Shown: positions 1 to 64,000 of the stretch, piece by piece | Numbering within the stretch: the stretch's first letter is position 1 | How the letters are laid out: each line of letters opens with the position of its first letter | NCBI GenBank assembly: GCA_903821355.1 | Contig: CAIJKW010000006.1 | Location: 23,898 to 87,897 of the forward strand | Source: an uncultured bacterium | GTDB lineage: Bacteria; Patescibacteriota; Minisyncoccia; Phycocordibacterales; CAIZLB01 | Reading direction: 5' to 3' | Length of the DNA: 64,000 nt | Notes under the pieces: generated by a model | The model's input: only the letters and a program-made list of their open reading frames with translations | The model's database searches: none | What the model was told of the DNA's origin: nothing | Translations under genes and position numbers: made by a program

Positions 1-351
1 TGTGCCAAACATTAATGTTGCGACCAAGAAAATATAGGCTAAAATAACGTTAAATGTGACGCCAGCAATTAGGACCACAATTTGTTGCCATTTTGGTTTT
101 GCTAGAATACTGTCGGAAGTTAGGCTATCCTCTGGATTTTCACCGTGAATCTTCACATAGCCACCAAGAGGAATTAAGTTGAGTGAAAATCTTGTTTTTC
201 CAATCATTTTTCCAAAAAGTCTTGGGGGGAAGCCAATAGCAAAATCATCAACTCTGACCCCAAAGAGTTTACAAGCTAAAAAGTGGCCCATTTCATGGAC
301 TGCGATAAGCAAGGTTAGGACCAGCAGAAATATTATTATAGTAGATATCAT
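1..351 (-). CDS. rseP: RseP-like site-2 zinc metalloprotease (M50 family), N-terminal part; the gene continues past the window edge
   Basis: Minus-strand translation from the ATG at 351: MISTIIIFLLVLTLLIAVHEMGHFLACKLFGVRVDDFAIGFPP... The HExxH motif (HEMGH) sits in the first TM helix, which is typical of RseP. The ORF runs off the window edge, so it is absent from the ORF track. Confidence 0.75.
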   Translation of the reverse strand, partial: MISTIIIFLLVLTLLIAVHEMGHFLACKLFGVRVDDFAIGFPPRLFGKMIGKTRFSLNLIPLGGYVKIHGENPEDSLTSDSILAKPKWQQIVVLIAGVTFNVILAYIFLVATLMFGT

Positions 352-371
352 TTATATTTTATTTTTAGAAA

Positions 372-923
372 TTAAATCAATATGTCCTTCTCTTTTTTTG
401 CAAAGAATTCTTCTAGGTGCGCTTCACAATCCTTCATTATCTTCTCCATTTCTGTTCTTGATCTCATTACCTCATCTTCACTCATCTCTCCATCTTTTTT
501 CTTTTTATTCAAGTCATCAGAAATTTCCCCTCTCTCCCTTCTTAGTGCCACCTTTGAATCTTCCAGCTTTTGCTTTGCAATCTTTACCAACTGCTGTCTT
601 CTCTCTCCAGTTAGTTCTGGAAATATAACGCGAAGGCCTTTATCGTCAACTGTTACAGAAACACCCAGGTCAGCTGCTGTAATAGCTTTTTCTATTGCTT
701 GAGTTTGGCTTCTATCCCATGGTGTAACTCTAATAGTTTTAGGGTCTTCAGTTACAACACTGGCAACTCCTGCTAAATTCATCAAACTACCATAAGAGTC
801 TACTTTGACACCGTCGAGAAAAGAAACTGTTGCCCGACCAGTCCTAATACCCGTCAATTCCTTAATAAGCCACTCCTCTGTACCCTTTGTTTTTTGTTTA
901 AATGAAGAAAAATCATATGTCAT
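372..923 (-). CDS. frr: ribosome recycling factor
   Basis: 183 aa. Full-length similarity to the RRF family (…RTGRATVSFLDGVKVDSYGS…VTPWD…ELTGERRQQLVK…). Confidence 0.9.
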   Translation of the reverse strand: MTYDFSSFKQKTKGTEEWLIKELTGIRTGRATVSFLDGVKVDSYGSLMNLAGVASVVTEDPKTIRVTPWDRSQTQAIEKAITAADLGVSVTVDDKGLRVIFPELTGERRQQLVKIAKQKLEDSKVALRRERGEISDDLNKKKKDGEMSEDEVMRSRTEMEKIMKDCEAHLEEFFAKKEKDILI

Positions 924-1016
924 AGTGTATTAATTTTAGCATGAAAGTAAAGATTGGTAAAACATGTTCTAATTAGGTATGTTGGCCTATTTTATTTATA
1001 TTTAACAGAAGACAGA

Positions 1017-1050
1017 AATGCCGAGCGATTGTGTGTCGCCCGGCATTTTT
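1017..1050. terminator. putative rho-independent terminator hairpin
   Basis: aatgccgagcg…cgcccggcatt inverted repeat followed by TTTTT. It lies downstream of the minus-strand gene ending at 1082. Confidence 0.35.
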
Positions 1051-1081
1051 CTAGATGTTGTCTCACCTTACTCTTCCCTGT

Positions 1082-1453
1082 CTAGGATCTAAGGACGCCA
1101 ATGAGGCCTCCGAAAAGTCCTACAGCAGATGACGCAAAGTATTGGCCGCAGAGGCTGTATCCTTCTTCCACAACGACCTTGTTGAGGTCGCCAAAGTCAA
1201 AGAATCCGGCAATGCAGATTGAAAACAACAGGATCAGTTCCGTGACCAAGAGCTGTTTCAGGCTGAAGCCAAGGATTTTGCCCTTGTCTGAAGAAAGCAC
1301 ATGAAGAACAATCGCTGCAACTAGCGCCATATTGAGAAGGAAGACGGACATGCAAATCATTTTCATAGGTACATGGGGTTGGAATTCAGGTTCGATAGAG
1401 CAAAAACTCACTGACGAAGTCAGTGGCAGATGTGCCATCGATTCTGAATTCAA
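1082..1453 (-). CDS. hypothetical small membrane protein
   Basis: 123-aa ORF with about 3 hydrophobic helices. No family recognised. Confidence 0.4.
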   Translation of the reverse strand: MNSESMAHLPLTSSVSFCSIEPEFQPHVPMKMICMSVFLLNMALVAAIVLHVLSSDKGKILGFSLKQLLVTELILLFSICIAGFFDFGDLNKVVVEEGYSLCGQYFASSAVGLFGGLIGVLRS

Positions 1454-1548
1454 AAACCATATTGCACCATGAAAAAAGTACTATTGGTCTCTGATATTTT
1501 TATATCACATACGATATATTTAAACAATAACAATATGCACACTCTCTT

Positions 1549-2313
1549 TTATAGAATATGACCATCACTCATCTTAATCACTCTATCTGTAAACTTTCCG
1601 TATTCTTCTTCGTGAGTAACCATTACAATGGTTTGTCCTTTCTTGTGTAGTTTTTTAAAAATCTCCATAATCATGTCCGATGATTCATTATCTAGGTTTG
1701 CCGTAGGTTCATCGGCAAAAAGAATTGTTGGCGAATGAGCAATCGCGCGAGCAATAGAAACTCTCTGTTGTTCTCCACCAGAAAGTTTTGCAGGTAAATT
1801 ATTAAATTTTGTACCAAGTCCTACTTCTATCAATTGCTCCTCAGCAATCTTATATGCCTCTTCCTTATTTACTCCCTGCATAATCAAAGGCACGGCAACA
1901 TTCTCTCCTGCGGTTAAATCAGGCAAAAGAGCGTAGTCTTGAAAAACGTATCCAAGCTTATGTAGTCTGAATTTAACCCTATCGTCACTTGATAAACTGT
2001 GAGCATTTAGGCCATCGATTATTATCTCACCTGAAGTTGGATGATCCAGTAAACTTATCTGATACAACATTGTACTTTTTCCTGCACCAGAGCGACCCAT
2101 GATAGAAATAAATTCACCACTTTTAATATCCAAATCAACACCCTTTAAAACCGTAGTCTCTTTTGTTCCATCCAAAAATGTTTTGGTCAAACCTCTTGTG
2201 CTAATAATAAAATCCCCATGCCTCGTTGATCTTTTTTTCCAAGCATCACCAACAAGAATACTTTCCTTTGCGCCATCAATTTTTTCGTTTTTATTTAAAT
2301 TTTTCTTGTTCAT
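1549..2313 (-). CDS. ABC transporter ATP-binding protein (MacB/LolD/FtsE-like)
   Basis: Walker A GRSGAGKST, ABC signature LSGGEQQRVSIARA and Walker B ILFADEPT. It forms an operon with the upstream permease and adaptor genes. Confidence 0.9.
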   Translation of the reverse strand: MNKKNLNKNEKIDGAKESILVGDAWKKRSTRHGDFIISTRGLTKTFLDGTKETTVLKGVDLDIKSGEFISIMGRSGAGKSTMLYQISLLDHPTSGEIIIDGLNAHSLSSDDRVKFRLHKLGYVFQDYALLPDLTAGENVAVPLIMQGVNKEEAYKIAEEQLIEVGLGTKFNNLPAKLSGGEQQRVSIARAIAHSPTILFADEPTANLDNESSDMIMEIFKKLHKKGQTIVMVTHEEEYGKFTDRVIKMSDGHIL

Positions 2314-2354
2314 GATTTTATTTTAAATGTTTTGTTTTTTTCGATTTCGACTCA

Positions 2355-3629
2355 TTATCGGCCTAATATTGAATCAAGTGTATTCTTCTTGACGATAATC
2401 CTTGCAGGAATATATCCAGCAATAACCGTTGTAACAAGGAGAATTAGAGCTCGCACAAGTGTACCTGTTAGTGGTGCATAAATTATACCATCACTAAATG
2501 GGAAGTTGATTGGGTGTGCGTCCACATACGGTACCAGAAATCCATACAGAATCAGAAATCCAATTACAGATCCAGCAAACGCATAAAAAATAGATTGTAA
2601 AATATAGGAAATTTCAATAGATTTTGAATCAATTCCAATTCCCTTCAAGATTCCAATGAATTTTCTACGAGTAATAGCGTTAACAAAAATCACAATAAAA
2701 ATTGTAATGGAAGCAACGGCGATACCAATTGAACCAATCATATTTCCGAGAAGTGCAAAAGTAGACATAATATCCTTGAGGAACTTTGGCTGAGCCTCAA
2801 GCCATGTCTGAATCTTTGCTCCATCGTCAAAATTATTATTGAACAAAATCTGCTGAACTCTGGCGGCATCGTCAATTGTAGACCCATCTTGTAACTTAAC
2901 AAAAATTTCATCCGCGTTTACATCGTTTCTGCCGATCAACTTTTTGGCTTCACTTTCAATCATGAAGATTCTAAAATCATTAGTATCAACCTTGGTCTTT
3001 ATAACACCACGCAAAATAACTTCTTTAGAATTCTTGCCAACCGTAATTTTTAATTTATCACCGACATTAACATTCTTTAATGTCGCAAAACCCGCAGAAT
3101 CAACTGGAGTGTATTTATAGAGCAAGGTTGCACCAAGAATTATTCCATCAGTATCATTCTCCTGCAAATAAGTTCCCTCTTGCATATATTTTGAAAGACC
3201 ATTTATTTTATCTTCATTAAGAGGATCGATTCCTGCAATTGTCCCCGCCACCTTGTTGGGAACTTCGTCTTGTCTCAGCTTTCTTCTGTAGTCTGCATTT
3301 ATTGTCCCCGACCCAGTGTAGCGAGTTGCAACATCTTTGACTTGAGGCAACCCTTTTAAAACATTCAGAATATCGCCAGTTCTTTCAATTTCTGTTTTCT
3401 GAGTAAGTGTTGTAATTGCGATATCTCCAGTTCCCCTATCTCTATGAGACTCAACTGCACCCTGAATAAGACCAACCAGCACACCATTAACAACGACGAG
3501 ATTCAAAAAAGTTAATGCCATAACTGCCACAATTAAAATTGTAGTCCAAAGATTGGCACGCTTAATTTGCCTATATGCTAGGAAAAAACCAACTCGCCAA
3601 ATGTTAATGTTATTTTTTGTTGGAAGCAT
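2355..3629 (-). CDS. ABC transporter permease, FtsX/MacB-type
   Basis: 424 aa. An N-terminal TM helix, a large periplasmic domain and three C-terminal TM helices (FtsX fold). It lies between the adaptor and ATPase genes. Confidence 0.8.
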   Translation of the reverse strand: MLPTKNNINIWRVGFFLAYRQIKRANLWTTILIVAVMALTFLNLVVVNGVLVGLIQGAVESHRDRGTGDIAITTLTQKTEIERTGDILNVLKGLPQVKDVATRYTGSGTINADYRRKLRQDEVPNKVAGTIAGIDPLNEDKINGLSKYMQEGTYLQENDTDGIILGATLLYKYTPVDSAGFATLKNVNVGDKLKITVGKNSKEVILRGVIKTKVDTNDFRIFMIESEAKKLIGRNDVNADEIFVKLQDGSTIDDAARVQQILFNNNFDDGAKIQTWLEAQPKFLKDIMSTFALLGNMIGSIGIAVASITIFIVIFVNAITRRKFIGILKGIGIDSKSIEISYILQSIFYAFAGSVIGFLILYGFLVPYVDAHPINFPFSDGIIYAPLTGTLVRALILLVTTVIAGYIPARIIVKKNTLDSILGR

Positions 3630-3687
3630 TGGTTTATTTTTACGATTTAGATTTGCGTCACTCCAGCTTATCTTGATTACTTATAAC

Positions 3688-5277
3688 TTACTTATTCTTC
3701 ACCATAATTCTCTCCCCCGCCACCAATCCCGAAACAATTTCAATTTCTCCTGACGCATTAAGTCCTCCTGTCTCAACTTTCTTATCAACTCTTTTACCAC
3801 CTTGATCAACGGTTACCATCTTTTCACCAGCATTTAGAAATAGTGCCTCTTGAGGAATCACAAAAGTTGCAGGTTTGTTTGAAGTTTCGATCGTAATATT
3901 TGCTGTCATTCCAGACCTAATCCTTTCATCGGTTTGATTGAAAGATAATTTGATCTTGTAGGTTGTTACACCATCAACCACTGTTTCAGCTGGATCAACT
4001 TCATAAACTGTTGCTGGAAAAATTACGTCCTTTCCGTAAGTATCAAGAGTGATTCTTGCAGGTTGAGCAACTTTAACTTTTGCAATATCAGATTCTGAAA
4101 CATAACTTTCCACTTCATAGTTTGATGCACTTATCATTGATGCATAAGTTGTACCAAGTATAGTACTCTCCCCTTCTTTTGCATCCATCTTTGTAACAAT
4201 TCCATCAAACGGCGCGACAATCATGGTTTTTGCCAAAATAGCTTGTGCACTTTCAACTTGAGCACTAGCTGATCTAACCCTTGCTTCTCCTGCAGCGAGC
4301 TGGTCTTCTGTTGATCCAGCTTTCTTTAATGCGAGTTGTTGAGTAGCCCTATTTAAACCTGATTTACTTGTATTGTAATTTTGCTCAGCCATAGTTAGGC
4401 TTGCCGCTATAGCATTTAAAGATGCTCTAGCAGATAGAACAGATGCTTTATAATTATCTATCACAGCCTGAGGTGTTGCCACGTTAACTTCAACAGAAGA
4501 TGCCACCATTGATAGATCATCTAGGAGTGCCCTGACCAATGCCAAGCTGTCCCTGGTTTCTTGAATATATTTAGGATCAAAAGTTCCTACGGTAAGTGAC
4601 GATGTATCCGCACCAAGCTTTGCTAGACTCTCATTTACTTTCACTTTTTTTGCAGCCAAATCATTTTGTAAAGTAACATTGTTACCATAATTATTATTGA
4701 AAGGAATAATTTGTGGATTCACACTTCTTGGATTTGTATAAAACTGATCCGCTTTTGTTCTGACAGCATCATCAGCGACAGAATAAGTTTCTTTTATTTT
4801 ATCGACAAAAGCCTGCAAGCTTTGATCCAAGGAAGATTGAGCAGATTGTAAATCAGCTTCTGCAATACTTATATCCTCTGTACGAGAACCTGCTGCCAAA
4901 TCATTATAATTAGCTTGTGCAGTTGCAAGGTCTGCTTGACGTTGAAGAAGTGCTCCGTAAGAATCACCGTTTGCGAGAGAAACCAAGACGGCGCCTTTTT
5001 TGACAACATCGCCAACTTTTACACTCACCTTTGAGACCCTACCAGCCGCCTCAAACCCCATATCAACATTTTGTGATGCTTGTACTTTTCCAGTTACAGA
5101 AACCTCCTGAACAAAAGTTTGAGGTTCAAGTGTAATAATTGTCTCAGCGGAGGAGTTTGAAGAAAAGGACTTATATAGGACAATTGCAAGAATAATTGCA
5201 ATCAAAGTAATATAAACACTTTTGAGTTTAAGAATTGACCATAATTTAACAAAAAACTTTTTCATATTTATTTTCAT
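3688..5277 (-). CDS. HlyD-family periplasmic adaptor / membrane fusion protein (MacA-like) with a long coiled coil
   Basis: 529 aa. An N-terminal TM anchor, a biotinyl/lipoyl-like hairpin (VSKVSVKVGDVVKKGAVLVSL), an extended alanine/glutamine-rich coiled coil and a C-terminal beta-barrel domain. Confidence 0.75.
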   Translation of the reverse strand: MKINMKKFFVKLWSILKLKSVYITLIAIILAIVLYKSFSSNSSAETIITLEPQTFVQEVSVTGKVQASQNVDMGFEAAGRVSKVSVKVGDVVKKGAVLVSLANGDSYGALLQRQADLATAQANYNDLAAGSRTEDISIAEADLQSAQSSLDQSLQAFVDKIKETYSVADDAVRTKADQFYTNPRSVNPQIIPFNNNYGNNVTLQNDLAAKKVKVNESLAKLGADTSSLTVGTFDPKYIQETRDSLALVRALLDDLSMVASSVEVNVATPQAVIDNYKASVLSARASLNAIAASLTMAEQNYNTSKSGLNRATQQLALKKAGSTEDQLAAGEARVRSASAQVESAQAILAKTMIVAPFDGIVTKMDAKEGESTILGTTYASMISASNYEVESYVSESDIAKVKVAQPARITLDTYGKDVIFPATVYEVDPAETVVDGVTTYKIKLSFNQTDERIRSGMTANITIETSNKPATFVIPQEALFLNAGEKMVTVDQGGKRVDKKVETGGLNASGEIEIVSGLVAGERIMVKNK

Positions 5278-5438
5278 ATTTAAAATTTATTATAGCACAT
5301 TTTTTAGAAAGTTTTCAAAACAAAAAAATAAGAAAAGAAAAATCCCCTCACAAGTGTGAGTCGCGAGGCGACTTTTCCTTGTAAGGGGTTTATCCAATTA
5401 TGTATTGGAACCAGGTAGGACTACTACCATTTTGACAA

Positions 5439-6485
5439 CTAAGGAACGGGGGACCAATCCCTCCAAGTTCCACGAACTCCAGTCCAGACCATCCTGTAGA
5501 ATTCCTTTGCTGGACGACGACGCTCATTCGGATAGTTCTGATCGAACATAACCCATTCATAGGTATTGGAGTAAAAACCCACTTCACCATCAGGAATAGT
5601 ATGTGGTCCGACCCAATTTCCGCCTTCACCGCCGAAGCCCCAATCTGTCCAAGTCACAAGGTCTATCGACCGTTGCAACTTGAAATATTCCAGTTGTTCA
5701 CCAGACATCCGAAGGACAGTACCTTCATCACTTGAGTTTGGATAGGTTTCAGAAATGGACTTAAGGCTGACCAACTCCGGCAACGGAACATCCGCAACCT
5801 TGTAGACAATATTGATGCCATCGTTTCCACCGATCGTAAGCATCACTTCAGGATACTCAACCCCATCGTAGGTAGGGATGAAGGAAATGTGCCAGCGAAC
5901 AATGTAACCTTGGCCAAGAACTGGTTTGGTGAAGTCCTGCGACGAACCCCATCTCAGTTTTTGCCTTGTGACGAACAAGTCGCCGACATTATTCACTGTC
6001 GAACCTATGATTGGCGTATCGTTGGTGCTGTTGATACTGCTGGCCTCATTCCACATAGTAAGATCGGTTGTGAATACCGACGGAGCTGACAATGTCGTCT
6101 CATCTCCAAACGTTTTCACTTTGATACCGACCGCCGGGCTGTTATCGGACAACAAAACCGGAGTCTCGTTGTCGAATGAATCCGTGTGGTAGATATCGTA
6201 TTCAAACCTTGTGATTTTGATAGAATCGAGTGGAATGGGCTGCTCCCAGACGGAGTTTTGAATCCTGAAGCCGACATCAAAACCATCAGCCACGCACACT
6301 TGCGGGACATTTAGGTTTAACGTATAGGGCTTGTTGGAATTAACCATCGCTCGATTGAACTCACCAACAACGCTAATGCCGCCGATGATATCATAATAAG
6401 GCGTAATGTCCTGTGCTGACACGTGGGAGGTTGGAATGGCCAACATAAGGCCGATGATGATTGAAACTAACTGATTTTTTTTCAT
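5439..6485 (-). CDS. hypothetical secreted protein with signal peptide and Trp-rich C-terminus
   Basis: N-terminal signal peptide MKKNQLVSIIIGLMLAIPTSHVSAQ. No recognisable domain. Confidence 0.55.
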   Translation of the reverse strand: MKKNQLVSIIIGLMLAIPTSHVSAQDITPYYDIIGGISVVGEFNRAMVNSNKPYTLNLNVPQVCVADGFDVGFRIQNSVWEQPIPLDSIKITRFEYDIYHTDSFDNETPVLLSDNSPAVGIKVKTFGDETTLSAPSVFTTDLTMWNEASSINSTNDTPIIGSTVNNVGDLFVTRQKLRWGSSQDFTKPVLGQGYIVRWHISFIPTYDGVEYPEVMLTIGGNDGINIVYKVADVPLPELVSLKSISETYPNSSDEGTVLRMSGEQLEYFKLQRSIDLVTWTDWGFGGEGGNWVGPHTIPDGEVGFYSNTYEWVMFDQNYPNERRRPAKEFYRMVWTGVRGTWRDWSPVP

Positions 6486-6775
6486 TTTGCTTTCTGTGTT
6501 TGCTGTTTGCTGTGTTTTCTTCTAACTATTGGTTTTGAGCAGTTTTGTTTATAACTGCATCTTAGAAGATTCATATATATCCTCAAAGATGCAGTCAAAA
6601 ACTACAAAATTTCAATGTTCAATTACAAACACAAGTATAACATACATTAACAGTATGTCAATGGATTCATCAATTTTATTCAGCTTTTAAGCCATAAAAC
6701 CCTTATTCATAGCCACACCTCCCAGTATTTTGCATATTGGCAATCAAATTGGCAAAAGGTTGCCTCGTGTGGGTG

Positions 6776-6875
6776 GTGGTGCAAACCTGCCTTTTGAGAG
6801 ACTTGCGAGTTGCAACGAGCAGAGCCAATTCAGAGCACTGAATTGGCGTTCTCTCAAGAGGCAGGTTTGCACCAC
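6776..6875. repeat. long imperfect hairpin (~26-bp stem) with the conserved core TTGAGAGACTTGCGAGTTGCAACGAGC (copy A)
   Basis: GGTGGTGCAAACCTGCC..TTGAGAGA pairs with TCTCTCAA..GGCAGGTTTGCACCAC. The 27-nt core at 6794-6820 is identical to 15808-15834. There is an inner hairpin CCAATTCAG/CTGAATTGG. It lies in the divergent region upstream of typA. Confidence 0.6.
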
Positions 6876-6948
6876 GACCTTCGAATATAATTCTTTTAAC
6901 AATTTGATTGCCAAAATACCAAAATAGTGTTTAAATGAACTCTCAATT

Positions 6949-8739
6949 ATGCAAATACGTAACATCGCGATTATCGCCCACGTTGACCATGGAAAAACAA
7001 CCATCGTTGATGCCATTATGAAATACACTGGAGCTGTCAAAGATGCAGTATCCATGGACTCTAACGCCATTGAACTTGAGCGAGGTATTACTATATATGC
7101 CAAAAACGCCTCATTTGAGTACAAAGGAACAAAAGTAAACGTTATAGACACACCAGGTCACGCAGACTTTGGCTCAGAGGTTGAGCGTGTTCTTCGTTCT
7201 ATTGACTGTGTTCTACTTATTGTCGATGCACAAGAAGGACCAATGCCACAAACTCGTTTCGTACTTAAAAAATCTCTTGAGCTTGGTCTTAAGCCAATTG
7301 TCGTTCTTAACAAACTAGACAAGCCAGCCGCAAATCCAGCAAGAGTTCACGATGAAATCCTAGAACTATTTATAGAACTTGGTGCTCATGATCATCAATT
7401 AGACTTCCCTATGGTTTATTGTATTGGACGCGAAGGTAAGGCAAAGCTAAATTTGGACGATGAATTTGTAAACCTTGATCCCCTACTCGATACAATTATT
7501 AAAGAAGTTCCTCCTGCAAAAAGTGCGCCAGAAGAAACTCTTGAGGCTCAACCTTTTAACCTCGCATATGACAATTTTCTTGGAAGAATGGCTGTTACTC
7601 GTATTTGGACAGGAACTCTTAAAATGGGTCAAACTTTGTTTATTAAAAAAGATACAGGAGAAACAAGAACCGGAAGAATTACAAAACTTTTTACATTTGA
7701 TGGTCTAGCAAGAAAAGAAGTTAAGGAAGCATACTCAGGTGACGTCGTGATGATTGCAGGACTTTCTGATATTTTTATTGGCGAGACAATAACTGACAAG
7801 GAGGATACTTTGCCTTTGCCCTCAATTAAAATTGACGAACCAACAATTTCTCTTGGTTTTCTTGTTAACGATTCTCCTTTTGCAGGTCGCGAAGGTAAAT
7901 ATGTTACAGGACGTCAAATTAGAGATAGATTAGAAAAAGAACTTGAAGTTAACGTTGGTCTTCATGTCGATTTCGACCAAGCCGACGTTCTTAAAGTTTA
8001 TGGACGTGGAGAATTACATGTCGCAGTTCTACTTGAACAAATGCGTCGTGAAGGATATGAGCTTCAAGTTTCTCAACCTGAGGTTATTATCAAAGAAGTA
8101 AACGGAGAAAAATGTGAGCCATTTGAAGAGGTTGTTATTGATACACCAAGTGAATTCTCAGGAGCTGTTATTGATAAGCTTGGAAGAAGAAAAGGAATTA
8201 TGACTTCAATGAAAGATCATGGTGGTATCACAAGAATGACCTTCGATATTCCTACTCGTGGGCTTTTGGGTTACAGAAGTCAATTCGTTATTGATACGAG
8301 AGGTGAAGGAATTATGTCTTCCCGTTTTGAAGACTTCAGACCTCACGTTGGTACAATTGAAAAAAGAGCTGTTGGATCTATGATTTCAATGGAGAGTGGT
8401 AAGGTTCTACACTTTGCTCTTGGAAACTTACAAGACAGAGGCGTGCTTTATGTTGCCCCAGGAACTGAGGTTTATGCTGGTATGGTTATCGGAAACACAT
8501 CTAAGGGAGAAGAAATGGAAGTTAACCCAACTAAAGGAAAGCAACTTACTAACATGCGTGCATCTGGAACTGATGAGACAGTATATCTTGCCCCTGCACT
8601 TGAAATTACAATTGAACGTGGACTTGAAATCATGTGTGAAGATGAATACTTGGAAATCACACCAACTTCAGCAAGGTTGCGTAAAAAGTTTTTGACAAAG
8701 ACAGGAAGAGAGAGAGCAGAGAAAGGAATCACAAAATAG
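6949..8739 (+). CDS. typA: translational GTPase TypA/BipA
   Basis: 596 aa. G1 motif AHVDHGKTT and G3 motif DTPGHADF. BipA-type domain order along the full length. Confidence 0.9.
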
Positions 8740-8756
8740 TTTCAATCAAAAAAACT

Positions 8757-8788
8757 ACCCCGCCACAGACGACGGGGTCGTTTTTTGT
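8757..8788 (+). terminator. rho-independent terminator of typA
   Basis: CCCCGCC…GACGGGGTCG hairpin followed by TTTTTTG. Confidence 0.6.
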
Positions 8789-8834
8789 GGTGGGGTAGGT
8801 TTATTAAGGACGAAAAATAAAGCCGACGAGCACT

Positions 8835-9419
8835 TCAAAACAAGGAGTCTTCGTAACCGTTTCTTGCTGTCAATTCAGTGGCCCTCTTCTCAGCATCAAG
8901 TTTGGCAAAATGATTCTTAAGGCCGATGGTAATTTCACCTGTGCTGACGTCCATAATGTACCCTTCACCGTAGTTAGGAACATCGCAGACAATAACCTCT
9001 CCGGTTATCAGGTGGTGGAATGCGCCGACGATGCCGGGAATCGCCAAATTGTGATTGGTAACAATGGCTCCTTCGGCGCCGTCAGGAAGAAAATCAAGTA
9101 CCGTGTTCATCTGCACCACTCCGTCGTGATACTCGGACTTACTAAGGCATGACAACCCGAAGATGGGTAATTCGTCTATGTAATTGTAAAGATGCCACGC
9201 CAACGCACTTGCCGTTTGGAATGAGCGTAGCTCATTGGAGTGAAAAATCGCAATTTCGACATTCGGCCAATCGGCAAGCAAGTGAGGCTTAATTGCCCTA
9301 GCAAAACAGTTGAGACGGACATCGGCGTCCTTCGTCAATAGTTTAGTGACACGATCATATTCAAAATGACGGATAAACATCACCCATTTAAGGGCTTTCA
9401 ATCTGGGGTCAAGATTCAT
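8835..9419 (-). CDS. histidine phosphatase (phosphoglycerate mutase-like) family protein
   Basis: Starts at MNLDPRLKALKWVMFIRHFEY (RHxE-type catalytic motif). The longer ORF-track start (9560) would run through the terminator of the upstream gene, so the internal Met at 9419 was chosen. Confidence 0.5.
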   Translation of the reverse strand: MNLDPRLKALKWVMFIRHFEYDRVTKLLTKDADVRLNCFARAIKPHLLADWPNVEIAIFHSNELRSFQTASALAWHLYNYIDELPIFGLSCLSKSEYHDGVVQMNTVLDFLPDGAEGAIVTNHNLAIPGIVGAFHHLITGEVIVCDVPNYGEGYIMDVSTGEITIGLKNHFAKLDAEKRATELTARNGYEDSLF

Positions 9420-9543
9420 GATTGTTAATTGGTTCAGTTTTACAGCGATCAAACAGAAGCACCTGCTTCCATTGAAATCCAAAGTAAGACTACACCGTAG
9501 ATGATAGCGCGTCAATAAATTCGTAAAAGTTTTTTTAATACAC

Positions 9544-9582
9544 AAAAAAGCGCCTAACATAATATGCTCGGCGCCCTTTTGT
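9544..9582 (-). terminator. rho-independent terminator of the RRM-protein gene
   Basis: Minus-strand reading: GGCGCCgagcatattatgttaGGCGC followed by TTTTTTGTG. Confidence 0.6.
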
Positions 9583-9616
9583 TTATTAGACGATTATTTC
9601 TAAATCTCGCTAAAGA

Positions 9617-9967
9617 TTAGTAGTCGCGTCTGAATCCACGATCTCCACCTCTATCACCTCCACGATCGTTTCCTCTTCCACCAAAGTCTCTTCTAGGACC
9701 TCCAGTTGGATTCTCTGTCTTTGGACGAGCCCTGTTTACAACAAGGTTTCTTCCATCAAGATCTTGCTCGTTAAACATAGCGATAGCAGCGTCTGTAGCT
9801 TCATCGGTTGCCATTGTGACAAATCCGAATCCACGTGAACGTCCACTCATATTCTCTGTCATAACGATTGCGTCTACTACTTCTCCAGCCTTTGAAAACG
9901 CTGCCTTTAGACTATCTGTAGTTGTAGTCCAAGCTAGGTTTCCAACATATAATTTCTTCTCTCCCAT
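9617..9967 (-). CDS. RNA-binding protein with RRM (RNP-1/RNP-2) domain and Arg/Gly-rich tail
   Basis: RNP-2 LYVGNL and RNP-1 RGFGFVTM. C-terminal RGG/RGD-rich tail. Confidence 0.85.
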   Translation of the reverse strand: MGEKKLYVGNLAWTTTTDSLKAAFSKAGEVVDAIVMTENMSGRSRGFGFVTMATDEATDAAIAMFNEQDLDGRNLVVNRARPKTENPTGGPRRDFGGRGNDRGGDRGGDRGFRRDY

Positions 9968-10184
9968 TTTGTGTGTTTATGCGTTACTTTTAATCGTCCA
10001 TAGCCGACCCCTTTACGCCAACCACACAGGAAACTCCGCTGGCTTGATGAGATACTACGAACTTTAACAGTATAACACATATATTAACAATGACAATGCA
10101 AAAGCCTTGTCTAAATGTCAAATTTGTTTCCTATTTTTGAACGCCAACGAAAGACGGGCGAACCTTGCCGTTTTACCCCTATGC

Positions 10185-10946
10185 CTATATGTTTTTCAGA
10201 ATTGGCAGTTTTAATGATAGATACTCCAAAAGCATCTTCTTTGAAGCTCCTCCGTCTGCAAAGTACTCTCTAACGTTGGTTAAGGTTTGAAGCTCGTCTT
10301 TGCTAAGGCGTCTATTTAGTTTGTTCTTTTCTAGATCTTTGAGCGTGATTTCTATATCGTGCAAAAATTGAAATAGTTTTGACGAATCATCCTCTTCGTC
10401 CTTCCCCGCCTCTTCAACCATTCTCTTAACCATTTCAATTCTTTGAGCTAAGCTCGCCCCCAAAAAATGAGAAACTATTTGAGATGAGATACTTCTCTCC
10501 CCTTCCTCTCCTTTTTTTATTTTCCTTACGTCATTTTGAATCTTAAATTTTTCAAAAAAATCCTCTATGCTATAAGTTTCAACTCTAGATTGTATTGTTG
10601 GAAGCAAAAGTGACGATGAAGAAATTGTTATCAAAAAATATGTGTTTGGATAAGGCTCCTCTAGTGTCTTTAAAATAGCGTTCTGTGCTTGATGCCCTGC
10701 CCCATTTATTTCAATCAATGCAACTTTATTGCCACCACCATTTTCGCCAAAAGATTTTTGCGAGTTGAAAGCAACAATTTTCTCTGCCTCATCCACGCTC
10801 AGTTGATTACTTTTTATATGTAGAAAGTTTGGAGAAGAATGTGGATCTTTTTCCATTTCCAAAACTTGAGAAATAAAATTAAGGATGGCGGAGATTCCAT
10901 CGTCAGAAACTTTTTCTATTATATATGCGTGGTGATTTAGTTTCAT
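10185..10946 (-). CDS. holB: DNA polymerase III delta-prime subunit (HolB-like clamp-loader subunit)
   Basis: …AQNAILKTLEEPYPNTYFLITISSSSLLLPTIQSRVETYS… matches the sensor-1/TIxSRC region of clamp-loader delta-prime subunits. The internal Met start was chosen so the gene does not overlap mreB. Confidence 0.65.
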   Translation of the reverse strand: MKLNHHAYIIEKVSDDGISAILNFISQVLEMEKDPHSSPNFLHIKSNQLSVDEAEKIVAFNSQKSFGENGGGNKVALIEINGAGHQAQNAILKTLEEPYPNTYFLITISSSSLLLPTIQSRVETYSIEDFFEKFKIQNDVRKIKKGEEGERSISSQIVSHFLGASLAQRIEMVKRMVEEAGKDEEDDSSKLFQFLHDIEITLKDLEKNKLNRRLSKDELQTLTNVREYFADGGASKKMLLEYLSLKLPILKNI

Positions 10947-10995
10947 TTTAATTATTATGACACGCTTTTTCGTAAAAACCGGTGCCTGACCCCTA

Positions 10996-12009
10996 CTACC
11001 TCTTCGCAATAATTGTCTTCTTGTAAGTATTCAAGTGCTCAAGGGCAATACCTGTTCCCTTGGCGACACAATAAAGTGAATCTTCAGCAAGCTTTGCCTT
11101 AACCCCAGTTCTTCTATAAACAAGCTCCGGTAAATTACGAAGCTGAGATGAACCACCGGTCATAATAATACCGTTATCGATAATATCAGACGCCAACTCT
11201 GGAGGAGTTTCTTGAAGCACATCTTTTATTGCCTTTATCATTTCACGCAGTTCTTTTGCAATAGCCTTCACAACTTCATTTGTTTTAATTTCAACAGAAC
11301 GAGGAAGTCCTGTTAGAAAATCTCGCCCTTTAATTGTCATGGAAAGTTCTTCATCCATTGTAACAGCTGAGCCGATATTTATTTTCATCTCCTCTGCTGT
11401 CTTGTCACCAATTGCTAGGTTGTAAGTTTTTTTTATGTAATCAGCAATTGCTTGATCAACTCTGTTTCCAGCACACTTCACAGAATTACATGTCACAATT
11501 CCTCCCAAAGAAATTACGGCAACGTCAGTTGTTCCACCTCCAATATCAACAATCATATGGCCATTTGGCTCTTGAATAGAAATTCCCGCACCAATTGCAG
11601 CCAAAATTGGTTCTTTCACAACGTATGCATTTTTTGCGCCAGCTTTAATTGCCGCCTCCACAACTGCACGTCTCTCAGTTGAGGTAACTCCAGCAGGAAC
11701 AGAAACCATCACATCAGGTTTCCAAATATTCCATCTGCCCAATGCTTTGTTTATAAAATATCTAAGCATCGCTTCAGTCACTCTATAGTCAGCAATAACA
11801 CCGTCTCTCATGGGTCTATATGCAATGATGTTATCCGGAGTCTTTCCAATCATATCTTTTGCCTCTATCCCAACCGCCAAGATTTGATTGTCTTGTTCAG
11901 AAACGGCTACAACAGAAGGCTCGTTTAGAACGATTCCACGTCCAGGAAGAAAAACTAGGGTGTTAGAAGTACCCAAGTCAATTCCCAGCTTTTTAGAAAA
12001 TAATGCCAT
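10996..12009 (-). CDS. mreB: rod-shape determining protein MreB (actin homologue)
   Basis: Phosphate-1 motif GIDLGTSNTLV and …DIGGGTTDVAV… Start taken at MALFSKK. The ORF-track N-terminal extension is improbable. Confidence 0.9.
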   Translation of the reverse strand: MALFSKKLGIDLGTSNTLVFLPGRGIVLNEPSVVAVSEQDNQILAVGIEAKDMIGKTPDNIIAYRPMRDGVIADYRVTEAMLRYFINKALGRWNIWKPDVMVSVPAGVTSTERRAVVEAAIKAGAKNAYVVKEPILAAIGAGISIQEPNGHMIVDIGGGTTDVAVISLGGIVTCNSVKCAGNRVDQAIADYIKKTYNLAIGDKTAEEMKINIGSAVTMDEELSMTIKGRDFLTGLPRSVEIKTNEVVKAIAKELREMIKAIKDVLQETPPELASDIIDNGIIMTGGSSQLRNLPELVYRRTGVKAKLAEDSLYCVAKGTGIALEHLNTYKKTIIAKR

Positions 12010-12191
12010 GCCTACATAATAAGGCTTGTTAAGGTTTTTTACAACTTGACGAGACGAGGGGTAGATGATGTTCAAGATAGTAAAAAACCACTGCAAACTA
12101 TAGTTGCATCGAAATCTGCTGATTTCGATGTGTTTTTTACGAATAAAAAACAGCTATTGAAAAAAAGTCCATTTTCTGCGATGATTTAAGG

Positions 12192-14210
12192 GTGTATATC
12201 CTAACCGTTCACCCAATCCAGAGATCCGCTTTTAAAGAAACCCTAACCTACTGGGGGCCCAATAATTTTCCAGCAGGGTCTATTATCTATGTTCCATTTA
12301 GAAGTAAGAATATATTGGCGCTGGTTGAGAGTTGTATAAACGCAACTGAATCTAAAACGGACATAAAGAACGCGGACTTTGTTGCAAGAAAAATTGAATC
12401 GAAAAAAACAATTACAGCCGTTTCCCCATCGTTAATAAAAGCCTGTCAATCTGTTTCAAAGGAATTTGCATATCCAATAGGTGCTGTCATAAAAACAATT
12501 ATTCCAGAATGCGCACTTTTGTACGCTGAGGAGGTGATAAATAAAAAAAATAAAAACTTGGCTGAAAAAAGTGTCGAAGAAGTTAATGTGGAGGACAAAA
12601 CTGAATCGACAAAAAAATCTCCGTTAGAAATTGAAGATGAGGACGATGGATTCACTGAACAGCCAAGCTCGCGTGACATTTTTGTCTTTCAAACAAATAC
12701 CACTGATAGATACGGAACATATAAAAGCATTATCAGAGAGGAATTTGCAAAGAAGAAGTCAGTCGTAATTATTGCTCCAACAGTTAATTCTGCAGAAGAA
12801 ATTTACGAAGAACTCTCTCGTGGAATAAGTGACTACGCCTATCTTTTGCATGGTGGAATAAACAAAAAGAAACAGGTTGAAATATGGGGTAAGGCATTAA
12901 ATGAAAGCCACACGATTGCATTAATCACTACCCCATCTTTTGTTGGGCTACCAAGAGATGATATTGCAACTATTGTTGTAGAGAGAGAATCGTCAAGAAG
13001 TTATGTCACAATGTTCAAACCGTTTTTTGATTATAGATATCTTTTTCAAAAATGGTCAAAAGAATTACGCGCCAGACTAATTTATGGAGACATACTACTT
13101 CGCGTGGAGACTTTGTATAAAAGAGAGCGCGGAGAAGTCTTTGATTTCTTTCCCATTTCAATGCGTATAGAAAAACGTCCAAATACTATTATTGTCGATA
13201 TGTCAGAGCCTCTTCGAAAAGAAAAGGCAAAAAAGGAAAAAGATAAAGTAAATTCAAAGAATAATTTAATTTATTCTGAAGAACTTGAATCTCAGGTTGA
13301 GTATGCGGGAAAGAAGAAAGAGAAGATGATAATTTTTACAGCACGACGTGGTTTAGCCCCACAAACTGTTTGCGGTGATTGTGGTACAACTGTAACTTGT
13401 TCAATATGCGAAGCGCCTGTTGTATTACACAATTCCAAGGTTGAAAGTAAAAGATATTTTCTATGTCATCATTGTGGTAGAGAGAGAACGGCGCTTGAAG
13501 GTTGTAAGAACTGTGGAAGCTGGAAATTGATAACTCTTGGAATTGGATCGGACACTATTCACGAGGAAACACTAAAAAGATTTCCTGATAGGCAAATTTT
13601 TAGACTGGATAGAGATACTGCAAAAACAGACAAGCAAGCTCGAGATATCGCCAAAAAGTTTGATGAAAGTTCTACCGGCATTTTAATTGGTACTGAATTT
13701 TCTTTGAATTATTTGAAACCAGTCAAACATGTTGCGGTGGCCTCATTAGATAGTTTGTTTTCTCTTCCCGACTTTAGAATTAATGAAAGAATTTGTCATA
13801 TACTATTGCAAGCACAAACTTTAGCAGAAGAATATTTACTAATACAATCGAGAAATGCCACTCACCCGCTTTTGGGCTATATACAAAGTGGTAACTTAAA
13901 TGATTTTTATAAATCAGAAATTTCAGACAGAAAAGCACTAACTTATCCTCCTTTTGCAACTTTTGTAAAAATCACAATTGAAGCAGACAAAGCAACTGCA
14001 GCAAAAGAAATGGGTAAATTACAAGTGTGGCTGGAAAAGTGGAATCCTACCATCTTCCCCGCTTTCGTTCCTTCTGTTGGAGGAAAATCTATTTTGCACA
14101 TGTTAATATCAATGTCACCAAAAGCTTGGCCAGATGAAGAGTTACGCAACATTCTAGTTAGCCTACCCCCAGAGTTCACAGTTAGCGTTCATCCAGAGAG
14201 CTTGCTATAA
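12192..14210 (+). CDS. PriA-like primosomal protein N-prime homologue with a degenerate helicase core
   Basis: PriA-type N-terminal 3'-DNA-binding domain. A Cys-rich zinc-binding insert (CGDCGTTVTCSICEAPV…CHHCG…CKNCGS) and PriA C-terminal domain are present. Walker A (expected GSGKT) and the DEEH box are not conserved (TDRYGTYKS; VERE). Confidence 0.55.
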   Translation: MYILTVHPIQRSAFKETLTYWGPNNFPAGSIIYVPFRSKNILALVESCINATESKTDIKNADFVARKIESKKTITAVSPSLIKACQSVSKEFAYPIGAVIKTIIPECALLYAEEVINKKNKNLAEKSVEEVNVEDKTESTKKSPLEIEDEDDGFTEQPSSRDIFVFQTNTTDRYGTYKSIIREEFAKKKSVVIIAPTVNSAEEIYEELSRGISDYAYLLHGGINKKKQVEIWGKALNESHTIALITTPSFVGLPRDDIATIVVERESSRSYVTMFKPFFDYRYLFQKWSKELRARLIYGDILLRVETLYKRERGEVFDFFPISMRIEKRPNTIIVDMSEPLRKEKAKKEKDKVNSKNNLIYSEELESQVEYAGKKKEKMIIFTARRGLAPQTVCGDCGTTVTCSICEAPVVLHNSKVESKRYFLCHHCGRERTALEGCKNCGSWKLITLGIGSDTIHEETLKRFPDRQIFRLDRDTAKTDKQARDIAKKFDESSTGILIGTEFSLNYLKPVKHVAVASLDSLFSLPDFRINERICHILLQAQTLAEEYLLIQSRNATHPLLGYIQSGNLNDFYKSEISDRKALTYPPFATFVKITIEADKATAAKEMGKLQVWLEKWNPTIFPAFVPSVGGKSILHMLISMSPKAWPDEELRNILVSLPPEFTVSVHPESLL

Positions 14211-14217
14211 TATCAGC

Positions 14218-14808
14218 ATGGAAAAGTTTACCCAATTTAAACCTGAAAATAAGATTGTCACAGATGGTCATCCAGCTCTAAGGATGGCTGCAATCGAGAT
14301 CCCAAAAGAAGAAATTAAAAGTAAATACGTACAAGATCTTATTTCCTTTATGAGTAAGAAGTTGGCGGAACAAATTGACGGCGTTGGTCTTGCCGCTCCT
14401 CAAATTGGTGTTCCACTTCAAATCTTTATAGTATCAGGAAAGATTTTTTTAAATGATGAAGAAAGAGATATCGTAATGGAAGCAGAAAAAAAGAAGAAAA
14501 AACACAAAGTAGTTATACCGCCAGACTTAGTTTGCATAAATCCAATGATTACAAAAACTTCTAAGGATAAAAAATGGATGGATGGTGAAGGCTGTCTTTC
14601 TGTAAGGTGGTTTTATGGCAAAGTTCAAAGAGCACTTAGGGTTACCATAAAAGCCTATGACAGAGAAGGTAAATCATTTACCAGAGGAGCAAGTGGTCTA
14701 TTATCTCATATCTTTCAACATGAAGTAGATCACTTGAATGGAGTCTTGTTTATCGACAAAGCAAAAGACGTCAAACAATTTGAACCTGAAGAAATTATGA
14801 GTGCATAA
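14218..14808 (+). CDS. def: peptide deformylase
   Basis: Motifs GVGLAAPQIG, EGCLS and HEVDHLNG. Contains a Lys-rich insertion (EAEKKKKKHK). Confidence 0.9.
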   Translation: MEKFTQFKPENKIVTDGHPALRMAAIEIPKEEIKSKYVQDLISFMSKKLAEQIDGVGLAAPQIGVPLQIFIVSGKIFLNDEERDIVMEAEKKKKKHKVVIPPDLVCINPMITKTSKDKKWMDGEGCLSVRWFYGKVQRALRVTIKAYDREGKSFTRGASGLLSHIFQHEVDHLNGVLFIDKAKDVKQFEPEEIMSA

Positions 14809-14819
14809 TTAATTAAAAA

Positions 14820-15788
14820 ATGACAAGCCCATACCAATCACCGACACATTCACCATTAGTTTTCTTTGGCTCATCACTGATGTCCGTTAAGGTCTTAAAC
14901 GCCCTTCGTAATTACGGAATAAATGCTGATGTAATTGTAACAATACCAGACAAGCCTCAAGGAAGAAAATTAATTCTCACCCCAAACCCAACAAAAATTT
15001 GGGCGCTCGAGCATAATATTCCACATCTTGAATTTGCAAAATTAAATGATGAAGCTTATGAAAAGTTACAATCGGTAGGAAATTTAATTAATCAGCCACA
15101 AGGTGGAGACGGTGGAAAGCCAAAGTTATTCATTGTGGCCTCTTACGGAAAAATAATTCCTGAAAGATTTTTAGAGATTCCAGAATTTGGCGCATTAAAC
15201 GTGCACCCATCAAAACTTCCGGAACTTCGCGGGGCCGCTCCACTTCAAACAACAATACTACAAGACAAGAATAAAACGGCTGTAACTATAATTAAAATGG
15301 ATAAGGAAATGGACCATGGGGCAATCTTCGCTCAAAGAGATGTAGATATCGCAGAAATTGCAAACTGGCCAACAACATATTCGGAGCTAGAATTAATTAC
15401 AGCTAATATTGGAGCACAATTAATTACAGAAAATCTGGATTCATATATAAGTGGTGAGTTAAAATTACAAGAACAAGATCACGACCTTGCAACTTTCACC
15501 GGCAAAACGTTAAAGGAAGATGGCCTAATAGATCCTTGGACTACAGACGCAGAAAAACAGAGAAAAAATATCCTTAAAATAAGAGCGTACGAAGAGTGGC
15601 CCGGAACATATTTCTTCGTGGATAAAAAAATTAAAGGCGAGGATAAAAAAATTCGCGTGATAGTTAAAGAAGCTGAATGGTTGGAAAATGAAGACGCTGG
15701 ACATCAACTGAAAATTACAAAAGTTGTTCCAGAGGGCGGAAAAGAAATGAGTTGGAATTCATTTCTGCAAAGTATTGGGAGAGGGTAA
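14820..15788 (+). CDS. fmt: methionyl-tRNA formyltransferase
   Basis: Formyltransferase N-domain (LNVHPSKLPELRGAAPLQ) plus the Fmt C-terminal domain. Directly downstream of def. Confidence 0.9.
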   Translation: MTSPYQSPTHSPLVFFGSSLMSVKVLNALRNYGINADVIVTIPDKPQGRKLILTPNPTKIWALEHNIPHLEFAKLNDEAYEKLQSVGNLINQPQGGDGGKPKLFIVASYGKIIPERFLEIPEFGALNVHPSKLPELRGAAPLQTTILQDKNKTAVTIIKMDKEMDHGAIFAQRDVDIAEIANWPTTYSELELITANIGAQLITENLDSYISGELKLQEQDHDLATFTGKTLKEDGLIDPWTTDAEKQRKNILKIRAYEEWPGTYFFVDKKIKGEDKKIRVIVKEAEWLENEDAGHQLKITKVVPEGGKEMSWNSFLQSIGRG

Positions 15789-15797
15789 AACAAAATA

Positions 15798-15895
15798 AAA
15801 ACACCTATTGAGAGACTTGCGAGTTGCAACGAGCGGATGATTCCGTCTACAGGAATCATTCACCAGAAAACCCTCGTGTTCTCAATAGGTGTTTT
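15798..15895. repeat. long hairpin with the conserved core TTGAGAGACTTGCGAGTTGCAACGAGC (copy B); probably also a bidirectional terminator
   Basis: AACACCTATTGAGAGA pairs with TCTCAATAGGTGTT. An A-run precedes it and a T-run follows. The core at 15808-15834 is identical to 6794-6820. It lies between convergent fmt and hpf. Confidence 0.6.
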
Positions 15896-15904
15896 ATTTT
15901 ATAT

Positions 15905-16255
15905 CTATCCCCTCTTAAATAAATTCTTTATTTTTTGTGCACCCTTTCTAAATAGAGTTTGTTTTTTGTCTTTTTTATTCGACAACATGTTAAATAGTTC
16001 TTCCTGCACTAGATCGATAGATGAATACATATTATCAGATGTTTTTTCCGCCTTATTCATCTTGCCTTTATTCCAAACAAGAACTTTGGCTCTAAAAATA
16101 TCACCAGACTTATGATGGTTGGTTGTTTTTTCTAACTCAACCTCAACTTTAGTATCTTCATTAATAAACTTCTCAATCGATGACATCTTTTTGTAAAGAT
16201 AATCCCTAACAGGTTCTGTGATATCAATGTTTATTCCTTTTGTGATTATTTTCAT
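15905..16255 (-). CDS. hpf: ribosome hibernation promoting factor / ribosome-associated inhibitor A (YfiA family)
   Basis: 116 aa. MKIITKGINIDITEPVRDYLYKKM… matches the RaiA/HPF fold. Confidence 0.85.
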   Translation of the reverse strand: MKIITKGINIDITEPVRDYLYKKMSSIEKFINEDTKVEVELEKTTNHHKSGDIFRAKVLVWNKGKMNKAEKTSDNMYSSIDLVQEELFNMLSNKKDKKQTLFRKGAQKIKNLFKRG

Positions 16256-16335
16256 ATTTTTATCGATTAATTAGTAACACATACATTATAACATACTTAT
16301 CAACTTAAATATGTGCTAAAATATAAGAAAATAAA

Positions 16336-16839
16336 ATGTTTAAAGAAGGAATATCAAATTATACTGAACATGTCGTGGTAAAACATAGAGACAACCATGG
16401 TAATAATAGCTCAAAAGAGAAAGAGGCTGGTTTTCAAAGGGTTAAACGTCTATCTATAATTGCAGGTGCTTTGACCACCCTACTTGCGGGAGGTCTTGCG
16501 GAATATCGACACTTAAAAGATCATGATGCGGAAGATGACAAGACTGAAGAAACTAATATAAATATATATTTATCTGAAGACAAACCTGAAGTGGAAGAAA
16601 TTAGAAATTCTCAACCTCCAGAAACAAGAGCGGTACCTGAAAAAACCAACGCCAAAAAGGTTGGTGAGGTAAAAAAGGAAGATGTATTTATCGAAACAAT
16701 ACAAAATAGAGAGATTACAGAAATTGAGAGAAAATTGATAAGAGAAATACCTCTCTATGGTAGAGAAGCTTCTTCTTTAAAAAGAAAGATCCCCTCCCCC
16801 TCTGAATATTACAAAGCTCCACAGAAGTACTGTTTATAA
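16336..16839 (+). CDS. hypothetical protein (one predicted TM helix, acidic/lysine-rich C-terminal region)
   Basis: ORF only. No family recognised. Confidence 0.4.
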   Translation: MFKEGISNYTEHVVVKHRDNHGNNSSKEKEAGFQRVKRLSIIAGALTTLLAGGLAEYRHLKDHDAEDDKTEETNINIYLSEDKPEVEEIRNSQPPETRAVPEKTNAKKVGEVKKEDVFIETIQNREITEIERKLIREIPLYGREASSLKRKIPSPSEYYKAPQKYCL

Positions 16840-16846
16840 AATACTT

Positions 16847-17497
16847 TTGGATCTTTCTGTTAAGGGTCTTGTCAGCGAAATACAAAAGAAGGGTAAACTT
16901 TTCTATCAGGTAGAAAATCCTGAAAAATTGACAAGGTATTTGAAAGACAAAGTGACAATGGCAAATGATCACCTAGAGAAAGCAAATAAACTTATCCCAG
17001 AAATTGAGGGGCTGTTTAGTATGTTTGCTGACAAACCTAAGGTCTCATATTTTGAAGGACAAGAAAATGTTATGCAAATTTATGCGGATCATTTGAATGT
17101 TAAAAAACCATACGAGATGGTTGCTTGGGCAAATACTACTTATCTAAAAGATCTACTAAAGTCTGATTTCTTTTTACATTATAGAAAGACAAAAGAAAAA
17201 CTTGGCATAACAACGCGTGGAATTGTCCCCGACACTGATTACGATGTGGACTTCGTCAAAAATACTTACACAAAAATTGGTATTGCAGAAAAATATTGGC
17301 CATGGATGAAATACATTTCACATAAAGATTTTTCTTTCGAAGGAGAAATCACTATCTATAGTGACGACAAAGTCTCTATTGTAAACCTAAACAAAAATCA
17401 CTTCACCGGAACTGTCATTCAAGACAAAACCATTCACAATATGATGCGAATGATTTTTGAGCTATCGTGGAAGGGTGCGGATACTTACGAGAAATAG
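16847..17497 (+). CDS. hypothetical protein
   Basis: 216-aa ORF immediately downstream of the previous ORF, in a different frame. No family recognised. Confidence 0.4.
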   Translation: MDLSVKGLVSEIQKKGKLFYQVENPEKLTRYLKDKVTMANDHLEKANKLIPEIEGLFSMFADKPKVSYFEGQENVMQIYADHLNVKKPYEMVAWANTTYLKDLLKSDFFLHYRKTKEKLGITTRGIVPDTDYDVDFVKNTYTKIGIAEKYWPWMKYISHKDFSFEGEITIYSDDKVSIVNLNKNHFTGTVIQDKTIHNMMRMIFELSWKGADTYEK

Positions 17498-17498
17498 A

Positions 17499-18365
17499 TT
17501 ACAACTTATACTCCCCCATGAATCCTTGTGGTCTATACATCATCAAGAATAATAACAAGAGACCGTAAACAACTTGTCTCATTTGAGCAGCGACATCTGT
17601 TGGAAATCCAACAAATCTCAAAACCTCGGGCAGGAGAATTAAAAAGACAGTTCCCCAAAAGACACCTTTGTTGCTTGCAAGACCGCCAAGTATGACAATC
17701 GATAAAATAAATATTGATTCATTTAAAGAGAAACTTGATGGGTCTATGAATGTTATATACGATGCAAAGAGAGCTCCTGCAACTGCGGCAAGTCCTGCCG
17801 CAACGACGAAAACAATCATCTTATATATTTTTGTATTGTAACCAAAAACAGAAATTGCTTGTTCGTCCTCTCTAATTGCTTTTATAACTCTTCCAAAACT
17901 AGATCCTACTATATATTGTGAAAACAAATATGTTAGAAGAGTAAGTGCTGCTGCCAATATTAAAAAATGAGAATTTGATCTAAATACAAAACCAAAAATT
18001 TCAGGTCTGCCGATTCCTGGAATTCCAAGAGGTCCTCTTGTTAAGCTCTGCCAATTAAGCATGATGCTAAAAGCGATGATGTTAAAACCAAAGGATGCGA
18101 GCGCATAATAGTCACCCTTGAATTTTCCTAGAATTGCACCCAAGACTAATGAGACCGCCATGGCAATGATTGCGCCAACGACCATCGCTAAAAAGAAATT
18201 CCATCCGTAACCGGTCATAAGTATGGCCGTAGCATAAGCCCCTACTCCAAAAAATGTTGCATGCGTAATTGAAAGCAGTCCTGTGTAGCCAACAACCAAA
18301 TTGAGACTTACGCCCAATATTGACCAAATTGAAATCAAAACCAAAAGGTGAATTATATATTCCAT
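17499..18365 (-). CDS. branched-chain amino-acid ABC transporter permease (LivH/LivM family)
   Basis: 8-10 TM helices. The conserved loop IKAIREDEQAISVFGYNTKIYK…AAGLAAVAGALFASY is typical of LivM/LivH. Confidence 0.75.
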   Translation of the reverse strand: MEYIIHLLVLISIWSILGVSLNLVVGYTGLLSITHATFFGVGAYATAILMTGYGWNFFLAMVVGAIIAMAVSLVLGAILGKFKGDYYALASFGFNIIAFSIMLNWQSLTRGPLGIPGIGRPEIFGFVFRSNSHFLILAAALTLLTYLFSQYIVGSSFGRVIKAIREDEQAISVFGYNTKIYKMIVFVVAAGLAAVAGALFASYITFIDPSSFSLNESIFILSIVILGGLASNKGVFWGTVFLILLPEVLRFVGFPTDVAAQMRQVVYGLLLLFLMMYRPQGFMGEYKL

Positions 18366-18493
18366 TAGTTAAATAATATCAAAGTTGTAATTATTTTGCT
18401 ACTTTATATCCGAGAGCTCGCGGAGCGCCCGCGGGCGCCCCGAATTTTCATGCCAGAGGAAAGGGTGGCGAGAGGAGATTCCTCGAGCCACCC

Positions 18494-18820
18494 TCAGATA
18501 TCATCGGGATCATGACCTGCCTCCTTGAAGCCTTCCAACATCTCAGCTTCATGCCTTTGCGCATCTTCGAGATCTCTTTCTTCCTTCAATACTTGAATCA
18601 CCCCTTTTATTTCTTCCTGTTTGATCTGCTGTCTGTGTAGACTTAGTTCTCTACCGATAGCATTAGCTGATGCGTAAGGGTGTTCCATAATCAATTCTCG
18701 AATTAATGTACCTAGACTCTTAACTTCAACGCCTTCAGCTCTAAGGGCTGCAGCCCGATGACTTACGATTGACGCTAGCTCTTGAATCGTCAAATATTCG
18801 CATTCACTATTTTTGTGCAT
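18494..18820 (-). CDS. hypothetical protein in a GC-rich segment
   Basis: 108-aa ORF. Local GC is clearly above the window average. Flanked at 18400-18495 by the perfect palindrome GCGCCCGCGGGCGC and a GGGTGGC/GCCACCC hairpin. Confidence 0.4.
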   Translation of the reverse strand: MHKNSECEYLTIQELASIVSHRAAALRAEGVEVKSLGTLIRELIMEHPYASANAIGRELSLHRQQIKQEEIKGVIQVLKEERDLEDAQRHEAEMLEGFKEAGHDPDDI

Positions 18821-18994
18821 ATGGGTCCTTTCGTTTCCCAGCCATAATTATACAACAAATTTAATTTTTGTGTCAAAAAGATGAATGCTAGTTAAGCTAG
18901 AAGCCTTAAAAAAATATTTGTTTCAGCCGTTGTATACTTAATCGTAAAAATACAAATAGATTTTAAATTATAAGCGTGTTGTGGTAAAGAAAAT

Positions 18995-19138
18995 GATTGA
19001 CTTTCATGAAGAAGAGTCTAAAATTTTAAGGTGGCGAAGATATCTAATTATGACGTGAGTACATATTTTAGATTCGTTTATTCCAAAAATGTCGACTGCG
19101 ATAACATCCCTTCTATCCCCGCAGTGGAAAGCATCTAG
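18995..19138 (+). repeat. ~140-bp conserved element, copy 1; contains a consensus-like promoter TTGACT-16-TAAAAT (18997-19024)
   Basis: About 93% identical to 19677-19820. The reading frame is not conserved between the copies (one-base indel), which suggests an sRNA or 5' leader. Confidence 0.6.
18997..19024 (+). promoter_or_regulatory. sigma70-like promoter (TTGACT, 16-nt spacer, TAAAAT) at the start of repeat copy 1
   Basis: Read directly from the sequence. Confidence 0.45.
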
Positions 19139-19191
19139 AATGTATTTTTCAGAAAGATTTATAAGGCACAAAAAACAGACAAATAACAGAT

Positions 19192-19222
19192 TTGAACTTT
19201 TTAGACATCTCCACTTATTAAT
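19192..19222 (+). promoter_or_regulatory. putative promoter (TTGAAC, 18-nt spacer, TATTAAT) upstream of the truncated paralogue
   Basis: The block TTGAACTTTTTAGAC.TC..CACTT.TTAATAG is conserved at 19901-19933. Confidence 0.35.
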
Positions 19223-19255
19223 AGTTTATTGTTAACTTAAAAAAAATAAGTAAAT

Positions 19256-19408
19256 ATGAATAAAATAATAGACATCTTTAAGTCTTATCATATTTTTTTG
19301 TTTGGATCAGGCCTTTTGATTTCACTTCTGTTTATTATGATAATTCCATCTGTCACTAACGCAGAGGCAGAGACGGCTTATCACGTTACAAGTATTATAA
19401 ACGGATGA
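19256..19408 (+). pseudogene. truncated paralogue (signal-peptide-only, 50 aa) of the PG-binding/FN3 protein gene at 19961
   Basis: MNKIIDIFKSYHIFLFGSGLLISLLFIMIIPSVTNA… parallels MNKITTTLKSYSTY…LIPSITNA of the downstream gene. It is followed by the terminator at 19504-19531. Confidence 0.45.
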
Positions 19409-19503
19409 ACAACATAAATATTACAAATACGTAATATTTAAAAATTAATCACTTTCCTGCAGGATTCCATACAAATAAATATATGACGAAGACATATTAA
19501 AGG

Positions 19504-19531
19504 AAAACCATCATTAGCTTGGTGGTTTTTC
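19504..19531 (+). terminator. rho-independent terminator
   Basis: AAAACCATCA…TGGTGGTTTT hairpin followed by a T-run. Confidence 0.45.
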
Positions 19532-19676
19532 TATTTAGATAAAATCTTTGAAATCGCAAATCTAGATTAATTTTTGAAACAAGCATTGAAATTAATCATC
19601 AAATAGAACGATATAATTACTTACGCCATGTCAATATCTAGACTTGAATTAATAAGCATGTCGTATTTCCAATACA

Positions 19677-19820
19677 TATTGACTTTTGTCAAGAAGAGTC
19701 TAAAATTCTACTGTAGCGAAGATATCTAATTATGACGTGAGTACATATTTTAGATTCGTTTATTCCAAAAATGTCGACTGCGATAACACCCCTCTATCCC
19801 CCGCAGTGGAAAGTATCTAG
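19677..19820 (+). repeat. ~140-bp conserved element, copy 2; promoter TTGACT-16-TAAAAT at 19679-19706
   Basis: Direct repeat of 18995-19138. Confidence 0.6.
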
Positions 19821-19960
19821 GTAATGTGTACTGAGAAAACTACAAACTTTATGACGTGGATAAATTAATTTTTATCTAAACAAGAGACAAGTAAAAACAG
19901 TTGAACTTTTTAGACGTCTTCACTTCTTAATAGCAATTATTAAAATTAAGAAATAAAAAT

Positions 19961-20623
19961 ATGAATAAAATAACAACAACATTAAAATCTTATAGCACCT
20001 ACTTGCCAGTATTAGCTTTTATTGTGACAGCGCTTTTTGTCACATTGATTCCATCAATCACTAACGCTGATACACTTTATCGTCAATTACAAGTAGGATC
20101 ACGTGGTGCGGATGTCTCATCGCTTCAAACTTTCCTAGCACAAGACCCAACACTTTACCCTCAAGGATTAGTTACTGGATACTTTGGATTTTTGACAAAG
20201 TCAGCTGTGTCTAATTTTCAATCTCGTAATGGCATTTCAGCTGTAGGACGAGTTGGACCTCAAACACTCCCTGTTATTAACGCGCAAATGGCATTGGGAA
20301 CAAGTGGTGGCACAGCACCAACAATAGTAAGTGCGGGGGTTAATAATATCAATAGAAACTCTGCGACTGTAAATTGGTATACTAATGAAAATGCAAAAGG
20401 ATTGGTATATTATAGTACAAGTCCTCTTAGCTTAGGTGAACATCTAAACTCTGTTGATGTTTCTGGAAACACAGCAATGACTGATGCAGGTTTCAGAACA
20501 TCTCAAAGTGTTGTTTTGCAAAACCTACAACCAAACACAACTTACTATTACCTAGCTTACGTAACTGGAGCAACTGGTAATGTAAGTATCACATGGCCTG
20601 CAACATTCACTACTTCAAACTAG
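19961..20623 (+). CDS. secreted protein with a peptidoglycan-binding domain (PG_binding_1-like) and a fibronectin type III-like domain
   Basis: Signal peptide. LQVGSRGADVSSLQTFLA…GYFGFLTKSAVSNFQSRNGISAVGRVGPQT matches the PG-binding repeat fold. SATVNWYTNENAKGLVYYST…LQPNTTYYY is FN3-like. Confidence 0.7.
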   Translation: MNKITTTLKSYSTYLPVLAFIVTALFVTLIPSITNADTLYRQLQVGSRGADVSSLQTFLAQDPTLYPQGLVTGYFGFLTKSAVSNFQSRNGISAVGRVGPQTLPVINAQMALGTSGGTAPTIVSAGVNNINRNSATVNWYTNENAKGLVYYSTSPLSLGEHLNSVDVSGNTAMTDAGFRTSQSVVLQNLQPNTTYYYLAYVTGATGNVSITWPATFTTSN

Positions 20624-20876
20624 TCTGAACAAATATTCTTTCTAAGTGTCAGACAAAAAATTTTAGAACCTTAAATCTAAAATTTAAAAAACAAAAAAAC
20701 TATCATTCAAAATTTACAACAAAAACTACCATAAATCGTCTGGTGGTTTTTTTGTTGGTGGAGTTTTACAAGATATTTATTATTTGAAAAACGAAAATCC
20801 CACCACCTAGACGGTGAGAATTCCGTTTTTGGATGTTGGGATTTTGGATGTTGTTGTGATGCTGTTGTATTGATAG

Positions 20877-21416
20877 CTAGTCTTCGGAAGGCCCGCCCAT
20901 CGACATTTTACAGAACATGATTTCAGAATTGGGATTCACTCGATAACCCACCTGAAATTTGTCACACTCTGTCGATACAAGACTGCGAACGATTTCGATG
21001 ATCAACCTCTCCAGCATCATTGATTGTGCATAGGAGTCTTGTCGAACAAGGAAGTCATTTCCCAGAAAATTGTTGAAGTCTTCCATCTTCTTAAAAGAAT
21101 CGCCTGCCACCATTGATGCTAATTCTTCATCAGACACGGTTCCGCCATTTTCGTCCAACTTTTCTATGAGGGTCTGAAGGCGAACTATTTTAAGAATCTG
21201 ATTAGGGGGGATCTTGTCCCTAGAAACTATGACTCTACCCCACCCAACAGGGTGTGCAATCAGCCTGTCATCAGGTATTCCATCAATAGTAGTGGCTTCG
21301 CCAAGGATTTGAGCAATGATCGATATAACGTTTTTCATCTGGATGCGTTTGGTTGGTTGTTTTGTTGTGTTTCTTCTCTCGATTATCATCTTGATGGTTT
21401 CAATATCAAGACCCAT
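20877..21416 (-). CDS. hypothetical protein
   Basis: Start chosen at MGLDIETIK. The ORF-track upstream extension is Pro/Ala/Ser-rich and overlaps the divergent promoter and gene start. Confidence 0.45.
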   Translation of the reverse strand: MGLDIETIKMIIERRNTTKQPTKRIQMKNVISIIAQILGEATTIDGIPDDRLIAHPVGWGRVIVSRDKIPPNQILKIVRLQTLIEKLDENGGTVSDEELASMVAGDSFKKMEDFNNFLGNDFLVRQDSYAQSMMLERLIIEIVRSLVSTECDKFQVGYRVNPNSEIMFCKMSMGGPSED

Positions 21417-21546
21417 TTCTAAATACAGACTATGTCGATTTTGATAAATAGTCAATGTAAGGGAGTTGTGTTGGTTAGTGAAAAAATATGGATGTGTGTA
21501 TGTATGTGTGTTGGAGCAATAACCAAAAAGTGATACTATAGCCCTA

Positions 21547-22815
21547 ATGGAAAAAGATAACTTATGGGACATAATTGTGGTTGGTGGCGGCCCTGCGGGA
21601 ATGATTGCAGCAGGAAGAGCCGCTGAAAAAGGTGCTAAGGTTCTTCTGATTGAAAAAAATGACTCGCTTGGCAGAAAGCTCTTGATCACAGGAGGAGGGA
21701 GATGTAATGTTACAAACTCGGAGTTTGATGTTAGAAAATTTTTGAATAGATTTAAGAACGATGGAAAATTCCTCTTCTCTGCCTTCTCTCAACATAGCGT
21801 TAAAGAATCTCTGGAGTTTTTTAACGAAAGGGGTATGTCTACAAAAGTCGAAAATGAACTGCGCACCTTCCCCACTTCAGACAAGGCGCAATCTGTCTTA
21901 GATGTTTTGGTTGATTACATGAAAGAAAACAATGTTGAAGTTCTATCTAACTGTCCCGTGACAGGAATCGCACAAAAAGATGCACCTGAAGGCAATAAGG
22001 TTGTTGGGGTTACTTTAAAAAACAAGAAAGTGATATATGGAAAAAGTATTATTATTGCAACGGGTGGAGCATCTCGTCCAGATACGGGTTCAACGGGAGA
22101 TGGATTTGCTTGGCTTAAGGAAATTGGCCATACAATAATTCCCCCTACTCCCTCCCTTGTTCCAGTTGCCATCAAAGATAAATGGGTTGAAAATCTTGCA
22201 GGCTTTAGTCTGAACGATATAAAAATTTCTGTATTTCAAAACGGTAAAAAACAAGTATTTAAAAAGGGCAAGGTTCTTTTCACTCACGTTGGTTTAAGCG
22301 GTCCAACTATTTTAAATATGAGTAAGGATATTGGCGATCTTCTAAAGTATGGTGAGGTCACCGTCTCACTTGATCTTTTACCATCGGAAGATTACGGATT
22401 ACTAAATACAAAACTCCAAGAACTTTTTAAAGAACATGATAAGAAAAAATTTAGAAATGCGATTGTTAATATCGTTCCTTCGGGAATTGCCCCCATCATT
22501 GTTGACCTATCATTAATTGATCCAGAAAAGGAATGCAATAGTATTACTAGAGAAGAGAGGGTTAGACTTATAAATCTTCTGAAAAATATTCCAATGCAAG
22601 TAGATAAGCTGCTTGGAGTTGATAAAGCAATCATTACAAGTGGTGGAGTATTACTTGATGAAGTTGATTTTAAGACGATGCAATCGCGCCTCTTCCCTAA
22701 CCTTTACCTAGTTGGCGATATTTTAAATATTGACCGGCCATCTGGGGGTTTTAGCCTCCAAATATGCTGGACAACTGGAATGGTCGCAGGAGAATCAGCC
22801 GCAAAGTTTGCATAA
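21547..22815 (+). CDS. FAD-dependent oxidoreductase of the HI0933/BaiN (YhiN-like) flavoprotein family
   Basis: N-terminal dinucleotide-binding motif IIVVGGGPAGMIAAGRAA. The motif …LITGGGRCNVTN… is typical of HI0933-like proteins. Confidence 0.8.
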   Translation: MEKDNLWDIIVVGGGPAGMIAAGRAAEKGAKVLLIEKNDSLGRKLLITGGGRCNVTNSEFDVRKFLNRFKNDGKFLFSAFSQHSVKESLEFFNERGMSTKVENELRTFPTSDKAQSVLDVLVDYMKENNVEVLSNCPVTGIAQKDAPEGNKVVGVTLKNKKVIYGKSIIIATGGASRPDTGSTGDGFAWLKEIGHTIIPPTPSLVPVAIKDKWVENLAGFSLNDIKISVFQNGKKQVFKKGKVLFTHVGLSGPTILNMSKDIGDLLKYGEVTVSLDLLPSEDYGLLNTKLQELFKEHDKKKFRNAIVNIVPSGIAPIIVDLSLIDPEKECNSITREERVRLINLLKNIPMQVDKLLGVDKAIITSGGVLLDEVDFKTMQSRLFPNLYLVGDILNIDRPSGGFSLQICWTTGMVAGESAAKFA

Positions 22816-22832
22816 TAGTCCAAAGAAACGGT

Positions 22833-23936
22833 TTACAAAATTCGCAAAAATAAATTAATTATTGGGGCTAGTATATAGTCGAACCATTTCATTTTCTGAA
22901 TTGTTGCATCGAACAAAACTGAATCTTTTTTCCAGCTCTCTATAATTTTTGAAATCCTTTGTATCGCATCTTGGTCATTGAAGAAAATTCCAACTTCAGA
23001 ATTTAATTCAAATGAGAGGTAGTCCAAATTATTAGATCCAACAACGGCTTCTTTTGAGTCTATTGTCATTATCTTTGCATGATTCATCTTTGATTCAAGA
23101 TAAATATCTATTCCCAATTTTGACAATTTAGACATATAAAAATAATTTACTCTGTCTATAAAGTAGTAGTCCGTTTTTTCTGGTACCAAAACCTCAACCT
23201 TGACGCCCCTCAGATTTGCTTGGTGCAACAATCCAATAAGCCATCTTTTTGGCATAAAATATGGAGTGACAAGAATTATCTCTTTTCTTGCATCCAGCAA
23301 ATGCTTTGTATAAAGCTTTTTCAGCCTAAATTTGTTTTTTACAGGAGAATGGTCAACAAGCCAGTCGCGCATTTTGTCACGAATCTTTTCCTTCATCACA
23401 TATTGCCCATTTGCCCTTAGAATTATTTTATTACGAGAGATGACCATACGATCAAGTATTTTTTGATCCAACCCTCCACACTCATGATAAACCTTTGCAA
23501 AAGATTTTGTTATTGAAGAAATTAGCTTTCCTCCTTTTATTTGTACAACCAAGTCATTCCAAAGTGATGCGCTCTGTTGAAAATTTACTCCACCAATGTA
23601 AGCAATTTTTTCATCCACTATTAAGATTTTACGATGAGTTCTATGTAAAAAATAACTTAAAAAGAACAGCTCTATACCAGCCTCTCTAATTTCAATAACT
23701 GCCTTTTTACTTAAACTTGAACTGCCAAAAGAATCTAAAATTATTTTGACCCTAATCCCCTCTTTGGCCTTTTCTTTTAGTAATTTCAAAAAATCAAAAT
23801 CCACCATGTCCTCCTGAAAAATGTACATCTCAAGATATATAGATTCTTTGGCAACCAAAATAGCATTGAACATTGCCTGCCAAGACTTTTGCGAACTAGC
23901 AAAAAATTTGTAACGCATACGGATATTATAGCACAA
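22833..23936 (-). CDS. phospholipase D family protein / cardiolipin synthase-like
   Basis: Two HKD motifs (HRKILIVDEKIAYIGGVN and HAKIMTIDSKEAVVGSNN). Confidence 0.8.
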   Translation of the reverse strand: MCYNIRMRYKFFASSQKSWQAMFNAILVAKESIYLEMYIFQEDMVDFDFLKLLKEKAKEGIRVKIILDSFGSSSLSKKAVIEIREAGIELFFLSYFLHRTHRKILIVDEKIAYIGGVNFQQSASLWNDLVVQIKGGKLISSITKSFAKVYHECGGLDQKILDRMVISRNKIILRANGQYVMKEKIRDKMRDWLVDHSPVKNKFRLKKLYTKHLLDARKEIILVTPYFMPKRWLIGLLHQANLRGVKVEVLVPEKTDYYFIDRVNYFYMSKLSKLGIDIYLESKMNHAKIMTIDSKEAVVGSNNLDYLSFELNSEVGIFFNDQDAIQRISKIIESWKKDSVLFDATIQKMKWFDYILAPIINLFLRIL

Positions 23937-24013
23937 AAGTACCTAAAAATAAGGCCTATTCCTCTGATCAGGAAAGTCTGATAAGATGTAAAAGTAGTAA
24001 AACATATCCTTTA

Positions 24014-25207
24014 ATGAATCCTCTAAATACAATTAGCGCCAAAAATAAAAAATCAGTATATTTTGAAAATCTTGATGGTCTAAGATTTTTTGCCTTTTTG
24101 GCTGTGTTTATTTCTCACGCCACTCTATTTCTTGGATATAGCAATCTGTCCCCTACTTTTTATTGGATCAAAAAAAATATCTTAGTTAATGGCGATGTTG
24201 GTGTGTCGTTCTTTTTTGTTCTATCCGGCTTCTTAATCACTTATTTACTTTTAAAGGAAAAGGATGACTGTGATAAAATTTCTTTGAAGAACTTTTATAT
24301 TAGAAGGATTTTAAGAATTTGGCCGGTCTATTTTACAACCATCATAGTTGGTTTTTTTATTTTACCGATGATTGCAAAATTGTTTGTCGGCAATGGCCCC
24401 TTTGTCTTCCTGCTAAATCCCTCCTTTACTCTATTGCCACAATACATGCTTTTCTTAGCAAACTTCAATCTAGCTTTTACCGGTGGATCAAGCGTTCCAA
24501 CAGACGTCCTGTGGTCAATATCTGTAGAGGAACAATTTTATTTAGTTTGGCCTTGGCTTATCGCCTTTCTTCCTCGCAAGCACTTACTGAAGGCGCTTGG
24601 CGCAATTATTTTAGGCTCATGTATTTATAGATATTTTTATGCCCTCTCACCAAACGTAATCGCCTACTCAACTTTTTCAGTTATGTCAGATCTAGCAATC
24701 GGCTCTGTTTTGGCCTACCTCGTCTATACAAAGAATAATATTATAGACAAATTGCGCAACACTCCACGCCTTATAATTTTTAGCGCTTACACTTTTTTGT
24801 TTTTGATTATTTTTGGTAGACATTACGCTACAGATGCATTAATTGGAAATAATATTTTTTATGCTCTGTTTATCTCTATTTTTCCGTTGATTCTTGCTCT
24901 AATCTATTCTTTTGTGATACTCGATCAAAATGAAATGTCTCGATCGATATTTAAAATTGGCAAATCTAAAACCCTATCTTTCTTTGGCAAAATCTCTTAC
25001 GGACTTTATTCGTATCATATTTTTGCCTTTGCAATTATTTTGCTAATTGCGCTTAGTCTTGGCTTTAATCTAAGATATGCATCACTCTTGCAGTGGATTA
25101 TCATTGCCTTTACGTCTCTAATTACAGTTTTTTTCTTATCGATAATCTCGTACTACGGAATGGAAAAACCTTTCTTAAACAAAAAGCCAAAGACAGATGA
25201 CAATTAA
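24014..25207 (+). CDS. acyltransferase family 3 membrane protein (OafA/YrhL-like O-acyltransferase)
   Basis: LDGLRFFAFLAVFISH… N-terminal motif and about 10 TM helices. Confidence 0.8.
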   Translation: MNPLNTISAKNKKSVYFENLDGLRFFAFLAVFISHATLFLGYSNLSPTFYWIKKNILVNGDVGVSFFFVLSGFLITYLLLKEKDDCDKISLKNFYIRRILRIWPVYFTTIIVGFFILPMIAKLFVGNGPFVFLLNPSFTLLPQYMLFLANFNLAFTGGSSVPTDVLWSISVEEQFYLVWPWLIAFLPRKHLLKALGAIILGSCIYRYFYALSPNVIAYSTFSVMSDLAIGSVLAYLVYTKNNIIDKLRNTPRLIIFSAYTFLFLIIFGRHYATDALIGNNIFYALFISIFPLILALIYSFVILDQNEMSRSIFKIGKSKTLSFFGKISYGLYSYHIFAFAIILLIALSLGFNLRYASLLQWIIIAFTSLITVFFLSIISYYGMEKPFLNKKPKTDDN

Positions 25208-25260
25208 TTATGATATAATCGAAGTAGCAAATTGGCAGTATAATTGTCAATAAAACTAAA

Positions 25261-25944
25261 ATGAAAATTTCCATTGTTATACCAGCACATAACGAAGAAT
25301 CATGCATAGCAGAAACAATTAAGGCGGCACTATCTCAAGATTATCCTAATTTTGAAGTTATTGTGGTTGATAACAATTGTACAGATAGAACTGCAGAGAT
25401 AGCAAAAAAAATGGGTGTTAAAGTGGTTTCAGAGAAAAATAAAGGGACTCAATGGGCCAGAGAGCGAGGAAGAAAAGAAGCAACGGGAGATATTATTGCG
25501 AGCCTTGATGCAGACTGCTTGCCAAATCCTGATTGGCTAAAAAAAGCTGTAAAATATTTTTCCTCTCCAGAAATAGTTTCTGTTGGTGGTCCTTACGATT
25601 ATTATGATGCTAAACCTGCGTTTAGAAAGTTCTCTCTACTTTTCCAAAAATATATATATTCACTTTTTAATACAATGATGCAATTCTTGCATAAGGGCGC
25701 AACATCCATTGGAGGCAATTCTTTTTTTAGAGCAAGTACTCTTGAAAAAATTGGTGGTTACGATACAAAGTTTGTATTTTATGGCGATGATACTGATACA
25801 GCAAAAAGAATCTCTAAAGAAGGCAAGGTGATATTTGACACAAAGCTTATCGTAAAAACTTCCGCACGCAGACTTAAATCAGAGGGTTCTTTAAAGATAT
25901 CGATAATTTATATTTACCATTTCTTTAAGACTATTTTTAGTTAG
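25261..25944 (+). CDS. glycosyltransferase family 2
   Basis: KISIVIPAHNEE…VIVVDNNCTD…LDAD motifs typical of the GT-A/GT2 fold. Confidence 0.8.
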   Translation: MKISIVIPAHNEESCIAETIKAALSQDYPNFEVIVVDNNCTDRTAEIAKKMGVKVVSEKNKGTQWARERGRKEATGDIIASLDADCLPNPDWLKKAVKYFSSPEIVSVGGPYDYYDAKPAFRKFSLLFQKYIYSLFNTMMQFLHKGATSIGGNSFFRASTLEKIGGYDTKFVFYGDDTDTAKRISKEGKVIFDTKLIVKTSARRLKSEGSLKISIIYIYHFFKTIFS

Positions 25945-26083
25945 CCCGCTCCCGCAACAACAATTGTGGTGTAGCCAATAAATCAAAAAGACCCGCCGCT
26001 GGTACGGTGGGTCTGTGTTGTTGTTTGACCATATTAATCCAGTGGTCGTTGTTTAGGTTGCTGTCTAAGCTAGGTGACTCCTA

Positions 26084-26941
26084 CTAAGACTGCGGAACAA
26101 CCCGCCATTTGTCAGTAAACCGGTCACGTTCGTAGATCCTGATGTAAGAGTTCGTCTTTTCAGACCGAATGCTTTGGCGAAGGTAAAGTTGCGCCAAGCT
26201 AAGCTCTGGAAAAACTTCCTCATCAAGGTCCATGCCGAGAAAGCGGTAAAGATCGGGACCAACCTTGAAGTTGGTTTTTTCGATCAATATCTGCTTGGTC
26301 AGCTCGAACAGTGCTTTGGTGTTTGGATCCATCGCCGTCGCCTGGAACTTCAAAAAGAACTTCTCGATTTCCAATTTTGCCAAGTTTGCCAAGTCACCTT
26401 GGACAATAGTCATTGTGTTGACCATGGCGACGACACGACGTAAACCGTTTGAGCTAGTGAAGCTAACCTGCGAGCAAAGTTTGTCATCGGTGATTAGCCG
26501 AGGAAAAACATGTCGCTTCAGACATTCCCCCAAATCTGCGGCGGCCCGAACTACGGTACCATTGAGGGCAAAGACTTGTGTGACAATTTCATCAATTGCC
26601 CCCACTTCGCCATTTTCTTGTTCGGTCAGACGCGCAAGTTCCAGTCCAAGTTGAATAAGAGTTTCCTCGATACTTCTAATCTTGGATCGGAAAATGTCCC
26701 GATTCTTAGTCAATTCCCTACTTCTTTGTGGCCAACTTAAGATCTTTTCTTTCAAAGCTTTTTCTTTCGCGGTGTTATGGATCTTAATTTTCGCAAGATC
26801 CTCCGCGGCGGACAAATGTTTGCCATACTCCAAGGTCCACTTTTTTCTTGATCTTTCTTCTTTGCCGGCGGCCTTTTCGCGTTCTCTTTTGTTTTTTGCG
26901 ATTAAGCGACCCAACTCTGCAATCTTTGTTTTGAATTTCAT
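26084..26941 (-). CDS. hypothetical protein with N-terminal coiled coil, in a GC-rich island
   Basis: 285-aa ORF in a segment of about 50% GC (26.0-27.8 kb). No family recognised. Confidence 0.45.
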   Translation of the reverse strand: MKFKTKIAELGRLIAKNKREREKAAGKEERSRKKWTLEYGKHLSAAEDLAKIKIHNTAKEKALKEKILSWPQRSRELTKNRDIFRSKIRSIEETLIQLGLELARLTEQENGEVGAIDEIVTQVFALNGTVVRAAADLGECLKRHVFPRLITDDKLCSQVSFTSSNGLRRVVAMVNTMTIVQGDLANLAKLEIEKFFLKFQATAMDPNTKALFELTKQILIEKTNFKVGPDLYRFLGMDLDEEVFPELSLAQLYLRQSIRSEKTNSYIRIYERDRFTDKWRVVPQS

Positions 26942-27151
26942 CTCTGACGGTTCTTCCTATGGTTTCTGTTGTTTGTGATAGGTTACGATGTGGCAAAAAT
27001 GCCAATCCACTCATATTATAATACATAAATAAGCCTTGGGCAATGTGATCTAGACCCGAGGAATTTAAAAACCGCCAAGCACCCGCTCGCGGTTTCTGTT
27101 CTCGTTTGTTCAGTTGAGAAAGACTGTTAGACTTTGCCAGGGCTTGTGTTG

Positions 27152-27811
27152 TTAACCCTCGATGACTGCCCCCTTTACAGGTGAACCCTTGACTCCATCC
27201 CAAGTAATCTGCCCAGTCAAAACCATGTTGGTGATCTTGGCCTGCCAGAGATGCTCCACAGCATTTACTCGAGCCGCTAGGGATCCGACGGTGTCGTCAG
27301 GTTTGATTTCAACCTTCGTACGAAAAATTATCGTGGAAGGATCATCGTAGATGTCAGTCGCATAATGCATAGTTACACCATGATGTTGAACTAAGCCGGC
27401 TTTGTAATCAGCCAGCACAGCCTCATGAACATGGTGACCGTAGAAACCCTTTCCATGGTACTTTGAAGGCATGTAGGCCGGGTGAATGTTGATTGTCTTG
27501 CTTGGATCGTGTCCTTCAATATGGCCTAGCCATCCTGAAAGAGCGACGTAGTCGGCTTGAGTTTCCTCTATGATGCGTTTGTAGTCCTCCGCCGTTCTTC
27601 CTTTTGGGGAATAAATGAAGCGAATTCCAAGGCGATCTGCACGTTTTCTGACACCACCAAACTCATGATTGGAAACAACAGCGACCGGATTTGCATGGAG
27701 CGTACCGTCATTGATTGCCTCAACAAGCTTCTCAAGACCAGATCCTCCACCCTCTCTGTCACCAGAGGCAAAAATGAGAAGGTTTGGTTTGTTGGAATAA
27801 TTTTTTTTCAT
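27152..27811 (-). CDS. formyltransferase of the PurN (phosphoribosylglycinamide formyltransferase) family
   Basis: LLIFASG…GSGLE N-terminal motif, …ALSGWL… and INIHPAYMP (compare NIHPSLLP). An Asp is conserved in ATDIYDDPS. GC-rich. Confidence 0.7.
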   Translation of the reverse strand: MKKNYSNKPNLLIFASGDREGGGSGLEKLVEAINDGTLHANPVAVVSNHEFGGVRKRADRLGIRFIYSPKGRTAEDYKRIIEETQADYVALSGWLGHIEGHDPSKTINIHPAYMPSKYHGKGFYGHHVHEAVLADYKAGLVQHHGVTMHYATDIYDDPSTIIFRTKVEIKPDDTVGSLAARVNAVEHLWQAKITNMVLTGQITWDGVKGSPVKGAVIEG

Positions 27812-27968
27812 TTTCTTGCTTTTTTTGGTTGACGTTTGTGTTCAGTGAATTTTCTGGGGTTGCTGTTCTTGATGAAGATATTTCCTCGTCTCCTTAAAAT
27901 ATATCATTAAGCTCTGGAATGTCTAGTGCGTGCGATTTCATTTAGTCTTATTTCACTTTATCTAAAAA

Positions 27969-28724
27969 TCAGAGTAAACCTAAGGCCGTTTCTATTGCCT
28001 TCATATGGGCCTTTACCCTATCTTCAAGCATATAATCAGAAGATGTTTCAAGTGTAAAATTCATAGATTTCTTCTTGATATGCAAATAAAATGCTTCTGG
28101 CCAAAAAGGCAACTTGTGCTTATATGAAGCAGAAACAACCCCCTTTTTGACAAGACGTTCATCAGCTGAGTTTTGTTCAATCGGAAAAACTTTTTCTACC
28201 TCCTTAATTATTTTTCTAGCAATTATTTTATTTGATCCGTATATGTAAAATCCTTCAGCTTCCCAATCTTCATGGACACAAATACTCATATCAAAATCAA
28301 CTTGTTTTTCCAGCCAATTAGTGTGAGCCTTAACTTCCTTGGATGTTGGATTTAAATAATCACGATTTAAATCAACCCCATCTTCATTCTCTCTCGTATG
28401 TAATTTACACCCAGTAGGATTAAGGCACGGTAGTAAATAAATATTTACATCACTTGGCCATTGATTTTTTTCTAATAATTTATTTATCGAAACTGGTCCC
28501 GCGGGCTCATCGCCATGAATCCCCGATGAAATATAAACATTTTTTGCAGCTCCAGATACAATGTGTTTTAGAACAATGATTTCAAAACCTTTATTTATAG
28601 CTATCTTTTCTACCTTCCAACCGTGTTTTTTGGCATTTTTTAAGCAAGAGGAAAGAACATCGTCAATATCAATCCTTTCTCCAAAGTATGAGCCTTTATT
28701 TAATTTAAGATGTTCTATATTCAT
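27969..28724 (-). CDS. zinc carboxypeptidase-like protein (M14 / succinylglutamate desuccinylase-aspartoacylase superfamily; MpaA-like)
   Basis: Motifs SGIHGDEPAG, NPTG, DLNRDY and HEDWE. Confidence 0.6.
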   Translation of the reverse strand: MNIEHLKLNKGSYFGERIDIDDVLSSCLKNAKKHGWKVEKIAINKGFEIIVLKHIVSGAAKNVYISSGIHGDEPAGPVSINKLLEKNQWPSDVNIYLLPCLNPTGCKLHTRENEDGVDLNRDYLNPTSKEVKAHTNWLEKQVDFDMSICVHEDWEAEGFYIYGSNKIIARKIIKEVEKVFPIEQNSADERLVKKGVVSASYKHKLPFWPEAFYLHIKKKSMNFTLETSSDYMLEDRVKAHMKAIETALGLL

Positions 28725-28750
28725 AAAGTTGTAAATTAATTTGTTAAAAT

Positions 28751-30109
28751 TTATGTTTTCGACATAACATCAAGACCCAATTGCCTTCTAGCATAAATAA
28801 ATGTAACTATCGCAGCAGACCATGTTATACAAAGTACACCCCACCAAACACCATTTATATCAAAATGAAATATGTGAATTAAAGAATAGAATACAATTAC
28901 TGGCGCAATAATTTGACGATATAAACCAATCCAAACCGCATACATAGGACGTTTGATTCCTTGAAGTGCAGATACAGAAATGAAGAGAATCGCATATGCG
29001 ATAAAAATAAAACAAGCAAAAACTAGGTAGTTACTTCCAATTGATTGGACATTTGGGTTGTTGGTAAAGACGGACATTAAAAAACCTCGTAAGAAAAACA
29101 TCAGGACAGCCCCTATCGCCATAATGATTACACCATATTTAATACATAGTTTGTAAGCCTCTTTAATTCGTTCATATTTTTTTGATCCGTTATTTTGCCC
29201 AATTATGCTTAATGCCGCAACTGTAATACCAATTGTGGGCAATAATGTGATTTGTTCAATACGAGTGGCAATTCCATATGCCGCAACAGCAGTTTCTCCA
29301 AAGTTACTTATGAAGTAGGTGATGATAAAAATTCCGACACCTATTGTTGCCAAATTAAGACTTGCTGGTAAGGCCTGAGAAGTTATTTCTTTTATAGCAG
29401 ACCATTCAAGTCTCATGTATTTAAAAGTCTCTTTTGTAATTAGTTTTACTTTTATGGCTTGATAGAAAATATAAATACATCCAATCATCTCCACAGTAAC
29501 TGTTGCAATAGCAATTCCTGGAAATCCCAGTGCAGGCAGTCCCAGTCCCCCATACAAAAACCATGGATCCAAAATACAATTTAAAATAAAACCGCCAATT
29601 AGAAAATTCCTATAAGTTTTTGTGTTTCCATTTGCTTGCAAAATTGAATTAGCAACGCTTATCATTATAAAAAATATAGCTCCGTAGAAAATATAGTTCA
29701 TGTAAGAAAGGGCGATAGAGAGGTACTCCCCTTCTGCACCAAGCAACCTAAAAATACTTGGCGATACCAATAAACCAAAAATCGTAAGAATTACTGAAAC
29801 AATAATTCCAAAAGATATAGATTGCCCAATATACTTTTTTGTTTTAAATTGATCCCCTTCGCCAATAATGTTTGCTAATAAGGCTGTAATTCCAGTCGAT
29901 ATTCCAGAATCGAAAATAATAATCAGGAAAAATACCGGAAAAGAAAGTGACAGCGCGGCCAAAGCGGTTGTTGAAATTTGTCCACCAAAATATGTATCTA
30001 CGACGTTATACATCGTATTGAAAAAGAACCCTATAACTACAGGCGTAGCTATTTTCTTAATCAAGTCTTTTATGGGATCTTCAATTAAATTTAAATCATT
30101 TTTACTCAT
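28751..30109 (-). CDS. MATE family efflux transporter
   Basis: 12 TM helices. The start was moved to MSKNDLNL… (30109); this gives the usual MATE N-terminus. Confidence 0.8.
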   Translation of the reverse strand: MSKNDLNLIEDPIKDLIKKIATPVVIGFFFNTMYNVVDTYFGGQISTTALAALSLSFPVFFLIIIFDSGISTGITALLANIIGEGDQFKTKKYIGQSISFGIIVSVILTIFGLLVSPSIFRLLGAEGEYLSIALSYMNYIFYGAIFFIMISVANSILQANGNTKTYRNFLIGGFILNCILDPWFLYGGLGLPALGFPGIAIATVTVEMIGCIYIFYQAIKVKLITKETFKYMRLEWSAIKEITSQALPASLNLATIGVGIFIITYFISNFGETAVAAYGIATRIEQITLLPTIGITVAALSIIGQNNGSKKYERIKEAYKLCIKYGVIIMAIGAVLMFFLRGFLMSVFTNNPNVQSIGSNYLVFACFIFIAYAILFISVSALQGIKRPMYAVWIGLYRQIIAPVIVFYSLIHIFHFDINGVWWGVLCITWSAAIVTFIYARRQLGLDVMSKT

Positions 30110-30284
30110 AATATTATATTTAATTAAGCGTGGTTTATAATTTAAGCGTACTTCATGATTAGACAGACCCACTCAAAAATGCCAAAATATCCAGTAAATA
30201 CCAGACATATTTTGAATCTTTTTTCATAGTGTTTAAGTTAAGTTAATAAAATTCAGATAGAAAGTGATTATCTTAAATCACGAA

Positions 30285-30716
30285 CTAAAGAATTATTTTC
30301 TTTACAGGAGTCTTTTGAAAATTTAACATCCACTCAACTCCATATTTATCTGTGACAAGTCCAAATAAGGCACCCCAGAAAGTATCATCTACAGGCATGA
30401 AGACATCACCATCTTCTGAAAGCTTCTCAAATATTTTTCTAATTTCCTCTTCACTCTCACACTCAAGTGATATTCCAACACTGTCTCCAATAATTGCTCT
30501 ATCACGCATCATGTCAGAACCGACAAGAATCCAATCACCTTTTTTCAAAGTTGAATGCATAATTAAATCTTGCTTATCATCTGACATATCTTTTGCCACA
30601 GGACTTTCTTTGACTGTCATAAACTCTAACTCACCACCAAGACACTCCTTGTAAAAATTCATAGCCTCGACACACTTACCGTCATTGAATCTAATAAATG
30701 GATTAATTTTAGTCAT
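30285..30716 (-). CDS. VOC (glyoxalase/bleomycin-resistance, PhnB-like) family protein
   Basis: 143 aa. Two βαβββ modules. The N-terminus INPFIRFNDGKCVEAMNFYKECLGGE is typical of PhnB-like proteins. Confidence 0.65.
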   Translation of the reverse strand: MTKINPFIRFNDGKCVEAMNFYKECLGGELEFMTVKESPVAKDMSDDKQDLIMHSTLKKGDWILVGSDMMRDRAIIGDSVGISLECESEEEIRKIFEKLSEDGDVFMPVDDTFWGALFGLVTDKYGVEWMLNFQKTPVKKIIL

Positions 30717-30844
30717 ATGTTTAAGGTTAAGATTGTTAATCTCTAATTATATCAAAAACTACTATTGATTAAAATAGTATTTTATAACTTAAAATATAAG
30801 GCTTTTTTGGGTTAGTCTGACTTAATTCTAAATTGACCAAACGT

Positions 30845-31324
30845 TTATTTAGATGACAAAAAGTTCTTCAGCTTTTCTAGTTGTTGAGCAAAACCGTATT
30901 CCATTCCCTCAGCAGCCATACCTGCATCTGGCCCAGCCTTATTTATAGCTGCTTTGATTTTTACTTTAGTTTTACCATCCACTTCTATTAATGTAATCTC
31001 AGTAGTTTGGTCAATTGTTGTTTCCTTTTTTTTTCCTTCAGTCCAAGCCTTTGCATTATATGAAAGTTTTTCATTTGGTTTAACAACAGTAAATTCTGCT
31101 AGCATTGGCCATTGTGTTCCTTTGAAAGGACCCATTGCCTCTCCCGCTTCCATGACAATATAAAATTTTCCACCCACTCTTAAATCAACCTCACATTCCG
31201 GTATTGTGACATCATTTGGCCCCCACCATTTTTTTAACATTTCCGAATTAGTCCAAGCTTCCCAAACTTTTTCCAACGAAGCACCGTAGGTTCTTTCGAG
31301 TTCAATTTCTTTAATAGGTTTCAT
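30845..31324 (-). CDS. SRPBCC/AHSA1-domain protein (activator of Hsp90 ATPase homologue-like)
   Basis: IELERTYGASLEKVWEAWTNSEMLKKWWGP is the Aha1/SRPBCC N-terminal signature. Start taken at MKPIK. Confidence 0.6.
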   Translation of the reverse strand: MKPIKEIELERTYGASLEKVWEAWTNSEMLKKWWGPNDVTIPECEVDLRVGGKFYIVMEAGEAMGPFKGTQWPMLAEFTVVKPNEKLSYNAKAWTEGKKKETTIDQTTEITLIEVDGKTKVKIKAAINKAGPDAGMAAEGMEYGFAQQLEKLKNFLSSK

Positions 31325-31442
31325 AATTTTTTTGTTAATTATTCTATTAATAGATCGACTACAATCAATTATATCAAAAATTGACCCTTTTTCAATGTCC
31401 AAATTAGGCTATATAATCTGGCTTTTTAAGGACTTTATTTTC

Positions 31443-31652
31443 TTAGGATTTATCGTTTAGATATTTACCAGCTACACTCAATGCAAATGAAGGCAGTATT
31501 ACAAAGACAGTTGCAAACAAGAGTCTGATAAATATTTTACTTATAAAAGAATCTGGCGAATCTGGTCCAGAACCAGTTATAACAACCAAAATACCAATAA
31601 TTCCAAAAACGATGGATGAGTAAATGAAGATCCTTGTTGCTATTTTTTGCAT
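31443..31652 (-). CDS. hypothetical small membrane protein (2 TM)
   Basis: 69-aa ORF with two hydrophobic helices. Confidence 0.4.
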   Translation of the reverse strand: MQKIATRIFIYSSIVFGIIGILVVITGSGPDSPDSFISKIFIRLLFATVFVILPSFALSVAGKYLNDKS

Positions 31653-31758
31653 GATTTTAGTATAACAGCGGAAGTAAGATCAGTAAACCACGACTATAAA
31701 ATCCTAATATGTATAGAATGAAATGTTTCTTTGTCTTCTTCGTATCCAAATTTATATC

Positions 31759-32316
31759 CTATTTTGTCAGTTCCCTTACTACCACATTTTTATATGGATA
31801 AATATGATATTCCACAAAATGCATATTTTGACCCGAACCGTTCTTTCCATCGATTTCTTTTTCAATTTTTCCACCCATTGATTCGGGAATTCTTCGGCTG
31901 GCAATATTTTTGTCAGCTACTGGATATATTATGTATTGATAATCCAAATTACTATCAGCCCAATCTTTAAGAGCCCGCATTGTTTCCATTCCATAGCCAT
32001 GACCATGAGCAGACTTCTTTATCCATATACCAAGCTCCGGTGTTTTAGTATCAAGATGATGTAAACCTCCACAACCCAAAAATTCCTTCGTGTTTTTATC
32101 GAGAATAACAATTTGTAAATTCTTACCTTCAGAATTTTCTTTGATTGACGAATTTATAAAATCAACAGTTTCTCGTATTGATTCAGCTGGCTTAGGTATC
32201 ATATAAAAAGCAATTTCTGGAGTGAATTCCTTAAAAATATTTTCTTTATACTCTAAGCTTATAGATTTAAGCAAAAGTCGTTTTGTCTCTATTTCTTCTG
32301 GAATCTTTTTATTCAT
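31759..32316 (-). CDS. GNAT family N-acetyltransferase (RimJ/RimL-like)
   Basis: …VILDKNTKEFLGCGGLHHLD…GIWIKKSAHGHGYGMETMRAL… matches the acetyl-CoA binding motif A region. Confidence 0.7.
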   Translation of the reverse strand: MNKKIPEEIETKRLLLKSISLEYKENIFKEFTPEIAFYMIPKPAESIRETVDFINSSIKENSEGKNLQIVILDKNTKEFLGCGGLHHLDTKTPELGIWIKKSAHGHGYGMETMRALKDWADSNLDYQYIIYPVADKNIASRRIPESMGGKIEKEIDGKNGSGQNMHFVEYHIYPYKNVVVRELTK

Positions 32317-32478
32317 ATATAAATAATACCATAGGTTCAAACTCCATACCTAGGTATAAAAATAAGCCCATATATATTACATGTAAATTTGCGCTTTTTT
32401 GTAAAAAGAAGTAATATCGCAACTAGTATTCACCCCCCAACCCCCGTAAATCAGCAACCCCAATAGAAAGGAAACACA

Positions 32479-33039
32479 TTGAAAAATAACACCGTATATC
32501 TGCTCATCGGACAACGAGGAGCAGGAAAAAGTCACTACGCCGGCAGGCTCAAAGAAAGACAGCCTGAACTTGAGTTGATAAGTCGAGATGAAATCCTCAT
32601 ACGTTTGTTTGGCACAACCAGCTTGTGCTCTTACACTGGCGGCCACTTCCACGCTAGCAACGAAGTGTTTCAGGAGATTGAGAAGACCTTCTCGGATAGC
32701 AACGAGAAAAAAGTCCTTCTCGACTTCTGGACAGGCTTCAGTAATGAGAGATGGTCACTCGTGCAAAAGCTGCGCCAACTTGGAGCCGAGCGCATCATAG
32801 CTCTCTACTTCATGACCCCGCTTCCGCTTGTCGAGAAATGGTTCTGGTCAAAACCTGGAATCGCACGAATGAGCGAAATGAGGTCAAAAAACGGAGAAAA
32901 AGGTGTTGCGTTTTATTCAGACACCGCACCCGCTCACGACTTTCAACTCTTTCATCAAGAAGCCCAAAAAATTGACCGTGATGGATTCGACGAGGTCATC
33001 CGAATCGATCCACAAGGCGAGCTGGTTCTCTTGACTTGA
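32479..33039 (+). CDS. P-loop kinase (AAA_33/zeta-toxin-like nucleotide kinase); TTG start
   Basis: Walker A LIGQRGAGKSHYA. About 50% GC. The start at 32479 reads TTG and follows an AAGGAAA RBS. Confidence 0.55.
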   Translation: MKNNTVYLLIGQRGAGKSHYAGRLKERQPELELISRDEILIRLFGTTSLCSYTGGHFHASNEVFQEIEKTFSDSNEKKVLLDFWTGFSNERWSLVQKLRQLGAERIIALYFMTPLPLVEKWFWSKPGIARMSEMRSKNGEKGVAFYSDTAPAHDFQLFHQEAQKIDRDGFDEVIRIDPQGELVLLT

Positions 33040-33053
33040 GAGAAAACCAAACC

Positions 33054-33092
33054 AAGCCACCCGACAGTACGTCTGCCGGGTGGCTTTCCCTT
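33054..33092. terminator. bidirectional rho-independent terminator
   Basis: AGCCACCCG…CGGGTGGCT 9-bp GC-rich hairpin followed by TTTCCCTT. It lies between convergent genes. Confidence 0.55.
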
Positions 33093-33129
33093 AATTTAGA
33101 AAACCATATTACTTGAATGTACGTAAATT

Positions 33130-33630
33130 TTAAATATCTTTCCTCATTAAAACTCCATCCGCATAATGAATGCTCACCTTACCTTCCCCATCCTCTTGCT
33201 CCCAAGAATCTTTAGTTTCCCCACAAACCTCATACCCTAATTTCTTATATAAGTCCTGTGCTTTAGTATTCTCTTTTTCTACACCAAGCATTGCAACATT
33301 AATACCCCTAGATTTAATTCTGTTTTCTAATTCTTTAATTAATCGAGTTCCAATACCCAATCCTCGTAATGACTCCTTTGTAATAATTTGCCACATAGTT
33401 CCAGCGTCTTTATGAACCTTGTAATCTACACCACCAATAGATATAGGATGTCCTTCCTCATCTCTGACAGCCAAATAGTCAACTTCGCCTTTCTCTACTC
33501 GTTCAAGAGCTTCTTTAACATAACGAATATGAGTCGGTGAGCCAGACCAAGAGATTTTATCTAAATCGTTAATAGTTAGATTATCAACGATTAATGAATT
33601 TACATCCATTACCTTTTTATTTTCTGTCAT
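33130..33630 (-). CDS. GNAT family N-acetyltransferase
   Basis: …ISIGGVDYKVHKD…LRGLGIGTRLIKELENRIKSRG… matches motif A (Q/RxxGxG/A). Confidence 0.75.
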   Translation of the reverse strand: MTENKKVMDVNSLIVDNLTINDLDKISWSGSPTHIRYVKEALERVEKGEVDYLAVRDEEGHPISIGGVDYKVHKDAGTMWQIITKESLRGLGIGTRLIKELENRIKSRGINVAMLGVEKENTKAQDLYKKLGYEVCGETKDSWEQEDGEGKVSIHYADGVLMRKDI

Positions 33631-33631
33631 A

Positions 33632-34069
33632 TTATTCTTTAGATAAGTTATTTAAATACTCCTCCATCAATATTATATCCTCAAGGTCTTTTGGATTACC
33701 AAGTTCTTTTTTGAACTTAATAAATTCCTCGAGCTTAATAAATGGATAGCTATTTATAATATCAGCATTTTCTATTAGACTTTTTGTATCACCTATATAA
33801 TTTCCAAACATAAAATTTGGGAGAATATCAACATCTTCGCCTTTAAGCATCAGTCTACTGGTTTGCATACATTGTTCACAAGTACATTGTTTGTATTCTC
33901 CGCTTTCCAATAGAGTCTTATATAGATTTGGTGTTACCAATATATCAAGGTCATGAGCTTCTCTTATTCCATGTGCTGTCATAGATCCACCCACAACAAC
34001 ATATTCTCCTCTTGGCAGGTTTAGAGATGCTAGTTTTTTGTATATATCCATATAATTGAATTGTATCAT
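33632..34069 (-). CDS. putative nucleotidyltransferase-fold protein
   Basis: VVVGGSMTAHGIREAHDLDILV resembles the GS…D.D motif of the minimal nucleotidyltransferase fold. Confidence 0.4.
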   Translation of the reverse strand: MIQFNYMDIYKKLASLNLPRGEYVVVGGSMTAHGIREAHDLDILVTPNLYKTLLESGEYKQCTCEQCMQTSRLMLKGEDVDILPNFMFGNYIGDTKSLIENADIINSYPFIKLEEFIKFKKELGNPKDLEDIILMEEYLNNLSKE

Positions 34070-34159
34070 AGGTTCGAACTCGATTTAAGGTAAACAAAAA
34101 ATACCCTTGCAAAACAAGGATATTTTACGAGGCTTCGCACATGGGACGATCTTCAATTT
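34070..34159 (+). repeat. cassette-boundary repeat R1 (5' module AGGTTCGAACT…, terminator hairpin CCTTG/CAAGG+ATATTTTAC, 3' module GGCTTCGCACATGGGACGAT)
   Basis: Member of the R1-R8 family. It fills exactly the gap between genes 33632-34069 and 34161-34769. Confidence 0.7.
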
Positions 34160-34160
34160 A

Positions 34161-34769
34161 TTATTGCACATGGCTTAAACCAAAATTTTTATCCATTTCT
34201 TCAATAAAATATCTCCTTACCTCTTCATTCTGTATACACCCAGCAACATAACTCTTATCCCAAGCACGATCTATCATTTGTTTCTTTATGGCGTCATTTG
34301 AATCAAATAATTCCCCAATATCGATAAGAACTATCTCATCTTTTGTATTAAGCCCGTAGTTCTTTGTAATATTAAAACTCTTATCTATCACACCAAGACC
34401 AAGGAGCTTTTTATTAAAAAAGATAAATTTGTCGATGGTGTTTTTCATGGATAGTACATCAGACCTTGAGAATAAATCATGAATAGGCGTAACCTTGTCT
34501 TGTTCAAAATCTAGTTCATTTATAAAATGTGGATTGGCAATATAATCGGCTGGAATATTTTTTGTTTTAAGTACATTAAATGAACGTAAGGCTGTCTTCT
34601 TCATACCTCTAGAAAATTCAGGTATTTTTGTAAATGAATCCTCTCGAAACGGAAATATGGTTTTTAATATAACCCAGTATGATTTTATAGGTGAGTGGAA
34701 CCTCTTAAGAACGCGTCCATTATTCAAATCATACACGCTATATTGCCAACCTTCACCTATTTTTTTCAT
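34161..34769 (-). CDS. hypothetical protein, possibly kinase-like fold
   Basis: The N-terminus GEGWQYSVYDLNNGRVLKRF resembles a Gly-rich loop and a β3 Lys. …LIDIGELF… is DFG-like. The assignment is weak. Confidence 0.4.
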   Translation of the reverse strand: MKKIGEGWQYSVYDLNNGRVLKRFHSPIKSYWVILKTIFPFREDSFTKIPEFSRGMKKTALRSFNVLKTKNIPADYIANPHFINELDFEQDKVTPIHDLFSRSDVLSMKNTIDKFIFFNKKLLGLGVIDKSFNITKNYGLNTKDEIVLIDIGELFDSNDAIKKQMIDRAWDKSYVAGCIQNEEVRRYFIEEMDKNFGLSHVQ

Positions 34770-34902
34770 ATAAAAATTGTATCACAAGTTTAAACTTTTA
34801 TATAACAACAAACCAGCCACCAGAGGTCTTTGTAGACATGGTGGCTTGGGGTTGATGTTGTTTGATGTTATTGCGTCGCTGACGACAGTGGATTTTGAAA
34901 GC

Positions 34903-35256
34903 TCATGGGTCAAGCCATCTCTTACCTTCTCTGGTGTGTGGGTTGATATACCCAACACCAAAGATGTGGATAGGGTCGGGACAGCCGTGCATAAACTCGT
35001 TGAAACTCCTCATCCGCCTTCGCTGTCTAGACCGATTTGCCTGTCCCTTATCTTGAGTAAACAGAAGACAGCCTTCATACAACTCGTAGGAGAAAAGTTT
35101 TTTCAATTTCAGAAGCCTAGCGAGATGAAAGGCTACCTCATTTCTTGAAAAACCAGTCTCTTCCGTGAAGTCGTCGAAACTTTTGATGTCACACCTTGTC
35201 AATTCAAGGAGTTTTTCTCGTCTATTGTGTGCTTTTGTTTGATTTTGTTCATTCAT
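34903..35256 (-). CDS. hypothetical protein (uncertain; overlaps a plus-strand ORF 34777-35148)
   Basis: ORF only. The N-terminal half looks protein-like and the C-terminal half is Arg-rich. Confidence 0.25.
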   Translation of the reverse strand: MNEQNQTKAHNRREKLLELTRCDIKSFDDFTEETGFSRNEVAFHLARLLKLKKLFSYELYEGCLLFTQDKGQANRSRQRRRMRSFNEFMHGCPDPIHIFGVGYINPHTREGKRWLDP

Positions 35257-35472
35257 TTGTTGCCTCCTCTCTGGTCTGTGTGTAAAGTAAGTCGTATATT
35301 AAAACACCGAGCAATACCTTAGTGGTGTCTAATAGCAGATTTTTCACGTCAGTTTGTTCTATTGGTTTTCAGTTTGTAGAGGTTTAGCTCAAAGACTTCC
35401 AAGGCAAAGAGCTGTTTTATTCATCAAAAGGATATTCTTTTATATACAGGAAGTCAATGTCATTTTTGAATT

Positions 35473-35560
35473 AGGTTCGAACTCAATTTAAGGTAAACAA
35501 AGATGCCTTTACAGAATAAGGATATTTTACTATGCTCCGAACCTGGGACGATGTTCGAAT
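35473..35560 (+). repeat. cassette-boundary repeat R2
   Basis: AGGTTCGAACTCAATTTAAGGTAAACAAA…CCTTTACAGAATAAGGATATTTTAC…GCTCCGAACCTGGGACGATGTTCGAAT. Confidence 0.7.
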
Positions 35561-35631
35561 GATTGTTTTATGTAAATGAAAACCATCCCTGTCACGAGCG
35601 GCTTTCGTGAGGGGTGGTGAAGGTGGATTAC

Positions 35632-35850
35632 TCAACAGGGATTACCCCATATGTTATATCTGATAAAGTGTTTTTCACCCTGTTGGTCTAACCACTCCAT
35701 CCAAGAGATTGATACTCTCGCAAAGCCGTTGAGTCCAATCTGTACAGTGTCACCGACGTTGAGTTTTGGGGGAGGGTCAATTTCAACCCTTGCTCCACCC
35801 ACAAACTCAACCAACCCGAAACCTAAGCGACTTACTACATGTTTTATCAT
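35632..35850 (-). CDS. hypothetical small protein
   Basis: 72-aa ORF inside cassette 2. Confidence 0.35.
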   Translation of the reverse strand: MIKHVVSRLGFGLVEFVGGARVEIDPPPKLNVGDTVQIGLNGFARVSISWMEWLDQQGEKHFIRYNIWGNPC

Positions 35851-35879
35851 AATACTTGTTGGCTGGTGTTACTGTTATT

Positions 35880-36026
35880 TCAGGACTTCATCTCTCGTGC
35901 GCTGGCGATTGCCGTCAAAGCGTTCTTGAGATATTCTTCAGCTTTTCCATAAGAGCTGTCTTTCATCGCTAGACTGGCAAGCTCTGCGAAAAGCCGTGCG
36001 ACTTTTTCGTAATCTTTCTTTTTCAT
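35880..36026 (-). CDS. hypothetical small protein (48 aa; not in the ORF track)
   Basis: ATG at 36026 to TGA: MKKKDYEKVARLFAELASLAMKDSSYGKAEEYLKNALTAIASAREMKS. Helical. Adjacent to the 72-aa ORF. Confidence 0.3.
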   Translation of the reverse strand: MKKKDYEKVARLFAELASLAMKDSSYGKAEEYLKNALTAIASAREMKS

Positions 36027-36144
36027 AATGACTTTGGTTCTGTGTTTTTAGTGGTTCAGCTCCGAGACTTCCAAATCAAAGAGCTGTTGTATTCATCAAA
36101 AGAATATTCTTTTACATACGAGAAGTCAATGTCATTTTATAATT

Positions 36145-36292
36145 AGGTTCGAACTAGATTTAAGGTAAACAAAAAATACCCTTACAGAATAAGGATATTT
36201 TACGAGGCTCCGAACTTGGGAGGTTGCTCCCTTTTTGTTCAAGAACGTAGTGATTGAATACAAATAGCAGTCCCCTTTAGGGGGTTCGAATT
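36145..36292 (+). repeat. cassette-boundary repeat R3 (full unit plus an extra CCCCT/AGGGG hairpin and GTTCGAAT motif at 36271-36291)
   Basis: AGGTTCGAACTAGATTTAAGGTAAACAAAAAATACCCTTACAGAATAAGGATATTTTACGAGGCTCCGAACTTGGGAGG…GGGGGTTCGAATTATT. Confidence 0.7.
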
Positions 36293-36299
36293 ATTACCA

Positions 36300-37280
36300 T
36301 CAACGATAAATAGTGCTTTCAGGAGGCCATTCTCCAGTTGGAATAGCTGAATTTTTAAAGTAAACCAAGTCTTCTGGTTTAATACTATCTTCAATACCAA
36401 TCATATCGGCAATGCTTTTCATTGAATAGTAGTAAACATAATAATGTCGCAACCTTTTTAATGTAGGATCTTGTGACATATTCATATCCCAAAGTTCCTT
36501 AGGTCTAGGTAAAAGAGCCTCAATGATATGGTAATCAATTGAACCATCTTCCTTCTTGTAAATAGTTATATTATTTTGGCCGAATATATCAATCATCAAT
36601 CCTGTTCTTTTTGTATATTCAATAATTTTTGAAACAATCTCTCTTACTACTATTTTATATTTTTCGTCCTTTAGCAATTCTTCAAAACTAACAAGAAAAT
36701 TATCATCAATAATACTACGAGTCTCCCTCAAGGCTTCGTCTATATTAATTTGCTTAAAAAAATCAGTATGCGTAATTAAATCAGTACTAAACTCTATTGT
36801 TGAAAATTTTTCTGGATCTCTAAGCTCCTCCGCTACAACCTGAGTCTCCGCCAACATTTCTATTTCAGTTTCAAAATAATCTGGTAATTTTTCAACAGCA
36901 TTAGCCCTTTCATTTCCCAAGAAAGATAGTAAAAATTCTTTTGTAATTGGTATTTTTATTTTAAATACTCCTGTCTTTAAAAAATGTTCTTCTCCAAAAA
37001 TATCTTTTATTTCTTTTTCATCTCTTTCCAGTTCATCTATTTGTTCTCTTTGTGCTTCATGATTTTTATTCTCAAAATCATCAGGTGAGTAATTTTCAGC
37101 CGACAACAAATTTGATATTTTTTGTCTTAAAACAGTTTGACTGACTTTTATTATTTTTCTTGTACTTCCAGGAGTTTCTAATACCACTTTGTCAGCGCCA
37201 ATTCCAACGAATTTATATCCACGTTTTTTTAACGGCTCCTGATCTAAAATTTCTTTTATTCTCTGTTTTGTCTCTTCCAT
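36300..37280 (-). CDS. hypothetical protein
   Basis: 326-aa ORF with an acidic central region. No family recognised. Confidence 0.5.
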   Translation of the reverse strand: MEETKQRIKEILDQEPLKKRGYKFVGIGADKVVLETPGSTRKIIKVSQTVLRQKISNLLSAENYSPDDFENKNHEAQREQIDELERDEKEIKDIFGEEHFLKTGVFKIKIPITKEFLLSFLGNERANAVEKLPDYFETEIEMLAETQVVAEELRDPEKFSTIEFSTDLITHTDFFKQINIDEALRETRSIIDDNFLVSFEELLKDEKYKIVVREIVSKIIEYTKRTGLMIDIFGQNNITIYKKEDGSIDYHIIEALLPRPKELWDMNMSQDPTLKRLRHYYVYYYSMKSIADMIGIEDSIKPEDLVYFKNSAIPTGEWPPESTIYR

Positions 37281-37344
37281 GCATTTATTTTAACATTTAT
37301 ATTTAGCTATACATATAGAAAAAGAATGGCAATATGTAGGCATA

Positions 37345-37407
37345 AAAATAACCCTATATTATTAGGGGTATTTTCGTCGGCTCCGCACCTGGGAGGATGT
37401 TCGAATG
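37345..37407 (+). repeat. cassette-boundary repeat R4 (terminator hairpin ACCCTATATTATTAGGGGT+ATTTTCG, then GGCTCCGCACCTGGGAGGATGTTCGAATG)
   Basis: GGCTCCGC is identical to the complement of the tRNA-Asn acceptor 3' end (49015-49022). Confidence 0.7.
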
Positions 37408-37581
37408 TTAATAAACAAGGTAGAATAAACAGACACCATCAAAACCGTGAAAATATCTATTTTTATGAGGCTTTTCACGGTTTTGATTGATTAACGTAAT
37501 GCATGGTTTCCTTACATTACTTGACTCAATGTAAGCAAAAAGGTATACTTTGCTTACATTGTTAAAAAGATGTAAACAAAC

Positions 37582-38724
37582 ATGAAATCAATACAAATTG
37601 GAGAATTAATACAACAAAAAAGTGGCTTTAAAGCATTCGTCCCCTACCCCTTTCCCCCAAAAGGTGGTTTTGAATTTAACCAAAAGACCCTAAAAAAAGT
37701 TGATGAAGCAACCCGTCTACTTGGTAAACTTGATGGAATTACAAAACTACTACCAGATGTAGATTTCTTTTTAGGTATGTACCTTAGAAAAGACGCAGCT
37801 TCATCAAGTCAAATTGAAGGAACAATGGCAACAATGATTGATGCGATTGAGGCTGAGGTAAATTCTAATGCAAGTATTCCTCCTGATGTCGATGATATTT
37901 TACATTACATCAAAGCTCTTAATTACGGTATGAAGCGAGTACAACAAGATAACTTTCCAATGTCTCTGCGTTTTATAAGAGAGCTACATAAACACTTGAT
38001 GGACAAAGCACGTTCAACGCACTTTTCAGATCCAGGCGAATTTAGAAAATCACAAAATTGGATTGGTGGCACGCGTCCAGACAATGCCCGTTTTGTTCCT
38101 CCACCAGTTGAAGAAATGAAAGTATCACTTAGTGATCTTGAAAAGTTTATGCACGGAGATGATGACAACCTTACTCTGGTTAAAGCAGCCCTAATTCATG
38201 CTCAATTTGAGACTATTCACCCGTTCTTGGATGGTAATGGTAGAACTGGTCGAATGATTATAACCTTCTATCTTTGGAAAGAGGGGTATCTTGAAAAACC
38301 TGTTTTATTTTTATCCTCATATTTCAAAAAACATCAAAAAGTTTATTACGAGAAACTTCTTAACTATCACTTTGGTGGTGTTGAAGAATGGGTAGAATTC
38401 TTTCTTGATGGTGTTGCTGAAATTGCGAATGAAGCAATAGATATTGTTGGTAAGATTACAAAACTACGCGACAAAGATATGTTAAAAATTCAAACACTGG
38501 GAAAACGTGCCGCGATGAGTGCTGGTATTGTATTACCTAAATTATACGAACAACCTATTGTTAATATTGCTTCTATTCAAAAAATGACTAATTTTTCAAG
38601 AGTAGGATCTCAAGATATTATCAATCGTTTCATCGAAATGGATATTTTAGTTCCGAAAGATAAAGATAAGAAATATGGACAATCATACATATACAAGAAA
38701 TATGTTGATATTTTTTCTGAGTAG
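37582..38724 (+). CDS. Fic family protein (AMPylator/phosphocholine transferase-type Fido domain)
   Basis: Canonical Fic motif HPFLDGNGRTGRMII. Confidence 0.85.
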   Translation: MKSIQIGELIQQKSGFKAFVPYPFPPKGGFEFNQKTLKKVDEATRLLGKLDGITKLLPDVDFFLGMYLRKDAASSSQIEGTMATMIDAIEAEVNSNASIPPDVDDILHYIKALNYGMKRVQQDNFPMSLRFIRELHKHLMDKARSTHFSDPGEFRKSQNWIGGTRPDNARFVPPPVEEMKVSLSDLEKFMHGDDDNLTLVKAALIHAQFETIHPFLDGNGRTGRMIITFYLWKEGYLEKPVLFLSSYFKKHQKVYYEKLLNYHFGGVEEWVEFFLDGVAEIANEAIDIVGKITKLRDKDMLKIQTLGKRAAMSAGIVLPKLYEQPIVNIASIQKMTNFSRVGSQDIINRFIEMDILVPKDKDKKYGQSYIYKKYVDIFSE

Positions 38725-38752
38725 AGGAGCTTTTAGTTAAATATCTTGTCCT

Positions 38753-38785
38753 AACTGGCTTCGAACTTGGGACGATGTTCGAATA
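38753..38785 (+). repeat. cassette-boundary repeat R5 (AACTGGCTTCGAACTTGGGACGATGTTCGAATA)
   Basis: AACTGGCT(C/T)CG matches 49009-49019 at the tRNA-Asn 3' end / recombinase stop region. Confidence 0.7.
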
Positions 38786-38829
38786 ATTTTTATTAACACA
38801 TTTCTATAATATGATATAATCTTCGAATA

Positions 38830-39342
38830 ATGAGGAAAAACGATAATAATTATGCTTTTATCGATAGTCAAAACTTAAATCTAGGTATAAAAGACTTGGG
38901 TTGGAAATTAGACTTCTATAAATTTAGAAGGTATCTTACTGAAAAGTATTCTGTTACTAAAGCATATATGTTTATTGGATATGTTCCTGGAAATGAAGCT
39001 CTATATACGGCACTACAGAATATGGGTTATATTTGCATATTTAAACCGACTCTTGAGTTAAAGGATGGAAGAGTCAAAGGTAATGTTGATGCTGAATTAG
39101 TACTTCATACAATGATTCAATTAAATAATTTCAATAAAGCGATTGTAGTATCAGGTGACGGAGATTTTTATTGTCTAATTGAGCATTTAATAAAAGAAAA
39201 CAAACTAGAAATCTTACTTGTTCCAGATGAAAGAAGGTATTCTGCGCTACTTAAGAGGCTTAGTTCACCAGATAAAAATATCTTTGAATTTCTTAATAAA
39301 AAACGAGGTCAACTTGAGTATATAAATGAAAAGGCTCTGTAA
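38830..39342 (+). CDS. NYN-domain (LabA/PIN-like) putative ribonuclease
   Basis: N-terminal YAFIDSQNL and …AIVVSGDGDF… are typical acidic residues of the NYN/PIN fold. Confidence 0.7.
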   Translation: MRKNDNNYAFIDSQNLNLGIKDLGWKLDFYKFRRYLTEKYSVTKAYMFIGYVPGNEALYTALQNMGYICIFKPTLELKDGRVKGNVDAELVLHTMIQLNNFNKAIVVSGDGDFYCLIEHLIKENKLEILLVPDERRYSALLKRLSSPDKNIFEFLNKKRGQLEYINEKAL

Positions 39343-39415
39343 GGGACGGGACCCCTACAGAACCTTTTCGTCGTGATGTGTATATTATATCAAGAGTTGT
39401 CTGTTAGTCAAGTAG

Positions 39416-39479
39416 AAAAATAACCCCATATTCATAGGGCTATTTTCACTGGCTCCCTATCTTGGACGAGTTCAGAACC
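39416..39479 (+). repeat. cassette-boundary repeat R6 (hairpin ACCCCATATTCATAGGG+TATTTTC; ACTGGCTCCCTATCTTGGACGAGTTCAGAAC)
   Basis: ACTGGCTCC is identical to 49010-49018. Confidence 0.7.
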
Positions 39480-39635
39480 ATTAATTGGCAGAACATTAAA
39501 ATTAAATTAGGTAGATTGAGTTTTGTATAAAAATTTAACACCATCCGAAGATGGTGTCATTACCCCGAAGAATTGAACTTCGGTAACGGTTTGTAACCGA
39601 GTGGAGAATACCACTATTTAGACAATTCCCTGCCG

Positions 39636-40265
39636 TTACGGACCTAGAGGAAAAGCGTATGGGCTATCGCACGGTGGCTGATAGGTCAAACAACTGTAAC
39701 TCAACGCTAAAGCAAAAAGAAGCAGAAACGAATACTCGACGGGATGTCGGTATATCTCCGTAATTGTATCAAGAAGTTTTTTCAGTGTCGGTTGAACGAA
39801 CTGCCGTCTCTCAACTGGTGAATAGAACATTCTCCAAGTCGATGAGGCAATAAGTTCTCCTTTTTCTGTTTTTACTTCAATCAGCCAATCACAGTATGCT
39901 CTACTTCTTTTTACTACACGGTGCATTAAGGTGTATGAGTATTGATAGCACATACCGAGATGAAGTGGTTGCTTCAACTCGACAGAACTATAACCCAAGG
40001 CAATTATCTCTGTGTCCTCGGCGAAGCTAAGGATTTTGTGAATGCTTGGCTTTGTCAGAGCAAGAACCAAGTCTCCACAACAAGTCAGACCTTTGAGGTT
40101 AGACCTGTAACGCCAAGCAGTGAATGGGTTGATGTGAACTTTGTTCCAGTCTCCAGTTGCAATTGCAAAAAGGATAAAACGGAAAAAAGACACAACCATC
40201 AACCTAGACTGCCAGCAAAATCCTACGGGGAGATTACAGATGTCAGGTATCTTTTTAAAGTGCAT
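39636..40265 (-). CDS. MaoC-like (hotdog-fold) dehydratase domain protein; GC-rich
   Basis: TGDWNKVHINPFTAWRY matches the GDxNPxHxD…A hotdog signature. About 48% GC. The exact start is uncertain. Confidence 0.5.
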   Translation of the reverse strand: MHFKKIPDICNLPVGFCWQSRLMVVSFFRFILFAIATGDWNKVHINPFTAWRYRSNLKGLTCCGDLVLALTKPSIHKILSFAEDTEIIALGYSSVELKQPLHLGMCYQYSYTLMHRVVKRSRAYCDWLIEVKTEKGELIASSTWRMFYSPVERRQFVQPTLKKLLDTITEIYRHPVEYSFLLLFALALSYSCLTYQPPCDSPYAFPLGP

Positions 40266-40286
40266 TTTCTTAGGGGATTCGGGATG

Positions 40287-40784
40287 CTAAGCCATTGCGT
40301 CAAGGTCGACGTCGTCAGATTTATTTGCGATGTGGCCAAAGACTTCTTCTGTGCCTCCTTTGAGAAGTTGCTGAAGATTTAGCCCACGAATTTGGGCATA
40401 ATGTTCAGCTTGCTCCAAAAACAGAGGTTCTTCCCATCGTTCCGCGGCAGAATATCCAGCCCACCGCATGGGAAGCTCTCCAGCGACAGTCTTTCGTGTG
40501 AACAAATCGCCTCTGTCAGTCCCAACCCTTACCAATTCTGGTGTCTCAAACAAAGCGGAGTACCACTCGTCTTTGACACGAAGACTGATTAGGTCGTCAC
40601 GGCTACGCATGAAGTAGATTTCAATAACCTCATCACCAATACGGACTTCCCCGTGGTTGGTATTAAAGTCAATGCAATCGTAGGTAACTCGTTTTCCGTG
40701 CAGGACTTCAAGGGCTGTGCGCACCATTTCCATTATGGCACAAACATTAGCAGTCAATACAGGCCGTTTCTTTTTATTAAACAT
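40287..40784 (-). CDS. hypothetical protein; GC-rich, co-cassette with the MaoC-like gene
   Basis: 165-aa ORF. No family recognised. Confidence 0.45.
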   Translation of the reverse strand: MFNKKKRPVLTANVCAIMEMVRTALEVLHGKRVTYDCIDFNTNHGEVRIGDEVIEIYFMRSRDDLISLRVKDEWYSALFETPELVRVGTDRGDLFTRKTVAGELPMRWAGYSAAERWEEPLFLEQAEHYAQIRGLNLQQLLKGGTEEVFGHIANKSDDVDLDAMA

Positions 40785-40900
40785 GATGTTTTTCTCCTAG
40801 TTCAAGGTTCAGTTTCGTTGTTGAAGAGATTGCTCTCTTGGAACCACAGTTCAGTAGCTCTGTAAATATTATACATTAGATATAATATAAAGTCAAATTT

Positions 40901-40926
40901 GCTCCTATCTTGGACGAGTTCAGAAC
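40901..40926 (+). repeat. cassette-boundary repeat R7 (GCTCCTATCTTGGACGAGTTCAGAAC)
   Basis: Shares the 17-mer TTGGACGAGTTCAGAAC with R6 and R8. Confidence 0.65.
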
Positions 40927-41059
40927 TTTGGATTGGGTAAATATTAGCAAAGAATTGCGTTGTTTTAATTTTGTATAAACAGAAAACCCACCAACTCGCG
41001 ACGGAGCCAGTGGGTCTTCCGTGTTAAGTTGATGGGTGAATTACGAACGATGAACTGAA

Positions 41060-41686
41060 TCATCGTGTTCGTAAACGATACGCCAACAATGGTGGCATGA
41101 TAATAATCGGTGGCGTAGCCATATACACAGCGTAGGTGGCAATTTCCCAGTTCCATGTTTCCACGGCAAAGAGATTGCATATACCACCAAGACTCCATAA
41201 TGTCCACGCTAACAAGTCTTCTTCCTCGGGTCTTTTCCATGATTTAACAATCGTTGGTATGGCGCCGTTTGCATCGACAGCCAAGCCTCCAAATAGTGTA
41301 ATCAGTGGAAGAAAGCGAGCCCAAGCAGGAAGAACGTGTACTGATTCAATAATCTTGAAAGTTATCCAAGGGACAAAAAGAATCAGACCTATCGCGAGAC
41401 AAATCTTATCTATCTTTGGCCAAGGCTCTTTTTCACGATTTTTGAACAAAGCTACACCCAACACGAATGCTGGACAGATAGCGTAACTGACAGCTACCCA
41501 GACACTAGCATTGGCGCCTGATGTCTTGTAGCTAAGGGCAACTGCCGTTCCGACGACAAGCCAGATAATCCAACTTGTCTTACTTGGCACCGTTGTGTTT
41601 TTGAAGATGGCGATAATGTATGGGAGAAATCCGAGAGTTGCGAACACGCCCGCAATCTTACCCATAAGTTCATGGTCAATTTGCAC
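41060..41686 (-). CDS. hypothetical integral membrane protein (about 6 TM)
   Basis: 208-aa hydrophobic ORF. Confidence 0.5.
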   Translation of the reverse strand: MQIDHELMGKIAGVFATLGFLPYIIAIFKNTTVPSKTSWIIWLVVGTAVALSYKTSGANASVWVAVSYAICPAFVLGVALFKNREKEPWPKIDKICLAIGLILFVPWITFKIIESVHVLPAWARFLPLITLFGGLAVDANGAIPTIVKSWKRPEEEDLLAWTLWSLGGICNLFAVETWNWEIATYAVYMATPPIIIMPPLLAYRLRTR

Positions 41687-41778
41687 GATATTAAGTCCTT
41701 TCTTGTTGGTTGTTTGAATTCGAAATCAATGTGCGTATGCACGAGATAATAACACGTTTTATTAATACCGTCAAATCA

Positions 41779-41803
41779 GCGCCTATTGGACGAGTTCAGA
41801 ACT
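41779..41803 (+). repeat. cassette-boundary repeat R8 (GCGCCTATTGGACGAGTTCAGAAC)
   Basis: Shares TTGGACGAGTTCAGAAC with R6 and R7. Confidence 0.65.
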
Positions 41804-41808
41804 GACTA

Positions 41809-42240
41809 TCATCTATGTTTTTTACCAATAGCGACAATGTTGAATATGTTATTTACCACATACCCAAAAATTCTACCAGCACCCGAATAATCAACTTCAA
41901 GCATTTCTATATCCTCTTGTATTCCATCAAACAACACAGAATAATTACCAGAATTACTGATTGGTTTACATGCAATACATGAAATATGTTGATGCCTAAA
42001 GTGTTTAGTTGGTATTTTTGAGATTTTCTTTAGTTCTTTTGTTAACTTTTTTGCTTCAATATTATCTAGTTTATATATCTCACATTGATTATTATTATAA
42101 ATCTCAAAACTAAAAACCACCCTCCTATTTTCATAGTCTTTAAGAGCGTCGGAAATGGCCACTGTTGGAGAAATGATATCCCGTTCCGCAGTTAGGTTTG
42201 CTATACTACTAGGAAGTTTTTGACTTGAGTTTTCCTGCAT
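41809..42240 (-). CDS. hypothetical protein; candidate toxin partner of the upstream Panacea-domain antitoxin
   Basis: 143 aa. The start overlaps the end of the Panacea gene by 32 bp. No family recognised. The call is contextual. Confidence 0.45.
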   Translation of the reverse strand: MQENSSQKLPSSIANLTAERDIISPTVAISDALKDYENRRVVFSFEIYNNNQCEIYKLDNIEAKKLTKELKKISKIPTKHFRHQHISCIACKPISNSGNYSVLFDGIQEDIEMLEVDYSGAGRIFGYVVNNIFNIVAIGKKHR

Positions 42241-42691
42241 AAAACTTCTTTGCTGTAGTTAAATTTATTATATTATTTGATGACTCTGATGCAGATGTAT
42301 CCTTTCTTGCTTCCTGCCAAGGAAGTTCAGAATGTGAAAGCGCCTCAAGATATTCTGCATTATATTTTCCATAAATAGCCCAGATACTTTCAAGTAATTC
42401 CACTTGTTTTTTAGAAAAACTGAAAGAAACTTTGGTGGTATCCATTTGTATTGGATTGAACTCAAACACCTTAAACCTTCTATATACAGCAGGAATTGCA
42501 GGCCCGTGAATCCATGCTTCAATCCTTTCAGAGAATAATTTTTCACCATTAACAACCAGAGACCAAACTTGCGCATAATAAAGTAGTTTCTGTAACTTTT
42601 TGTTGGTTATTGTTTCTTTTTCTTTATTTGCCTTATCAATAAAATACTCTGCGACAGTCAATGCACTTATTTTTTTAGTGACTGAACTCAT
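42209..42691 (-). CDS. Panacea-domain (DUF4065, SocA/PanA-like) putative antitoxin
   Basis: …KKLQKLLYYAQVWSLVVNGEKLFSERIEAWIHGPAIPAVYRRF… matches the conserved DUF4065 core. Confidence 0.6.
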   Translation of the reverse strand: MSSVTKKISALTVAEYFIDKANKEKETITNKKLQKLLYYAQVWSLVVNGEKLFSERIEAWIHGPAIPAVYRRFKVFEFNPIQMDTTKVSFSFSKKQVELLESIWAIYGKYNAEYLEALSHSELPWQEARKDTSASESSNNIINLTTAKKFYAGKLKSKTS

Positions 42692-42774
42692 GACCTTAGT
42701 ATACTCTTCATAATATTTTTAATCAAGTTAAAATAGTTGATAAGTATTGTATACTAAAGTAAAGTAAAGATACC

Positions 42775-43446
42775 ATGAATAAGAAAGTAAACATTAAAGA
42801 CCCTTATGTTAATTCTAAAGGACTAAAAAAATTATGGAATTATTTTCTGTATTTAGTAGAAAAACCCGACTTTCTTGAAAAAATAGATGGGATACGAACC
42901 AAATATAACATAGATATAAACAATAAATTAGAGGATGACGGCAACCTATCTAATCAAGATTTATTTAAGGACATAATCGCATTGGCTGAAGAATATGAGC
43001 TTGATTCAAGTACTTGGTTGACGTCGATTGCCCCATTGGTGTTGTGGAATATATTAGCAGAACCAGCGTGTACAGATATTTGTATAACCTCTGATAATAT
43101 AAATGACCACGATTTAAGCGAAAATGAGAGACGACACTATCCCGTATCAATTAGAATTAGCCCTTACGCAAGCAAACGTGACATCTTAGACTACATCAAT
43201 AGATTTTATAAATACATCTCCCAAACCCAAGAAAATTACAAGGACGAATCAGTGAAAATTGGTCGCCTTAAGACAAGGAAAGATGCTATAAAAAAGCGTA
43301 ATAGCTTTATATATGAACATAAACATCTGCCAACAAAAGAGATTATGCAACTCGTCGGCAAAGAGTTTGGTCTTAATTCTATTATTGACTGTGCTTATAT
43401 AGGCAAAATAATAGCACTAGAAAACAAAAAAAGAAAAGAAGTGTGA
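42775..43446 (+). CDS. hypothetical protein
   Basis: 223-aa ORF. No family recognised. Confidence 0.45.
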   Translation: MNKKVNIKDPYVNSKGLKKLWNYFLYLVEKPDFLEKIDGIRTKYNIDINNKLEDDGNLSNQDLFKDIIALAEEYELDSSTWLTSIAPLVLWNILAEPACTDICITSDNINDHDLSENERRHYPVSIRISPYASKRDILDYINRFYKYISQTQENYKDESVKIGRLKTRKDAIKKRNSFIYEHKHLPTKEIMQLVGKEFGLNSIIDCAYIGKIIALENKKRKEV

Positions 43447-43674
43447 TACAGATTTTTTCCGTATTACAGAAAATACTTATACTGTATTTTGCATCAATAG
43501 TATTCTGAAGACATCCTTCGGGATATTTTATGCAGGATACTGTTTCAACAAAAAACTTCAAAGTAAACGAGCTACCAGCTAACGACAAACGAAAATTGGT
43601 CGATGCTTTAACTTGGTTAATACAAGAAGATAAAAAGCAAAATCCTGCACTTTATCAGATTAAAAAAGAACAAA

Positions 43675-44793
43675 ATGATAGACACGATATGTCTCTTGAT
43701 ACCAAAAGACAAGATGAATTACCAATCAGGAGTAACCAGCTGGGAGCTTTACTCACAAACGGACCAATACAAGAAATACGTTCGAAATCCAAATAAGGCT
43801 GAAAAAGAAACTGGTAAATATTTCCCTAGATTAACAAGCTATGAACGAAAATTTTCTCAAGAAGCAAACATCCGAATGGAGTTTTCTGTCCCTAAGTTAA
43901 TATATCTAAACAATCTAAATGAGCTTGAAGATAAAGACTTTACAGAGGTAATTGAGATACTCCAAGAAAGACTTAAGACCATGGGAGTAATCGTTACAAA
44001 AGAAGTTCTTGAAAATGCATCAGTAAGTTCGGTCCACTTTTCAAAGAACATATTACTTCAAGACGGATACACTTCTAGCCACTTAATTTCAGAAATGAAT
44101 AAAGTTAATTTACAAAAAAGATTTGATTTTGCAAAGACTAGATTTATGAATGACGGACAAAGCCTCTATGCTCACACCACAGCCCACCAGCTTGTTATAT
44201 ACGACAAGATAGCAGATTTAAACAAAGACAAGAAGCGGGCAATAGATAAGGACCAAACTTTATATCAACAGAATCTATTTACAGAAATAACCAAAGAAGA
44301 TAAATTCCAAGAAATAATACGATTTGAGATTAGGCTGGCTAAAAAGCCTAAAATGAATACGGTCATTGAAGATTTAGGCTATCAAAAGAACCCTACATTC
44401 AAAGACGTATTTAGTACTGAGATGAGTCAAAAAGTTGTTACTAGCTACTGGAAGACACTTATCAAAGAAAGAGGACTTGGAATATTCTCGATAACAATAA
44501 GACCAAAGGATATATTGCAGACTCTATTTCTAGCAGACTTAAAACTAAAGCCAAAACAAGCTGTCTATCTTCTAGGATTATTTACCTTAGCCAAGGACGA
44601 GAATGGTATGAGGCAACTAAGAGAGATTGTCTCAAAGAGGTCTACTGAAGAAACTTGGTATCGAATAGCCAGAGATTTACGACGGTCCAGTGAATTAATA
44701 ACTCAAAACAAGCTACGGGACTGGGTTACTCAAATAGATACAGCGTTAGAAGATTATAAACCATATAAAATTAAAGATTATGAAAACAAATAA
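43675..44793 (+). CDS. hypothetical protein, possibly a replication-initiation-type protein of a mobile element
   Basis: 372 aa. Only weak resemblance to phage/plasmid Rep proteins. Sits in the element between the cassette array and xis. Confidence 0.4.
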   Translation: MIDTICLLIPKDKMNYQSGVTSWELYSQTDQYKKYVRNPNKAEKETGKYFPRLTSYERKFSQEANIRMEFSVPKLIYLNNLNELEDKDFTEVIEILQERLKTMGVIVTKEVLENASVSSVHFSKNILLQDGYTSSHLISEMNKVNLQKRFDFAKTRFMNDGQSLYAHTTAHQLVIYDKIADLNKDKKRAIDKDQTLYQQNLFTEITKEDKFQEIIRFEIRLAKKPKMNTVIEDLGYQKNPTFKDVFSTEMSQKVVTSYWKTLIKERGLGIFSITIRPKDILQTLFLADLKLKPKQAVYLLGLFTLAKDENGMRQLREIVSKRSTEETWYRIARDLRRSSELITQNKLRDWVTQIDTALEDYKPYKIKDYENK

Positions 44794-44977
44794 GAAAAAC
44801 CTAAGTGCAATTGATAAATTTTCAAATAATATGAATCTACTTTTTGCAGATTATTATAATAAAAAACTTTCAGAAAGCATAAAAAGAGGGCTAGAATTAA
44901 GGAAAAAAAGATTGTCCACATCAAAAGTTGATATGTAAAGAATTGTAAAGTATACTTATTAAGTTAATATAATAAAA

Positions 44978-45157
44978 ATGAATAAAGAAAAAGAATTTTA
45001 CAAAGCAGAAGATTTAGCGAAGTCGTTAGAAGTAAACATTATGACGATTTATCGTTATATAAAATCAGGTCGCCTAAAGGCGTACAAGATAGGTCGTGAG
45101 TTTCGTATCGATAAAAAAGAATTCAATGTCTTTCTTAACAGCGTAAAAACAATATAA
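44978..45157 (+). CDS. excisionase/Xis-family helix-turn-helix DNA-binding protein (59 aa; not in the ORF track)
   Basis: MNKEKEFYKAEDLAKSLEVNIMTIYRYIKSGRLKAYKIGREFRIDKKEF… is a typical Xis/MerR-type HTH_17 motif. Immediately upstream of the R-M and recombinase genes. Confidence 0.55.
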   Translation: MNKEKEFYKAEDLAKSLEVNIMTIYRYIKSGRLKAYKIGREFRIDKKEFNVFLNSVKTI

Positions 45158-45162
45158 AAAAA

Positions 45163-46284
45163 ATGGAAGAATGCCTAGTTCATGATTTAATCATGCAAAC
45201 CAAAGAAATTCAGGATGATTTAAAAAGTATATTACTTATTGACCATAATAATAGTTTTAAACTAATACATGAAGACCAATACATAAACGGAATCACAGCT
45301 GATTTTACACTTGTATCAAATAACAAAATTAGAGCGATTGTTGAATGCAAAGCTGGAAATATAGGTATTACTGACTATGTTCGTGGTATAGGGCAAGTCA
45401 TGCAATATGAGTATTTCTATGAAGAAAAAATTACCCCTAAGAGTATTGAGTATGATACTATTTTTAACTCCGTATTGTTGTTTCCCTCGTCTGTTATTAA
45501 AAATAATATATTCAATGTAGGTAGGTTCAAATATCCAAAAAGTACCGTAATTGTTGAATTGAACGATTCAAGTAAGGTACTTAGAAGAATTAATGACTCA
45601 GAACTTGATAAACTAAAGGAAGCGACCGAACAAAACTTGGTAACGATAAGCCAATACTACATAAGAGACAATCGACTATACGAATTATATATTCTTTTAA
45701 ATTATCTAACATTTCTAAAATTCAAGGGCGTTAACGAGGTAAATAGAAATGATTCAGAGGAGCTTTTTTTGAATCATATAGGTACGCAAAATAATGGAAA
45801 TTGGAGAAATGCGTTCATTAGTTTATCCTCTCTTGGTTTTATAGATAGTTATAATATCCCAACCTCTTCAGGAGTTAAGTATGCAAATCTAACTTTTGAA
45901 AAATTTGCTGTGGAAATATATAAGTCATACATAAAACCATATTTTGAAGTTATATTACAATTATTCAATACTGGAGAACAAGTGGACATTAGTAATCAAG
46001 AAATCTGCGACAGAATAAAACAAAGATACCTTGGTAGAGACGTCCTGTTTTTGACAGAGTCTGAAGGTAGATATATTTCTAGCTGGTTAAATATTCTAAG
46101 GGATGATTATGGATGTTTGGAATTTGCCCCAAGAAAAAAGGAGAGAAGAATGACTTATGATTTATTGAATTATAATGAGGAAGGTCTGGAAGCGGCAATT
46201 AAAAGTAAGTCTATCGCTTACGAATATATAAATAAATATTTTACACTATTAAATAACCAAAAAGCATATGTATACAATTTTTGA
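45163..46284 (+). CDS. putative type II restriction endonuclease (by context)
   Basis: 373-aa ORF. Its end overlaps the start of the C5-methyltransferase gene by 17 bp. No conserved family recognised. Confidence 0.45.
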   Translation: MEECLVHDLIMQTKEIQDDLKSILLIDHNNSFKLIHEDQYINGITADFTLVSNNKIRAIVECKAGNIGITDYVRGIGQVMQYEYFYEEKITPKSIEYDTIFNSVLLFPSSVIKNNIFNVGRFKYPKSTVIVELNDSSKVLRRINDSELDKLKEATEQNLVTISQYYIRDNRLYELYILLNYLTFLKFKGVNEVNRNDSEELFLNHIGTQNNGNWRNAFISLSSLGFIDSYNIPTSSGVKYANLTFEKFAVEIYKSYIKPYFEVILQLFNTGEQVDISNQEICDRIKQRYLGRDVLFLTESEGRYISSWLNILRDDYGCLEFAPRKKERRMTYDLLNYNEEGLEAAIKSKSIAYEYINKYFTLLNNQKAYVYNF

Positions 46285-47527
46285 AACTTTTGTCGGTGTG
46301 GGTGGGTCTCATATTGGATTTAAAAATAAAGGGTTTAAAACCATCTACGTGAATGATAACAACGAAGATTGTTTAGCAACGCTTATATTAAACAATCCTG
46401 AATTACAAGGCACAGCATATATAGATAACAGAAGCATTCTTGATGTTTCCACGTCTGATTTATTGAAAAAAATTAAGATGAAGAAAAAATCTCTAGATGT
46501 ATGTTTTGGTGGAATTGTATGTAAAGGTTTTAGTTTGGCTGGAGAAAGGTCCCCCAATGATGAAAGAAGTTATTTTTATCATAAACAAATTGAATTAGTT
46601 TCTGAACTGATGCCAAAAATTAGCATAATTGAAAACGTAAAAGGTATTCTAAATGCAAAAGTTTTATCTGCTAAAACGCCAAAGAAGATAAAAGATGAGG
46701 TTGACTTTATATGGCAAGAGCTTGAAAACTATAAGGGCAAAAAGGCGGATTTGAGGAAGAAAGACAAAATCACAAAATCATTTGAAAGTGAGGGTGAAGT
46801 TTTAAGGCAAAATAAAGAAAAAATGTTAGTTAGACTTGAAAAAGAAGGCTATTTGGTATCAGTACTAGATGATATACATGATATTTATCAAAAATTAGGC
46901 TACAAAGTCAAATATCAGGTACTAAACACAGCATGGTATGGAGCATCTACAAAAAGAGAGCGTGTTATTATCGTTGCAGTAAGAAACGATATAAAAGAAG
47001 AGTTCTTGTTTCCAGTACCTAAATTTTTAGATAAAACGATAACCACCAAACTAACTGGTTTCAACATAGACGGAGTAAAATTTAAAAAGCCTATTTCCAT
47101 TAATGAGGCATTGTCTAAAATAAATTATAAAAAAATAGACCCTGATAATATCGCAATGCAACATTCACCAAAAACGGTTAGTCGTTTTAAGTGTATTCCT
47201 GAAGGAAGAAATATATCTGACATGATGGATGGCGTACCTGATGACCTTAAAATTAGTAAATTCTATTCAAGAGGAAACACAATGAGATTAAATGGAAATT
47301 CACTAAGTCCAACTCTTGTACCTGGACACAGCAATTTTCCTATTCACCCAAAAGAAGATAGGAGTATTACCGTCAGAGAAGCGGCTTGTATAACTGGCTT
47401 CCCTATTGACTACAAGTTCGTCGGTAGCCACACTAAACGTTGTGAGCATGTTGGTAACGCTGTCCCTCCGCCTCTTGCTGAAGCTATAGCTCAAAGTTGT
47501 ATTGATTTGCTAAATAAAATTAAATGA
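46268..47527 (+). CDS. DNA (cytosine-5)-methyltransferase
   Basis: Motif I FVGVGGSHIGF, motif IV GGIVCKGFSLAG (catalytic Cys) and motif VI IENVKGIL. Confidence 0.85.
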   Translation: MYTIFETFVGVGGSHIGFKNKGFKTIYVNDNNEDCLATLILNNPELQGTAYIDNRSILDVSTSDLLKKIKMKKKSLDVCFGGIVCKGFSLAGERSPNDERSYFYHKQIELVSELMPKISIIENVKGILNAKVLSAKTPKKIKDEVDFIWQELENYKGKKADLRKKDKITKSFESEGEVLRQNKEKMLVRLEKEGYLVSVLDDIHDIYQKLGYKVKYQVLNTAWYGASTKRERVIIVAVRNDIKEEFLFPVPKFLDKTITTKLTGFNIDGVKFKKPISINEALSKINYKKIDPDNIAMQHSPKTVSRFKCIPEGRNISDMMDGVPDDLKISKFYSRGNTMRLNGNSLSPTLVPGHSNFPIHPKEDRSITVREAACITGFPIDYKFVGSHTKRCEHVGNAVPPPLAEAIAQSCIDLLNKIK

Positions 47528-49026
47528 AAGCAATAAACGTCTCAAGAGTATCAACGGAAGAACAAAAAGAAGCTGGTAATTCCCTACCTGCTCAAATTGA
47601 GCGTATAAATAAATATTGCAAAAACAAATCATTTGAAATTATTAAATCTTTTAGCTTCGATGAAAGTGCCTATAAAGATAAGCGAGATGAATTTGATAAA
47701 TTTTTAGACTACGTTGAAGAGTTAGTTAAAAAAGAGAAGATAGCAGTTTGTTTTGACAAAGTAGACAGGCTTTCAAGAAGTGTTTTCGACAAGAGAGTTG
47801 CGAGACTTTATGAACTGGCCATGGCTGGAAAAATTGAACTTCATTTTGTTTCTGATAATCAGGTAATAAAAGGTGAGCTTTCTGCAACTGAAAAAGGTGG
47901 GTTTGGTATGAGTCTCGTAATGGCTAGTTACTATTCAAATGCTATTAGTGATAATGTCAAAAGAGCTTTTGAGCAAAAAAGAAGAAGTGGAGAATGGACT
48001 GGGCCAGTGTGTTTAGGTTATTTAAATATAAGCCTAAACGAGGAAAAAAGACTACGCAAAGACATAATAATTGACCCAGAGCGTGGCCACCTTATTCTAA
48101 AAATGTTTGAGCTTTATTCGACAGGATTGTACTCTTTAGAAACCTTGAGATTAAAGATGACAGAACTTGGATTAAGAACTCTCAAGGGAAACATCTTAAC
48201 AAAAAGCGGAGTTGATAACATAATAAGAAACAGCTTTTATTGTGGAATAGCTATTTCGAGAAAATATGGTGCATACCCACACAACTACCCTCGTCTAATA
48301 ACTAAGGATTTATTTGATAGATGTAAGGAAATTCAAATTGGACGATTCAATAACATACATAAGGAAGTCTCAAAAGACTTCATCTTTAAAGGTTTACTAA
48401 AATGCCAGAATTGCGGTTGTGCAATAACAGCTGAGCAACACGAGGGCAAGCCCATATACTATTCCTGTACAAATGGTAAACATATATGCAAGAGATTATA
48501 TATCAATGAGAAAGACCTTCTGAAGCCCATATACGAGGTCCTAGAGCGTTTTGAGAGCATTACAGAGGAGGTGGCTAATGATTTAGTAAGTGAGCTAAGA
48601 AAGAACACTGAATCAGAAATTGTGTATCATAAAGCACAAATTAATCGTATAAGAATTAATTACGATAACCTTTTAGCAAAACAAGAAAGACTGCTTGAAG
48701 CTTTTTTGGACCAGAGTATTACTAAGAGCATCTATGACAAGAAACACGAAGAGCAACAAGACCAAATACAGACCTTAGAAATTGAAATGTCTGAACACAA
48801 TAAAGCAGACTATGATTACCAAACTACCGTTGCCACAGTACTTTCTGTAGCAAGAAGAGCAAAGAGCATATTTGAAAATAGTTCTGAAGTTGCAGGAAAA
48901 AGAGCATTTTTGAGCATGATACTTCAGAACCCTGTCATAAACGAAAAAAAGCTAGTGTTTACAATAGCTTCTCCGTTCAATCTAGTATTAGAATTAGCTG
49001 ACCGTCCAAACTGGCTCCGCGGGTAG
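47524..49026 (+). CDS. large serine recombinase (resolvase/invertase N-domain + recombinase domain + zinc ribbon)
   Basis: Catalytic region INVSRVSTEEQ…DRLSRS. Cys cluster CQNCGC…CTNGKHIC. Coiled-coil C-terminus. Its last 15 nt overlap the 3' end of tRNA-Asn on the opposite strand. Confidence 0.85.
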   Translation: MKAINVSRVSTEEQKEAGNSLPAQIERINKYCKNKSFEIIKSFSFDESAYKDKRDEFDKFLDYVEELVKKEKIAVCFDKVDRLSRSVFDKRVARLYELAMAGKIELHFVSDNQVIKGELSATEKGGFGMSLVMASYYSNAISDNVKRAFEQKRRSGEWTGPVCLGYLNISLNEEKRLRKDIIIDPERGHLILKMFELYSTGLYSLETLRLKMTELGLRTLKGNILTKSGVDNIIRNSFYCGIAISRKYGAYPHNYPRLITKDLFDRCKEIQIGRFNNIHKEVSKDFIFKGLLKCQNCGCAITAEQHEGKPIYYSCTNGKHICKRLYINEKDLLKPIYEVLERFESITEEVANDLVSELRKNTESEIVYHKAQINRIRINYDNLLAKQERLLEAFLDQSITKSIYDKKHEEQQDQIQTLEIEMSEHNKADYDYQTTVATVLSVARRAKSIFENSSEVAGKRAFLSMILQNPVINEKKLVFTIASPFNLVLELADRPNWLRG

Positions 49027-49086
49027 GATTCGAACCTACGACCAATTCGTTAACAGCGAACTGCTCTACCACTGAGCTACCGCGGA
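49012..49086 (-). tRNA. tRNA-Asn (anticodon GUU), CCA encoded
   Basis: Manual fold: acceptor UCCGCGG/CCGCGGA; D-arm GCUC-AGUGGU-AGAGC; anticodon stem GUUCG/CGAAU with loop CUGUUAA; T-arm GGUUCGAAUCC; discriminator G + CCA. Confidence 0.85.
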
Positions 49087-49227
49087 ATGTTTATTATCAA
49101 GTTATAGCTCATATGACTTGATGTAAGGAATAATAGCAAACGGTTTGTGTTTTGTAAACTGTATAATTATCTAAATACAAGGCTTGAAATATGGTTAGTA
49201 TTAGAGAGATCTATGATAAATATATAA

Positions 49228-49266
49228 AAAAACCGCAAGCTGACAAAAGACTCGCGGTTTTTATAT
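49228..49266. terminator. bidirectional rho-independent terminator
   Basis: AAAAAAACCGCAAG…CTCGCGGTTTTTAT. Confidence 0.5.
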
Positions 49267-49350
49267 AGCCATATTATTAGTTATTACAATCCACCATGAC
49301 ACCCCTCCCTTTGGGCACTCAGCGCTCACACTAGGCCCTGTGGCGCAGGA

Positions 49351-49914
49351 CTACCTTGTCACTGATATTTCCCCTGTTGGAGTTGTCTCTGCAATGTCTG
49401 ACTTAACAGTGACCCTACCCGATGCATCCTGAGAGATTAGATAACCAGTATCATAATGATCTGATGTCTCCCAACTTGCTCCATCCTTCTTTGGATCAAA
49501 TGGCAATGATGAAATATAAGTTGGTGTAATACAATCTGCTATATCATAGCCATCTACCCCACTCTTCATTTCAGTTGAAGTACCTGGCAACAATTTTGCT
49601 TCTCCGTTACAGCTAAATACCCCACCGTTGTCTGCTACGTTCTGGCTAACAGCGTTCAATATTGAAGCGACGTTTGCAGTACGTTGTGAATCTCTTGCTG
49701 TTTTGAATTGTTTTGCAGGATTTACTGCGACCAACACAACAGTTGCAAGAATTGCCAAAATACCAATGACAACCAAAACTTCAATAAGGGTAAAACCGTT
49801 AGCCTTTTTTAATAATCTATATCTTTCTAAAAAATTTGAAATAGCGGTCTTTTGTGCCACAGTTTGTGAATATGTCACAGGAACGGCTCTTTCAATTACA
49901 TTATTTTTGTTCAT
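49351..49914 (-). CDS. type IV pilin / pseudopilin-like protein with N-terminal methylation motif
   Basis: GFTLIEVLVVIGILAILATVVLVAV is the canonical prepilin cleavage/methylation site. It is preceded by an unusually long 44-aa leader. Confidence 0.75.
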   Translation of the reverse strand: MNKNNVIERAVPVTYSQTVAQKTAISNFLERYRLLKKANGFTLIEVLVVIGILAILATVVLVAVNPAKQFKTARDSQRTANVASILNAVSQNVADNGGVFSCNGEAKLLPGTSTEMKSGVDGYDIADCITPTYISSLPFDPKKDGASWETSDHYDTGYLISQDASGRVTVKSDIAETTPTGEISVTR

Positions 49915-49992
49915 GCAAGAACTCTATCAAAGCGACATGAAGTTTCTATAAAAAAATTCTAAAGAATTGCCAAAGTTTTCTTAAAGAATTAA

Positions 49993-50547
49993 TTAAAGAA
50001 TTAATTTCAGTTTACTTATATAAAATCTATAATCATCTATCTTCCATTCCATATATACCTTGGAATGATTGTTTTCATCTTCACCATTAAAAGTATTAAA
50101 TCCCTCTATTTTAGCGTTGTAAGTACACGCGCTAGTGTCACATTTATTGAAATCAACCACCTTGCATTCAAAAGACTCAATCCCCTTCTGATTATAATTT
50201 GAGTACGAGGACTTAGTTGTCCAATAATTTTTATCGATTAAATCCCTCTCGGAAAAGTTTTTAATATTGGAAATTAAATCATCGTTCAATAAAGGGTATC
50301 TTGCCAGAGTACTTGAGATGTAATCAACACAAATTAAGGCGCTTTGTAAGCTCCTTTCCAATTTTATTATTTCCCGAACATTGTCCGCAATCTGTTTTTG
50401 ATTTTCTGCATATCTAATCATCATAAAAAGTAAAGACATTGCTATAATTACGACAAAAACAAGCACAGCAAAACCACCCGAGCTACTATGGTTACTTGGT
50501 CTGACAAAGTTTTTACACCGTACATCTCCACCATTAAATAAATTCAC
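49993..50547 (-). CDS. hypothetical membrane protein, possibly a degenerate pilin-like protein
   Basis: SSGGFAVLVFVVIIAMSLLF resembles a prepilin N-terminal segment but lacks Glu+5. Confidence 0.35.
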   Translation of the reverse strand: MNLFNGGDVRCKNFVRPSNHSSSGGFAVLVFVVIIAMSLLFMMIRYAENQKQIADNVREIIKLERSLQSALICVDYISSTLARYPLLNDDLISNIKNFSERDLIDKNYWTTKSSYSNYNQKGIESFECKVVDFNKCDTSACTYNAKIEGFNTFNGEDENNHSKVYMEWKIDDYRFYISKLKLIL

Positions 50548-50610
50548 AAAATCATCCTAGCAGAACAAACCTACAATTTATATAAAAAAAATCTAAAGAA
50601 AAACCAAAGA

Positions 50611-51234
50611 TTATATTCCAACAATCTTCTTCCTTTCTGTCTTTAACCAAACCAAGAATATTACTATTCCCAAAACGGATAGTATTATGCCGATTTCTGA
50701 AAAATATCTTCCAAAAATATGCCACTTTTTACCCACCAGAACTCCAAGCATTAAATATGCAACTGACCAGGCTGTTGCTCCGACTACATTCCACAAAGTA
50801 AATGCCGTAAAATCCATATGAGTTGTCCCTGCAACTATTGGGACAACAGGTCTAATTGGACCTATAAATCTGGCGATGACAATACTTTTGGCACCATATT
50901 TATCAAAAAAAGAATGTCCAACCTCCAAATTTTTTGTACTTAAATATCTATGATGCTCTTTAAAAAATCTTCTGCCATATCTGCCTAAATAGTAACTAAC
51001 AGTATCCCCTATCACGGCTCCTAATATAGATGCGATGACACATGGAAAAAAGTGCATATAGCCTTGTGAAATTACAGAACCAAAATAAAGCATTACAATC
51101 ACCCCTGGAAAGACAGCTCCGACAGGGCTTGACTCTAGACCAGAAATTATAAAAACCACAAAATAAATAAGAATGCCTATTGAGGCAAAATACGGCATAG
51201 AATCTATTATTGGCTGTACTACAAATTCAAACAC
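50611..51234 (-). CDS. DedA/VTT-domain family membrane protein
   Basis: …GDTVSYYLGRYGRRFF…GAKSIVIARFIGPIRPVVPIVAG… matches the DedA signature. Confidence 0.75.
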   Translation of the reverse strand: MFEFVVQPIIDSMPYFASIGILIYFVVFIISGLESSPVGAVFPGVIVMLYFGSVISQGYMHFFPCVIASILGAVIGDTVSYYLGRYGRRFFKEHHRYLSTKNLEVGHSFFDKYGAKSIVIARFIGPIRPVVPIVAGTTHMDFTAFTLWNVVGATAWSVAYLMLGVLVGKKWHIFGRYFSEIGIILSVLGIVIFLVWLKTERKKIVGI

Positions 51235-51267
51235 AAGGTGATTATATCAGATAAAAGCGATTTGCGC

Positions 51268-52092
51268 CTAGTTCGTCCTTACAAATTGTCCGCTACCATA
51301 TTGTCCAACGTTATATTGCGACTGTGCATCATAATACTGGCCGTTATACTGTCCATAGTTTTGATAATTTTGCTGATATGGATAAGACGGATTCATATTT
51401 ACGTTCATGTTCACATTAGTATTTTGACCCTGATATGGATAAGTAGTTCCATAATTTGTTTGGCCACTTCCAGCTTGATAGTACAAAGAGGCAGGAGTTG
51501 CTGTAGTGTAGCCCGTATTTACTCCATTAACCAAACCATTCATTGATCCATTTTGGTTATAACTTATTGTCTGTTGATTTGGAACGTAGACAATTTGTGG
51601 ATAATTAACGTATTGATATGGTTGAGTAAGAGAGGAATTATAAGACGAGGAGTAGTTATTGTTTTGATTTGGTACGTAAGTTATTTGAGGGTAATTAACA
51701 TATTGATATGGTTGAGTATATGAGGAACCATATGATGAATAACTGTTACCACAACCGTAACTACAACCAGAATATGAAGATCCGTAAGAATATGGATCAT
51801 AATAAGAGTTCCCTCCATAACTATTATAACCGTAGTTGTTATAGCCAGAATTATTATAACCATTGTAGTTTCCATACTGATCGTATGCCCCAGTTCCGTA
51901 AGGGTCATATGAGTTATATCCGTAAGGATCATATGAGTTATATGAGTTATATGAGCCGTAACCGCCGTATGAAGAACTGTCGCAACCATAATAATCACAA
52001 GCTTGCGCCTTATTATTAGGCATTAGAACGAATATAGCGACAAGGACAGCAGATACGATTAAAGAATATGTTAAAGCTTTTTTCATGTCCAA
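51268..52092 (-). CDS. secreted low-complexity Tyr/Gly/Asn/Ser-rich repeat protein
   Basis: Signal peptide MDMKKALTYSLIVSAVLVAIFVLMPNNKAQA. The motif TQPYQYVNYPQI(T/V)YVPNQ occurs twice; the corresponding ~75-bp DNA direct repeat is at 51560-51720. Confidence 0.6.
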   Translation of the reverse strand: MDMKKALTYSLIVSAVLVAIFVLMPNNKAQACDYYGCDSSSYGGYGSYNSYNSYDPYGYNSYDPYGTGAYDQYGNYNGYNNSGYNNYGYNSYGGNSYYDPYSYGSSYSGCSYGCGNSYSSYGSSYTQPYQYVNYPQITYVPNQNNNYSSSYNSSLTQPYQYVNYPQIVYVPNQQTISYNQNGSMNGLVNGVNTGYTTATPASLYYQAGSGQTNYGTTYPYQGQNTNVNMNVNMNPSYPYQQNYQNYGQYNGQYYDAQSQYNVGQYGSGQFVRTN

Positions 52093-52168
52093 ATACTACC
52101 ACAGATTATCGAAATATGCAATATAGCGCAGTATTTTAGTTTCAATACAGTTGTGTTATAGTATCTCC

Positions 52169-52489
52169 ATGAATACTCTAACAAAAGGTACATTTAGACA
52201 TATTGTCTTCAAAGATGGCGACACTTGGTATGCAGTTGCTCTTGAATTTAATATTGTTGAATCAAGTGATGATCCAAAACTCGCTTTCTTTAATCTGCTT
52301 CAAGCTGTAAGTGGATATATTGAGTCTGCAAAAAAAATAAAAGGAACGCGTTTTCAGTCCTTAAATCAAGAAGCCGATCAAGAGTATGAAAAACTTTGGT
52401 CAATACTTACTGCCCCGAAGAAAGTTAGCTCTTTGAAACCTATTAAATCTCCTTACTTAGTAAATATGTACGGGGTCTCAACAATATAA
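52169..52489 (+). CDS. putative HicB-family antitoxin
   Basis: Small protein immediately upstream of hicA; the stop abuts the start. …DGDTWYAVALEFN… is compatible with the HicB N-domain. The assignment is moderate. Confidence 0.45.
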   Translation: MNTLTKGTFRHIVFKDGDTWYAVALEFNIVESSDDPKLAFFNLLQAVSGYIESAKKIKGTRFQSLNQEADQEYEKLWSILTAPKKVSSLKPIKSPYLVNMYGVSTI

Positions 52490-52723
52490 ATGTCAAAAAG
52501 ATTTTTCAACTGGACATTCAAAGACGTCGAGTCTTTTCTGAAGGAAAAGGGTTTTAAACTTAATTATACAAATGCAAGTCATTTTTACTATACAGGTAGT
52601 CATGATGGTATTTTAAGAAATGTATGTGTCCCTTTTCATGGAAGTAAAGTTATAAAACCACGGACATTAAAGGGTATTATTCTACAATCAGGGATAGACA
52701 AAGAAGAATGGTTCAAGTTTTAA
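52490..52723 (+). CDS. HicA-family toxin (YcfA-like mRNA interferase)
   Basis: 77 aa. …KDVESFLKEKGFKL…GSHDG…H…K…TLKGIL… is the HicA fold signature. Confidence 0.65.
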   Translation: MSKRFFNWTFKDVESFLKEKGFKLNYTNASHFYYTGSHDGILRNVCVPFHGSKVIKPRTLKGIILQSGIDKEEWFKF

Positions 52724-54286
52724 TTAGTAACTAGAGCTATTTTGCTTAACCTTGAAGGTACTCCAGATTTTATCGAAAATTGAAAAATAAGGGTCTCCGT
52801 CTTCTTTTGCATTTGAATACAAGCTGAATATTTCTTTATCGTTATTTTTATCAGTCACGCATATGTCTGCATGATATTGATTTGTATCAGCGCCCATTAT
52901 TCCATATTTAATATAAGACCCTACTCCAAACAAACCTAGATCAATAAATTCTGAATCTTTGACTTTAACATTTGTTGAATCATTTAAATTAAAATTATAT
53001 TCTGAGCAAGTCTCAACTATCGATTTTGTCTGCAAAACCAAACTTCTATTGTCAGAGGTTTTAAATGTTATATTCACTGTACCGTTTTCAAAAAGCTCCT
53101 CTTTCTGCCATGTCTCAGGAACTCTAAAAGAAAAATCTAGACTAGAAAAAGTATAATTATAAGGGTACCAGGTTGATGTCTTCTCCCCTTGCTCCTTAAA
53201 CAATTTTGCCTCACTAACTTTTTGCATCAAGTTATTAGCAAGTTTGTATTTGATAACCTTATTTGCCGATGGTTTTCCTAGAAAATCTCCATTTGCATAG
53301 AAGTTACCTATTAAAACCGCTGACCTATCGGAAATTTCTGCAGATAAGATTGTCGGTGAATATAATCCAAAATTGAACGGAACAATATTATAAGATTTAT
53401 CTTCCAATACTGATGTGGTGGTAGTAGCTACGGTGGTGGTGGCTGCAGTGGTGGTAGCTTTTATGACAGATTTGTCGGTGCTGGATTTGGACTTAACCGC
53501 GCTAGATGTAGCAGACTTAACAACACCTGAAGTGGCTTTGACGGCGCTCGTTGTGGCTTTGACGGCGCTCGTTGCGGATTTAGCAACACTTGTCGTAGCA
53601 GTAATAAGTGCATAAAAATTGTCAGTCTTAAGCTTGTCTGTCGCCAAGTTTTCTATCGCAGAAACTGAAATTATGGAATCGTTGACCTTATCGCCATTTA
53701 AATCTCCAATAGACCATATCTTATCTAAACTATATTGGGGAAAACAAACCCTACCGGTCTGATCGTTATAACAACTATCGCCAACAGCTTTTCCATTAAG
53801 CAATTTAATATCTACGCCATCGGTATTTTCCTTTGTCTTTATGAGATAATTTGACAGCTTAGCAAAGTTGACCATTTTGTTAGCCTCATCTGAATTTGGA
53901 TCAACATTAGGACCAAAAGCAATTTTAACGATAGATCCACCGCTCTCGCCATCTGAATTATTTACCCCACTGTCTGAACCTTGATTTGCGATATTAGCAT
54001 TTCTAATATTTCTAAGAACAATGGCAGGTGAATCTATCAAGCTTTTCATCGGCACATCCTGCTTCCCTGCTAAATTTGAATTGTTATTCAAATCAACAAA
54101 TTCCGCTGTTGAGGTGCCGTCCAATTGTTGTTGCTTTTGTTTAGCTATACTATTGAAAAGATTTTTTTGCTCATTAATTCCAATATAATAACCGGCAACA
54201 GTAAGAAGGGCTACGCCTAAAATAAAATAGAATACAAATAAAACAGAGCCTTTATTTTTATTATTCTTTTTATTATTAAGAGACAT
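52724..54286 (-). CDS. membrane-anchored protein with Ser/Thr/Ala/Lys-rich tandem repeats
   Basis: N-terminal TM helix. Central …ATSAVKATTSAVKATSGVVKSATSSAVKSKSS…ATTTAATTTVATTTTSV…; tandem DNA repeats at about 53400-53620. Confidence 0.5.
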   Translation of the reverse strand: MSLNNKKNNKNKGSVLFVFYFILGVALLTVAGYYIGINEQKNLFNSIAKQKQQQLDGTSTAEFVDLNNNSNLAGKQDVPMKSLIDSPAIVLRNIRNANIANQGSDSGVNNSDGESGGSIVKIAFGPNVDPNSDEANKMVNFAKLSNYLIKTKENTDGVDIKLLNGKAVGDSCYNDQTGRVCFPQYSLDKIWSIGDLNGDKVNDSIISVSAIENLATDKLKTDNFYALITATTSVAKSATSAVKATTSAVKATSGVVKSATSSAVKSKSSTDKSVIKATTTAATTTVATTTTSVLEDKSYNIVPFNFGLYSPTILSAEISDRSAVLIGNFYANGDFLGKPSANKVIKYKLANNLMQKVSEAKLFKEQGEKTSTWYPYNYTFSSLDFSFRVPETWQKEELFENGTVNITFKTSDNRSLVLQTKSIVETCSEYNFNLNDSTNVKVKDSEFIDLGLFGVGSYIKYGIMGADTNQYHADICVTDKNNDKEIFSLYSNAKEDGDPYFSIFDKIWSTFKVKQNSSSY

Positions 54287-54301
54287 AACAATATTATATC
54301 A

Positions 54302-54766
54302 CTATGTAAGCAAAACTTCTTTGACCTTTTCAACAATTTGATCCAATGTGTAATTTGTTTTTACGATAAAGACTGTGCTACCCTGCTCCATTGCATGCGC
54401 AACACTTTCTGGCTTATCCAGTGCTGTTAGCATTATAACTTTTGCATTTTCTCCCCAAGCGTCAATTCTAAGTTTTTCCAAAGTCTCCCAACCACTCATG
54501 TTTGGCATGATAACATCTAGCAATATTAAATCTGGTTTAGTCTCCAGCGCTTTCTTCAAACCCACAACTCCATCATTTGCAGATTCAGCAATAAAACCTG
54601 AAAAATTTAACTTATCAACTAGGACCGTTGTGAGATTTTCATCGTCATCAATTATTAAAATCTTTTTCTTTGCGATGTCGCCTTGTGCGATATCCTGTGC
54701 GGTACTTTGCACTACGTCTTTGCCGTCCGCGTTTTGTGTATCTTGTGTTGTTGTTTGTGGTTCCAT
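54302..54766 (-). CDS. single-domain response regulator (CheY-like receiver)
   Basis: ILIIDDDE…DLILLDVIMPNMSGWE…IMLTA: phospho-acceptor Asp and receiver fold. Confidence 0.8.
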   Translation of the reverse strand: MEPQTTTQDTQNADGKDVVQSTAQDIAQGDIAKKKILIIDDDENLTTVLVDKLNFSGFIAESANDGVVGLKKALETKPDLILLDVIMPNMSGWETLEKLRIDAWGENAKVIMLTALDKPESVAHAMEQGSTVFIVKTNYTLDQIVEKVKEVLLT

Positions 54767-54776
54767 ATAGTATAGA

Positions 54777-56141
54777 TTATAACCTTAATGTGAAAGTTGA
54801 GCCAGCGTTTTCTTCTGAGACAAAACTTATACTGCCGCCCATTGCTTCTGCAACAGATTTCACCAGATACAGTCCAAGCCCCGTACTTTGAGCATTGCTT
54901 ACATCCTTCACGTTTGCGGCTCTAAATAGCTTTGAAAAAATCCTGTTTTGGTCATCTTTTGGAATACCAAGCCCCGTATCAGACACGCTTATAGAACTCT
55001 GTCCAATACCAGATTTTTCATCCAAGCTAATCGTTACGCTACCTCCATCTTTATTATATTTAATGGCGTTTGTAATTAAGTTTTGTATAATAATTCTAAG
55101 TAATTTTGGATCACTGTTTACATTTGTCAAAACATCGTTATATCTTTTCTGAAATACGATTTTCTTTTTGTCGATCTGTGATGCTAACTCAACCAATATT
55201 CCATCTATCATTTCCGGAACATTTGTTTTCTGCTTAGTGATTGCCAAAGTACCAATTTCTATTCTTGAGACATTAAGCAAAACCTCCACTAAATCAATCA
55301 TCTCTGTATTTACCAAATACATTTTGTTTAAATAATCTTTTTGCTTTTCATTCAACGCGCCGAGCTGATCTGAATTAAGCATTTCTGTATACCATTTTAT
55401 AGTTACCAAAGGTGTCCTTAGCTGATGAGAAGCCAAAGAAACGAATTCTGTTTTTGCCTGATCCAAATGTTTTTGTTCTGTAATATCAAAGACGGTCACT
55501 AACCCATTTTTTTCTCTAGTTACAGAATCTTTCGTCAAGAAAATTGAAATGGAAGCCCATTTTACGCCGTTTTCTTTTGTTATTAATCTTATTTCCTGCT
55601 TGTCGATTGGCGAATCGGCTTTGAAAAAGTTTAAGAGTCTGTCGCCGAGTTCCTTGTCTTCCTCTGCTGTAAAAGCAAAGAAATTTTTTTTAGATATCTC
55701 TTCTGGAACTACACCAAAGAATCTAAGGGCAGATTTGTTACCTCCTTTTATTTCTCCATTTTTATTAATCGTCAAATATGGTACTGGAGAATTTTCATAA
55801 AGTTCTTCTAGTTGAAATTTGGCGATCGATAAGTCCTTCGTTCTATATTCTGATATCAAACCGGCTCTAGTTGATGATGTTAATAGTAGATAGATGATAT
55901 ATCCAATTAAGACGATCGCGGTGTATAGCAAGATACTAAGTAACATAACCTGAATATCTAAAATGGAATATCCCTCAAATGAATAACCTTGTCCTAAATC
56001 AATCTGAGGATTTCTAAAAAAATCTATTACGTATGGGACGGACAAATAAAGACCTGCTGTAAAAATAATTATAATTGTAAGGCTAATGATAGCGTGTTTG
56101 GTTTTTAGTCCTTTTTTTGTTTCTTGTCCTTGAGGTTGCAT
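54777..56141 (-). CDS. sensor histidine kinase (2 TM, PAS-like region, HisKA + HATPase_c)
   Basis: H-box SHQLRTPL. G-boxes …DTGLGIP… and GLGLYLV. Confidence 0.85.
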   Translation of the reverse strand: MQPQGQETKKGLKTKHAIISLTIIIIFTAGLYLSVPYVIDFFRNPQIDLGQGYSFEGYSILDIQVMLLSILLYTAIVLIGYIIYLLLTSSTRAGLISEYRTKDLSIAKFQLEELYENSPVPYLTINKNGEIKGGNKSALRFFGVVPEEISKKNFFAFTAEEDKELGDRLLNFFKADSPIDKQEIRLITKENGVKWASISIFLTKDSVTREKNGLVTVFDITEQKHLDQAKTEFVSLASHQLRTPLVTIKWYTEMLNSDQLGALNEKQKDYLNKMYLVNTEMIDLVEVLLNVSRIEIGTLAITKQKTNVPEMIDGILVELASQIDKKKIVFQKRYNDVLTNVNSDPKLLRIIIQNLITNAIKYNKDGGSVTISLDEKSGIGQSSISVSDTGLGIPKDDQNRIFSKLFRAANVKDVSNAQSTGLGLYLVKSVAEAMGGSISFVSEENAGSTFTLRL

Positions 56142-56274
56142 GAAATTATTATAGCATTTAAGACAATTCTAGGACAACAAAAGGTTGATAATATAGGGTT
56201 TGGCTCTAATGGTATTGCAAAATTTAAAATGGTATAATTTAATTGTCGCCAATCAAAAACTAAACAACACAAAC

Positions 56275-56760
56275 ATGACAAACATAGACCCAGTTAATGA
56301 AGATCTTCGCTTGAAAAGAGTCCAAGAAATGGGACTTTTGGATAATTTGGCCCCAGAAGAAAGATTTGATCGTTTTACAAAACGAGCCATCGATGAATTA
56401 CATGTCCCAATTTCTACTCTAACAATTTTAGACGAGTCAAAAGAATATTATAAATCCTGCCAAGGGTTAACGGAGACAGAAGGACCTAGAGCAATTTCTT
56501 TTTGTAGCCACGCTCTTCTCTCAAAAGATTTGTTTGTGATTTCAGACTGTCTAAAAGATCCTCGTTTTGCTACAAACCCAATGGTTGTTGGAAGTCCTTT
56601 TATTCGTTTCTATGCTGGAATGGCAATTTATGATCACAAGACAAGTCAGCCTATTGCTGTTTTTTGTATAAAAGACAGAGAGCCTAGAGAATTTAACATT
56701 TCTGAAATAGCCTCTTTTTTGAATATTGCTAGCGAGGTTGAGAAGGAGATGAACAAATAA
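56275..56760 (+). CDS. GAF-domain protein
   Basis: …RFDRFTKRAIDELHVPISTLTILDESKEYYKS…FCSHALL…FYAGMAI… is a GAF fold pattern. Start taken at MTNIDP. Confidence 0.55.
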   Translation: MTNIDPVNEDLRLKRVQEMGLLDNLAPEERFDRFTKRAIDELHVPISTLTILDESKEYYKSCQGLTETEGPRAISFCSHALLSKDLFVISDCLKDPRFATNPMVVGSPFIRFYAGMAIYDHKTSQPIAVFCIKDREPREFNISEIASFLNIASEVEKEMNK

Positions 56761-56813
56761 TCTACGTCCAACCAAAATAACGCCCTCAGAACCCACAGCG
56801 AAGATGCTAAACT

Positions 56814-58196
56814 CTAGTATTTTACTTCACCGGACCTTTCTTTTAGGTCTATTGGGTATTTGCCATTGAAACATGAGGTGCAGAACAGGCATTCACTAAG
56901 TCCTGTTGCCTCAATCATTCCTTCGTATGATAGAAAATTTAATGAAGTGGAACCAAGATAGTGATTCATCTCCTCCACCGTCATTTTTGATGCCAGAAGA
57001 GCATCTTGTTTTGGCAGGTCTATTCCGTAAAAGTCAGGGTATCTAACTGGCGGAGAGCTTATGACAAAGTGCACCTCCTTCGCTCCAGTTTCAAAAAGCA
57101 TCTTTACAATTTGTCTGGATGTAGTTCCTCTTACGATAGAATCATCGACAACAATCACCCTCTTATTTTCAATCATTTCCTTGAGTGGTGCCAGTTTCAG
57201 CTTTACACCTTGATCTCTAATATGTTGTTCAGGTTCAATAAAAGTTCTATGAATATATCTACTTTTAATTATTCCCATTTCAAAAGGAATTCCAGATGCG
57301 TTAGCATAACCTATTGCAACAGGAATAGACGTTTCTGGAATTGGTATGACTACATCAGCATCAATTAAATATTCCTCTGCTAATCTTTTACCAAACTTCT
57401 TTCTAACATCGTAAACTGACTTACCAAGAAGAGTACTATCTGGGCGAGAAAAATAAACAAACTCAAATATGTCTAGCTTTTGTATACCCTTAACGATTTG
57501 TTTAATCTTAAGACCGCTTTCATCAACCACAACCATTTCTCCTGGATTCACATCTCTAATAAAATTTGCGCCAATCGGGTGAAAGGCGCAAGTCTCTGAT
57601 GCAAAAACAAATCCTCCGTTTAGCTTAGCAATTGAAAGAGGTCTAATCCCATATTGATCACGGAGCGCGACAAGCTTATCCTTCGTCATAATTAATAAAG
57701 AAAAAGATCCCGTCATTAGCGGGAAAATTTGTTCTATTGCTGATTCTATTGACTTGCCTTCTTTAGTCACTGAATGTAGCGCTTCTGTTATTATCATGGA
57801 ATCTGATGCGTCTTTTAATTCTATTCCTCTGGCTTTTAGAAAACTTGTTAGTAAAGTTGTACTTGGTAAGTTGCCGTTGTGCACTAGAGAAATTGATTTA
57901 TCAGAAGTTTCTATTGGGTGTGCATATTCAGCTCCTGCGCCCGATGAAGTTGAATATCTATTGTGTCCGATGGCAATATGGCCTGGGAGACTTTTAATTA
58001 TTCCTTCATTAAAAACTTGAGAGACCAAACCTACTCCCTTGTGACAGTAAACTTCTTCTCCATCTGTTGAAGCAATTCCAGAATTTTCTTGCCCTCTGTG
58101 TTGAAGAGCATATAAACCAAAAAAGGCCAGACGGCTTACGTCTAGACCTTTCCCGTAAATTCCAAATACGGCACATTTTTCTCCTAGTTTTTTCAT
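56814..58196 (-). CDS. purF: amidophosphoribosyltransferase (glutamine PRPP amidotransferase)
   Basis: Short propeptide then the catalytic Cys (MKKLGEKCAVFGIYG). Ntn glutaminase domain plus PRTase motif VVVDDSIVRGTT. Confidence 0.85.
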   Translation of the reverse strand: MKKLGEKCAVFGIYGKGLDVSRLAFFGLYALQHRGQENSGIASTDGEEVYCHKGVGLVSQVFNEGIIKSLPGHIAIGHNRYSTSSGAGAEYAHPIETSDKSISLVHNGNLPSTTLLTSFLKARGIELKDASDSMIITEALHSVTKEGKSIESAIEQIFPLMTGSFSLLIMTKDKLVALRDQYGIRPLSIAKLNGGFVFASETCAFHPIGANFIRDVNPGEMVVVDESGLKIKQIVKGIQKLDIFEFVYFSRPDSTLLGKSVYDVRKKFGKRLAEEYLIDADVVIPIPETSIPVAIGYANASGIPFEMGIIKSRYIHRTFIEPEQHIRDQGVKLKLAPLKEMIENKRVIVVDDSIVRGTTSRQIVKMLFETGAKEVHFVISSPPVRYPDFYGIDLPKQDALLASKMTVEEMNHYLGSTSLNFLSYEGMIEATGLSECLFCTSCFNGKYPIDLKERSGEVKY

Positions 58197-58254
58197 ATAT
58201 TCATTATACTGCCAAGTACAAAACTTTGCACATCGATATTATATGGCTAATTAA

Positions 58255-59001
58255 TTATTTAAAATCTAAGAAAAGTGGAGCGTGGTCAGAAACTTCATCT
58301 AGTAAGACTTTAAAATCTATGGTTTCAATTCCTTTTGAGACAAAAACATAATCGGCAAACTTAATTGGCTTTGGATATAAAGACGTGCGAGTTGAAATGA
58401 TTCCTTGCTCTTTAATTAAATTCACACACCCCAACTTTTCTTCTATCATTTGCAGACTCTTGGTATCTGGTAAAAGGTTGAAATCTCCACAAAGGACATA
58501 ATCATTTTTGATATCCTTAACAAATTCAACAATTTTTTTAGACTGATTTAGTCTATCTTCAGTATCTCCCTTACCTTCCCCGTTCCATAGTCCATGGAAA
58601 TTTAATATTGTTAGAGCCTTACCATTATATTCAGTTTTTAAGAATTGGATATTTTTTGCTGTATATCCATAAGCTTCCAATGAAGGATTGTGTCCAATAT
58701 ATTTATGAACGAAAAAATCACCTTCTTCAAGAATTTTGAAGTCTTTTTTTATAAATATAGCGAGCCCCCAGTAATCTTCTTGATACGGCTTGTAATATGA
58801 GTTGTATTTTGTAGAAAGGACGCCTTTTATATCGTCAAAAAAATTTAAATTTGAACCATCCCTCCATATTTTTTCTTTTTCTTCCGCGTTGTGATATACC
58901 TCTTGAAAACAGAATACATCAATGTCTCCATTCTCTATTAGAAACTTCTTAAGTTCACCTGTCATCTTTCCACACCATGTATTTAGAGTGACCAACTTCA
59001 T
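58255..59001 (-). CDS. endonuclease/exonuclease/phosphatase (EEP) family protein
   Basis: …VTLNTW…DVFCFQEV… and the C-terminal …SDHAPL… motif. Confidence 0.7.
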   Translation of the reverse strand: MKLVTLNTWCGKMTGELKKFLIENGDIDVFCFQEVYHNAEEKEKIWRDGSNLNFFDDIKGVLSTKYNSYYKPYQEDYWGLAIFIKKDFKILEEGDFFVHKYIGHNPSLEAYGYTAKNIQFLKTEYNGKALTILNFHGLWNGEGKGDTEDRLNQSKKIVEFVKDIKNDYVLCGDFNLLPDTKSLQMIEEKLGCVNLIKEQGIISTRTSLYPKPIKFADYVFVSKGIETIDFKVLLDEVSDHAPLFLDFK

Positions 59002-59009
59002 ACTTATTT

Positions 59010-59405
59010 TTACATGACAGCTTCACCAAAAGCCTCGTCTTTTACATCAGCATCTGCATCAGCTTTTGTAACATGAATTATTCCATCTATGTGATTTGCT
59101 GGAGCGTAAATTGTGTAAACCTTAAGATTACCTGCCCCTGTATTTACTACATTATGTTTTGTTCCTGGAGTAACAACTACAACATCGCCAGTATTCATTT
59201 CTGTTTCTTCACCATCAAGAATTGCCTTGGCAGAACCACTCAGTATAAAAATTGTCTGTTCAACATGAGCGTGAGTTTCTTCTCCAATCTCCCCTCCTGC
59301 GGGAATATCCATCACTACCAATTGAGATTTTTGCCCAGTAAAAAGAACCTCTCTAAAGTTGCTGTTTTCTGTTGTATTTTTTATTATGTTTGTTATATAT
59401 GACAT
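59010..59405 (-). CDS. cupin-domain protein
   Basis: …MDIPAGGEIGEETHAHVEQTIFILSG… is the cupin motif G(X)5HXH…E. Start at MSYITN. Confidence 0.6.
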   Translation of the reverse strand: MSYITNIIKNTTENSNFREVLFTGQKSQLVVMDIPAGGEIGEETHAHVEQTIFILSGSAKAILDGEETEMNTGDVVVVTPGTKHNVVNTGAGNLKVYTIYAPANHIDGIIHVTKADADADVKDEAFGEAVM

Positions 59406-59445
59406 GTGTTTAATTATACTATACTTTATAAAAATGCCACACGTC

Positions 59446-59703
59446 CTATTCTGTTGGCCAATTTTGACTATCCAAATCATCTTGGATTAATTTGGCCATA
59501 TTATCAGGCGTAAATCTTTCAGACAGAGCCTTATAGTACGACGGGTTCTTTTTCCAATCTGCTTCATTCGATTTATCTAAAATACCGCACATTTGTTCAA
59601 ACGACACATCACGCACTAAATCACTACGAAGAGAGACAGTATCTGAAGTCGATACATATCGCAAACTCTCTAGAAAATCTCTCATCTCCTTCAACTTTTT
59701 CAT
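59446..59703 (-). CDS. hypothetical protein
   Basis: 85-aa ORF. Confidence 0.35.
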   Translation of the reverse strand: MKKLKEMRDFLESLRYVSTSDTVSLRSDLVRDVSFEQMCGILDKSNEADWKKNPSYYKALSERFTPDNMAKLIQDDLDSQNWPTE

Positions 59704-59888
59704 TGTAGAAATAAAAAGCTCAGTTTTGTCAAAGACGCTTCCGCCCCAAGCATCCCAATTAATCTATCAACAATATCTTGATTACCCACATGTACGGCTT
59801 GATCTCCTGTTTGATTAGGTTCTATTATTTTTTCTTCTGTTTTTTTAGGTGTAAAATCGTGATATATAATATTGTTTTCTTCAGTCAT
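59700..59888 (-). CDS. hypothetical small protein
   Basis: 62-aa ORF abutting the previous one in another frame. It may be a frameshifted single gene. Confidence 0.25.
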   Translation of the reverse strand: MTEENNIIYHDFTPKKTEEKIIEPNQTGDQAVHVGNQDIVDRLIGMLGAEASLTKLSFLFLQ

Positions 59889-59890
59889 AT

Positions 59891-60616
59891 CTAAAGTTTA
59901 CTATATAATAGCTTAAAAATCTTCTTTTGAAATTGAGCGATCATTTCATTCTCAATTACAATCACTGTTTTACTGTTATAGTCAATTAAAGCAACCTTAC
60001 TGCCGTAAATAACCTGCGTTATATTCAGATCAAATAAATCATAATTACTTGGAATAGTTTTAACTGATTTGCCAAGTTTTTTAGAAATAATTTTACTTGA
60101 AGATTCATCCGTAATAATAAATCGCTCCAGAGACTTTCTATCACGAATTATTCTATAGTCAGCTGGAACGTATTTTTTACGAGATAAGGTTAGCGCGGAG
60201 CTATATCGATAATATACTTCATTTTTACTAAGACTATGGACGACGTCCGAAAACACCGCCTTAATTGCTTTATCACCTTCCGTATATGTAACGATAGGTT
60301 TTTTGTCCCTCATTTTATATGTCTCATGTAAGTCATGTATTTCTGCATTAAAATTATCCTCTAGGTCATTAAATATTTTTTCTATCTTTTCAGGCGAGCC
60401 AGCGACATACAATTTATACTTTCCTTTTGGCACAATACTTACTAGCCCAAATTCAATTAGATTAGATATAGATTTATAGATTGTTGGCCTATGCATTTTT
60501 GTCTGACGAACAATATCTGAAATAGATAGTGGACCCTTCTTTAAAAGAGCTTTGTAGATTACTTCTTCTTCCCTACTCATTCCTATTTGTTCCAAAACTG
60601 TTTTGTTTGTTTTCAT
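59891..60616 (-). CDS. TrmB-like winged-helix transcriptional regulator
   Basis: N-terminus …LEQIGMSREEEVIYKALLKKGPLSISDIVRQTKMHRPTIYKSISNLIEFGLV… is a TrmB/MarR-like wHTH. Confidence 0.55.
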   Translation of the reverse strand: MKTNKTVLEQIGMSREEEVIYKALLKKGPLSISDIVRQTKMHRPTIYKSISNLIEFGLVSIVPKGKYKLYVAGSPEKIEKIFNDLEDNFNAEIHDLHETYKMRDKKPIVTYTEGDKAIKAVFSDVVHSLSKNEVYYRYSSALTLSRKKYVPADYRIIRDRKSLERFIITDESSSKIISKKLGKSVKTIPSNYDLFDLNITQVIYGSKVALIDYNSKTVIVIENEMIAQFQKKIFKLLYSKL

Positions 60617-60784
60617 AAGTTGTAATATATTGTTACAACTTAATATATCACTATTACCTATAAAATCAAGGGTTTTTAGAGATATCCACTTTTATAGATA
60701 CAAGTTTTGCTGTTTTCGAATACACCCTTCTATTTTTAGTTTATATTGGAATTAGAAGTAAATTAACAGCTAACAACAATAACT

Positions 60785-61696
60785 ATGAAAAACACAAATA
60801 CGACTAAGGTCGAAGAAATGACAATCGAACAAATTGGTTCCTTCCTACTAGAGGAGGTTGTCCCACAGGCGATCAAGATTATACAAGACGAATGCCATGA
60901 CTTAACTATTCACAAGAAAGTTGGTTATGATGGCGTCAAGGATGATCTTGCAACCAATGGTGACAAATTGGCTCAAGCGATGTACATGAAGGAACTATCT
61001 GAACACTTCCCCAACTTTGGCATAATTGCCGAAGAAGATGGTGTGGCGTTTAATGGTACAAATGCAGATGGTGATGATATCTACTTCACCGTTGATCCTT
61101 TGGATGGAACCAAGGCATATGAGCGTGGATCATCGCAGGGTGTTGGGACTATGATTGCTTTAATCAAGAACGATGAAGTAATTGCATCATATATCGGCGA
61201 TGCCAATACCAGCGAAATATATGGATTTGCTAGTCTAGATAAGACTGGTCCGGTCATAAGACGTCGCTTTGGTTTTACAGACAATCTCAAGCCAGACATC
61301 CTTCGTCCTTTAACTAAACAGCACGTCCTTCTACGCGAAATTCCACGTAAACAACCGGCACTAATTAACAAAATGATTAAAGATGTTAAAGATGGTGGTC
61401 TGTTCAAGGATGCAGAAGTCTCGCGCGGAAGTATTGGCACCATGCTCGCAAGATTATGGAAAGGTGAAATTGGAGCCGTCGTACTTGAGGCAAACTTCAA
61501 CACCCCTTGGGACTTGGCACCAATACTTGGTATAAGCAAAAGACTTGGGTTCAAGTTTTACAAACTTGATGAACGAGGTACTCTTGTCGAGTATAGTCCC
61601 TCTCTCGTAAAGACAGTCACCCAAAAACCTTATACAGAAATTATTATTCATAAATCACATGAAGAAGAACTAAAATCATGGCTAAAACAAAACTAA
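60785..61696 (+). CDS. inositol monophosphatase / FBPase-IMPase family protein
   Basis: …IIAEEDG… and VDPLDGT motifs of the Li-sensitive phosphatase family. Confidence 0.75.
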   Translation: MKNTNTTKVEEMTIEQIGSFLLEEVVPQAIKIIQDECHDLTIHKKVGYDGVKDDLATNGDKLAQAMYMKELSEHFPNFGIIAEEDGVAFNGTNADGDDIYFTVDPLDGTKAYERGSSQGVGTMIALIKNDEVIASYIGDANTSEIYGFASLDKTGPVIRRRFGFTDNLKPDILRPLTKQHVLLREIPRKQPALINKMIKDVKDGGLFKDAEVSRGSIGTMLARLWKGEIGAVVLEANFNTPWDLAPILGISKRLGFKFYKLDERGTLVEYSPSLVKTVTQKPYTEIIIHKSHEEELKSWLKQN

Positions 61697-62178
61697 AAAC
61701 AACCACGCCGCTCGATGTGCAAAACGAAGCGATTGGGTTTGACATTGGAAACACTATAGTGAATTCATCGACCAAAGCAAAGCAAACATTTCCTCAATCC
61801 TTTAGGGTTATCAAGAGACTAGTAGATGAGCGCTTCGGCAATAAAAGCTATGTGGTCTCAAAAGTAAACCCTGAACAAGAGATCCGCGCAAAGGTTTGGA
61901 TCAAAAAGAAGGGTTTGCATGAAAAGACAGGAATAATTCAAGAGAATATTTTCTTTTGCAGAGAAAGGCATGAAAAAGCACCAATCTGCAAGTCTCTTGG
62001 CATCACACATTTTATTGACGATAGACCAGAAGTCTTGAGTCATATGGAAAGTGTTCCCCATCGAATTTTATTCCGAGGCGATGAAGATGATTTTCAAAAG
62101 TTCAAATCAAAACTCCAAGGAGTAATCCGAGTCAAGAACTGGAGAGAGATTGAAGAGCTGTTGTTGGGGGTAGATTAA
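61678..62178 (+). CDS. hypothetical protein (possibly HAD-like)
   Basis: 166-aa ORF. Only a weak HAD-like pattern (IGFDIGNT…FIDDRPE). Confidence 0.4.
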   Translation: MAKTKLKTTTPLDVQNEAIGFDIGNTIVNSSTKAKQTFPQSFRVIKRLVDERFGNKSYVVSKVNPEQEIRAKVWIKKKGLHEKTGIIQENIFFCRERHEKAPICKSLGITHFIDDRPEVLSHMESVPHRILFRGDEDDFQKFKSKLQGVIRVKNWREIEELLLGVD

Positions 62179-62619
62179 AATAGATCTTTGTAATTCATTA
62201 AACGTTCTTTATAGCGATACGGAAGCAAGATAACGGTACTTGAGGCTGTCTGAAGGATAGATATATGAAGCTTATTTATGGCTCTATATACCTATCCTCC
62301 AGAGCATCGCTCTGTGTGGCTGGGACTAAAACAAGTGTTATCAACCCCAAACCAACAAAAGCAATGAAACACCCCCCATGGGCCAACGCCCGCTACCGTT
62401 CGAAATTGAGCCAAATGTCCGCCACCTCCTGCTGCATCGGCGCCGTCGAAATGAGCCCCTGACGACACGGCCCCCGCCAGCGAGGTCTCCCAACAACAAG
62501 GTTTAACAGGATCTAGATCTTCTTTTGCAAACCCATAAAGCAAAAGATAGATAGAGATAATGGAAAACCATATGGTAACCCACCATGCATAATTGTTAGG
62601 AGCCCTACACGGCGCAACT

Positions 62620-62654
62620 TGACCGCCCCCTCACCGGGGCGGTCTTTACTTTTC
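62620..62654 (+). terminator. strong rho-independent terminator
   Basis: GACCGCCCC-ctcac-CGGGGCGGTC 9-bp GC stem followed by TTTACTTTT. It ends the GC-rich segment 62290-62610. Confidence 0.6.
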
Positions 62655-62723
62655 CACAAAAGTGGTATAATTGTAGTCGGCGTCGAGCTTTTATTAACAG
62701 TTCAATTTAAAAAATATAAATTT

Positions 62724-62873
62724 ATGTTAACAACAATCGCAGTAATCTTAATCGTTTTGTGGCTATTGGGATTAGTCACATCTTATACCTTGGGTGGTTT
62801 TATTCACGTTCTTCTAGTTATAGCAATCATATTAATAATAATGAGGTTGGTTAAAAAAGAGGAAGTGATGTAA
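62724..62873 (+). CDS. Lmo0937-family small membrane protein (49 aa)
   Basis: MLTTIAVILIVLWLLGLVTSYTLGGFIHVLLVIAIILIIMRLV matches the conserved small-protein family. The ORF-track start at 62619 runs through the terminator, so the internal Met was chosen. Confidence 0.55.
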   Translation: MLTTIAVILIVLWLLGLVTSYTLGGFIHVLLVIAIILIIMRLVKKEEVM

Positions 62874-62972
62874 CGCCTACATATTATTAAACACAGTTGT
62901 AGTTTTGAATAATCTAGAACCGTAGGACTAAATGAACACCACCGATAAGGCTGTTTGAACTTTTGAAAAATA

Positions 62973-63467
62973 TCAAGAGAACTTTTTTTCTTGCCTTCTT
63001 TTTATGTATCGATATTCATGAACTGTTAGCGAGATGACAACCAGATCTAATATCGTAAAAATAATTAACCAAATAGATTGGGTAATGGTGAATCTATATA
63101 TTTGATAAAGAATAAACATACCGAATACAATAATTGAAGTTGGGTAAGCCCAAAGTTTTTCCTTAAATAGACTCATAAGCAGAATCAGTTTTATAATACC
63201 GTGACTTAGTAAATAAAAAGCAACAAAGTGTTGAGAGGACACCGAAAAGCTCTCTGCAAATTTAATTAAATAATTTGAAAAGAGGTCTCTAGGGTCTTCC
63301 AAAAGTTCGCTTCTGGTCATCCAAACAACTAGATTGGATACAAATTGCTGACTTATAAAATAAACAAAAAAGGCACTAATAATCTCAATTAAAGCGTGAA
63401 TCCCTTTTAAAATAAGGGTTATATCAAAAAGCTCATGAATATATTTTTCTTTAAAAAAGTTTTTCAT
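62973..63467 (-). CDS. hypothetical membrane protein (DUF2127-like)
   Basis: Four hydrophobic helices. Start at MKNFFKEK. Confidence 0.45.
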   Translation of the reverse strand: MKNFFKEKYIHELFDITLILKGIHALIEIISAFFVYFISQQFVSNLVVWMTRSELLEDPRDLFSNYLIKFAESFSVSSQHFVAFYLLSHGIIKLILLMSLFKEKLWAYPTSIIVFGMFILYQIYRFTITQSIWLIIFTILDLVVISLTVHEYRYIKRRQEKKFS

Positions 63468-63723
63468 ATAGTCATAATTTAAATAAATAAAACCCAGCAC
63501 TAGAGATAAATTAAATCTGCTCTAGTCTAGGTAAAAATCAAACGTAGTCACCCCTAAATGCCTAAGCATTTATTATTTTTTAGCGACAACCTTCTTTGGT
63601 TTTTTTATGTTTTTATTTTTTTGTCCTCTGTGTTCGTTGCTGGCCATATTGTTTAAATTATTTTGTTAATACTGAAATTATAACACAAAAATAACTAATC
63701 AACATTAAATTTGCAATAATCCA

Positions 63724-63757
63724 CAAAAAGCGCCCCATGAGGGCGCTTATTCGTTTG
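63724..63757 (-). terminator. rho-independent terminator of ppdK
   Basis: Minus-strand reading: GCGCCCtcatgGGGCGC followed by TTTTTGTGG. Confidence 0.55.
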
Positions 63758-63777
63758 GCTGAATTTCTGAATTAAGC

Positions 63778-64000
63778 TTAGTTTTTCTTTCTTACTTCCA
63801 CCAACACTTTAGCTTTTTTTGTTTTTTTAACTAGACCAGTTACCTTCAAACAGCTCACTATCTCATCATCAAGCGCAGCTTGCGCAGCAGCCAATCTTGC
63901 AACTGGAACTCTATATGGCGAACAGCTGACATAAGTAAGTCCAAGCTTGTGACAGAATCTCACACTCGCTGGATCTCCTCCGTGCTCTCCACAAATTCCA
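63778..64000 (-). CDS. ppdK: pyruvate phosphate dikinase, C-terminal end (the gene continues beyond the window)
   Basis: Extends in frame to the window edge: …[43 protein letters not shown]… is the highly conserved C-terminus of the PEP-utilising TIM-barrel domain. The ORF-track start at 63963 is an internal GTG. Confidence 0.75.

Follow-up and report, generated by a model that had tools for sequence, protein, structure and literature searches.

A recurrent core in two long hairpins

The window (the whole 64-kb stretch of DNA analysed) raises a simple question: what is a 27-nt sequence that recurs, letter for letter, inside two long hairpins whose closing stems differ? The 27-mer (TTGAGAGACTTGCGAGTTGCAACGAGC) matches at 6794-6820(+) and 15808-15834(+), exactly twice in the window; no further match with up to three mismatches was found there, and 100 shuffles gave 0 matches. 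Both sites are predicted to form stable RNA folds: copy A, whose 30-nt arms (6772-6801 / 6850-6879) are 93% complementary, at -75.6 kcal/mol (z = -12), and copy B, with arms at ~15792-15815 / 15879-15900, at -43.9 kcal/mol (z = -8.1). A first-pass annotation of this DNA had described the core, the two hairpins and their dissimilar outer stems, all of which our analysis bears out; it had also placed a TTGAGAGA/TCTCTCAA frame around the core in both copies, and that pairing is exact only in copy A, since the 3' closing sequence of copy B reads TTCTCAA (15879-15885) and not TCTCTCAA.

The gene contexts given by the annotation likewise agree with ours. Copy A lies between divergent genes: typA (6949-8739; TypA/BipA by Pfam) and a 348-aa ORF on the reverse strand, 5439-6485(-), which matches no Pfam family and has the signal-peptide-like N-terminus expected of the secreted protein proposed there. 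Copy B lies between the convergent genes fmt (14820-15788; formyltransferase by Pfam) and hpf (15905-16255(-); S30AE/HPF by Pfam). Its P1 5' arm begins 4 nt past the fmt stop codon and its P1 3' arm stops 5 nt short of the hpf stop codon on the opposite strand; in the survey of gene contexts its distance to each gene is given as 14 nt.

Both copies had been thought to enclose a second, variable hairpin. Such a hairpin is present in each, but the element is a three-way junction and not a hairpin within a hairpin: a long stem (P1) carries two hairpins (P2 and P3), which together form a conserved junction of 48-72 nt in place of a loop, and the 27-mer comprises the top of P1 and nearly the whole conserved P2 hairpin. 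On the forward strand, copy A begins with the P1 5' arm (GGTGGTGGTGCAAACCTGCCTTTTGAGAGA, 6772-6801), delimited by the inverted repeat, the fold and the family alignments; its distal part is private to this copy and its proximal AGAG is conserved family-wide. The fold then places junction nucleotide C6802, the P2 hairpin (6803-6822; in order UUGC, G·A/A·G, GU-UGCA-AC, GA, GCAG) and linker A6823 at 6802-6823. P3, supported by the fold and by family covariation, is GCCAATTCAG-AGCA-CTGAATTGGC at 6824-6847, a 10-bp stem with an AGCA loop, and the remainder (6848-6879) consists of G6848, which pairs with C6802, a bulged U6849 and the P1 3' arm (6850-6879). Farther out, an outer inverted repeat can be read directly from the sequence: its left half (TTGGCAATCAAATTG, 6738-6752) is the exact reverse complement of its right half (CAATTTGATTGCCAA, 6900-6914), and repeats of a similar kind flank other family copies too. 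The right half includes the typA -35 hexamer TTGCCA (6909-6914), part of a promoter (TTGCCA-17-TTAAAT) that is conserved among relatives whether the element is present or absent.

Copy B, on the same strand, is a variant of this plan. The distal part of its P1 5' arm (15792-15815, from sequence and fold) is an A-tract (CAAAATAAAAA); its junction C and P2 hairpin (15816-15836) are the same as those of copy A up to 15834. What follows is a hairpin unlike copy A's in sequence, GGATGATTCC-GTCTACA-GGAATCATTC at ~15835-15861, which shares its first two bases with the end of P2; from its fold and its alignment with relatives' loci (L051, L006, L011, L004, L022 and L045, where L0xx labels loci from relatives and metagenomes), it is the extra arm of a 'four-way' subtype. 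Alignment identifies 15862-15878 as a remnant of P3, consisting of its 3' half (CAGAAAA...) and a conserved CGUG, the 5' strand having been deleted as it has in L045 (1158-1247). The P1 3' arm (15879-15900, again from sequence and fold) ends in a T-tract (GTGTTTTATTTT). Copy B scores 48 bits against the family covariance model, as compared to 95 bits for copy A.

An uncatalogued family in a clade of CPR bacteria

The annotation had suggested looking for further copies in related genomes. Scans with 19-21-nt cores, followed by a covariance model, across genomes and metagenomes recovered ~53 distinct copies, all from Saccharibacteria / CPR genome bins and metagenome contigs: the 19-mer core occurred at 12 loci in 6 genome bins (Saccharibacteria among them), with at least 7 copies in one bin, and metagenome loci contributed 45 more covariance-model matches, some of them duplicate or truncated. 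The copies are 110-140 nt long, all ~53 are intergenic, and their density is about one per 30-60 kb, with only two in our window; ten or more elements are estimated per genome of the clade. At eight loci (L005, L030, L045, L022, L007, L011, L019 and L023) copies are paired at distances of 0.1-2.5 kb, their orientation being alternating or direct. Only two decayed copies were seen, as compared to ~53 others.

Catalogues of known elements returned nothing comparable. At the gathering threshold, Rfam 15 recognized only a tRNA (49015-49086) in the whole window, and permissive scans of both sites gave just far-sub-threshold matches to miRNA-precursor-like hairpins; the core pattern had no match in a viral collection, the whole element had none in phage or plasmid collections, and our literature search found no described hairpin repeat of Saccharibacteria or CPR bacteria. 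That the core is part of a known insertion sequence, a condition the annotation had set against its own proposal, finds no support in the plasmid or phage collections, nor does membership of a catalogued RNA family in Rfam. Both sites in the window belong to a hitherto uncatalogued family of long hairpins whose branched tip is conserved and which occurs only in a clade of Saccharibacteria-like CPR bacteria. The genomes of this clade are tiny and streamlined, yet they retain a non-coding element of 110-140 nt.

The tip covaries on one strand and the stem evolves in a DNA-like way

Covariation, the second check that had been proposed, is strong in all three helices. In an alignment of 48 copies, 96.3% of the cells assigned to pairs are paired, as compared to 70.9% after shuffling and 40-51% in slid controls, and 391 cells carry changes on both sides, as compared to 108 in the control. 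The helices differ in character: firstly, P1 is a long stem (median 31 bp), nearly all Watson-Crick, with a sequence private to each copy; secondly, P2 starts as a UUGC/GCAG helix, continues into a tandem G·A loop and ends in an apex that varies; thirdly, P3 is a covarying 10-bp hairpin with an AGYA loop, in which 8 of the 10 pairs show changes on both sides and 98.7% of cells are paired. Across the 48 copies the base of P2 is invariant, including a U·G pair and the tandem G·A loop, while its apex covaries (GU/AC, AC/GU, GC/GC) and takes lengths of 2, 4 or 11 bp over that fixed base. The idea that the loops of P2 (UGCA) and P3 (AGCA) kiss found no support, the P2 loop being invariant and the apex length variable. 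The fold is real and under selection, and conservation of the branched tip is stricter than that of most proteins of the clade.

Changes on one side of a pair distinguish the two strands. In P2 and P3 such changes are of the G·U type and not A·C (33 copies, for instance, close P3 with G-C and 12 with G·U), which indicates that the cap, that is, P2 and P3 on their junction, is specific to one strand; accordingly, the covariance model scores 95 bits on the core strand and 17 on the opposite strand. By contrast, isolated mismatches in P1 (10 G·U, 8 A·C) show no preference for G·U. Two sets of rules operate within one element: P1 evolves symmetrically, in the manner of DNA, and the cap evolves strand-specifically, with G·U-tolerant covariation.

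Copies sit at transcription-unit boundaries

Copies occupy the boundaries of transcription units in any orientation. Relative to their neighbours they show no bias (<E< 12, <E> 11, >E> 11, >E< 8), and within each locus group the orientation of the element is conserved. A gene or tRNA 3' end is abutted by 21 of the 53 copies, tRNA genes lie directly before 7, and about a quarter of copies lie between divergent genes; many end 8-30 nt 5' of a -35 hexamer, as at typA, rpmF, rpsL, rpsA, the HlyD gene and rpmE. Of 42 contexts, 23 have a divergent neighbour on the upstream side and 12 have antisense neighbours on both sides, some just 6-20 nt off. Where a 3' end is abutted on one side only, the abutting neighbour is convergent with the element at 8-9 loci, as compared to 2 with the other arrangement.

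Clustering of the ORFs at all loci revealed orthologous housekeeping neighbours alone; neither this nor Pfam searches of ~50 neighbours yielded a recurrent adjoining transposase, reverse transcriptase or nuclease. An apparent enrichment near translation genes (typA, rpmF, rpsL, rpsA, rpmE, rplY, hpf, fmt, tRNAs) vanished with wider annotation, which added secA, recR, SMC, RNase R and J, RNR, secDF and others to the list of neighbours.

Whole hairpins differ in presence between relatives, and arms stay complementary

Copies persist at the same loci across species, and whole hairpins are present or absent among relatives with TypA identities of 94-96%, at three slots: upstream of typA, between fmt and hpf, and upstream of the HlyD gene. 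Arms can also be common to different loci, one subfamily (TGTAAGGACAGGA.../...TCCTGTCCCTGCA) being found upstream of rpmF, typA and the HlyD gene, although by arm similarity 37 of the 53 copies are singletons. Between species, the arms of same-locus copies are only 0.60 identical yet ~90-100% complementary, and they drift gradually with relatedness; the core is 0.89 identical at the same loci, and its changes are mostly compensated.

The ends of the element are less regular. Common ends are restricted to the GGACAGG subfamily, the termini of other copies being unrelated, and no family-wide terminal repeats were found. Comparison of filled and empty sites upstream of the HlyD gene gave a possible GAAAA(G/C)TTT duplication at L005 and none at L030. 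In 477 kb of loci there were no split cores enclosing an ORF, as an autonomous version with an internal ORF would have; the one seeming half-site proved to be 16S rDNA.

Interpretation

We tentatively favour, at somewhat below even confidence, the view that the family consists of REP/REPIN-like repeats, palindromic and topped by a structured recognition cap, which act as hairpin terminators where they are transcribed. Whole hairpins, arms included, would be copied from one intergenic site to another, most likely through a single-stranded intermediate and a trans-acting protein that recognizes the folded cap, and an inserted copy would then be inherited vertically. Complementarity of the arms would be kept by DNA-level copying of one arm from the other and not by compensation at the RNA level. 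A transcript crossing a copy in either direction would form a ~30-bp hairpin that probably terminates or processes it, and copy B would in this way serve as the bidirectional terminator of fmt and hpf. In favour of this reading are the presence or absence of whole hairpins among close relatives, the arm subfamily common to three loci, the nearby pairs, the two decayed copies, the unbiased orientation, the failure to find a promoter belonging to the element and the DNA-like evolution of P1; for termination there are the abutted 3' ends, the plain terminator of L061 and the T-tracts described below. Several observations weigh against this reading: the genome fragments (1-22 kb) contain no transposase, RAYT-like or other mobilizing gene, and no Y1_Tnp match was found among the scanned genes adjoining or between copies in these fragments; terminal repeats common to the family are lacking, no target-site duplication is clear and decayed copies are rare; the arms all differ within one genome bin, which indicates that there was no recent burst of copying; and divergent promoters flank copy A and its counterparts at the same locus, leaving nothing obvious to terminate there.

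The main rival, which we consider rather unlikely though the closest competitor, is a host-encoded family of structured RNAs. Its cap would be a functional RNA fold (protein platform, ribozyme or ligand binder) and P1 a closing or processing stem, each copy being selected for the RNA's own action, be it 3'-end protection, recruitment of an RNase or other factor, or action in trans. A cap that stays near-invariant while arms and flanks diverge would be expected if each copy were selected for a host function, and so favours this rival: the cap is under strong purifying selection with compensated changes across hosts that have scrambled intergenic flanks and Fmt proteins of no more than 73-82% identity. 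The G·U character of one-sided changes in P2 and P3, the length flexibility of the P2 apex over its fixed base and the conserved orientation within locus groups point the same way, as do the invariant tandem G·A in its CGAG/CGAG context and the conserved junction purines, which are typical RNA tertiary motifs. The mostly convergent abutting neighbour (8-9 versus 2) is how a separate gene with a common terminator would be expected to lie. Against this rival, a sigma-70-like promoter precedes the cap strand in 4 of 45 copies and the other strand in 9 of 45, with no surplus of -10 or complete promoter matches on the cap strand, while neighbouring genes have canonical promoters, and the divergent or antisense neighbours described above leave sense transcription unexplained at those loci. 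The lack of G·U preference in P1 and of any Rfam match also speaks against it.

The cap might also be of broader novelty, and we regard it as unlikely, but worth stating, that it is a new functional nucleic-acid fold, either an RNA module mounted on boundary stems or the recognition structure of a new mobile DNA. The former may be a self-cleaving ribozyme or protein-recruiting cap set on long double-stranded stems in reduced-genome bacteria; the latter may be a hairpin-shaped element in which copying of one arm from the other both produces the arms and keeps them perfect. Should the cap prove to be catalytic or to bind a protein, it would constitute a new RNA or single-stranded-DNA motif from a phylum that has been little explored; should arm-to-arm copying be what keeps the arms perfect, the family would be a clean natural case of palindrome maintenance. 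For annotators of Saccharibacteria genomes, the covariance model offers a means of marking these elements together with the terminator slots in which they lie.

Copies could instead be elaborate intrinsic bidirectional terminators, with the cap an evolutionary passenger in the loop. The annotation's view of a dispersed structured element (an sRNA family, a protein-binding site or a miniature mobile element), not a simple terminator, is upheld in its general form by the family, its fold and its covariation; 'not a terminator' is nonetheless too strong for copy B, which fills a terminator slot with A-tract and T-tract kept. In the relative L061 the fmt/hpf slot holds a plain bidirectional terminator (AAAAAAAATAGCCCTC-atacta-GAGGGTTATTTTTT), in place of which copy B and its same-locus counterparts stand; copy B follows directly on the gene ends, as does a subset of the family with the same layout, and presumably does the work of that terminator. 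Across the family, a T-tract follows the hairpin in 55% of cases on the core strand and 37% on the other (24% in controls), both strands have 5' arms rich in A/C and 3' arms rich in U/G, and 7 copies come right after tRNA genes. As an account of the whole family we nevertheless find this improbable: a passenger cap would not stay invariant with covariation, and the loop is a covarying three-way junction where a simple stem would have a short loop; divergent genes flank about a quarter of copies; in L005 and L030 the copies that precede the HlyD gene come after an ordinary terminator; many stems have no T-tract, among them that of copy A, with divergent promoters on either side; and ordinary short terminators occur elsewhere in the organism.

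It is equally doubtful that the element is a regulatory or architectural DNA site, extruded as a supercoiling-driven cruciform, typically a short way upstream of promoters, and bound on the cap strand by a structure-specific protein in whichever orientation it lies. Proximity of many copies to -35 hexamers (8-30 nt), the symmetric evolution of the stem and the inverted symmetry that runs past P1 into the promoter region are consistent with such a site, which would also account for independence from transcription and replication orientation. The central spacer, however, is long (50-70 nt), which disfavours cruciform extrusion kinetically; many copies sit at 3' ends, with promoters far off, and the cap-strand-binding protein is hypothetical.

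Finally, guide- or spacer-like units, with private ~30-bp stems as targeting sequences on a conserved scaffold as in CRISPR or TIGR, are largely refuted and very improbable: the stems are superficially spacer-like in length (~20-35 bp) and privacy, and TIGR-Tas systems do occur in CPR bacteria (PMC12045711), but copies are single and dispersed, with no arrays, box C/D motifs or 9-nt dual spacers, their arms match only themselves in family loci, three arms had no exact match in the viral collection, and same-locus arms change by gradual drift.

Comparison with known systems

Measured against TIGR arrays, which consist of tandem units with box C/D motifs, paired 8-12 nt spacers and an adjoining Nop-domain Tas gene (PMC12045711), the family is made of single dispersed units in which box C/D motifs are absent. 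It resembles integron attC sites in being structured, in that these are single-stranded sites recognized by their fold and not their sequence, with stems that vary in sequence; attC sites are detectable by covariation (PMC5737381). Their organization is the opposite of what we observe: in attC sites the stem base (R/L boxes) is conserved and the tip varies, and the sites form same-orientation cassette arrays beside intI, whereas the present copies are dispersed in mixed orientation among housekeeping neighbours and conserve the tip.

Bidirectional terminators are matched by copy B and the subset of copies that have A-tract, stem and T-tract between convergent genes or after tRNAs. The family differs from them in having a conserved structured domain of 48-72 nt as its loop and stems 2-3 times the usual length, and in its many copies that lack a T-tract or lie where no transcript ends.

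The hairpin-forming MITEs (Correia/NEMIS of Neisseria, ERIC/IRU of enterobacteria, RUP/BOX of pneumococci) resemble the family in several respects: they are 100-150 nt long, form long hairpins in transcripts, lie near promoters or terminators and are polymorphic for presence or absence. As hairpins they either terminate transcription or are cut by RNase III or RNase E. The present family shares whole-element presence and absence, but not the conserved terminal inverted repeats (ends are common to one arm subfamily only) or the whole-length conservation of these MITEs; their target duplications are defined, whereas none is evident here. A related autonomous, transposase-bearing element was found neither in 477 kb of loci nor in plasmid or phage collections, and nothing among these MITEs corresponds to the covarying three-way junction.

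The nearest likeness is to REP, BIME and REPIN sequences with their RAYT transposases (PMC3733652), which are multi-copy, extragenic and hairpin-forming, occur in either orientation at gene ends and between transcription units, form nearby alternating pairs, are kept at the same loci in relatives, are thought to be handled as single-stranded hairpins, and can terminate or stabilize mRNA. Copy number in the present family is far below that of REPs, no RAYT was seen in the genome fragments, and the base of the hairpin bears no conserved tag. REPs conserve the stem and a GTAG/CGTC tag and vary at the tip; the family described here has a conserved branched tip on a private stem, the reverse of the pattern of classical REPs and MITEs.

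Two copies of a hairpin with a conserved core

The 27-nt sequence TTGAGAGACTTGCGAGTTGCAACGAGC is present exactly twice in the window, at 6794–6820 and 15808–15834 on the + strand, and no third match was found there at three or fewer mismatches (0 in 100 shuffles). As the first-pass annotation had proposed, a long hairpin encloses each occurrence; both inverted repeats fold far better than shuffled controls (−75.6 kcal/mol, z = −12 for copy A, at about 6772–6879; −43.9 kcal/mol, z = −8.1 for copy B, at about 15792–15900). A covariance model run over the window with all filters off returned these two copies only. The surroundings described earlier were also confirmed: copy A is flanked by a minus-strand 348-aa ORF, which has a signal-peptide-like N-terminus and no family match, and by typA; copy B lies between the convergent genes fmt and hpf. 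The 3' closing sequence of copy B had been given as TCTCTCAA and is in fact TTCTCAA.

Copy A is situated between a minus-strand promoter (6634–6661) and the typA promoter (TTGCCA at 6909–6914, a 17-nt spacer, TTAAAT), and is not obviously within either flanking transcript. Copy B stands 14 nt from fmt and 14 nt from hpf as the sole hairpin in that gap; from this position and its A/T tracts, we infer that it must be the terminator for both genes. Outside the copy A stem (P1) lies an exact 15-bp inverted repeat (6738–6752, the reverse complement of 6900–6914), which extends imperfectly to about 6727–6752 versus 6900–6929; its left half is an inverted duplicate of the typA −35 region. Here and in other copies, inverted symmetry resumes past P1 after an unpaired gap, and similar outer repeats surround copies in L012/L017, L024/L032/L044 and L007 (L numbers denote loci in genome bins and metagenome contigs). 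Two imperfect inverted repeats in A/T-rich intergenic DNA at 20678–20852 (28 nt, 75% and 19 nt, 79% complementary) are unrelated to the family.

A dispersed, uncatalogued family

Scanning the 19-mer CTTGCGAGTTGCAACGAGC against one genome per species yielded 13 loci, 12 of which fall in six bins labelled Candidatus Saccharibacteria or 'uncultured bacterium', with five of the 12 in a single bin; the thirteenth, in a Verrucomicrobiae bin, has no surrounding structure and looks like a chance match. On the same loci, a covariance model built from nine copies recovered extra copies without the exact core, which brought the count in bin CAINHC01 to at least seven. When metagenomes were scanned with a pattern left degenerate wherever positions covary, 47 loci were returned; the model made 45 matches in them, some duplicate or truncated. 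After removal of duplicates, core scans and model together give about 53 distinct copies in related genomes and metagenomes, in agreement with the earlier suggestion that the element is dispersed.

Exact matches to the core pattern without structure, in GC-rich or unrelated contigs (L013, L015, L020, L035–L037, L040, L046, L047, L052, L058 and L060), look like chance or coding matches; the 19–21-mer by itself is therefore not diagnostic. A homologous ORF is common to L037, L058 and L060. The core was absent from the viral collection, and the element from the phage and plasmid collections. The family is uncatalogued: Rfam gave no match, permissive thresholds included, and literature searches found no published description.

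The cap is a strand-specific three-way junction

The element is a three-way junction. P1 has a median length of 31 bp (range 14–51), is nearly all Watson-Crick, and varies in sequence between copies except for AGAG/CUCU next to the junction. P2 reads 5'-UUGC-GA-[apex]-GA-GCAG-3', with a base of four pairs (one an invariant U·G), an internal loop of symmetric tandem G·A in CGAG/CGAG context, and an apex that is commonly two pairs with a UGCA loop; apex lengths of 2, 4 (L007 at 3890) and 11 bp (L019 at 2586) leave the base and G·A pairs unchanged. P3, separated from P2 by a single A, is a 10-bp hairpin whose loop among 48 copies is AGCA in 39, AGUA in five and AGGA in one, the remaining three having the extra-arm insertion. 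A junction C pairs with a G before the P1 3' arm, where a bulged U is frequent. The identical 27-mer thus corresponds to the conserved top of P1 plus nearly the whole of P2. In the extra-arm subtype (L004, L006, L011, L022, L051), an additional stem GAUU(U)CC/GGAA(A)UC between P2 and P3 looks like a duplicated P3. Copy B and L045 1158–1247 are of this subtype and have lost the P3 5' strand, which is why copy B scores 48 bits, versus 95 for copy A.

Covariation, proposed at the outset as a check, is strong: among 48 copies aligned by fitting to the covariance model, which favours the structure, standard pairs fill 96.3% of cells as compared to 70.9% when shuffled and 40–51% when partners are slid by 1–3 columns, and two-sided changes occupy 391 cells (108 shuffled) at 24 of 31 pairs. 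In a plain MAFFT alignment, the seven ungapped 76-nt copies reveal the same pattern. The cap (P2 and P3) is strand-specific. The P2-base U·G does not vary in the 48 copies, nor do the tandem G·A pairs; P3 is closed by G-C in 33 copies and by G·U in 12; P2 apex intermediates are of G·U types; and the model scores 95 bits on the core strand and 17 bits on the reverse. Isolated mismatches in otherwise perfect P1 stems (G·U 10, A·C 8) have no strand preference.

Copies are retained at a locus, gained, lost and copied between loci

Using ORF clustering, we identified same-locus copies across species: directly upstream of the typA promoter (window, L061/L063/L056, L005, L030, L025); downstream of fmt (window, L027, L051); upstream of rpmF (L001, L012, L017), rpsL (L008, L014) and rpsA (L024, L032, L044, L045); just 3' of tRNA-Ala (L004, L023; L042 at about 200 nt); and directly 3' of tRNA-Arg(CCT) (L033, L055, L057) and tRNA-Arg(GCG) (L022). 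Orientation is the same throughout each group. Same-locus caps are 0.89 identical, with differences mostly compensated; in the 5' arm the variable stretch is of unequal length and only 0.60 identical, yet the two arms of each copy remain about 90–100% complementary. Fmt is only 73–82% identical among species with the fmt-locus copy, so the cap has stayed constant over an evolutionary distance at which neutral DNA is scrambled. Mirrored arm changes without G·U excess point to arm-to-arm copying at the DNA level, by hairpin-templated repair or template switching.

Slot occupancy varies among genomes whose TypA is 94–96% identical. The typA-upstream slot lacks the element in L064, as well as in L065 (TypA 91%) and L062 (TypA 81%), and the fmt/hpf slot of L061/L063 is taken up instead by an ordinary bidirectional terminator (AAAAAAAATAGCCCTC-atacta-GAGGGTTATTTTTT). 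Upstream of the HlyD gene, L005 and L030 carry the entire hairpin, both arms included, as an insertion that the window, L061 and L064 lack. One arm subfamily (TGTAAGGACAGGA.../...TCCTGTCCCTGCA) recurs upstream of rpmF, typA and the HlyD gene, which indicates that whole hairpins have been copied between sites. Two decayed partial copies (L004 ~1714–1772, minus strand; L033 ~1300–1340, plus strand) keep GGAACATTGCGAGTTGCAAC and have lost P3 or the stem; that of L033 is immediately upstream of an intact copy. We found no terminal repeat across the family, no convincing target duplication between filled and empty HlyD-gene-upstream sites, no candidate mobilising gene among about 50 neighbours, and no version with an internal ORF in the 477 kb of locus sequence scanned.

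The interval from the HlyD-family gene to typA is a variable-gene hotspot (window 5278–6948; L061 7161–10000; L005 503–1618; L030 5543–6505; versus L064 9881–10000). There, every element-bearing genome has lineage-specific small ORFs, mutually non-homologous and without Pfam match, and the three element-free genomes have no extra genes. A nested two-level terminator hairpin unrelated to the element (CCCCTYACAAG...AGTCSC...GACT...CTTGTGAGGGG, then a T-run) precedes the HlyD-gene promoter and is conserved between the window (5344–5388, minus strand) and L030 (~6285–6335). A gene downstream of typA and antiparallel to it (window 9617–9967, minus) encodes a 116-aa RRM_1 protein (a eukaryote-type RNA recognition motif); its position is conserved in L061, L062, L063 and L065, and two NYN-domain genes lie near it in L061/L063. 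The RRM_1 and NYN proteins are possible candidates for RNA-handling partners.

Elements lie at transcription-unit boundaries in either orientation

With each element set to the + strand and neighbour directions written on either side, contexts are <E< 12, <E> 11, >E> 11 and >E< 8; orientation is unbiased relative to neighbouring transcription. Opposite-orientation pairs less than 1 kb apart (L005, L022, L030, L045) show that orientation is not fixed with respect to replication. The L045 pair, divergent copies 74 nt apart (1009–1084, minus; 1158–1247, plus) between the ftsZ 3' end and rpsA, resembles a BIME-like cluster in arrangement.

The 3' end of a gene or tRNA adjoins 21 of 53 copies, and seven tRNA genes converge onto the element 3' side (six at 13–20 nt, L042 at about 200 nt). 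T-rich tracts follow the hairpin on 55% of cap strands and 37% of other strands, as compared to 24% of controls. Some other copies end 8–30 nt upstream of a −35 hexamer.

Interpretation and comparison with known repeats

Any account must explain strong, strand-specific structural selection on the cap, stem evolution like that of palindromic DNA, orientation independence, placement at transcription-unit boundaries, and long retention at a locus alongside the gain and loss of whole hairpins and their transfer from one locus to another by copying. Among known elements, REP/BIME/REPIN repeats and hairpin MITEs behave most similarly, and we therefore tentatively favour a REP/REPIN-like palindromic repeat, in which the folded cap would be a handle for a trans-acting protein on the single-stranded form, and the stem would terminate or process any transcript crossing the element.

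The main competing account, somewhat less probable, makes the cap a functional RNA that each locus retains because it serves the host. How deeply the cap is conserved speaks for this; against it, no sigma-70-like promoter was found ahead of the cap strand, while neighbouring genes have canonical ones, and many copies occupy divergent or antisense contexts. That the elements are purely terminators is improbable, and so is a cruciform-based promoter-proximal site. That the stems are spacer-like guides is very improbable, as copies are not arrayed, box C/D motifs are lacking and three arms compared with the viral collection had no exact match there.

We give a modest chance to the cap being a new functional fold, or the sign of a new mechanism of mobilisation. 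The family lacks defining features of REP, MITE, attC and TIGR elements. It belongs to a broad known kind, the dispersed intergenic hairpin repeats, but inverts their usual pattern: conservation lies in the branched tip, and every copy has a stem sequence of its own.

Follow-up and report, generated by a model that had tools for sequence, protein, structure and literature searches.

Gene cassettes and large serine recombinase elements, probably accreted in tandem at a tRNA-Asn gene in Patescibacteria

Repeats, cassettes and an intact element at the locus

The window, the whole 64-kb stretch of DNA that was analyzed, belongs to a bacterium of the candidate phyla radiation (Patescibacteria) and contains a tRNA-Asn gene, a large serine recombinase (LSR) gene ending inside it and eight repeats (R1–R8) that separate small gene units. 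The repeats lie where a preliminary description had placed them, are co-oriented and are restricted to 34.1–41.8 kb; pattern searches returned 3 + 3 + 3 matches in the window versus ~0 in shuffled sequence. R1–R5 share a 27-nt motif, GCTCCGAACnTGGGAsGATGTTCGAAT, and a profile built from other genomes picked R1–R5 only across the whole 64 kb, with no copy in the remaining ~56 kb. The variant TTGGACGAGTTCAGAAC is common to R6–R8. Each site consists of a left arm, a core and a right arm (P′), the last being of type P′c in R1–R5 and P′v1 in R6–R8. The sites, all direct repeats on the plus strand, are as follows:

R0, about 32325–32375, plus strand: truncated left-arm relic with 5′ box TAGGTTCAAACTC and half a hairpin, without core or right arm
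R1, 34069–34165, plus strand: left arm of 5′ box AGGTTCGAAC and terminator hairpin; core GCTTCG 34132–34137; degenerate P′c right arm; profile score 16 bits
R2, 35471–35564, plus strand: left arm of 5′ box and weak hairpin; core GCTCCG 35534–35539; canonical P′c right arm; 42 bits
R3, 36144–36295, plus strand: left arm of 5′ box and hairpin; core 36207–36212; P′c arm broken after GGGAGG by a ~57-bp insertion, with GTTCGAAT from 36284
R4, 37344–37414, plus strand: hairpin-type left arm; core GCTCCG 37380–37385; P′c right arm; 37 bits
R5, 38740–38792, plus strand: core GCTTCG 38758–38763; P′c right arm; 41 bits
R6, 39416–39531, plus strand: hairpin-type left arm; core GCTCCC 39452–39457; P′v1 right arm
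R7, 40862–40979, plus strand: core GCTCC 40901–40905; P′v1 arm and tail; core-to-GGAC spacing 7, not 8
R8, 41779–41803, plus strand: attL of the intact element, in decayed form; mutated core GCGCC; GGAC spacing shortened; P′v1 box TTGGACGAGTTCAGAAC kept; tail lost

The 5′ module reported for R1–R3 was found in all three. Of the terminator-like hairpins ascribed to R1–R4 and R6, that of R2 is weak while the other four fold, and the 3′ module described in all eight repeats is split in R3 by the insertion listed above. As had been noted, bases of the tRNA end recur in the repeats: GGCTCCGC (R4) and A(A)CTGGCTyC (R5 and R6) match 49009–49020. The left arm of R5 is a short relic of an LSR gene 3′ end of the window's own type, LSR-A (GTCCTAACTGGC), identical to the LSR end at locus L048. 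The 76-nt tail of R6 encodes LPILDEFRTINWQNIKIKLGRLSFV and a stop, the post-crossover end of an LSR ORF, and in the left arm of R7 a minus-strand promoter of sigma-70 consensus (TTGACT-17-TATAAT) abuts the core. The relic R0 suggests that the array formerly reached further left. Between the repeats lie seven cassettes:

Cassette 1, 34161–35256, minus strand: ORFs 34161–34769 (202 amino acids) and 34903–35256 (117 amino acids)
Cassette 2, 35632–36030, minus strand: 72-amino acid ORF 35632–35850 and a possible small upstream ORF, seen by eye in the sequence and in no tool's list
Cassette 3, 36300–37280, minus strand: 326-amino acid ORF; no family match
Cassette 4, 37582–38724, plus strand: Fic/DOC protein (Fic_N and Fic)
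Cassette 5, 38830–39342, plus strand: NYN-domain nuclease
Cassette 6, 39636–40784, minus strand: ORFs of 209 and 165 amino acids; no family match; high GC
Cassette 7, 41060–41686, minus strand: 208-amino acid hydrophobic protein, cluster #3

The right ends of cassettes 1 (140 nt, 35362–35501) and 2 are 86% identical. Homologs of the NYN cassette adjoin repeat copies with differing neighbors at four other loci, bounded by repeats on both sides in L003, L013 and L021 and by a repeat and tRNA-Asn in L032, and homologs of the cassette 7 protein occur inside or next to arrays at five other loci. The GC content is raised at 35–36 kb and 40–42 kb, in keeping with the higher-GC cassettes described earlier. 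The Fic, NYN and Panacea proteins in the preliminary list of cargo were recovered, whereas the MaoC hotdog identity proposed for the ORFs at 39636–40784 found no support in Pfam or PHROG. The cargo is a general accessory pool and not, as had been thought, mainly addiction or defense genes. To the right of R8 lie an intact element and its target:

tRNA-Asn(gtt), 49012–49086, minus strand: intact, 74.5 bits
LSR-A-type element, 41809–49026, plus strand: intact, ~7.2 kb
attR, 48944–49019, plus strand: P_A arm within the LSR 3′ coding end; core GCTCCG 49014–49019

The 500-amino acid LSR ORF (47524–49026) carries Resolvase, Recombinase and Zn_ribbon_recom domains and, as first described, has its stop codon within the tRNA gene. 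Upstream of it, the element encodes a 143-amino acid protein and a Panacea antitoxin (both minus strand), proteins of 223 and 372 amino acids, an HTH_17 excisionase-like protein (44978–45157), a 373-amino acid protein and a C5 cytosine methylase (46268–47527), the last two being read, by position only, as a restriction-modification unit. The same backbone is found in L019, L050 and the circular elements L055–L057, with a different restriction-modification module in each. Within attR are a minus-strand terminator hairpin (AGCTA..TAGCT, 48950–48969) and GTCC at 9–12 nt from the center; crossover would fall at TC, 49016–49017.

Site anatomy and two recombinase families

The sites show the symmetry GTCC-N8-TC-N8-GGAC. 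They had been taken for degenerate copies of the tRNA 3′ end; instead, they are attP-type right arms borne by elements, with only the GC·TC(CG) core in common with the tRNA. Identity between repeat and tRNA is confined to this 6–9-nt core and a displaced TTCGAA box, which lies 17–22 nt from the center in P′c, 16–23 nt in P′v1 and P′v2 and 12–17 nt in the tRNA, that is, 5 bp further out in the repeat. The tRNA-Asn acceptor and T-arm form a B′-type half-site, with GGA at 9–11 and TTCGAA at 12–17 from the center. In LSR sites, the zinc-ribbon-domain (ZD) motif lies 5 bp closer to the center in attB than it does in attP (Rutherford et al. 2013, PMC3783163), and as judged from sequence comparison the repeat-to-tRNA offset matches this displacement.

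Two distant LSR families (22% identical) are associated with these sites. Genes of both families terminate precisely at the common GC·TC core, beyond which comes tRNA-Asn (the case in the window) or the repeat; ORFs ending in or reading through the core were found in the window, L048, L024, L038 and L099. When the C-terminal tails of 240 LSR homologs were classified by eye, the automated tally being only partial, the majority stopped in a tRNA T-stem or read through a T-arm and a minority read RTWDDVR (P′c) or PLVDKFRTLNW (P′v1). In free circular elements of 7.4–9.4 kb, the right arm of attP is formed by the repeat. L055 and L056, from two samples, are exact circular permutations with a 30-nt end overlap and L057 has a 43-nt end overlap; all three are of LSR-A type, with attP of the form P_A-core-P′v1. 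L058 and L059, also circular permutations, are of LSR2 type with attP of the form P2-core-P′c. The R1–R5 type is the arm of circular LSR2-type elements and the R6–R8 type that of circles with the window's LSR type. Of the repeats that had been tied to the window's recombinase, only R6–R8 match its type, whereas R1–R5 belong to the LSR2 family, for which no gene was found within the 64-kb window.

The 27-nt motif might alternatively be a host landing pad, either a secondary attB or a module with a regulatory or terminator role in accessory loci of Patescibacteria, that LSRs merely target, the arrays having another origin. Conservation on the right side only, the presence of the motif at the 3′ ends of the majority of cassette genes, its internal 5–7-bp inverted repeat and the occasional insertion of LSR genes beside it would all suit such a pad. 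We regard this as improbable: the motif is element-borne because free circular LSR2 elements carry it directly after the LSR gene, the TTCGAA spacing is of attP and not attB type, the motif has no Rfam match and it is absent from the other ~56 kb of the window.

Arrays in other genomes and metagenomes

Searching other genomes and metagenomes, as had been suggested, recovered the almost invariant 27-nt pattern at 49 genome loci from many species and in 93 metagenome stretches, all Patescibacteria, with 134 and 142 profile copies, respectively. Median array spacing is 864 bp and 78 of 95 units hold one or two genes. Most cassettes have the conserved arm at the 3′ end of the gene, and about one unit in ten has a strong promoter at its 5′ boundary. 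tRNA-Asn is present at 12 of 49 genome loci and 7 of 80 metagenome loci; in 20 of 20 cases, the array lies on its 3′ side and the two are on opposite strands, which is also the layout of the window. In L048, L050 and L024, intact LSRs were found that do not adjoin the tRNA.

Chance dispersal of a genome-wide family had been named as one finding that would undo the first interpretation. A ~100-bp unit (5′ box, hairpin and 3′ box) is 80–98% identical across species and forms an imperfect inverted repeat around a terminator, as a generic REP-, MITE- or terminator-type intergenic repeat unconnected with site-specific recombination might. Such an origin is very improbable given the strict clustering and co-orientation (no mixed orientation among 49 genome and 80 metagenome loci, 35 of the latter being multi-copy), the fixed geometry of the tRNA-Asn linkage, the LSR ORFs that run into the repeat and the restriction to 34–42 kb in the window. 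An integron, or a CALIN (a cluster of attC sites lacking an integrase) served by a tyrosine integrase encoded elsewhere, would likewise present one-gene cassettes with a conserved site at each 3′ end, but we find this reading scarcely credible. No tyrosine recombinase was found among annotated array-adjacent genes, the site is conserved in sequence and not structure, unit folding is weak except for the terminator, some cassettes have their own promoters and the junctions are common to LSR genes and tRNA. The original statement that tyrosine integrase and attC-like folds are lacking is upheld.

Probable tandem accretion and its precedents

The comparative data bear out the earlier view of the repeats as LSR-tied recombination-site copies at cassette junctions, anchored at tRNA-Asn, and we consider it likely that tandem accretion of LSR elements and recombinase-less mini-derivatives at the tRNA-Asn 3′ end produced an island that occupies the region from ~32/34 to 49 kb. 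Conservation begins abruptly at the core, left arms being essentially unconserved (<0.5 bit), and homology between genomes breaks there as well. L109 is 95.7% identical to window positions 48715–49019 and then continues with P′c where the window has tRNA-Asn; L012 matches L038/L048 at 94% from 2–3 nt before the core; and one left arm was found joined to P′c, P′v1, P′v2, other arms and tRNA-Asn. Full elements stand in tandem in L048/L038 and L050, which also speaks for accretion.

The island would have been built by LSR-mediated site-specific recombination at the common GC·TC core. In this model, the incoming DNA would be a circular element of 7–9 kb; in its attP, the LSR gene's 3′ coding end forms the left arm and the conserved repeat the right arm, P′c for the LSR2 family and P′v1 for LSR-A elements. 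On integration, the tRNA-Asn acceptor and T-arm would serve as B′ half-site to the P′ arm, with crossover in the last two acceptor-stem bases, and the tRNA would regain its discriminator base, the first part of CCA and a terminator from the incoming left arm. The tRNA side would be rebuilt at each insertion, so that further units could be added, and successive insertions would leave x-core-P′ junctions between units. Most present units (0.3–1.5 kb, one or two genes, without recombinase) would be mini-derivatives mobilized in trans or deletion remnants. R1–R5 would be junctions of LSR2-type units, with R5 also retaining an LSR-A gene scrap; R6 and R7 would be left ends of earlier LSR-A-type units; and R8-to-tRNA would be the latest element, intact-looking with a decayed attL.

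Several points count against accretion. Canonical LSRs recombine attP with attB only, and repeated insertion beside the tRNA would require a hybrid (attR-like) target with an arbitrary left arm; unconserved left arms are unusual for sites bound by LSR dimers. The common left arm of 5′ box and hairpin has no detectable homology to real LSR2 3′ ends. Recombinase-less cassettes were not found in circular form, and repeat scores neither rise nor fall with distance from the tRNA. The LSRs away from the tRNA and the lack of an LSR2 gene in the window weigh on the same side, as does the decay of R7 and R8, which may mean that the array in the window is frozen.

A reading in which full-size LSR elements alone integrate, the small units being internal-deletion leftovers without cassette mobility or trans capture, is unlikely, although it accords with the missing cassette circles, with the intact elements in tandem (L048/L038 and L050) and with the LSR gene relics abutting the repeat in R5, L035, L023, L109, L007 and L015. 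However, an LSR origin is detectable in only 5 of 136 scored P′c left arms. Conservation and homology break ≤3 nt from the core and not at random deletion ends, a single left arm is paired with at least five right-arm types, and LSR-A relics in three genomes all begin at amino acid ~393–399, a pattern easier to reconcile with a propagated mini-element than with independent decay.

Accretion of this kind was first thought undescribed, but close precedents exist in composite SCC elements and in the tandem LSR islands at Dehalococcoides ssrA (PMC3146451). The latter use DsiB, a CcrB-like LSR, and some lack an integration module and were proposed to be cis-mobilizable by accretion (McMurdie et al. 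2011, PMC3146451). As here, the islands stack in tandem downstream of a single small-RNA gene, with direct repeats of the integration core delimiting each unit (PMC3146451). Streptococcal CIME/ICE accretion-mobilization, a concept cited in PMC3146451 and PMC5704250, also has recombinase-less derivatives that keep att sites and lie in tandem with autonomous elements; it involves tyrosine integrases, identical att cores, large elements and arrays that are not long. In contrast to Dehalococcoides, tRNA-Asn takes the place of tmRNA as the target, and the repeat is a 27–35-nt attP-type arm and not a 20-bp target copy. The units, with a median of 0.86 kb, are about ten times smaller than those islands, each of which has ~7 kb of cargo plus an integration module. 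One core is common to at least two LSR families and at least three families of right arm, the reading frame of the LSR extends across attP and the arrangement is spread over many Patescibacteria species.

The att sites resemble those of phage serine integrases (LI/A118, Bxb1 and phiC31; PMC3783163) in their central dinucleotide, imperfect inverted half-sites and ZD motif 5 bp nearer the center in attB (here the tRNA) than in attP (here the repeat). Unlike in the phages, right half-sites alone are conserved and hybrid junctions are apparently reused as targets. In SCCmec, composite SCC and the Enterococcus cassette chromosome, Ccr LSRs insert circular cassettes at the rlmH 3′ end, with regeneration of the insertion site and composite tandems that include recombinase-less pseudo-SCC units. 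Those systems parallel the present one in using an LSR that brings circular cassettes to a conserved gene's 3′ end, in regenerating the site and in forming tandem composites; they differ in having paired CcrA/CcrB or CcrC, a protein-gene target and elements of 20–60 kb, whereas here each element has a single LSR, the target is a tRNA and the units are of kilobase scale.

Like integrons (IntI, attI/attC), the arrays consist of co-oriented cassettes, most with a single gene, have a conserved recombination site where each gene ends (3′), one fixed anchor site and cargo that varies highly between genomes. They differ in their serine instead of tyrosine recombinase, in double-stranded, sequence-conserved sites instead of folded single-stranded attC, in the promoters carried by some cassettes and in having the recombinase on the mobile unit. 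The arrangement, which recurs in many related species, is similar to an integron that relies on another enzyme.

Repeats, recombinase gene and cargo of the window

The eight co-oriented repeats R1-R8 were located at 34.1-41.8 kb by sequence inspection and a direct-repeat search, in the positions given by the preliminary description; a truncated ninth copy (R0) lies to their left. The features on which the analysis turns are as follows.

~32.33 kb: R0, a truncated repeat relic (repeat search and sequence)
47524-49026, plus strand: large serine recombinase (LSR) gene, 500 aa (PF00239 Resolvase, PF07508 Recombinase, PF13408 Zn_ribbon_recom)
49012-49086, minus strand: tRNA-Asn(gtt), intact, the sole tRNA of the window (ARAGORN; Rfam, 74.5 bits)

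The window LSR, whose family is designated LSR-A, carries the resolvase catalytic, recombinase and zinc-ribbon domains of serine integrases. Its N-terminal motif VSRVSTEEQ is visible in translation, and the final codons of its ORF fall within the 3' end of tRNA-Asn. The gene of a second, distant family (LSR2) was absent from the 64-kb window. Pattern searches returned three matches each to the 3' module (R2, R4 and R5), to its R6-R8 variant and to the 5' module (R1-R3), compared to approximately none in shuffled sequences. A profile built from other genomes and run across the whole window detected R1-R5 only. The 3' module of R3 is interrupted by a ~57-bp insertion (36225-36283), which contains two small hairpins and sits between GGGAGG and GTTCGAAT. 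R6 translates as LPILDEFRTINWQNIKIKLGRLSFV followed by a stop.

The repeats are not copies of the tRNA 3' segment: only GCTCCG(C) is common to the two, the remaining sequence differs, and a 5-bp displacement separates the TTCGAA boxes. A reading as pseudo-tRNAs or decayed tRNA 3' halves was likewise rejected, as alignment showed the core alone to be shared and neither ARAGORN nor Rfam called anything; searched for any known RNA family, Rfam gave nothing relevant at E<5. A promoter function of the motif was dismissed on -35/-10 spacing, which is unfit, and on the mostly convergent downstream genes (sequences judged by eye).

Domain searches upheld the Fic, NYN and Panacea assignments of the cargo, while the supposed MaoC hotdog pair matched neither Pfam nor PHROG. 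The 223-, 372- and 373-aa backbone proteins also had no match in Pfam or PHROG, and an exact-sequence look-up of the Fic protein for strain variants returned no record. At the left of the island, a 69-aa membrane-protein gene (31443-31652) shows 81-83% DNA identity to genes in L005 and L045; its relatives sit left of the arrays in these two loci and in L036, and it may mark a conserved left flank. To the right of tRNA-Asn lies a pilin-like gene (N-terminal GFTLIEVLVVIGILAILA), with 75-90-nt tandem direct repeats further on (49351-50547 and 51570-51950).

Distribution and array geometry

The degenerate 27-nt pattern GCTYCGMACNTGGGASGATSTTCRAWT, for which we estimate ~0.02 chance matches in the collection, matched species-representative genomes in 49 stretches, with Patescibacteria lineages annotated for nearly all of them, and metagenomes of groundwater, lakes, peat and wastewater in 93. 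Profile searches counted 134 copies in 49 genome loci and 142 in 80 metagenome loci. Neither repeat type matched IMG/VR viral contigs, and a viral origin was rejected on this ground.

Array geometry was uniform in orientation, with no mixing in any of the 49 genome loci or 35 multi-copy metagenome loci; the longest arrays held nine copies within 8 kb (L043). tRNA-Asn was by far the commonest tRNA, accounting for 13 of 20 tRNA genes in genome loci and seven of eight in metagenome loci, and it lay downstream of the array on the opposite strand in all 20 cases (12 genome loci, seven metagenome loci and the window). As in tandem LSR islands of the ssrA or SCC type, insertion was at the 3' end of one conserved gene with tRNA-Asn left intact, core direct repeats stood between successive units, and some units had no recombinase. 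Repeat decay showed no age gradient with distance from tRNA-Asn, either in the window or in other loci. Two co-oriented tRNA-Asn genes (1265-1339 and 4941-5013) bracket part of the array in L023, and some units may therefore include a tRNA-Asn gene. Since contig ends often lie a few bases from a repeat copy (L017, L030, L037, L038, L052 and L098 among many), arrays are probably under-assembled in metagenome-assembled genomes.

Patescibacteria (CPR) have tiny genomes, and their mobile elements are little known; our literature search found no paper tying them to serine-recombinase islands. In many Patescibacteria species the tRNA-Asn locus looks like a principal point of entry for accessory genes, and the near-invariant 27-nt site offers a search handle for metagenomes.

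Attachment sites, circular elements and recombination footprints

In an unbiased logo anchored on positions 12-25 only, conservation began abruptly at K-G-C-T-C-C-G and extended ~33 nt rightward, with less than 0.5 bit leftward. The end of the LSR-A gene mirrors the right arm (GTCC-N8-TC-N8-GGAC), which places the crossover at TC. This TC would correspond to the final two nucleotides of the acceptor stem of the tRNA, the G and C to its left complementing C74 and the discriminator base. In every P' arm (the conserved attP right arm), GG(G)A occupies positions 9-11 and TTC(A)GAA positions 16-23 counted from the centre (TTCGAA of the repeat at 17-22); in tRNA-Asn, GGA is likewise at 9-11 and the T-loop TTCGAA at 12-17. 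The zinc-ribbon-domain motif of serine integrases lies 5 bp nearer the centre in attB than in attP (PMC3783163), and the 5-bp inward shift from repeat to tRNA-Asn conforms to this rule. The palindrome expected of LSR sites was found in the right arms only, left arms being weakly symmetric or not symmetric. Left arms were rejected as conserved LSR half-sites, the GTCC signal at 9-12 nt being absent (<0.5 bit).

Free circular elements carry both types of right arm. L055 and L056, two 9436-bp contigs from different samples with 30-nt end overlaps each, are exact circular permutations of one another; their backbone corresponds to window 42.7-49.0 kb (homologues of the 223-aa and 372-aa proteins, HTH_17, a restriction-modification module and the LSR), and their LSR ORF passes through P_A-core-P'v1, P_A being the left arm inside the LSR-A gene 3' end and P'v1 the R6-R8 type of right arm. 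L057 resembles them, with a 43-nt end overlap. A ~7.8-kb LSR2 element is represented by L058 and L059, which are circularly permuted relative to one another; its LSR2 gene end reads ..GGTTCGAACC..hairpin..CTACTAT GC TC CGCACCTGGGACGATGTTCGG, that is, P2 (the LSR2 left arm), core and P'c (the R1-R5 type). The circles thus show that repeats of either type are attP right arms borne by the elements, P'v1 by those with the window-type LSR and P'c by those with LSR2.

In L048 (69.5% identity to the window LSR), L024 (29%), L050 and L108 the LSR gene terminates at the repeat core or continues across it; LSR 3' relics adjoin the core in L035, L023, L109, L007 and L015, and an LSR2 gene (family 22% identical) ends in tRNA-Asn in L038. 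Each ORF extends past the point of recombination, so the C-terminus of a homologue reveals the partner sequence. Tails were examined in the best 120 LSR-A and best 120 LSR2 homologues, with approximate proportions read by eye, automated parsing being partial only. The majority either stop after two residues, at a TAG that comes from GTAGG in the T-stem of tRNA-Asn, or continue across a tRNA T-arm (..DSNL..); minorities read RTWDDVR.. (P'c), PLVDKFRTLNW.SIK.ELQFSG.. (P'v1) or AWRD.LRT.. (a third arm, P'v2). The LSR C-terminus thus varies with the state of the element because the ORF spans its own attP (window 47524-49026; L048, L024, L055 and L058): it ends in ..NWLRG at the stop when integrated at the tRNA, and in ..NWLRTWDDVR.. 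or the conserved ~35-aa tail ..PLVDKFRTLNW.SIK.ELQFSG.. on a circle or beside another unit.

Comparison between loci located breakpoints at the core. L109 matches window 48715-49019 at 95.7% identity over 305 bp, after which P'c replaces the window's tRNA; the match of L012 to L038/L048 (94%, 237 bp) begins 2-3 nt ahead of the core; and in alignments between genomes ~15 HSP ends lie no more than 3 nt from a core. One left-arm family, the GGTTCGAAC box with a terminator hairpin, occurs next to P'c, P'v1, P'v2 and three or more further arms, and abuts tRNA-Asn itself in L017, L032 and L040. Core breakpoints and circular forms lend indirect support to attP x attB recombination by the LSRs at the proposed sites. 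The architecture of this [5' box + hairpin] arm is similar to LSR2 3' ends; HMMs from real LSR2 3' ends failed to detect it. A second recurrent left arm, of GTTCAC repeats (..TTCACAACGTTCACAAGTTCACGA|GC), was seen in L011, L013, L020, L046 and L010, and adjoins both repeat and tRNA-Asn. A minus-strand terminator hairpin is embedded in the 3' coding end of both LSR families and would be predicted to act as the tRNA-Asn terminator after integration. These hairpins, each with a T-run, lie on the strand opposite the LSR gene at window 48944-48972 and at the LSR2 gene ends of L038 and L058.

A P'v1 copy forms the left end of LSR-A-type elements in the window (R8), L019 (2979) and L050 (~114). The stretch from R8 to tRNA-Asn is an intact-looking 7.2-kb LSR-A element with a Panacea pair and a C5-methylase module. 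The core of R8 is mutated to GCGCC with a shortened spacer (41779-41803), and R7 has lost one spacer base (40901-40927); with these changes the element can probably no longer excise precisely and is likely to be fixed where it sits. Earlier units, now reduced to one gene or two, left R6 and R7 as their P'v1 left ends with LSR tail remnants. LSR2-type units meet at R1-R5, which are P'c junctions, and the left arm of R5 retains 13 nt of an LSR-A gene end.

Cassettes, possible capture in trans and restriction-modification modules

Ninety-five units had a median length of 864 bp, with one gene in 53 and two in 25. Genes ran along the direction of the tRNA gene in 106 cases and opposed it in 33, so that a typical unit, read in gene orientation, consists of the gene followed by the P' arm and is bounded on the 5' side by the left arm. 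Strong sigma-70 promoters abutted the core in 10.6% compared to 1.3% of controls, an eight-fold excess (for example, at R7 and R8). The cargo was highly variable, the 526 ORFs forming only 45 small homology clusters, and broad, with 71 Pfam families in 139 proteins (including NYN, Fic, NUDIX, HIT, HAD, metal resistance, Msr and peptidases). NYN cassettes stood beside repeat copies in five genomes with differing neighbours.

We tentatively propose, as a reading that is quite possible if short of probable, a phylum-wide, integron-like LSR capture system in Patescibacteria. Its cassettes would be kilobase-sized and recombinase-less, often with their own promoters and a one-sided attP arm, and LSRs on small integrative episomes would insert, excise and shuffle them in trans at the tRNA-Asn 3' end. 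Recognition would be essentially by half-sites, the P' and tRNA arms being specific and left arms free except for restoring the tRNA end. The data agree with a narrower reading, which is probable: LSRs inserted again and again at tRNA-Asn, each incoming left arm rebuilt the tRNA end, and full elements and recombinase-less derivatives accreted in tandem. Hybrid sites with arbitrary left arms would need to act as LSR substrates; to our knowledge, canonical LSRs refuse attR and attL. It is also possible that the small units are deletion remnants only, and circular excision forms were found for full elements only (L055/L056 and L058/L059). Relics of the LSR-A gene beside the repeat (L035, 6230-6532; L023, 3538-3855; L109, 3147-3451) have a common start at aa ~393-399 in three unrelated genomes, pointing to the spread of a mini-element whose left arm measured ~300 bp. 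Should small units be mobilized in trans, the integron principle would have arisen a second time, by an independent mechanism.

Integrons are the functional analogue, and tests for membership among them failed. Pfam detected no IntI-type tyrosine recombinase among the ORFs at 32.5-49 kb, only a serine recombinase, and homology searches with LSR queries identified the array-adjacent recombinases of other loci as LSRs. attC-like folding was rejected, z-scores of -2.6 to +0.8 being accounted for by the terminator hairpin; attC sites are conserved in structure and variable in sequence, whereas the repeats here are conserved in sequence. The closest precedents are composite SCC elements and the Dehalococcoides ssrA islands, which are tandem, are bounded by a 20-bp direct repeat and use the LSR DsiB; for those of them that have no integration module, accretion was the explanation put forward (PMC3146451). 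The novelty lies in the combination and not in a category: the host phylum and breadth, the tRNA-Asn anchor, kilobase-scale cassettes, interchangeable arms on one core common to two LSR families, attP-spanning LSR ORFs and the circles.

The locus combines a fixed tRNA-Asn anchor, two recombinase families, arrays of up to nine or more cassettes in 8 kb, and small circles each with a different restriction-modification system. It also provides a natural set of LSR/attP/attB triplets, and the apparent tolerance of any left arm would be of interest for serine-integrase engineering. LSR-A-type elements, which look like restriction-modification shuttles, share a common backbone with a different restriction-modification-type module at the same position (window 45163-47527; L050, L055, L057 and L060). 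The module of the window element consists of a C5 methylase and a 373-aa partner; those elsewhere comprise an N6_N4 MTase with ResIII, an MmeI-like enzyme, Tsp45I with an MTase, and two methyltransferases.

Follow-up and report, generated by a model that had tools for sequence, protein, structure and literature searches.

The window (the whole 64,000-nt stretch of DNA that was analysed) contains two overlapping genes on the minus strand, here called panA and panT, which stand at the left-hand edge of a block of low GC that has the gene content of a mobile element. The preliminary description had reported overlapping reading frames of 160 and 143 amino acids at this position, and both are confirmed, together with an overlap of 32 nt. 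The features of the locus are as follows:

41786–41802, plus strand: third copy of the repeat TTGGACGAGTTCAGAAC, ending 6 nt past the panT stop codon
41809–42240, minus strand: panT, encoding the 143-aa partner, a putative toxin; ATG start
42209–42240, minus strand: 32-nt overlap of the panA 3′ end and the panT 5′ end, a likely site of translational coupling
42209–42691, minus strand: panA, encoding a 160-aa standalone Panacea/SocA-domain protein, a putative antitoxin; ATG start
42692–42774, no strand given: 83-nt AT-rich spacer that separates panA from the divergent 223-aa gene, the probable panAT promoter
42775–49086, plus strand: rest of the panAT-bearing mobile element (Pfam, ARAGORN/Rfam), whose genes in order after panA are the 223-aa, 88-aa and 372-aa genes, HTH_17, the 373-aa gene, the methyltransferase and the recombinase
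44978–45157, plus strand: HTH_17 excisionase-like gene (Pfam)
46268–47527, plus strand: C5 cytosine methyltransferase (Pfam)
47524–49026, plus strand: large serine recombinase, 500 aa (Pfam)
49012–49086, minus strand: tRNA-Asn (ARAGORN/Rfam)

The DUF4065/Panacea core that had been noticed in the 160-aa protein (KLQKLLYYAQ...HGPAIP) is present, and the Pfam model PF13274 (SocA_Panacea) matches PanA at residues 33–126 (E=6.7e-21, 75.8 bits against a cut-off of 25.7), covering profile positions 1–113 of 113 and thus the domain from end to end. Likewise, residues 11–155 align to the NCBIfam SocA antitoxin model (NF047745) with E=1.2e-20, although the score of 73.9 bits lies below the equivalog cut-off of 190 bits and places PanA outside SocA itself. 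PanA also matches the phage protein family phrog_1281 (E=5.9e-46). Because it has no N-terminal helix-turn-helix or other extra N-terminal domain, we describe it as a “standalone” Panacea protein. Its C-terminal tail (~residues 127–160, ...LPWQEAR...AKKFYAGKL) is conserved in an alignment of 13 orthologues, and the protein is basic, with a pI of 9.4.

The element and its repeats

The block that panAT begins has a GC content of 0.30–0.36, compared with 0.42–0.43 in the segments to its left, and at its other end the gene for the serine recombinase runs into the 3′ end of the tRNA-Asn gene; the window holds no long duplicate of that 3′ end. We picture the whole as an integrative element of ~7 kb in a Patescibacteria (CPR) genome, which would have been inserted beside tRNA-Asn and would carry the serine recombinase at one end and panAT at the far end. 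A similar backbone accompanies panAT in some of the other loci that we compared (L008, L012, L015 and L018), where the 223-aa, 372-aa and HTH_17 genes appear in varying combinations, L012 having the 88-aa gene and the methyltransferase in addition; in other loci panAT sits amid unrelated genes. Such varied surroundings are the behaviour of mobile toxin–antitoxin modules. PADLOC identifies no known defence system at panAT, and Rfam, at E≤1, detects no RNA antitoxin or other known RNA at the locus.

Three copies of the 17-nt repeat TTGGACGAGTTCAGAAC are present in the 64,000-nt window (at 39462, 40910 and 41786), where 0.08 would be expected by chance. All of them are situated immediately 3′ of minus-strand genes, and the first two copies extend to 76 nt. 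It had been proposed that panAT occupies a repeat-bounded cassette of its own, and this is correct for one side: a copy stands directly after the panT stop codon, but none is found to the right of panA, and therefore the repeats enclose the segments 39462–40910 and 40910–41786, not panAT. Those segments (GC 0.42–0.43) hold ORFs of 209, 165 and 208 aa with no assigned function; the 208-aa ORF has the look of a membrane protein. Because an identical 15-nt core recurs 4 nt after the panT stop codon of the Kaiserbacteria locus L018, where PanT shares 53% identity with that of the window, we read the third copy as probably the end of the element or a recombination site. Two other readings of the repeat were considered. 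That of an integron attC site is rejected, because the motif does not fit the R′/R″ consensus when inspected by eye and no tyrosine integrase was found among the element genes scanned; that of a tRNA fragment finds no support, as neither ARAGORN nor Rfam calls it and the tRNA-Asn 3′ end has no long duplicate in the window.

Pairing of panA and panT across loci

The 143-aa reading frame had been described as the partner of the Panacea gene, to be doubted if the two were not conserved together. The comparison of 25 metagenomic and genomic loci holding close or distant PanT members upholds this pairing: a same-strand Panacea gene lies immediately upstream of panT in every locus that has upstream DNA (L001–L010, L012–L016 and L018–L025), and the two loci with no detectable PanA (L011 and L017) are both cut at that edge. 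The genes overlap by 17–41 nt in most loci, with a 3-nt gap in L020 and a short gap in L022 and L023. The pairing is seen also in neighbourhoods that have no other genes in common, persists for PanT relatives of 28–33% identity to the PanT of the window (P0100, P0120, P0150 and P0183), and recurs as the same architecture in Saccharibacteria, Nomurabacteria, Parcubacteria, Kaiserbacteria and other metagenomic contigs. By the two-gene criteria of Kurata et al. 2022 the locus is a PanAT pair, with its genes overlapping by 32 nt and its architecture repeated with differing flanking genes. Furthermore, the pairwise identities of PanA and those of PanT are correlated across 78 locus pairs (r=0.94), PanA being the better conserved at long range (33–50% identity versus 28–33% for PanT), and in one case (P0185, NGX32563.1, from Candidatus Anoxychlamydiales) the two are joined in a single chain of 306 aa with the Panacea domain N-terminal and the PanT domain C-terminal. 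We regard strict two-gene coupling to an antitoxin domain in unrelated contexts as a hallmark of toxin–antitoxin modules, and the gene order at these loci has that character.

Close to the window protein, the PanT family is compact. There are 48 close homologues, all of ~143 aa and 55–100% identical, and because they retain Met1 and the N-terminus we take the panT start codon, and with it the overlap, to be genuine. The close relatives that are assigned to genomes all belong to Patescibacteria/CPR (Saccharibacteria, Nomurabacteria, Parcubacteria and Kaiserbacteria); one further close relative is labelled as a Woesearchaeota MAG. The two genes would be co-transcribed and, through the overlap, coupled in translation. 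The promoter of panAT probably lies in the AT-rich region upstream of panA, where a sigma-70-like site (TTGATT-17-TATACT) is present on the minus strand at 42726–42698 and an inverted AGTATAC...GTATACT pair can be seen by eye; the count of sigma-70-like sites in this region shows no excess over the shuffled expectation.

Relatives and predicted fold of PanT

The preliminary description had assigned the 143-aa protein to no recognisable family and had put it forward as a candidate for an uncharacterised toxin. The first statement holds for Pfam and PADLOC, neither of which gives a match, but PanT does weakly resemble two catalogued families: NCBIfam NF046006 (MAG6450_fam; E=3.5e-6, 27.5 bits, profile positions 3–100 of 103) and phrog_8366, for which the function is not known (E=5.8e-6). 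The cut-off of NF046006 is 40 bits, so by the NCBI rule PanT is a distant relative and not a member, and 57 of 150 PanT relatives match the same model, again below the cut-off. With phrog_1281 and phrog_8366, both PanA and PanT have relatives among phage protein families. A profile search of a library of 1.84 billion cluster representatives (50% identity) recovered a PanT family of 276 representatives at E≤0.001 and 124 at E≤1e-10. A homologue search with the wide PanT alignment returned nothing new and no named proteins, and a tblastn search of plasmids and phages with a distant family member as query returned no match.

The relationship to NF046006 is strengthened by a plasmid of Pontibacter sp. 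G13 (NZ_CP134697.1), on which an ORF absent from the PLSDB gene table lies right after a gene annotated as “SocA domain-containing.” On NF046006 this ORF reaches 55.8 bits and so passes the cut-off; its score against the PanT family profile is 43.6 bits (E=2.2e-13), and because it matches both profiles it bridges the two families. NF046006 is named after a locus tag of Mycoplasma agalactiae, whose product appears in the literature just as a “conserved hypothetical protein.” On the evidence of these profiles, PanT is best described as a divergent member or relative of the catalogued MAG6450 family, not a fresh toxin class.

A connection can also be drawn to the catalogue of Kurata et al. 2022 (PMC8832971; PNAS 119:e2102212119), which sorts predicted Panacea partners into 88 clusters in a table headed by T1, this cluster taking up about six of the 40 parts of the table covered here. 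A Mycoplasma agalactiae pair is placed in T1, and among the entries covered the T1 pairs have a standalone PanA (“noNTD”) whose gene precedes that of the toxin, the two being separated by little or overlapping slightly; the gap of the pair WP_004293873.1/WP_004293874.1 is −32 (PMC8832971). The second of these proteins, WP_004293874.1, which is encoded on a Parabacteroides plasmid, matches the PanT profile weakly (16.8 bits; E=4e-5, a value that holds among the ORFs of five loci, a small set), the match being split into two collinear segments and taking in the GR...H motif, and it also matches NF046006 weakly (19.8 bits, E=8.8e-4). A link of PanT to T1 is thus probable, although short of proof because it is carried by weak scores and a family name. 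With these ties, and with the RelE/ParE-like predicted fold described below, the notion of an uncharacterised toxin gives way to that of a relative of a known family.

Several observations in that study bear on what such a protein may do. The single T1 toxin tested, from Clostridium cadaveris (WP_074844970.1), carries the label “mRNase” and proved toxic in E. coli, where its cognate PanA gave no rescue; across the PanTs tested in E. coli, 8 of 25 were non-toxic (PMC8832971). Clusters T14, T28 and T60 have HHpred matches of 89–99.7% to HigB-2, YoeB, ParE or RelE, T59 has a member whose annotation reads RelE/ParE family toxin, and ParE-domain PanTs were detected by CDD (PMC8832971). Because of T14, T28, T60 and T59, the pairing of Panacea with a RelE-fold toxin can be considered established at the level of prediction. 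The covered part of the table holds no Patescibacteria/Parcubacteria entries, its only CPR entries being Saccharibacteria in cluster T14 (PMC8832971).

Structure prediction followed by Foldseek had been suggested as a check on the 143-aa protein, and its outcome is low in score yet strongly one-sided: toxins of the RelE superfamily dominate the top matches, but none of them reaches E≤0.001. The AlphaFold2 model, built from the 150-sequence alignment, has a pLDDT of 91 and a pTM of 0.75, with 107 residues at 90 or above (it supersedes a run from 28 close homologues alone, which was unusable at a pLDDT of 43.6), and it is less confident in the N-terminal extension of ~40 aa, over about the first 30 residues. 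From ~residue 40 the elements follow the order β-α-α-β-α-β-β-β, with a long helix and then a short one, and with the last three strands antiparallel. The small α/β arrangement that defines the RelE/ParE superfamily, an N-terminal strand, two helices and a three-stranded antiparallel sheet, is found in this model, and the core of the protein (~residues 41–143) is accordingly predicted by AlphaFold2 and Foldseek to have a RelE/ParE-like fold. The best match is the archaeal RelE 1wmi_A (E=6.7e-3, probability 1.00, target-normalised TM 0.62); M. jannaschii RelE (3bpq_B) has a TM of 0.63, and most of the other top 46 places are taken by YafQ, HigB, YoeB, HP0892/HP0894 of Helicobacter, RelK, ParE2 and the RelE-like ribosome-dependent nuclease Cami1. 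No chain among the 350,542 PDB chains searched is matched at E≤0.001, the rmsd values are 4–6 Å, and relative to these targets PanT has 40 extra N-terminal residues and an inserted helix.

The sequences do not show this resemblance at a significant level. None of the Pfam RelE/ParE models PF05016, PF05015, PF06769 and PF05973 matches PanT, the last (Gp49) being touched by one of the 150 relatives at E=0.0066. Comparison of the PanT family by hhalign with single YoeB, YafQ, RelE and HigB sequences gave probabilities of 0.2–2.6% (the RelE query being confirmed by database matches of 99–100%), and comparison with a shallow RelE alignment of 37 sequences (Neff 2) gave 0.6%, which is not significant. 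Because the sequence comparisons carry no significant signal, and the protein falls outside the superfamily by sequence and profile homology, we call PanT RelE/ParE-like by fold and not a member by sequence. It is nonetheless in register that the non-significant RelE alignment runs, over 64 columns, placing E115/D117 on K52/K54, R123 on R61 and H142 on R81, positions that we take to be the known catalytic ones of RelE; in YoeB the catalytic counterparts of R123 and H142 are presumably R65 and H83. Consistent with this, R123 opens strand β3 (GRIFGY, compared with YRLVYQ in RelE and HRLVYA in YoeB), and H142 comes just after the last strand (IVAIGKKH, compared with ISVGKR and AACRYH, respectively). 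Among 150 diverse relatives the near-invariant residues are C53 (145/150), Y100 (147/150), E115 (142/150), R123 (149/150) and H142 (149/149), whereas D117 is invariant within the close family only. We propose E115, R123, H142, Y100 and C53 as candidate catalytic residues of a family that is basic (median pI 9.1).

Proposed action of panAT and comparison with known systems

The explanation that best accommodates the locus, and which we consider reasonably probable, is that panAT is a type II toxin–antitoxin module in which a RelE-like, ribosome-dependent mRNase is bound and neutralised by a standalone Panacea protein, and which would serve the maintenance of the element and perhaps phage defence. 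Going by the predicted fold, PanT is most likely a RelE/YoeB/YafQ-like ribosome-dependent mRNA endonuclease; once free, it would cleave mRNA in the ribosomal A site, with the effect of stopping translation. PanA most likely neutralises PanT through direct binding, for which it could use its globular domain or the conserved C-terminal tail. At the level of the element, panAT would act as a stabiliser through post-segregational killing and might, in addition, provide an abortive-infection defence.

It is worth considering other ways in which these two proteins might act. A PanT with this fold could behave like ParE and poison DNA gyrase, not cleave mRNA, given that ParE and RelE have one fold, that the ParE2 chains 5cw7_F and 5czf_C are among the Foldseek matches, and that ParE-domain PanTs are among those catalogued. 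We judge this to be very unlikely: the ParE chains stand at ranks 44–46 with a probability of ~0.2, under RelE, YafQ, YoeB and HigB, the near-invariant Glu, Arg, His and Tyr align, though not significantly, with RelE catalytic positions and would be likelier in an enzyme than in a gyrase binder, and the representative of T1 is labelled an mRNase by Kurata et al. (PMC8832971). Even less probable, in our view, is that the 143-aa protein is no toxin at all but an accessory or DNA-binding partner, such as a MotA-like “double-wing” protein that regulates the mobile element. The sole match of the PanT family profile among PDB sequences is indeed the C-terminal DNA-binding domain of T4 MotA (E=0.009, 68 aligned columns), and about PanTs in general one may recall the 8 of 25 that were harmless to E. 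coli. However, we treat the MotA match as marginal, the top 50 structural matches are toxins of the RelE type and do not include MotA, the coupling to an antitoxin domain is strict across unrelated contexts, and the T1 member that was tested was toxic.

The role of PanA allows more latitude. Panacea might do something other than simply sequester a RelE-fold PanT, serving as a SocA-like proteolytic adaptor that delivers the toxin to a protease (type VI) or as a sensor that frees or activates PanT when a phage infects, in the manner of an abortive-infection switch like CapRel. The near full-length alignment to the SocA model, the stronger conservation of PanA than of PanT, the single-chain fusion of the two, the failure of the cognate PanA to neutralise the T1 toxin in E. 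coli (PMC8832971), the presence of relatives of both proteins in phage protein families and the sensory role proposed for Panacea by Ernits et al. 2023 all lean in that direction. On the other side, the score on the SocA model is far under the equivalog cut-off, standalone Panacea antitoxins neutralise directly according to Ernits et al. 2023, PADLOC matches no defence system here, and neither a trigger nor a protease partner is evident at the locus, such that we regard an adaptor or sensor as unlikely. One specific form of this idea, to which we give a similarly small chance, is that MAG6450/T1-like modules are sensor–effector switches of the CapRel kind, in which Panacea detects a phage or mobile-element cue and unleashes an effector that cleaves translating messages. 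It is suggested by a PanT family that occurs only beside or fused to Panacea, by its own invariant set of Cys, Tyr, Glu, Arg and His residues, by its N-terminal extension and by the slower evolution of Panacea; if true, the carrier of such a switch would here be an integrative element in the genome of an ultra-small CPR bacterium.

With direct neutralisation of a RelE-like mRNase as the preferred reading, panAT is a fresh and divergent CPR example of a known pairing of Panacea with a RelE-fold toxin, and it reveals no new toxin class. What it probably adds is a Patescibacteria (CPR) branch of what is apparently the largest Panacea-associated toxin cluster, one that has so far been without a mechanism, and the confident PanT model with its shortlist of E115, R123, H142, Y100 and C53 makes the proposal directly testable. 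The module is carried by a putative integrative element that encodes a serine recombinase and adjoins a tRNA gene, and its hosts have tiny genomes, in which the genes that are retained are all informative. The probable bridge between NF046006 and T1 is a further useful output.

Among the systems with which panAT can be compared, the T1 PanAT pairs are alike in their standalone PanA, in having the antitoxin gene first and in their overlapping genes, the −32 gap being identical in WP_004293873.1/WP_004293874.1 among the entries covered (PMC8832971). Compared with T1 and NF046006, the PanT of the window belongs to a tight Patescibacteria subgroup (48 proteins, 55–100% identity), has the N-terminal extension of ~40 aa, and scores 27.5 bits where the cut-off is 40. 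The slower-evolving and basic PanA, for its part, differs from classical antitoxins, which are labile and acidic.

To RelE, YoeB, YafQ and HigB the likeness lies in the predicted fold and the order of strands and helices, in an Arg at the start of β3 and a His at the C-terminal end of β4 (comparable with R61/R81 of RelE and R65/H83 of YoeB), in the basic character of PanT, and in the position of its gene downstream of, and overlapping, that of the antitoxin. PanT differs from this family in the want of significant sequence or profile similarity, in being ~50 residues longer by virtue of its N-terminal extension and an inserted “NSGNY..LF” helix, and in its near-invariant Cys53, for which we know of no counterpart in RelE-family toxins. 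Furthermore, its antitoxin is a Panacea domain and not RelB, YefM, DinJ or HigA. That domain is what panAT shares with the type VI system SocAB of Caulobacter, whose antitoxin aligns with PanA over nearly its full length. The partners, in contrast, are dissimilar: PanT is RelE-like in its predicted fold, whereas SocB is a different protein, an inhibitor of the replication clamp. In the catalogue of Kurata et al. 2022, SocB is assigned to cluster T10 (PMC8832971).

The 17-nt repeat and the possible borders of the island

The features that bear on the extent of the island are these (window positions unless another locus is named):

39462-39478, 40910-40926 and 41786-41802: 17-nt repeat TTGGACGAGTTCAGAAC, three copies in direct orientation
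47524-49086: large serine recombinase ORF (Resolvase, Recombinase and Zn-ribbon domains) and tRNA-Asn(GTT)
Kaiserbacteria locus L018, 3806-3820: core of the 17-nt repeat, 4 nt past the panT stop

The repeat contains the palindrome GTTCAGAAC, and each of its copies sits directly beyond the 3' ends of minus-strand genes. The two segments that the copies delimit have a higher GC content (0.42-0.43) and adjoin the low-GC element that carries panAT at its left end and the recombinase at its right. The repeat probably marks the end of an element or a site of recombination, and its copies were possibly left behind by successive insertions.

At the other end, the 3' end of the tRNA-Asn(GTT) and the recombinase ORF share 15 nt. 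The 9-mer ACTGGCTCC of this tRNA end is found again at 39447-39455, directly left of the first repeat copy. With the two 9-mers as its borders, the island would span about 9.6 kb, but a longer duplication of the tRNA end is absent from the window.

Genes in and beside the island

43530-43796: 88-aa ORF, sharing 122 nt with the 5' end of the next
43675-44793: 372-aa ORF, its 5' end overlapped by the 88-aa ORF
38830-39342: NYN-domain gene (predicted RNase), just left of the island

Translation of the 372-aa gene may actually begin further downstream. Counterparts of both ORFs likewise overlap in locus L012, and in L004 and L008 the short gene in the position equivalent to the 88-aa ORF carries a SpoVG domain. 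The NYN-domain gene has a close homologue (E=3e-47) at 3261-3734 of L022, an unrelated contig from a soil metagenome, where a distant panAT pair lies some 2 kb away.

Conservation and reach of the PanT family

Across loci L001-L024, the putative antitoxin PanA (42209-42691) nowhere falls below the putative toxin PanT (41809-42240) in conservation, and over long range it clearly exceeds it, with identities of 33-50% versus 28-33%. Toxin-antitoxin pairs usually show the opposite pattern. Within PanT, the N-terminal extension (residues 1-40) is modelled less confidently (pLDDT 68-79); it holds a motif, [IL]-P-x-x-V-A at about residues 23-28, that is kept across the wider family. This extension may serve as the PanA binding site or act in autoinhibition.

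Among PDB sequences, the PanT family profile (alignment A2) matches only MotA of phage T4, marginally (E=0.009) and in its C-terminal DNA-binding domain, over 68 aligned columns (profile positions 57-124) that include ...NMRIFGY; the best structural hits to the PanT model do not include MotA. A further ORF comes from a Pontibacter plasmid:

L027 1963-2451 (Pontibacter sp. G13 plasmid NZ_CP134697.1, about 6545-7033): ORF directly after a SocA-domain gene, 55.8 bits to NCBIfam NF046006 (MAG6450_fam), above the cut-off of 40 bits

This ORF has no entry in the PLSDB gene table, and looks like a PanT gene omitted from it.

In P0185 (NGX32563.1, from a Candidatus Anoxychlamydiales MAG), a single 306-aa chain joins an N-terminal Panacea domain to a C-terminal PanT-family domain, a fusion that resembles CapRel and other fused toxin-antitoxin defence proteins.
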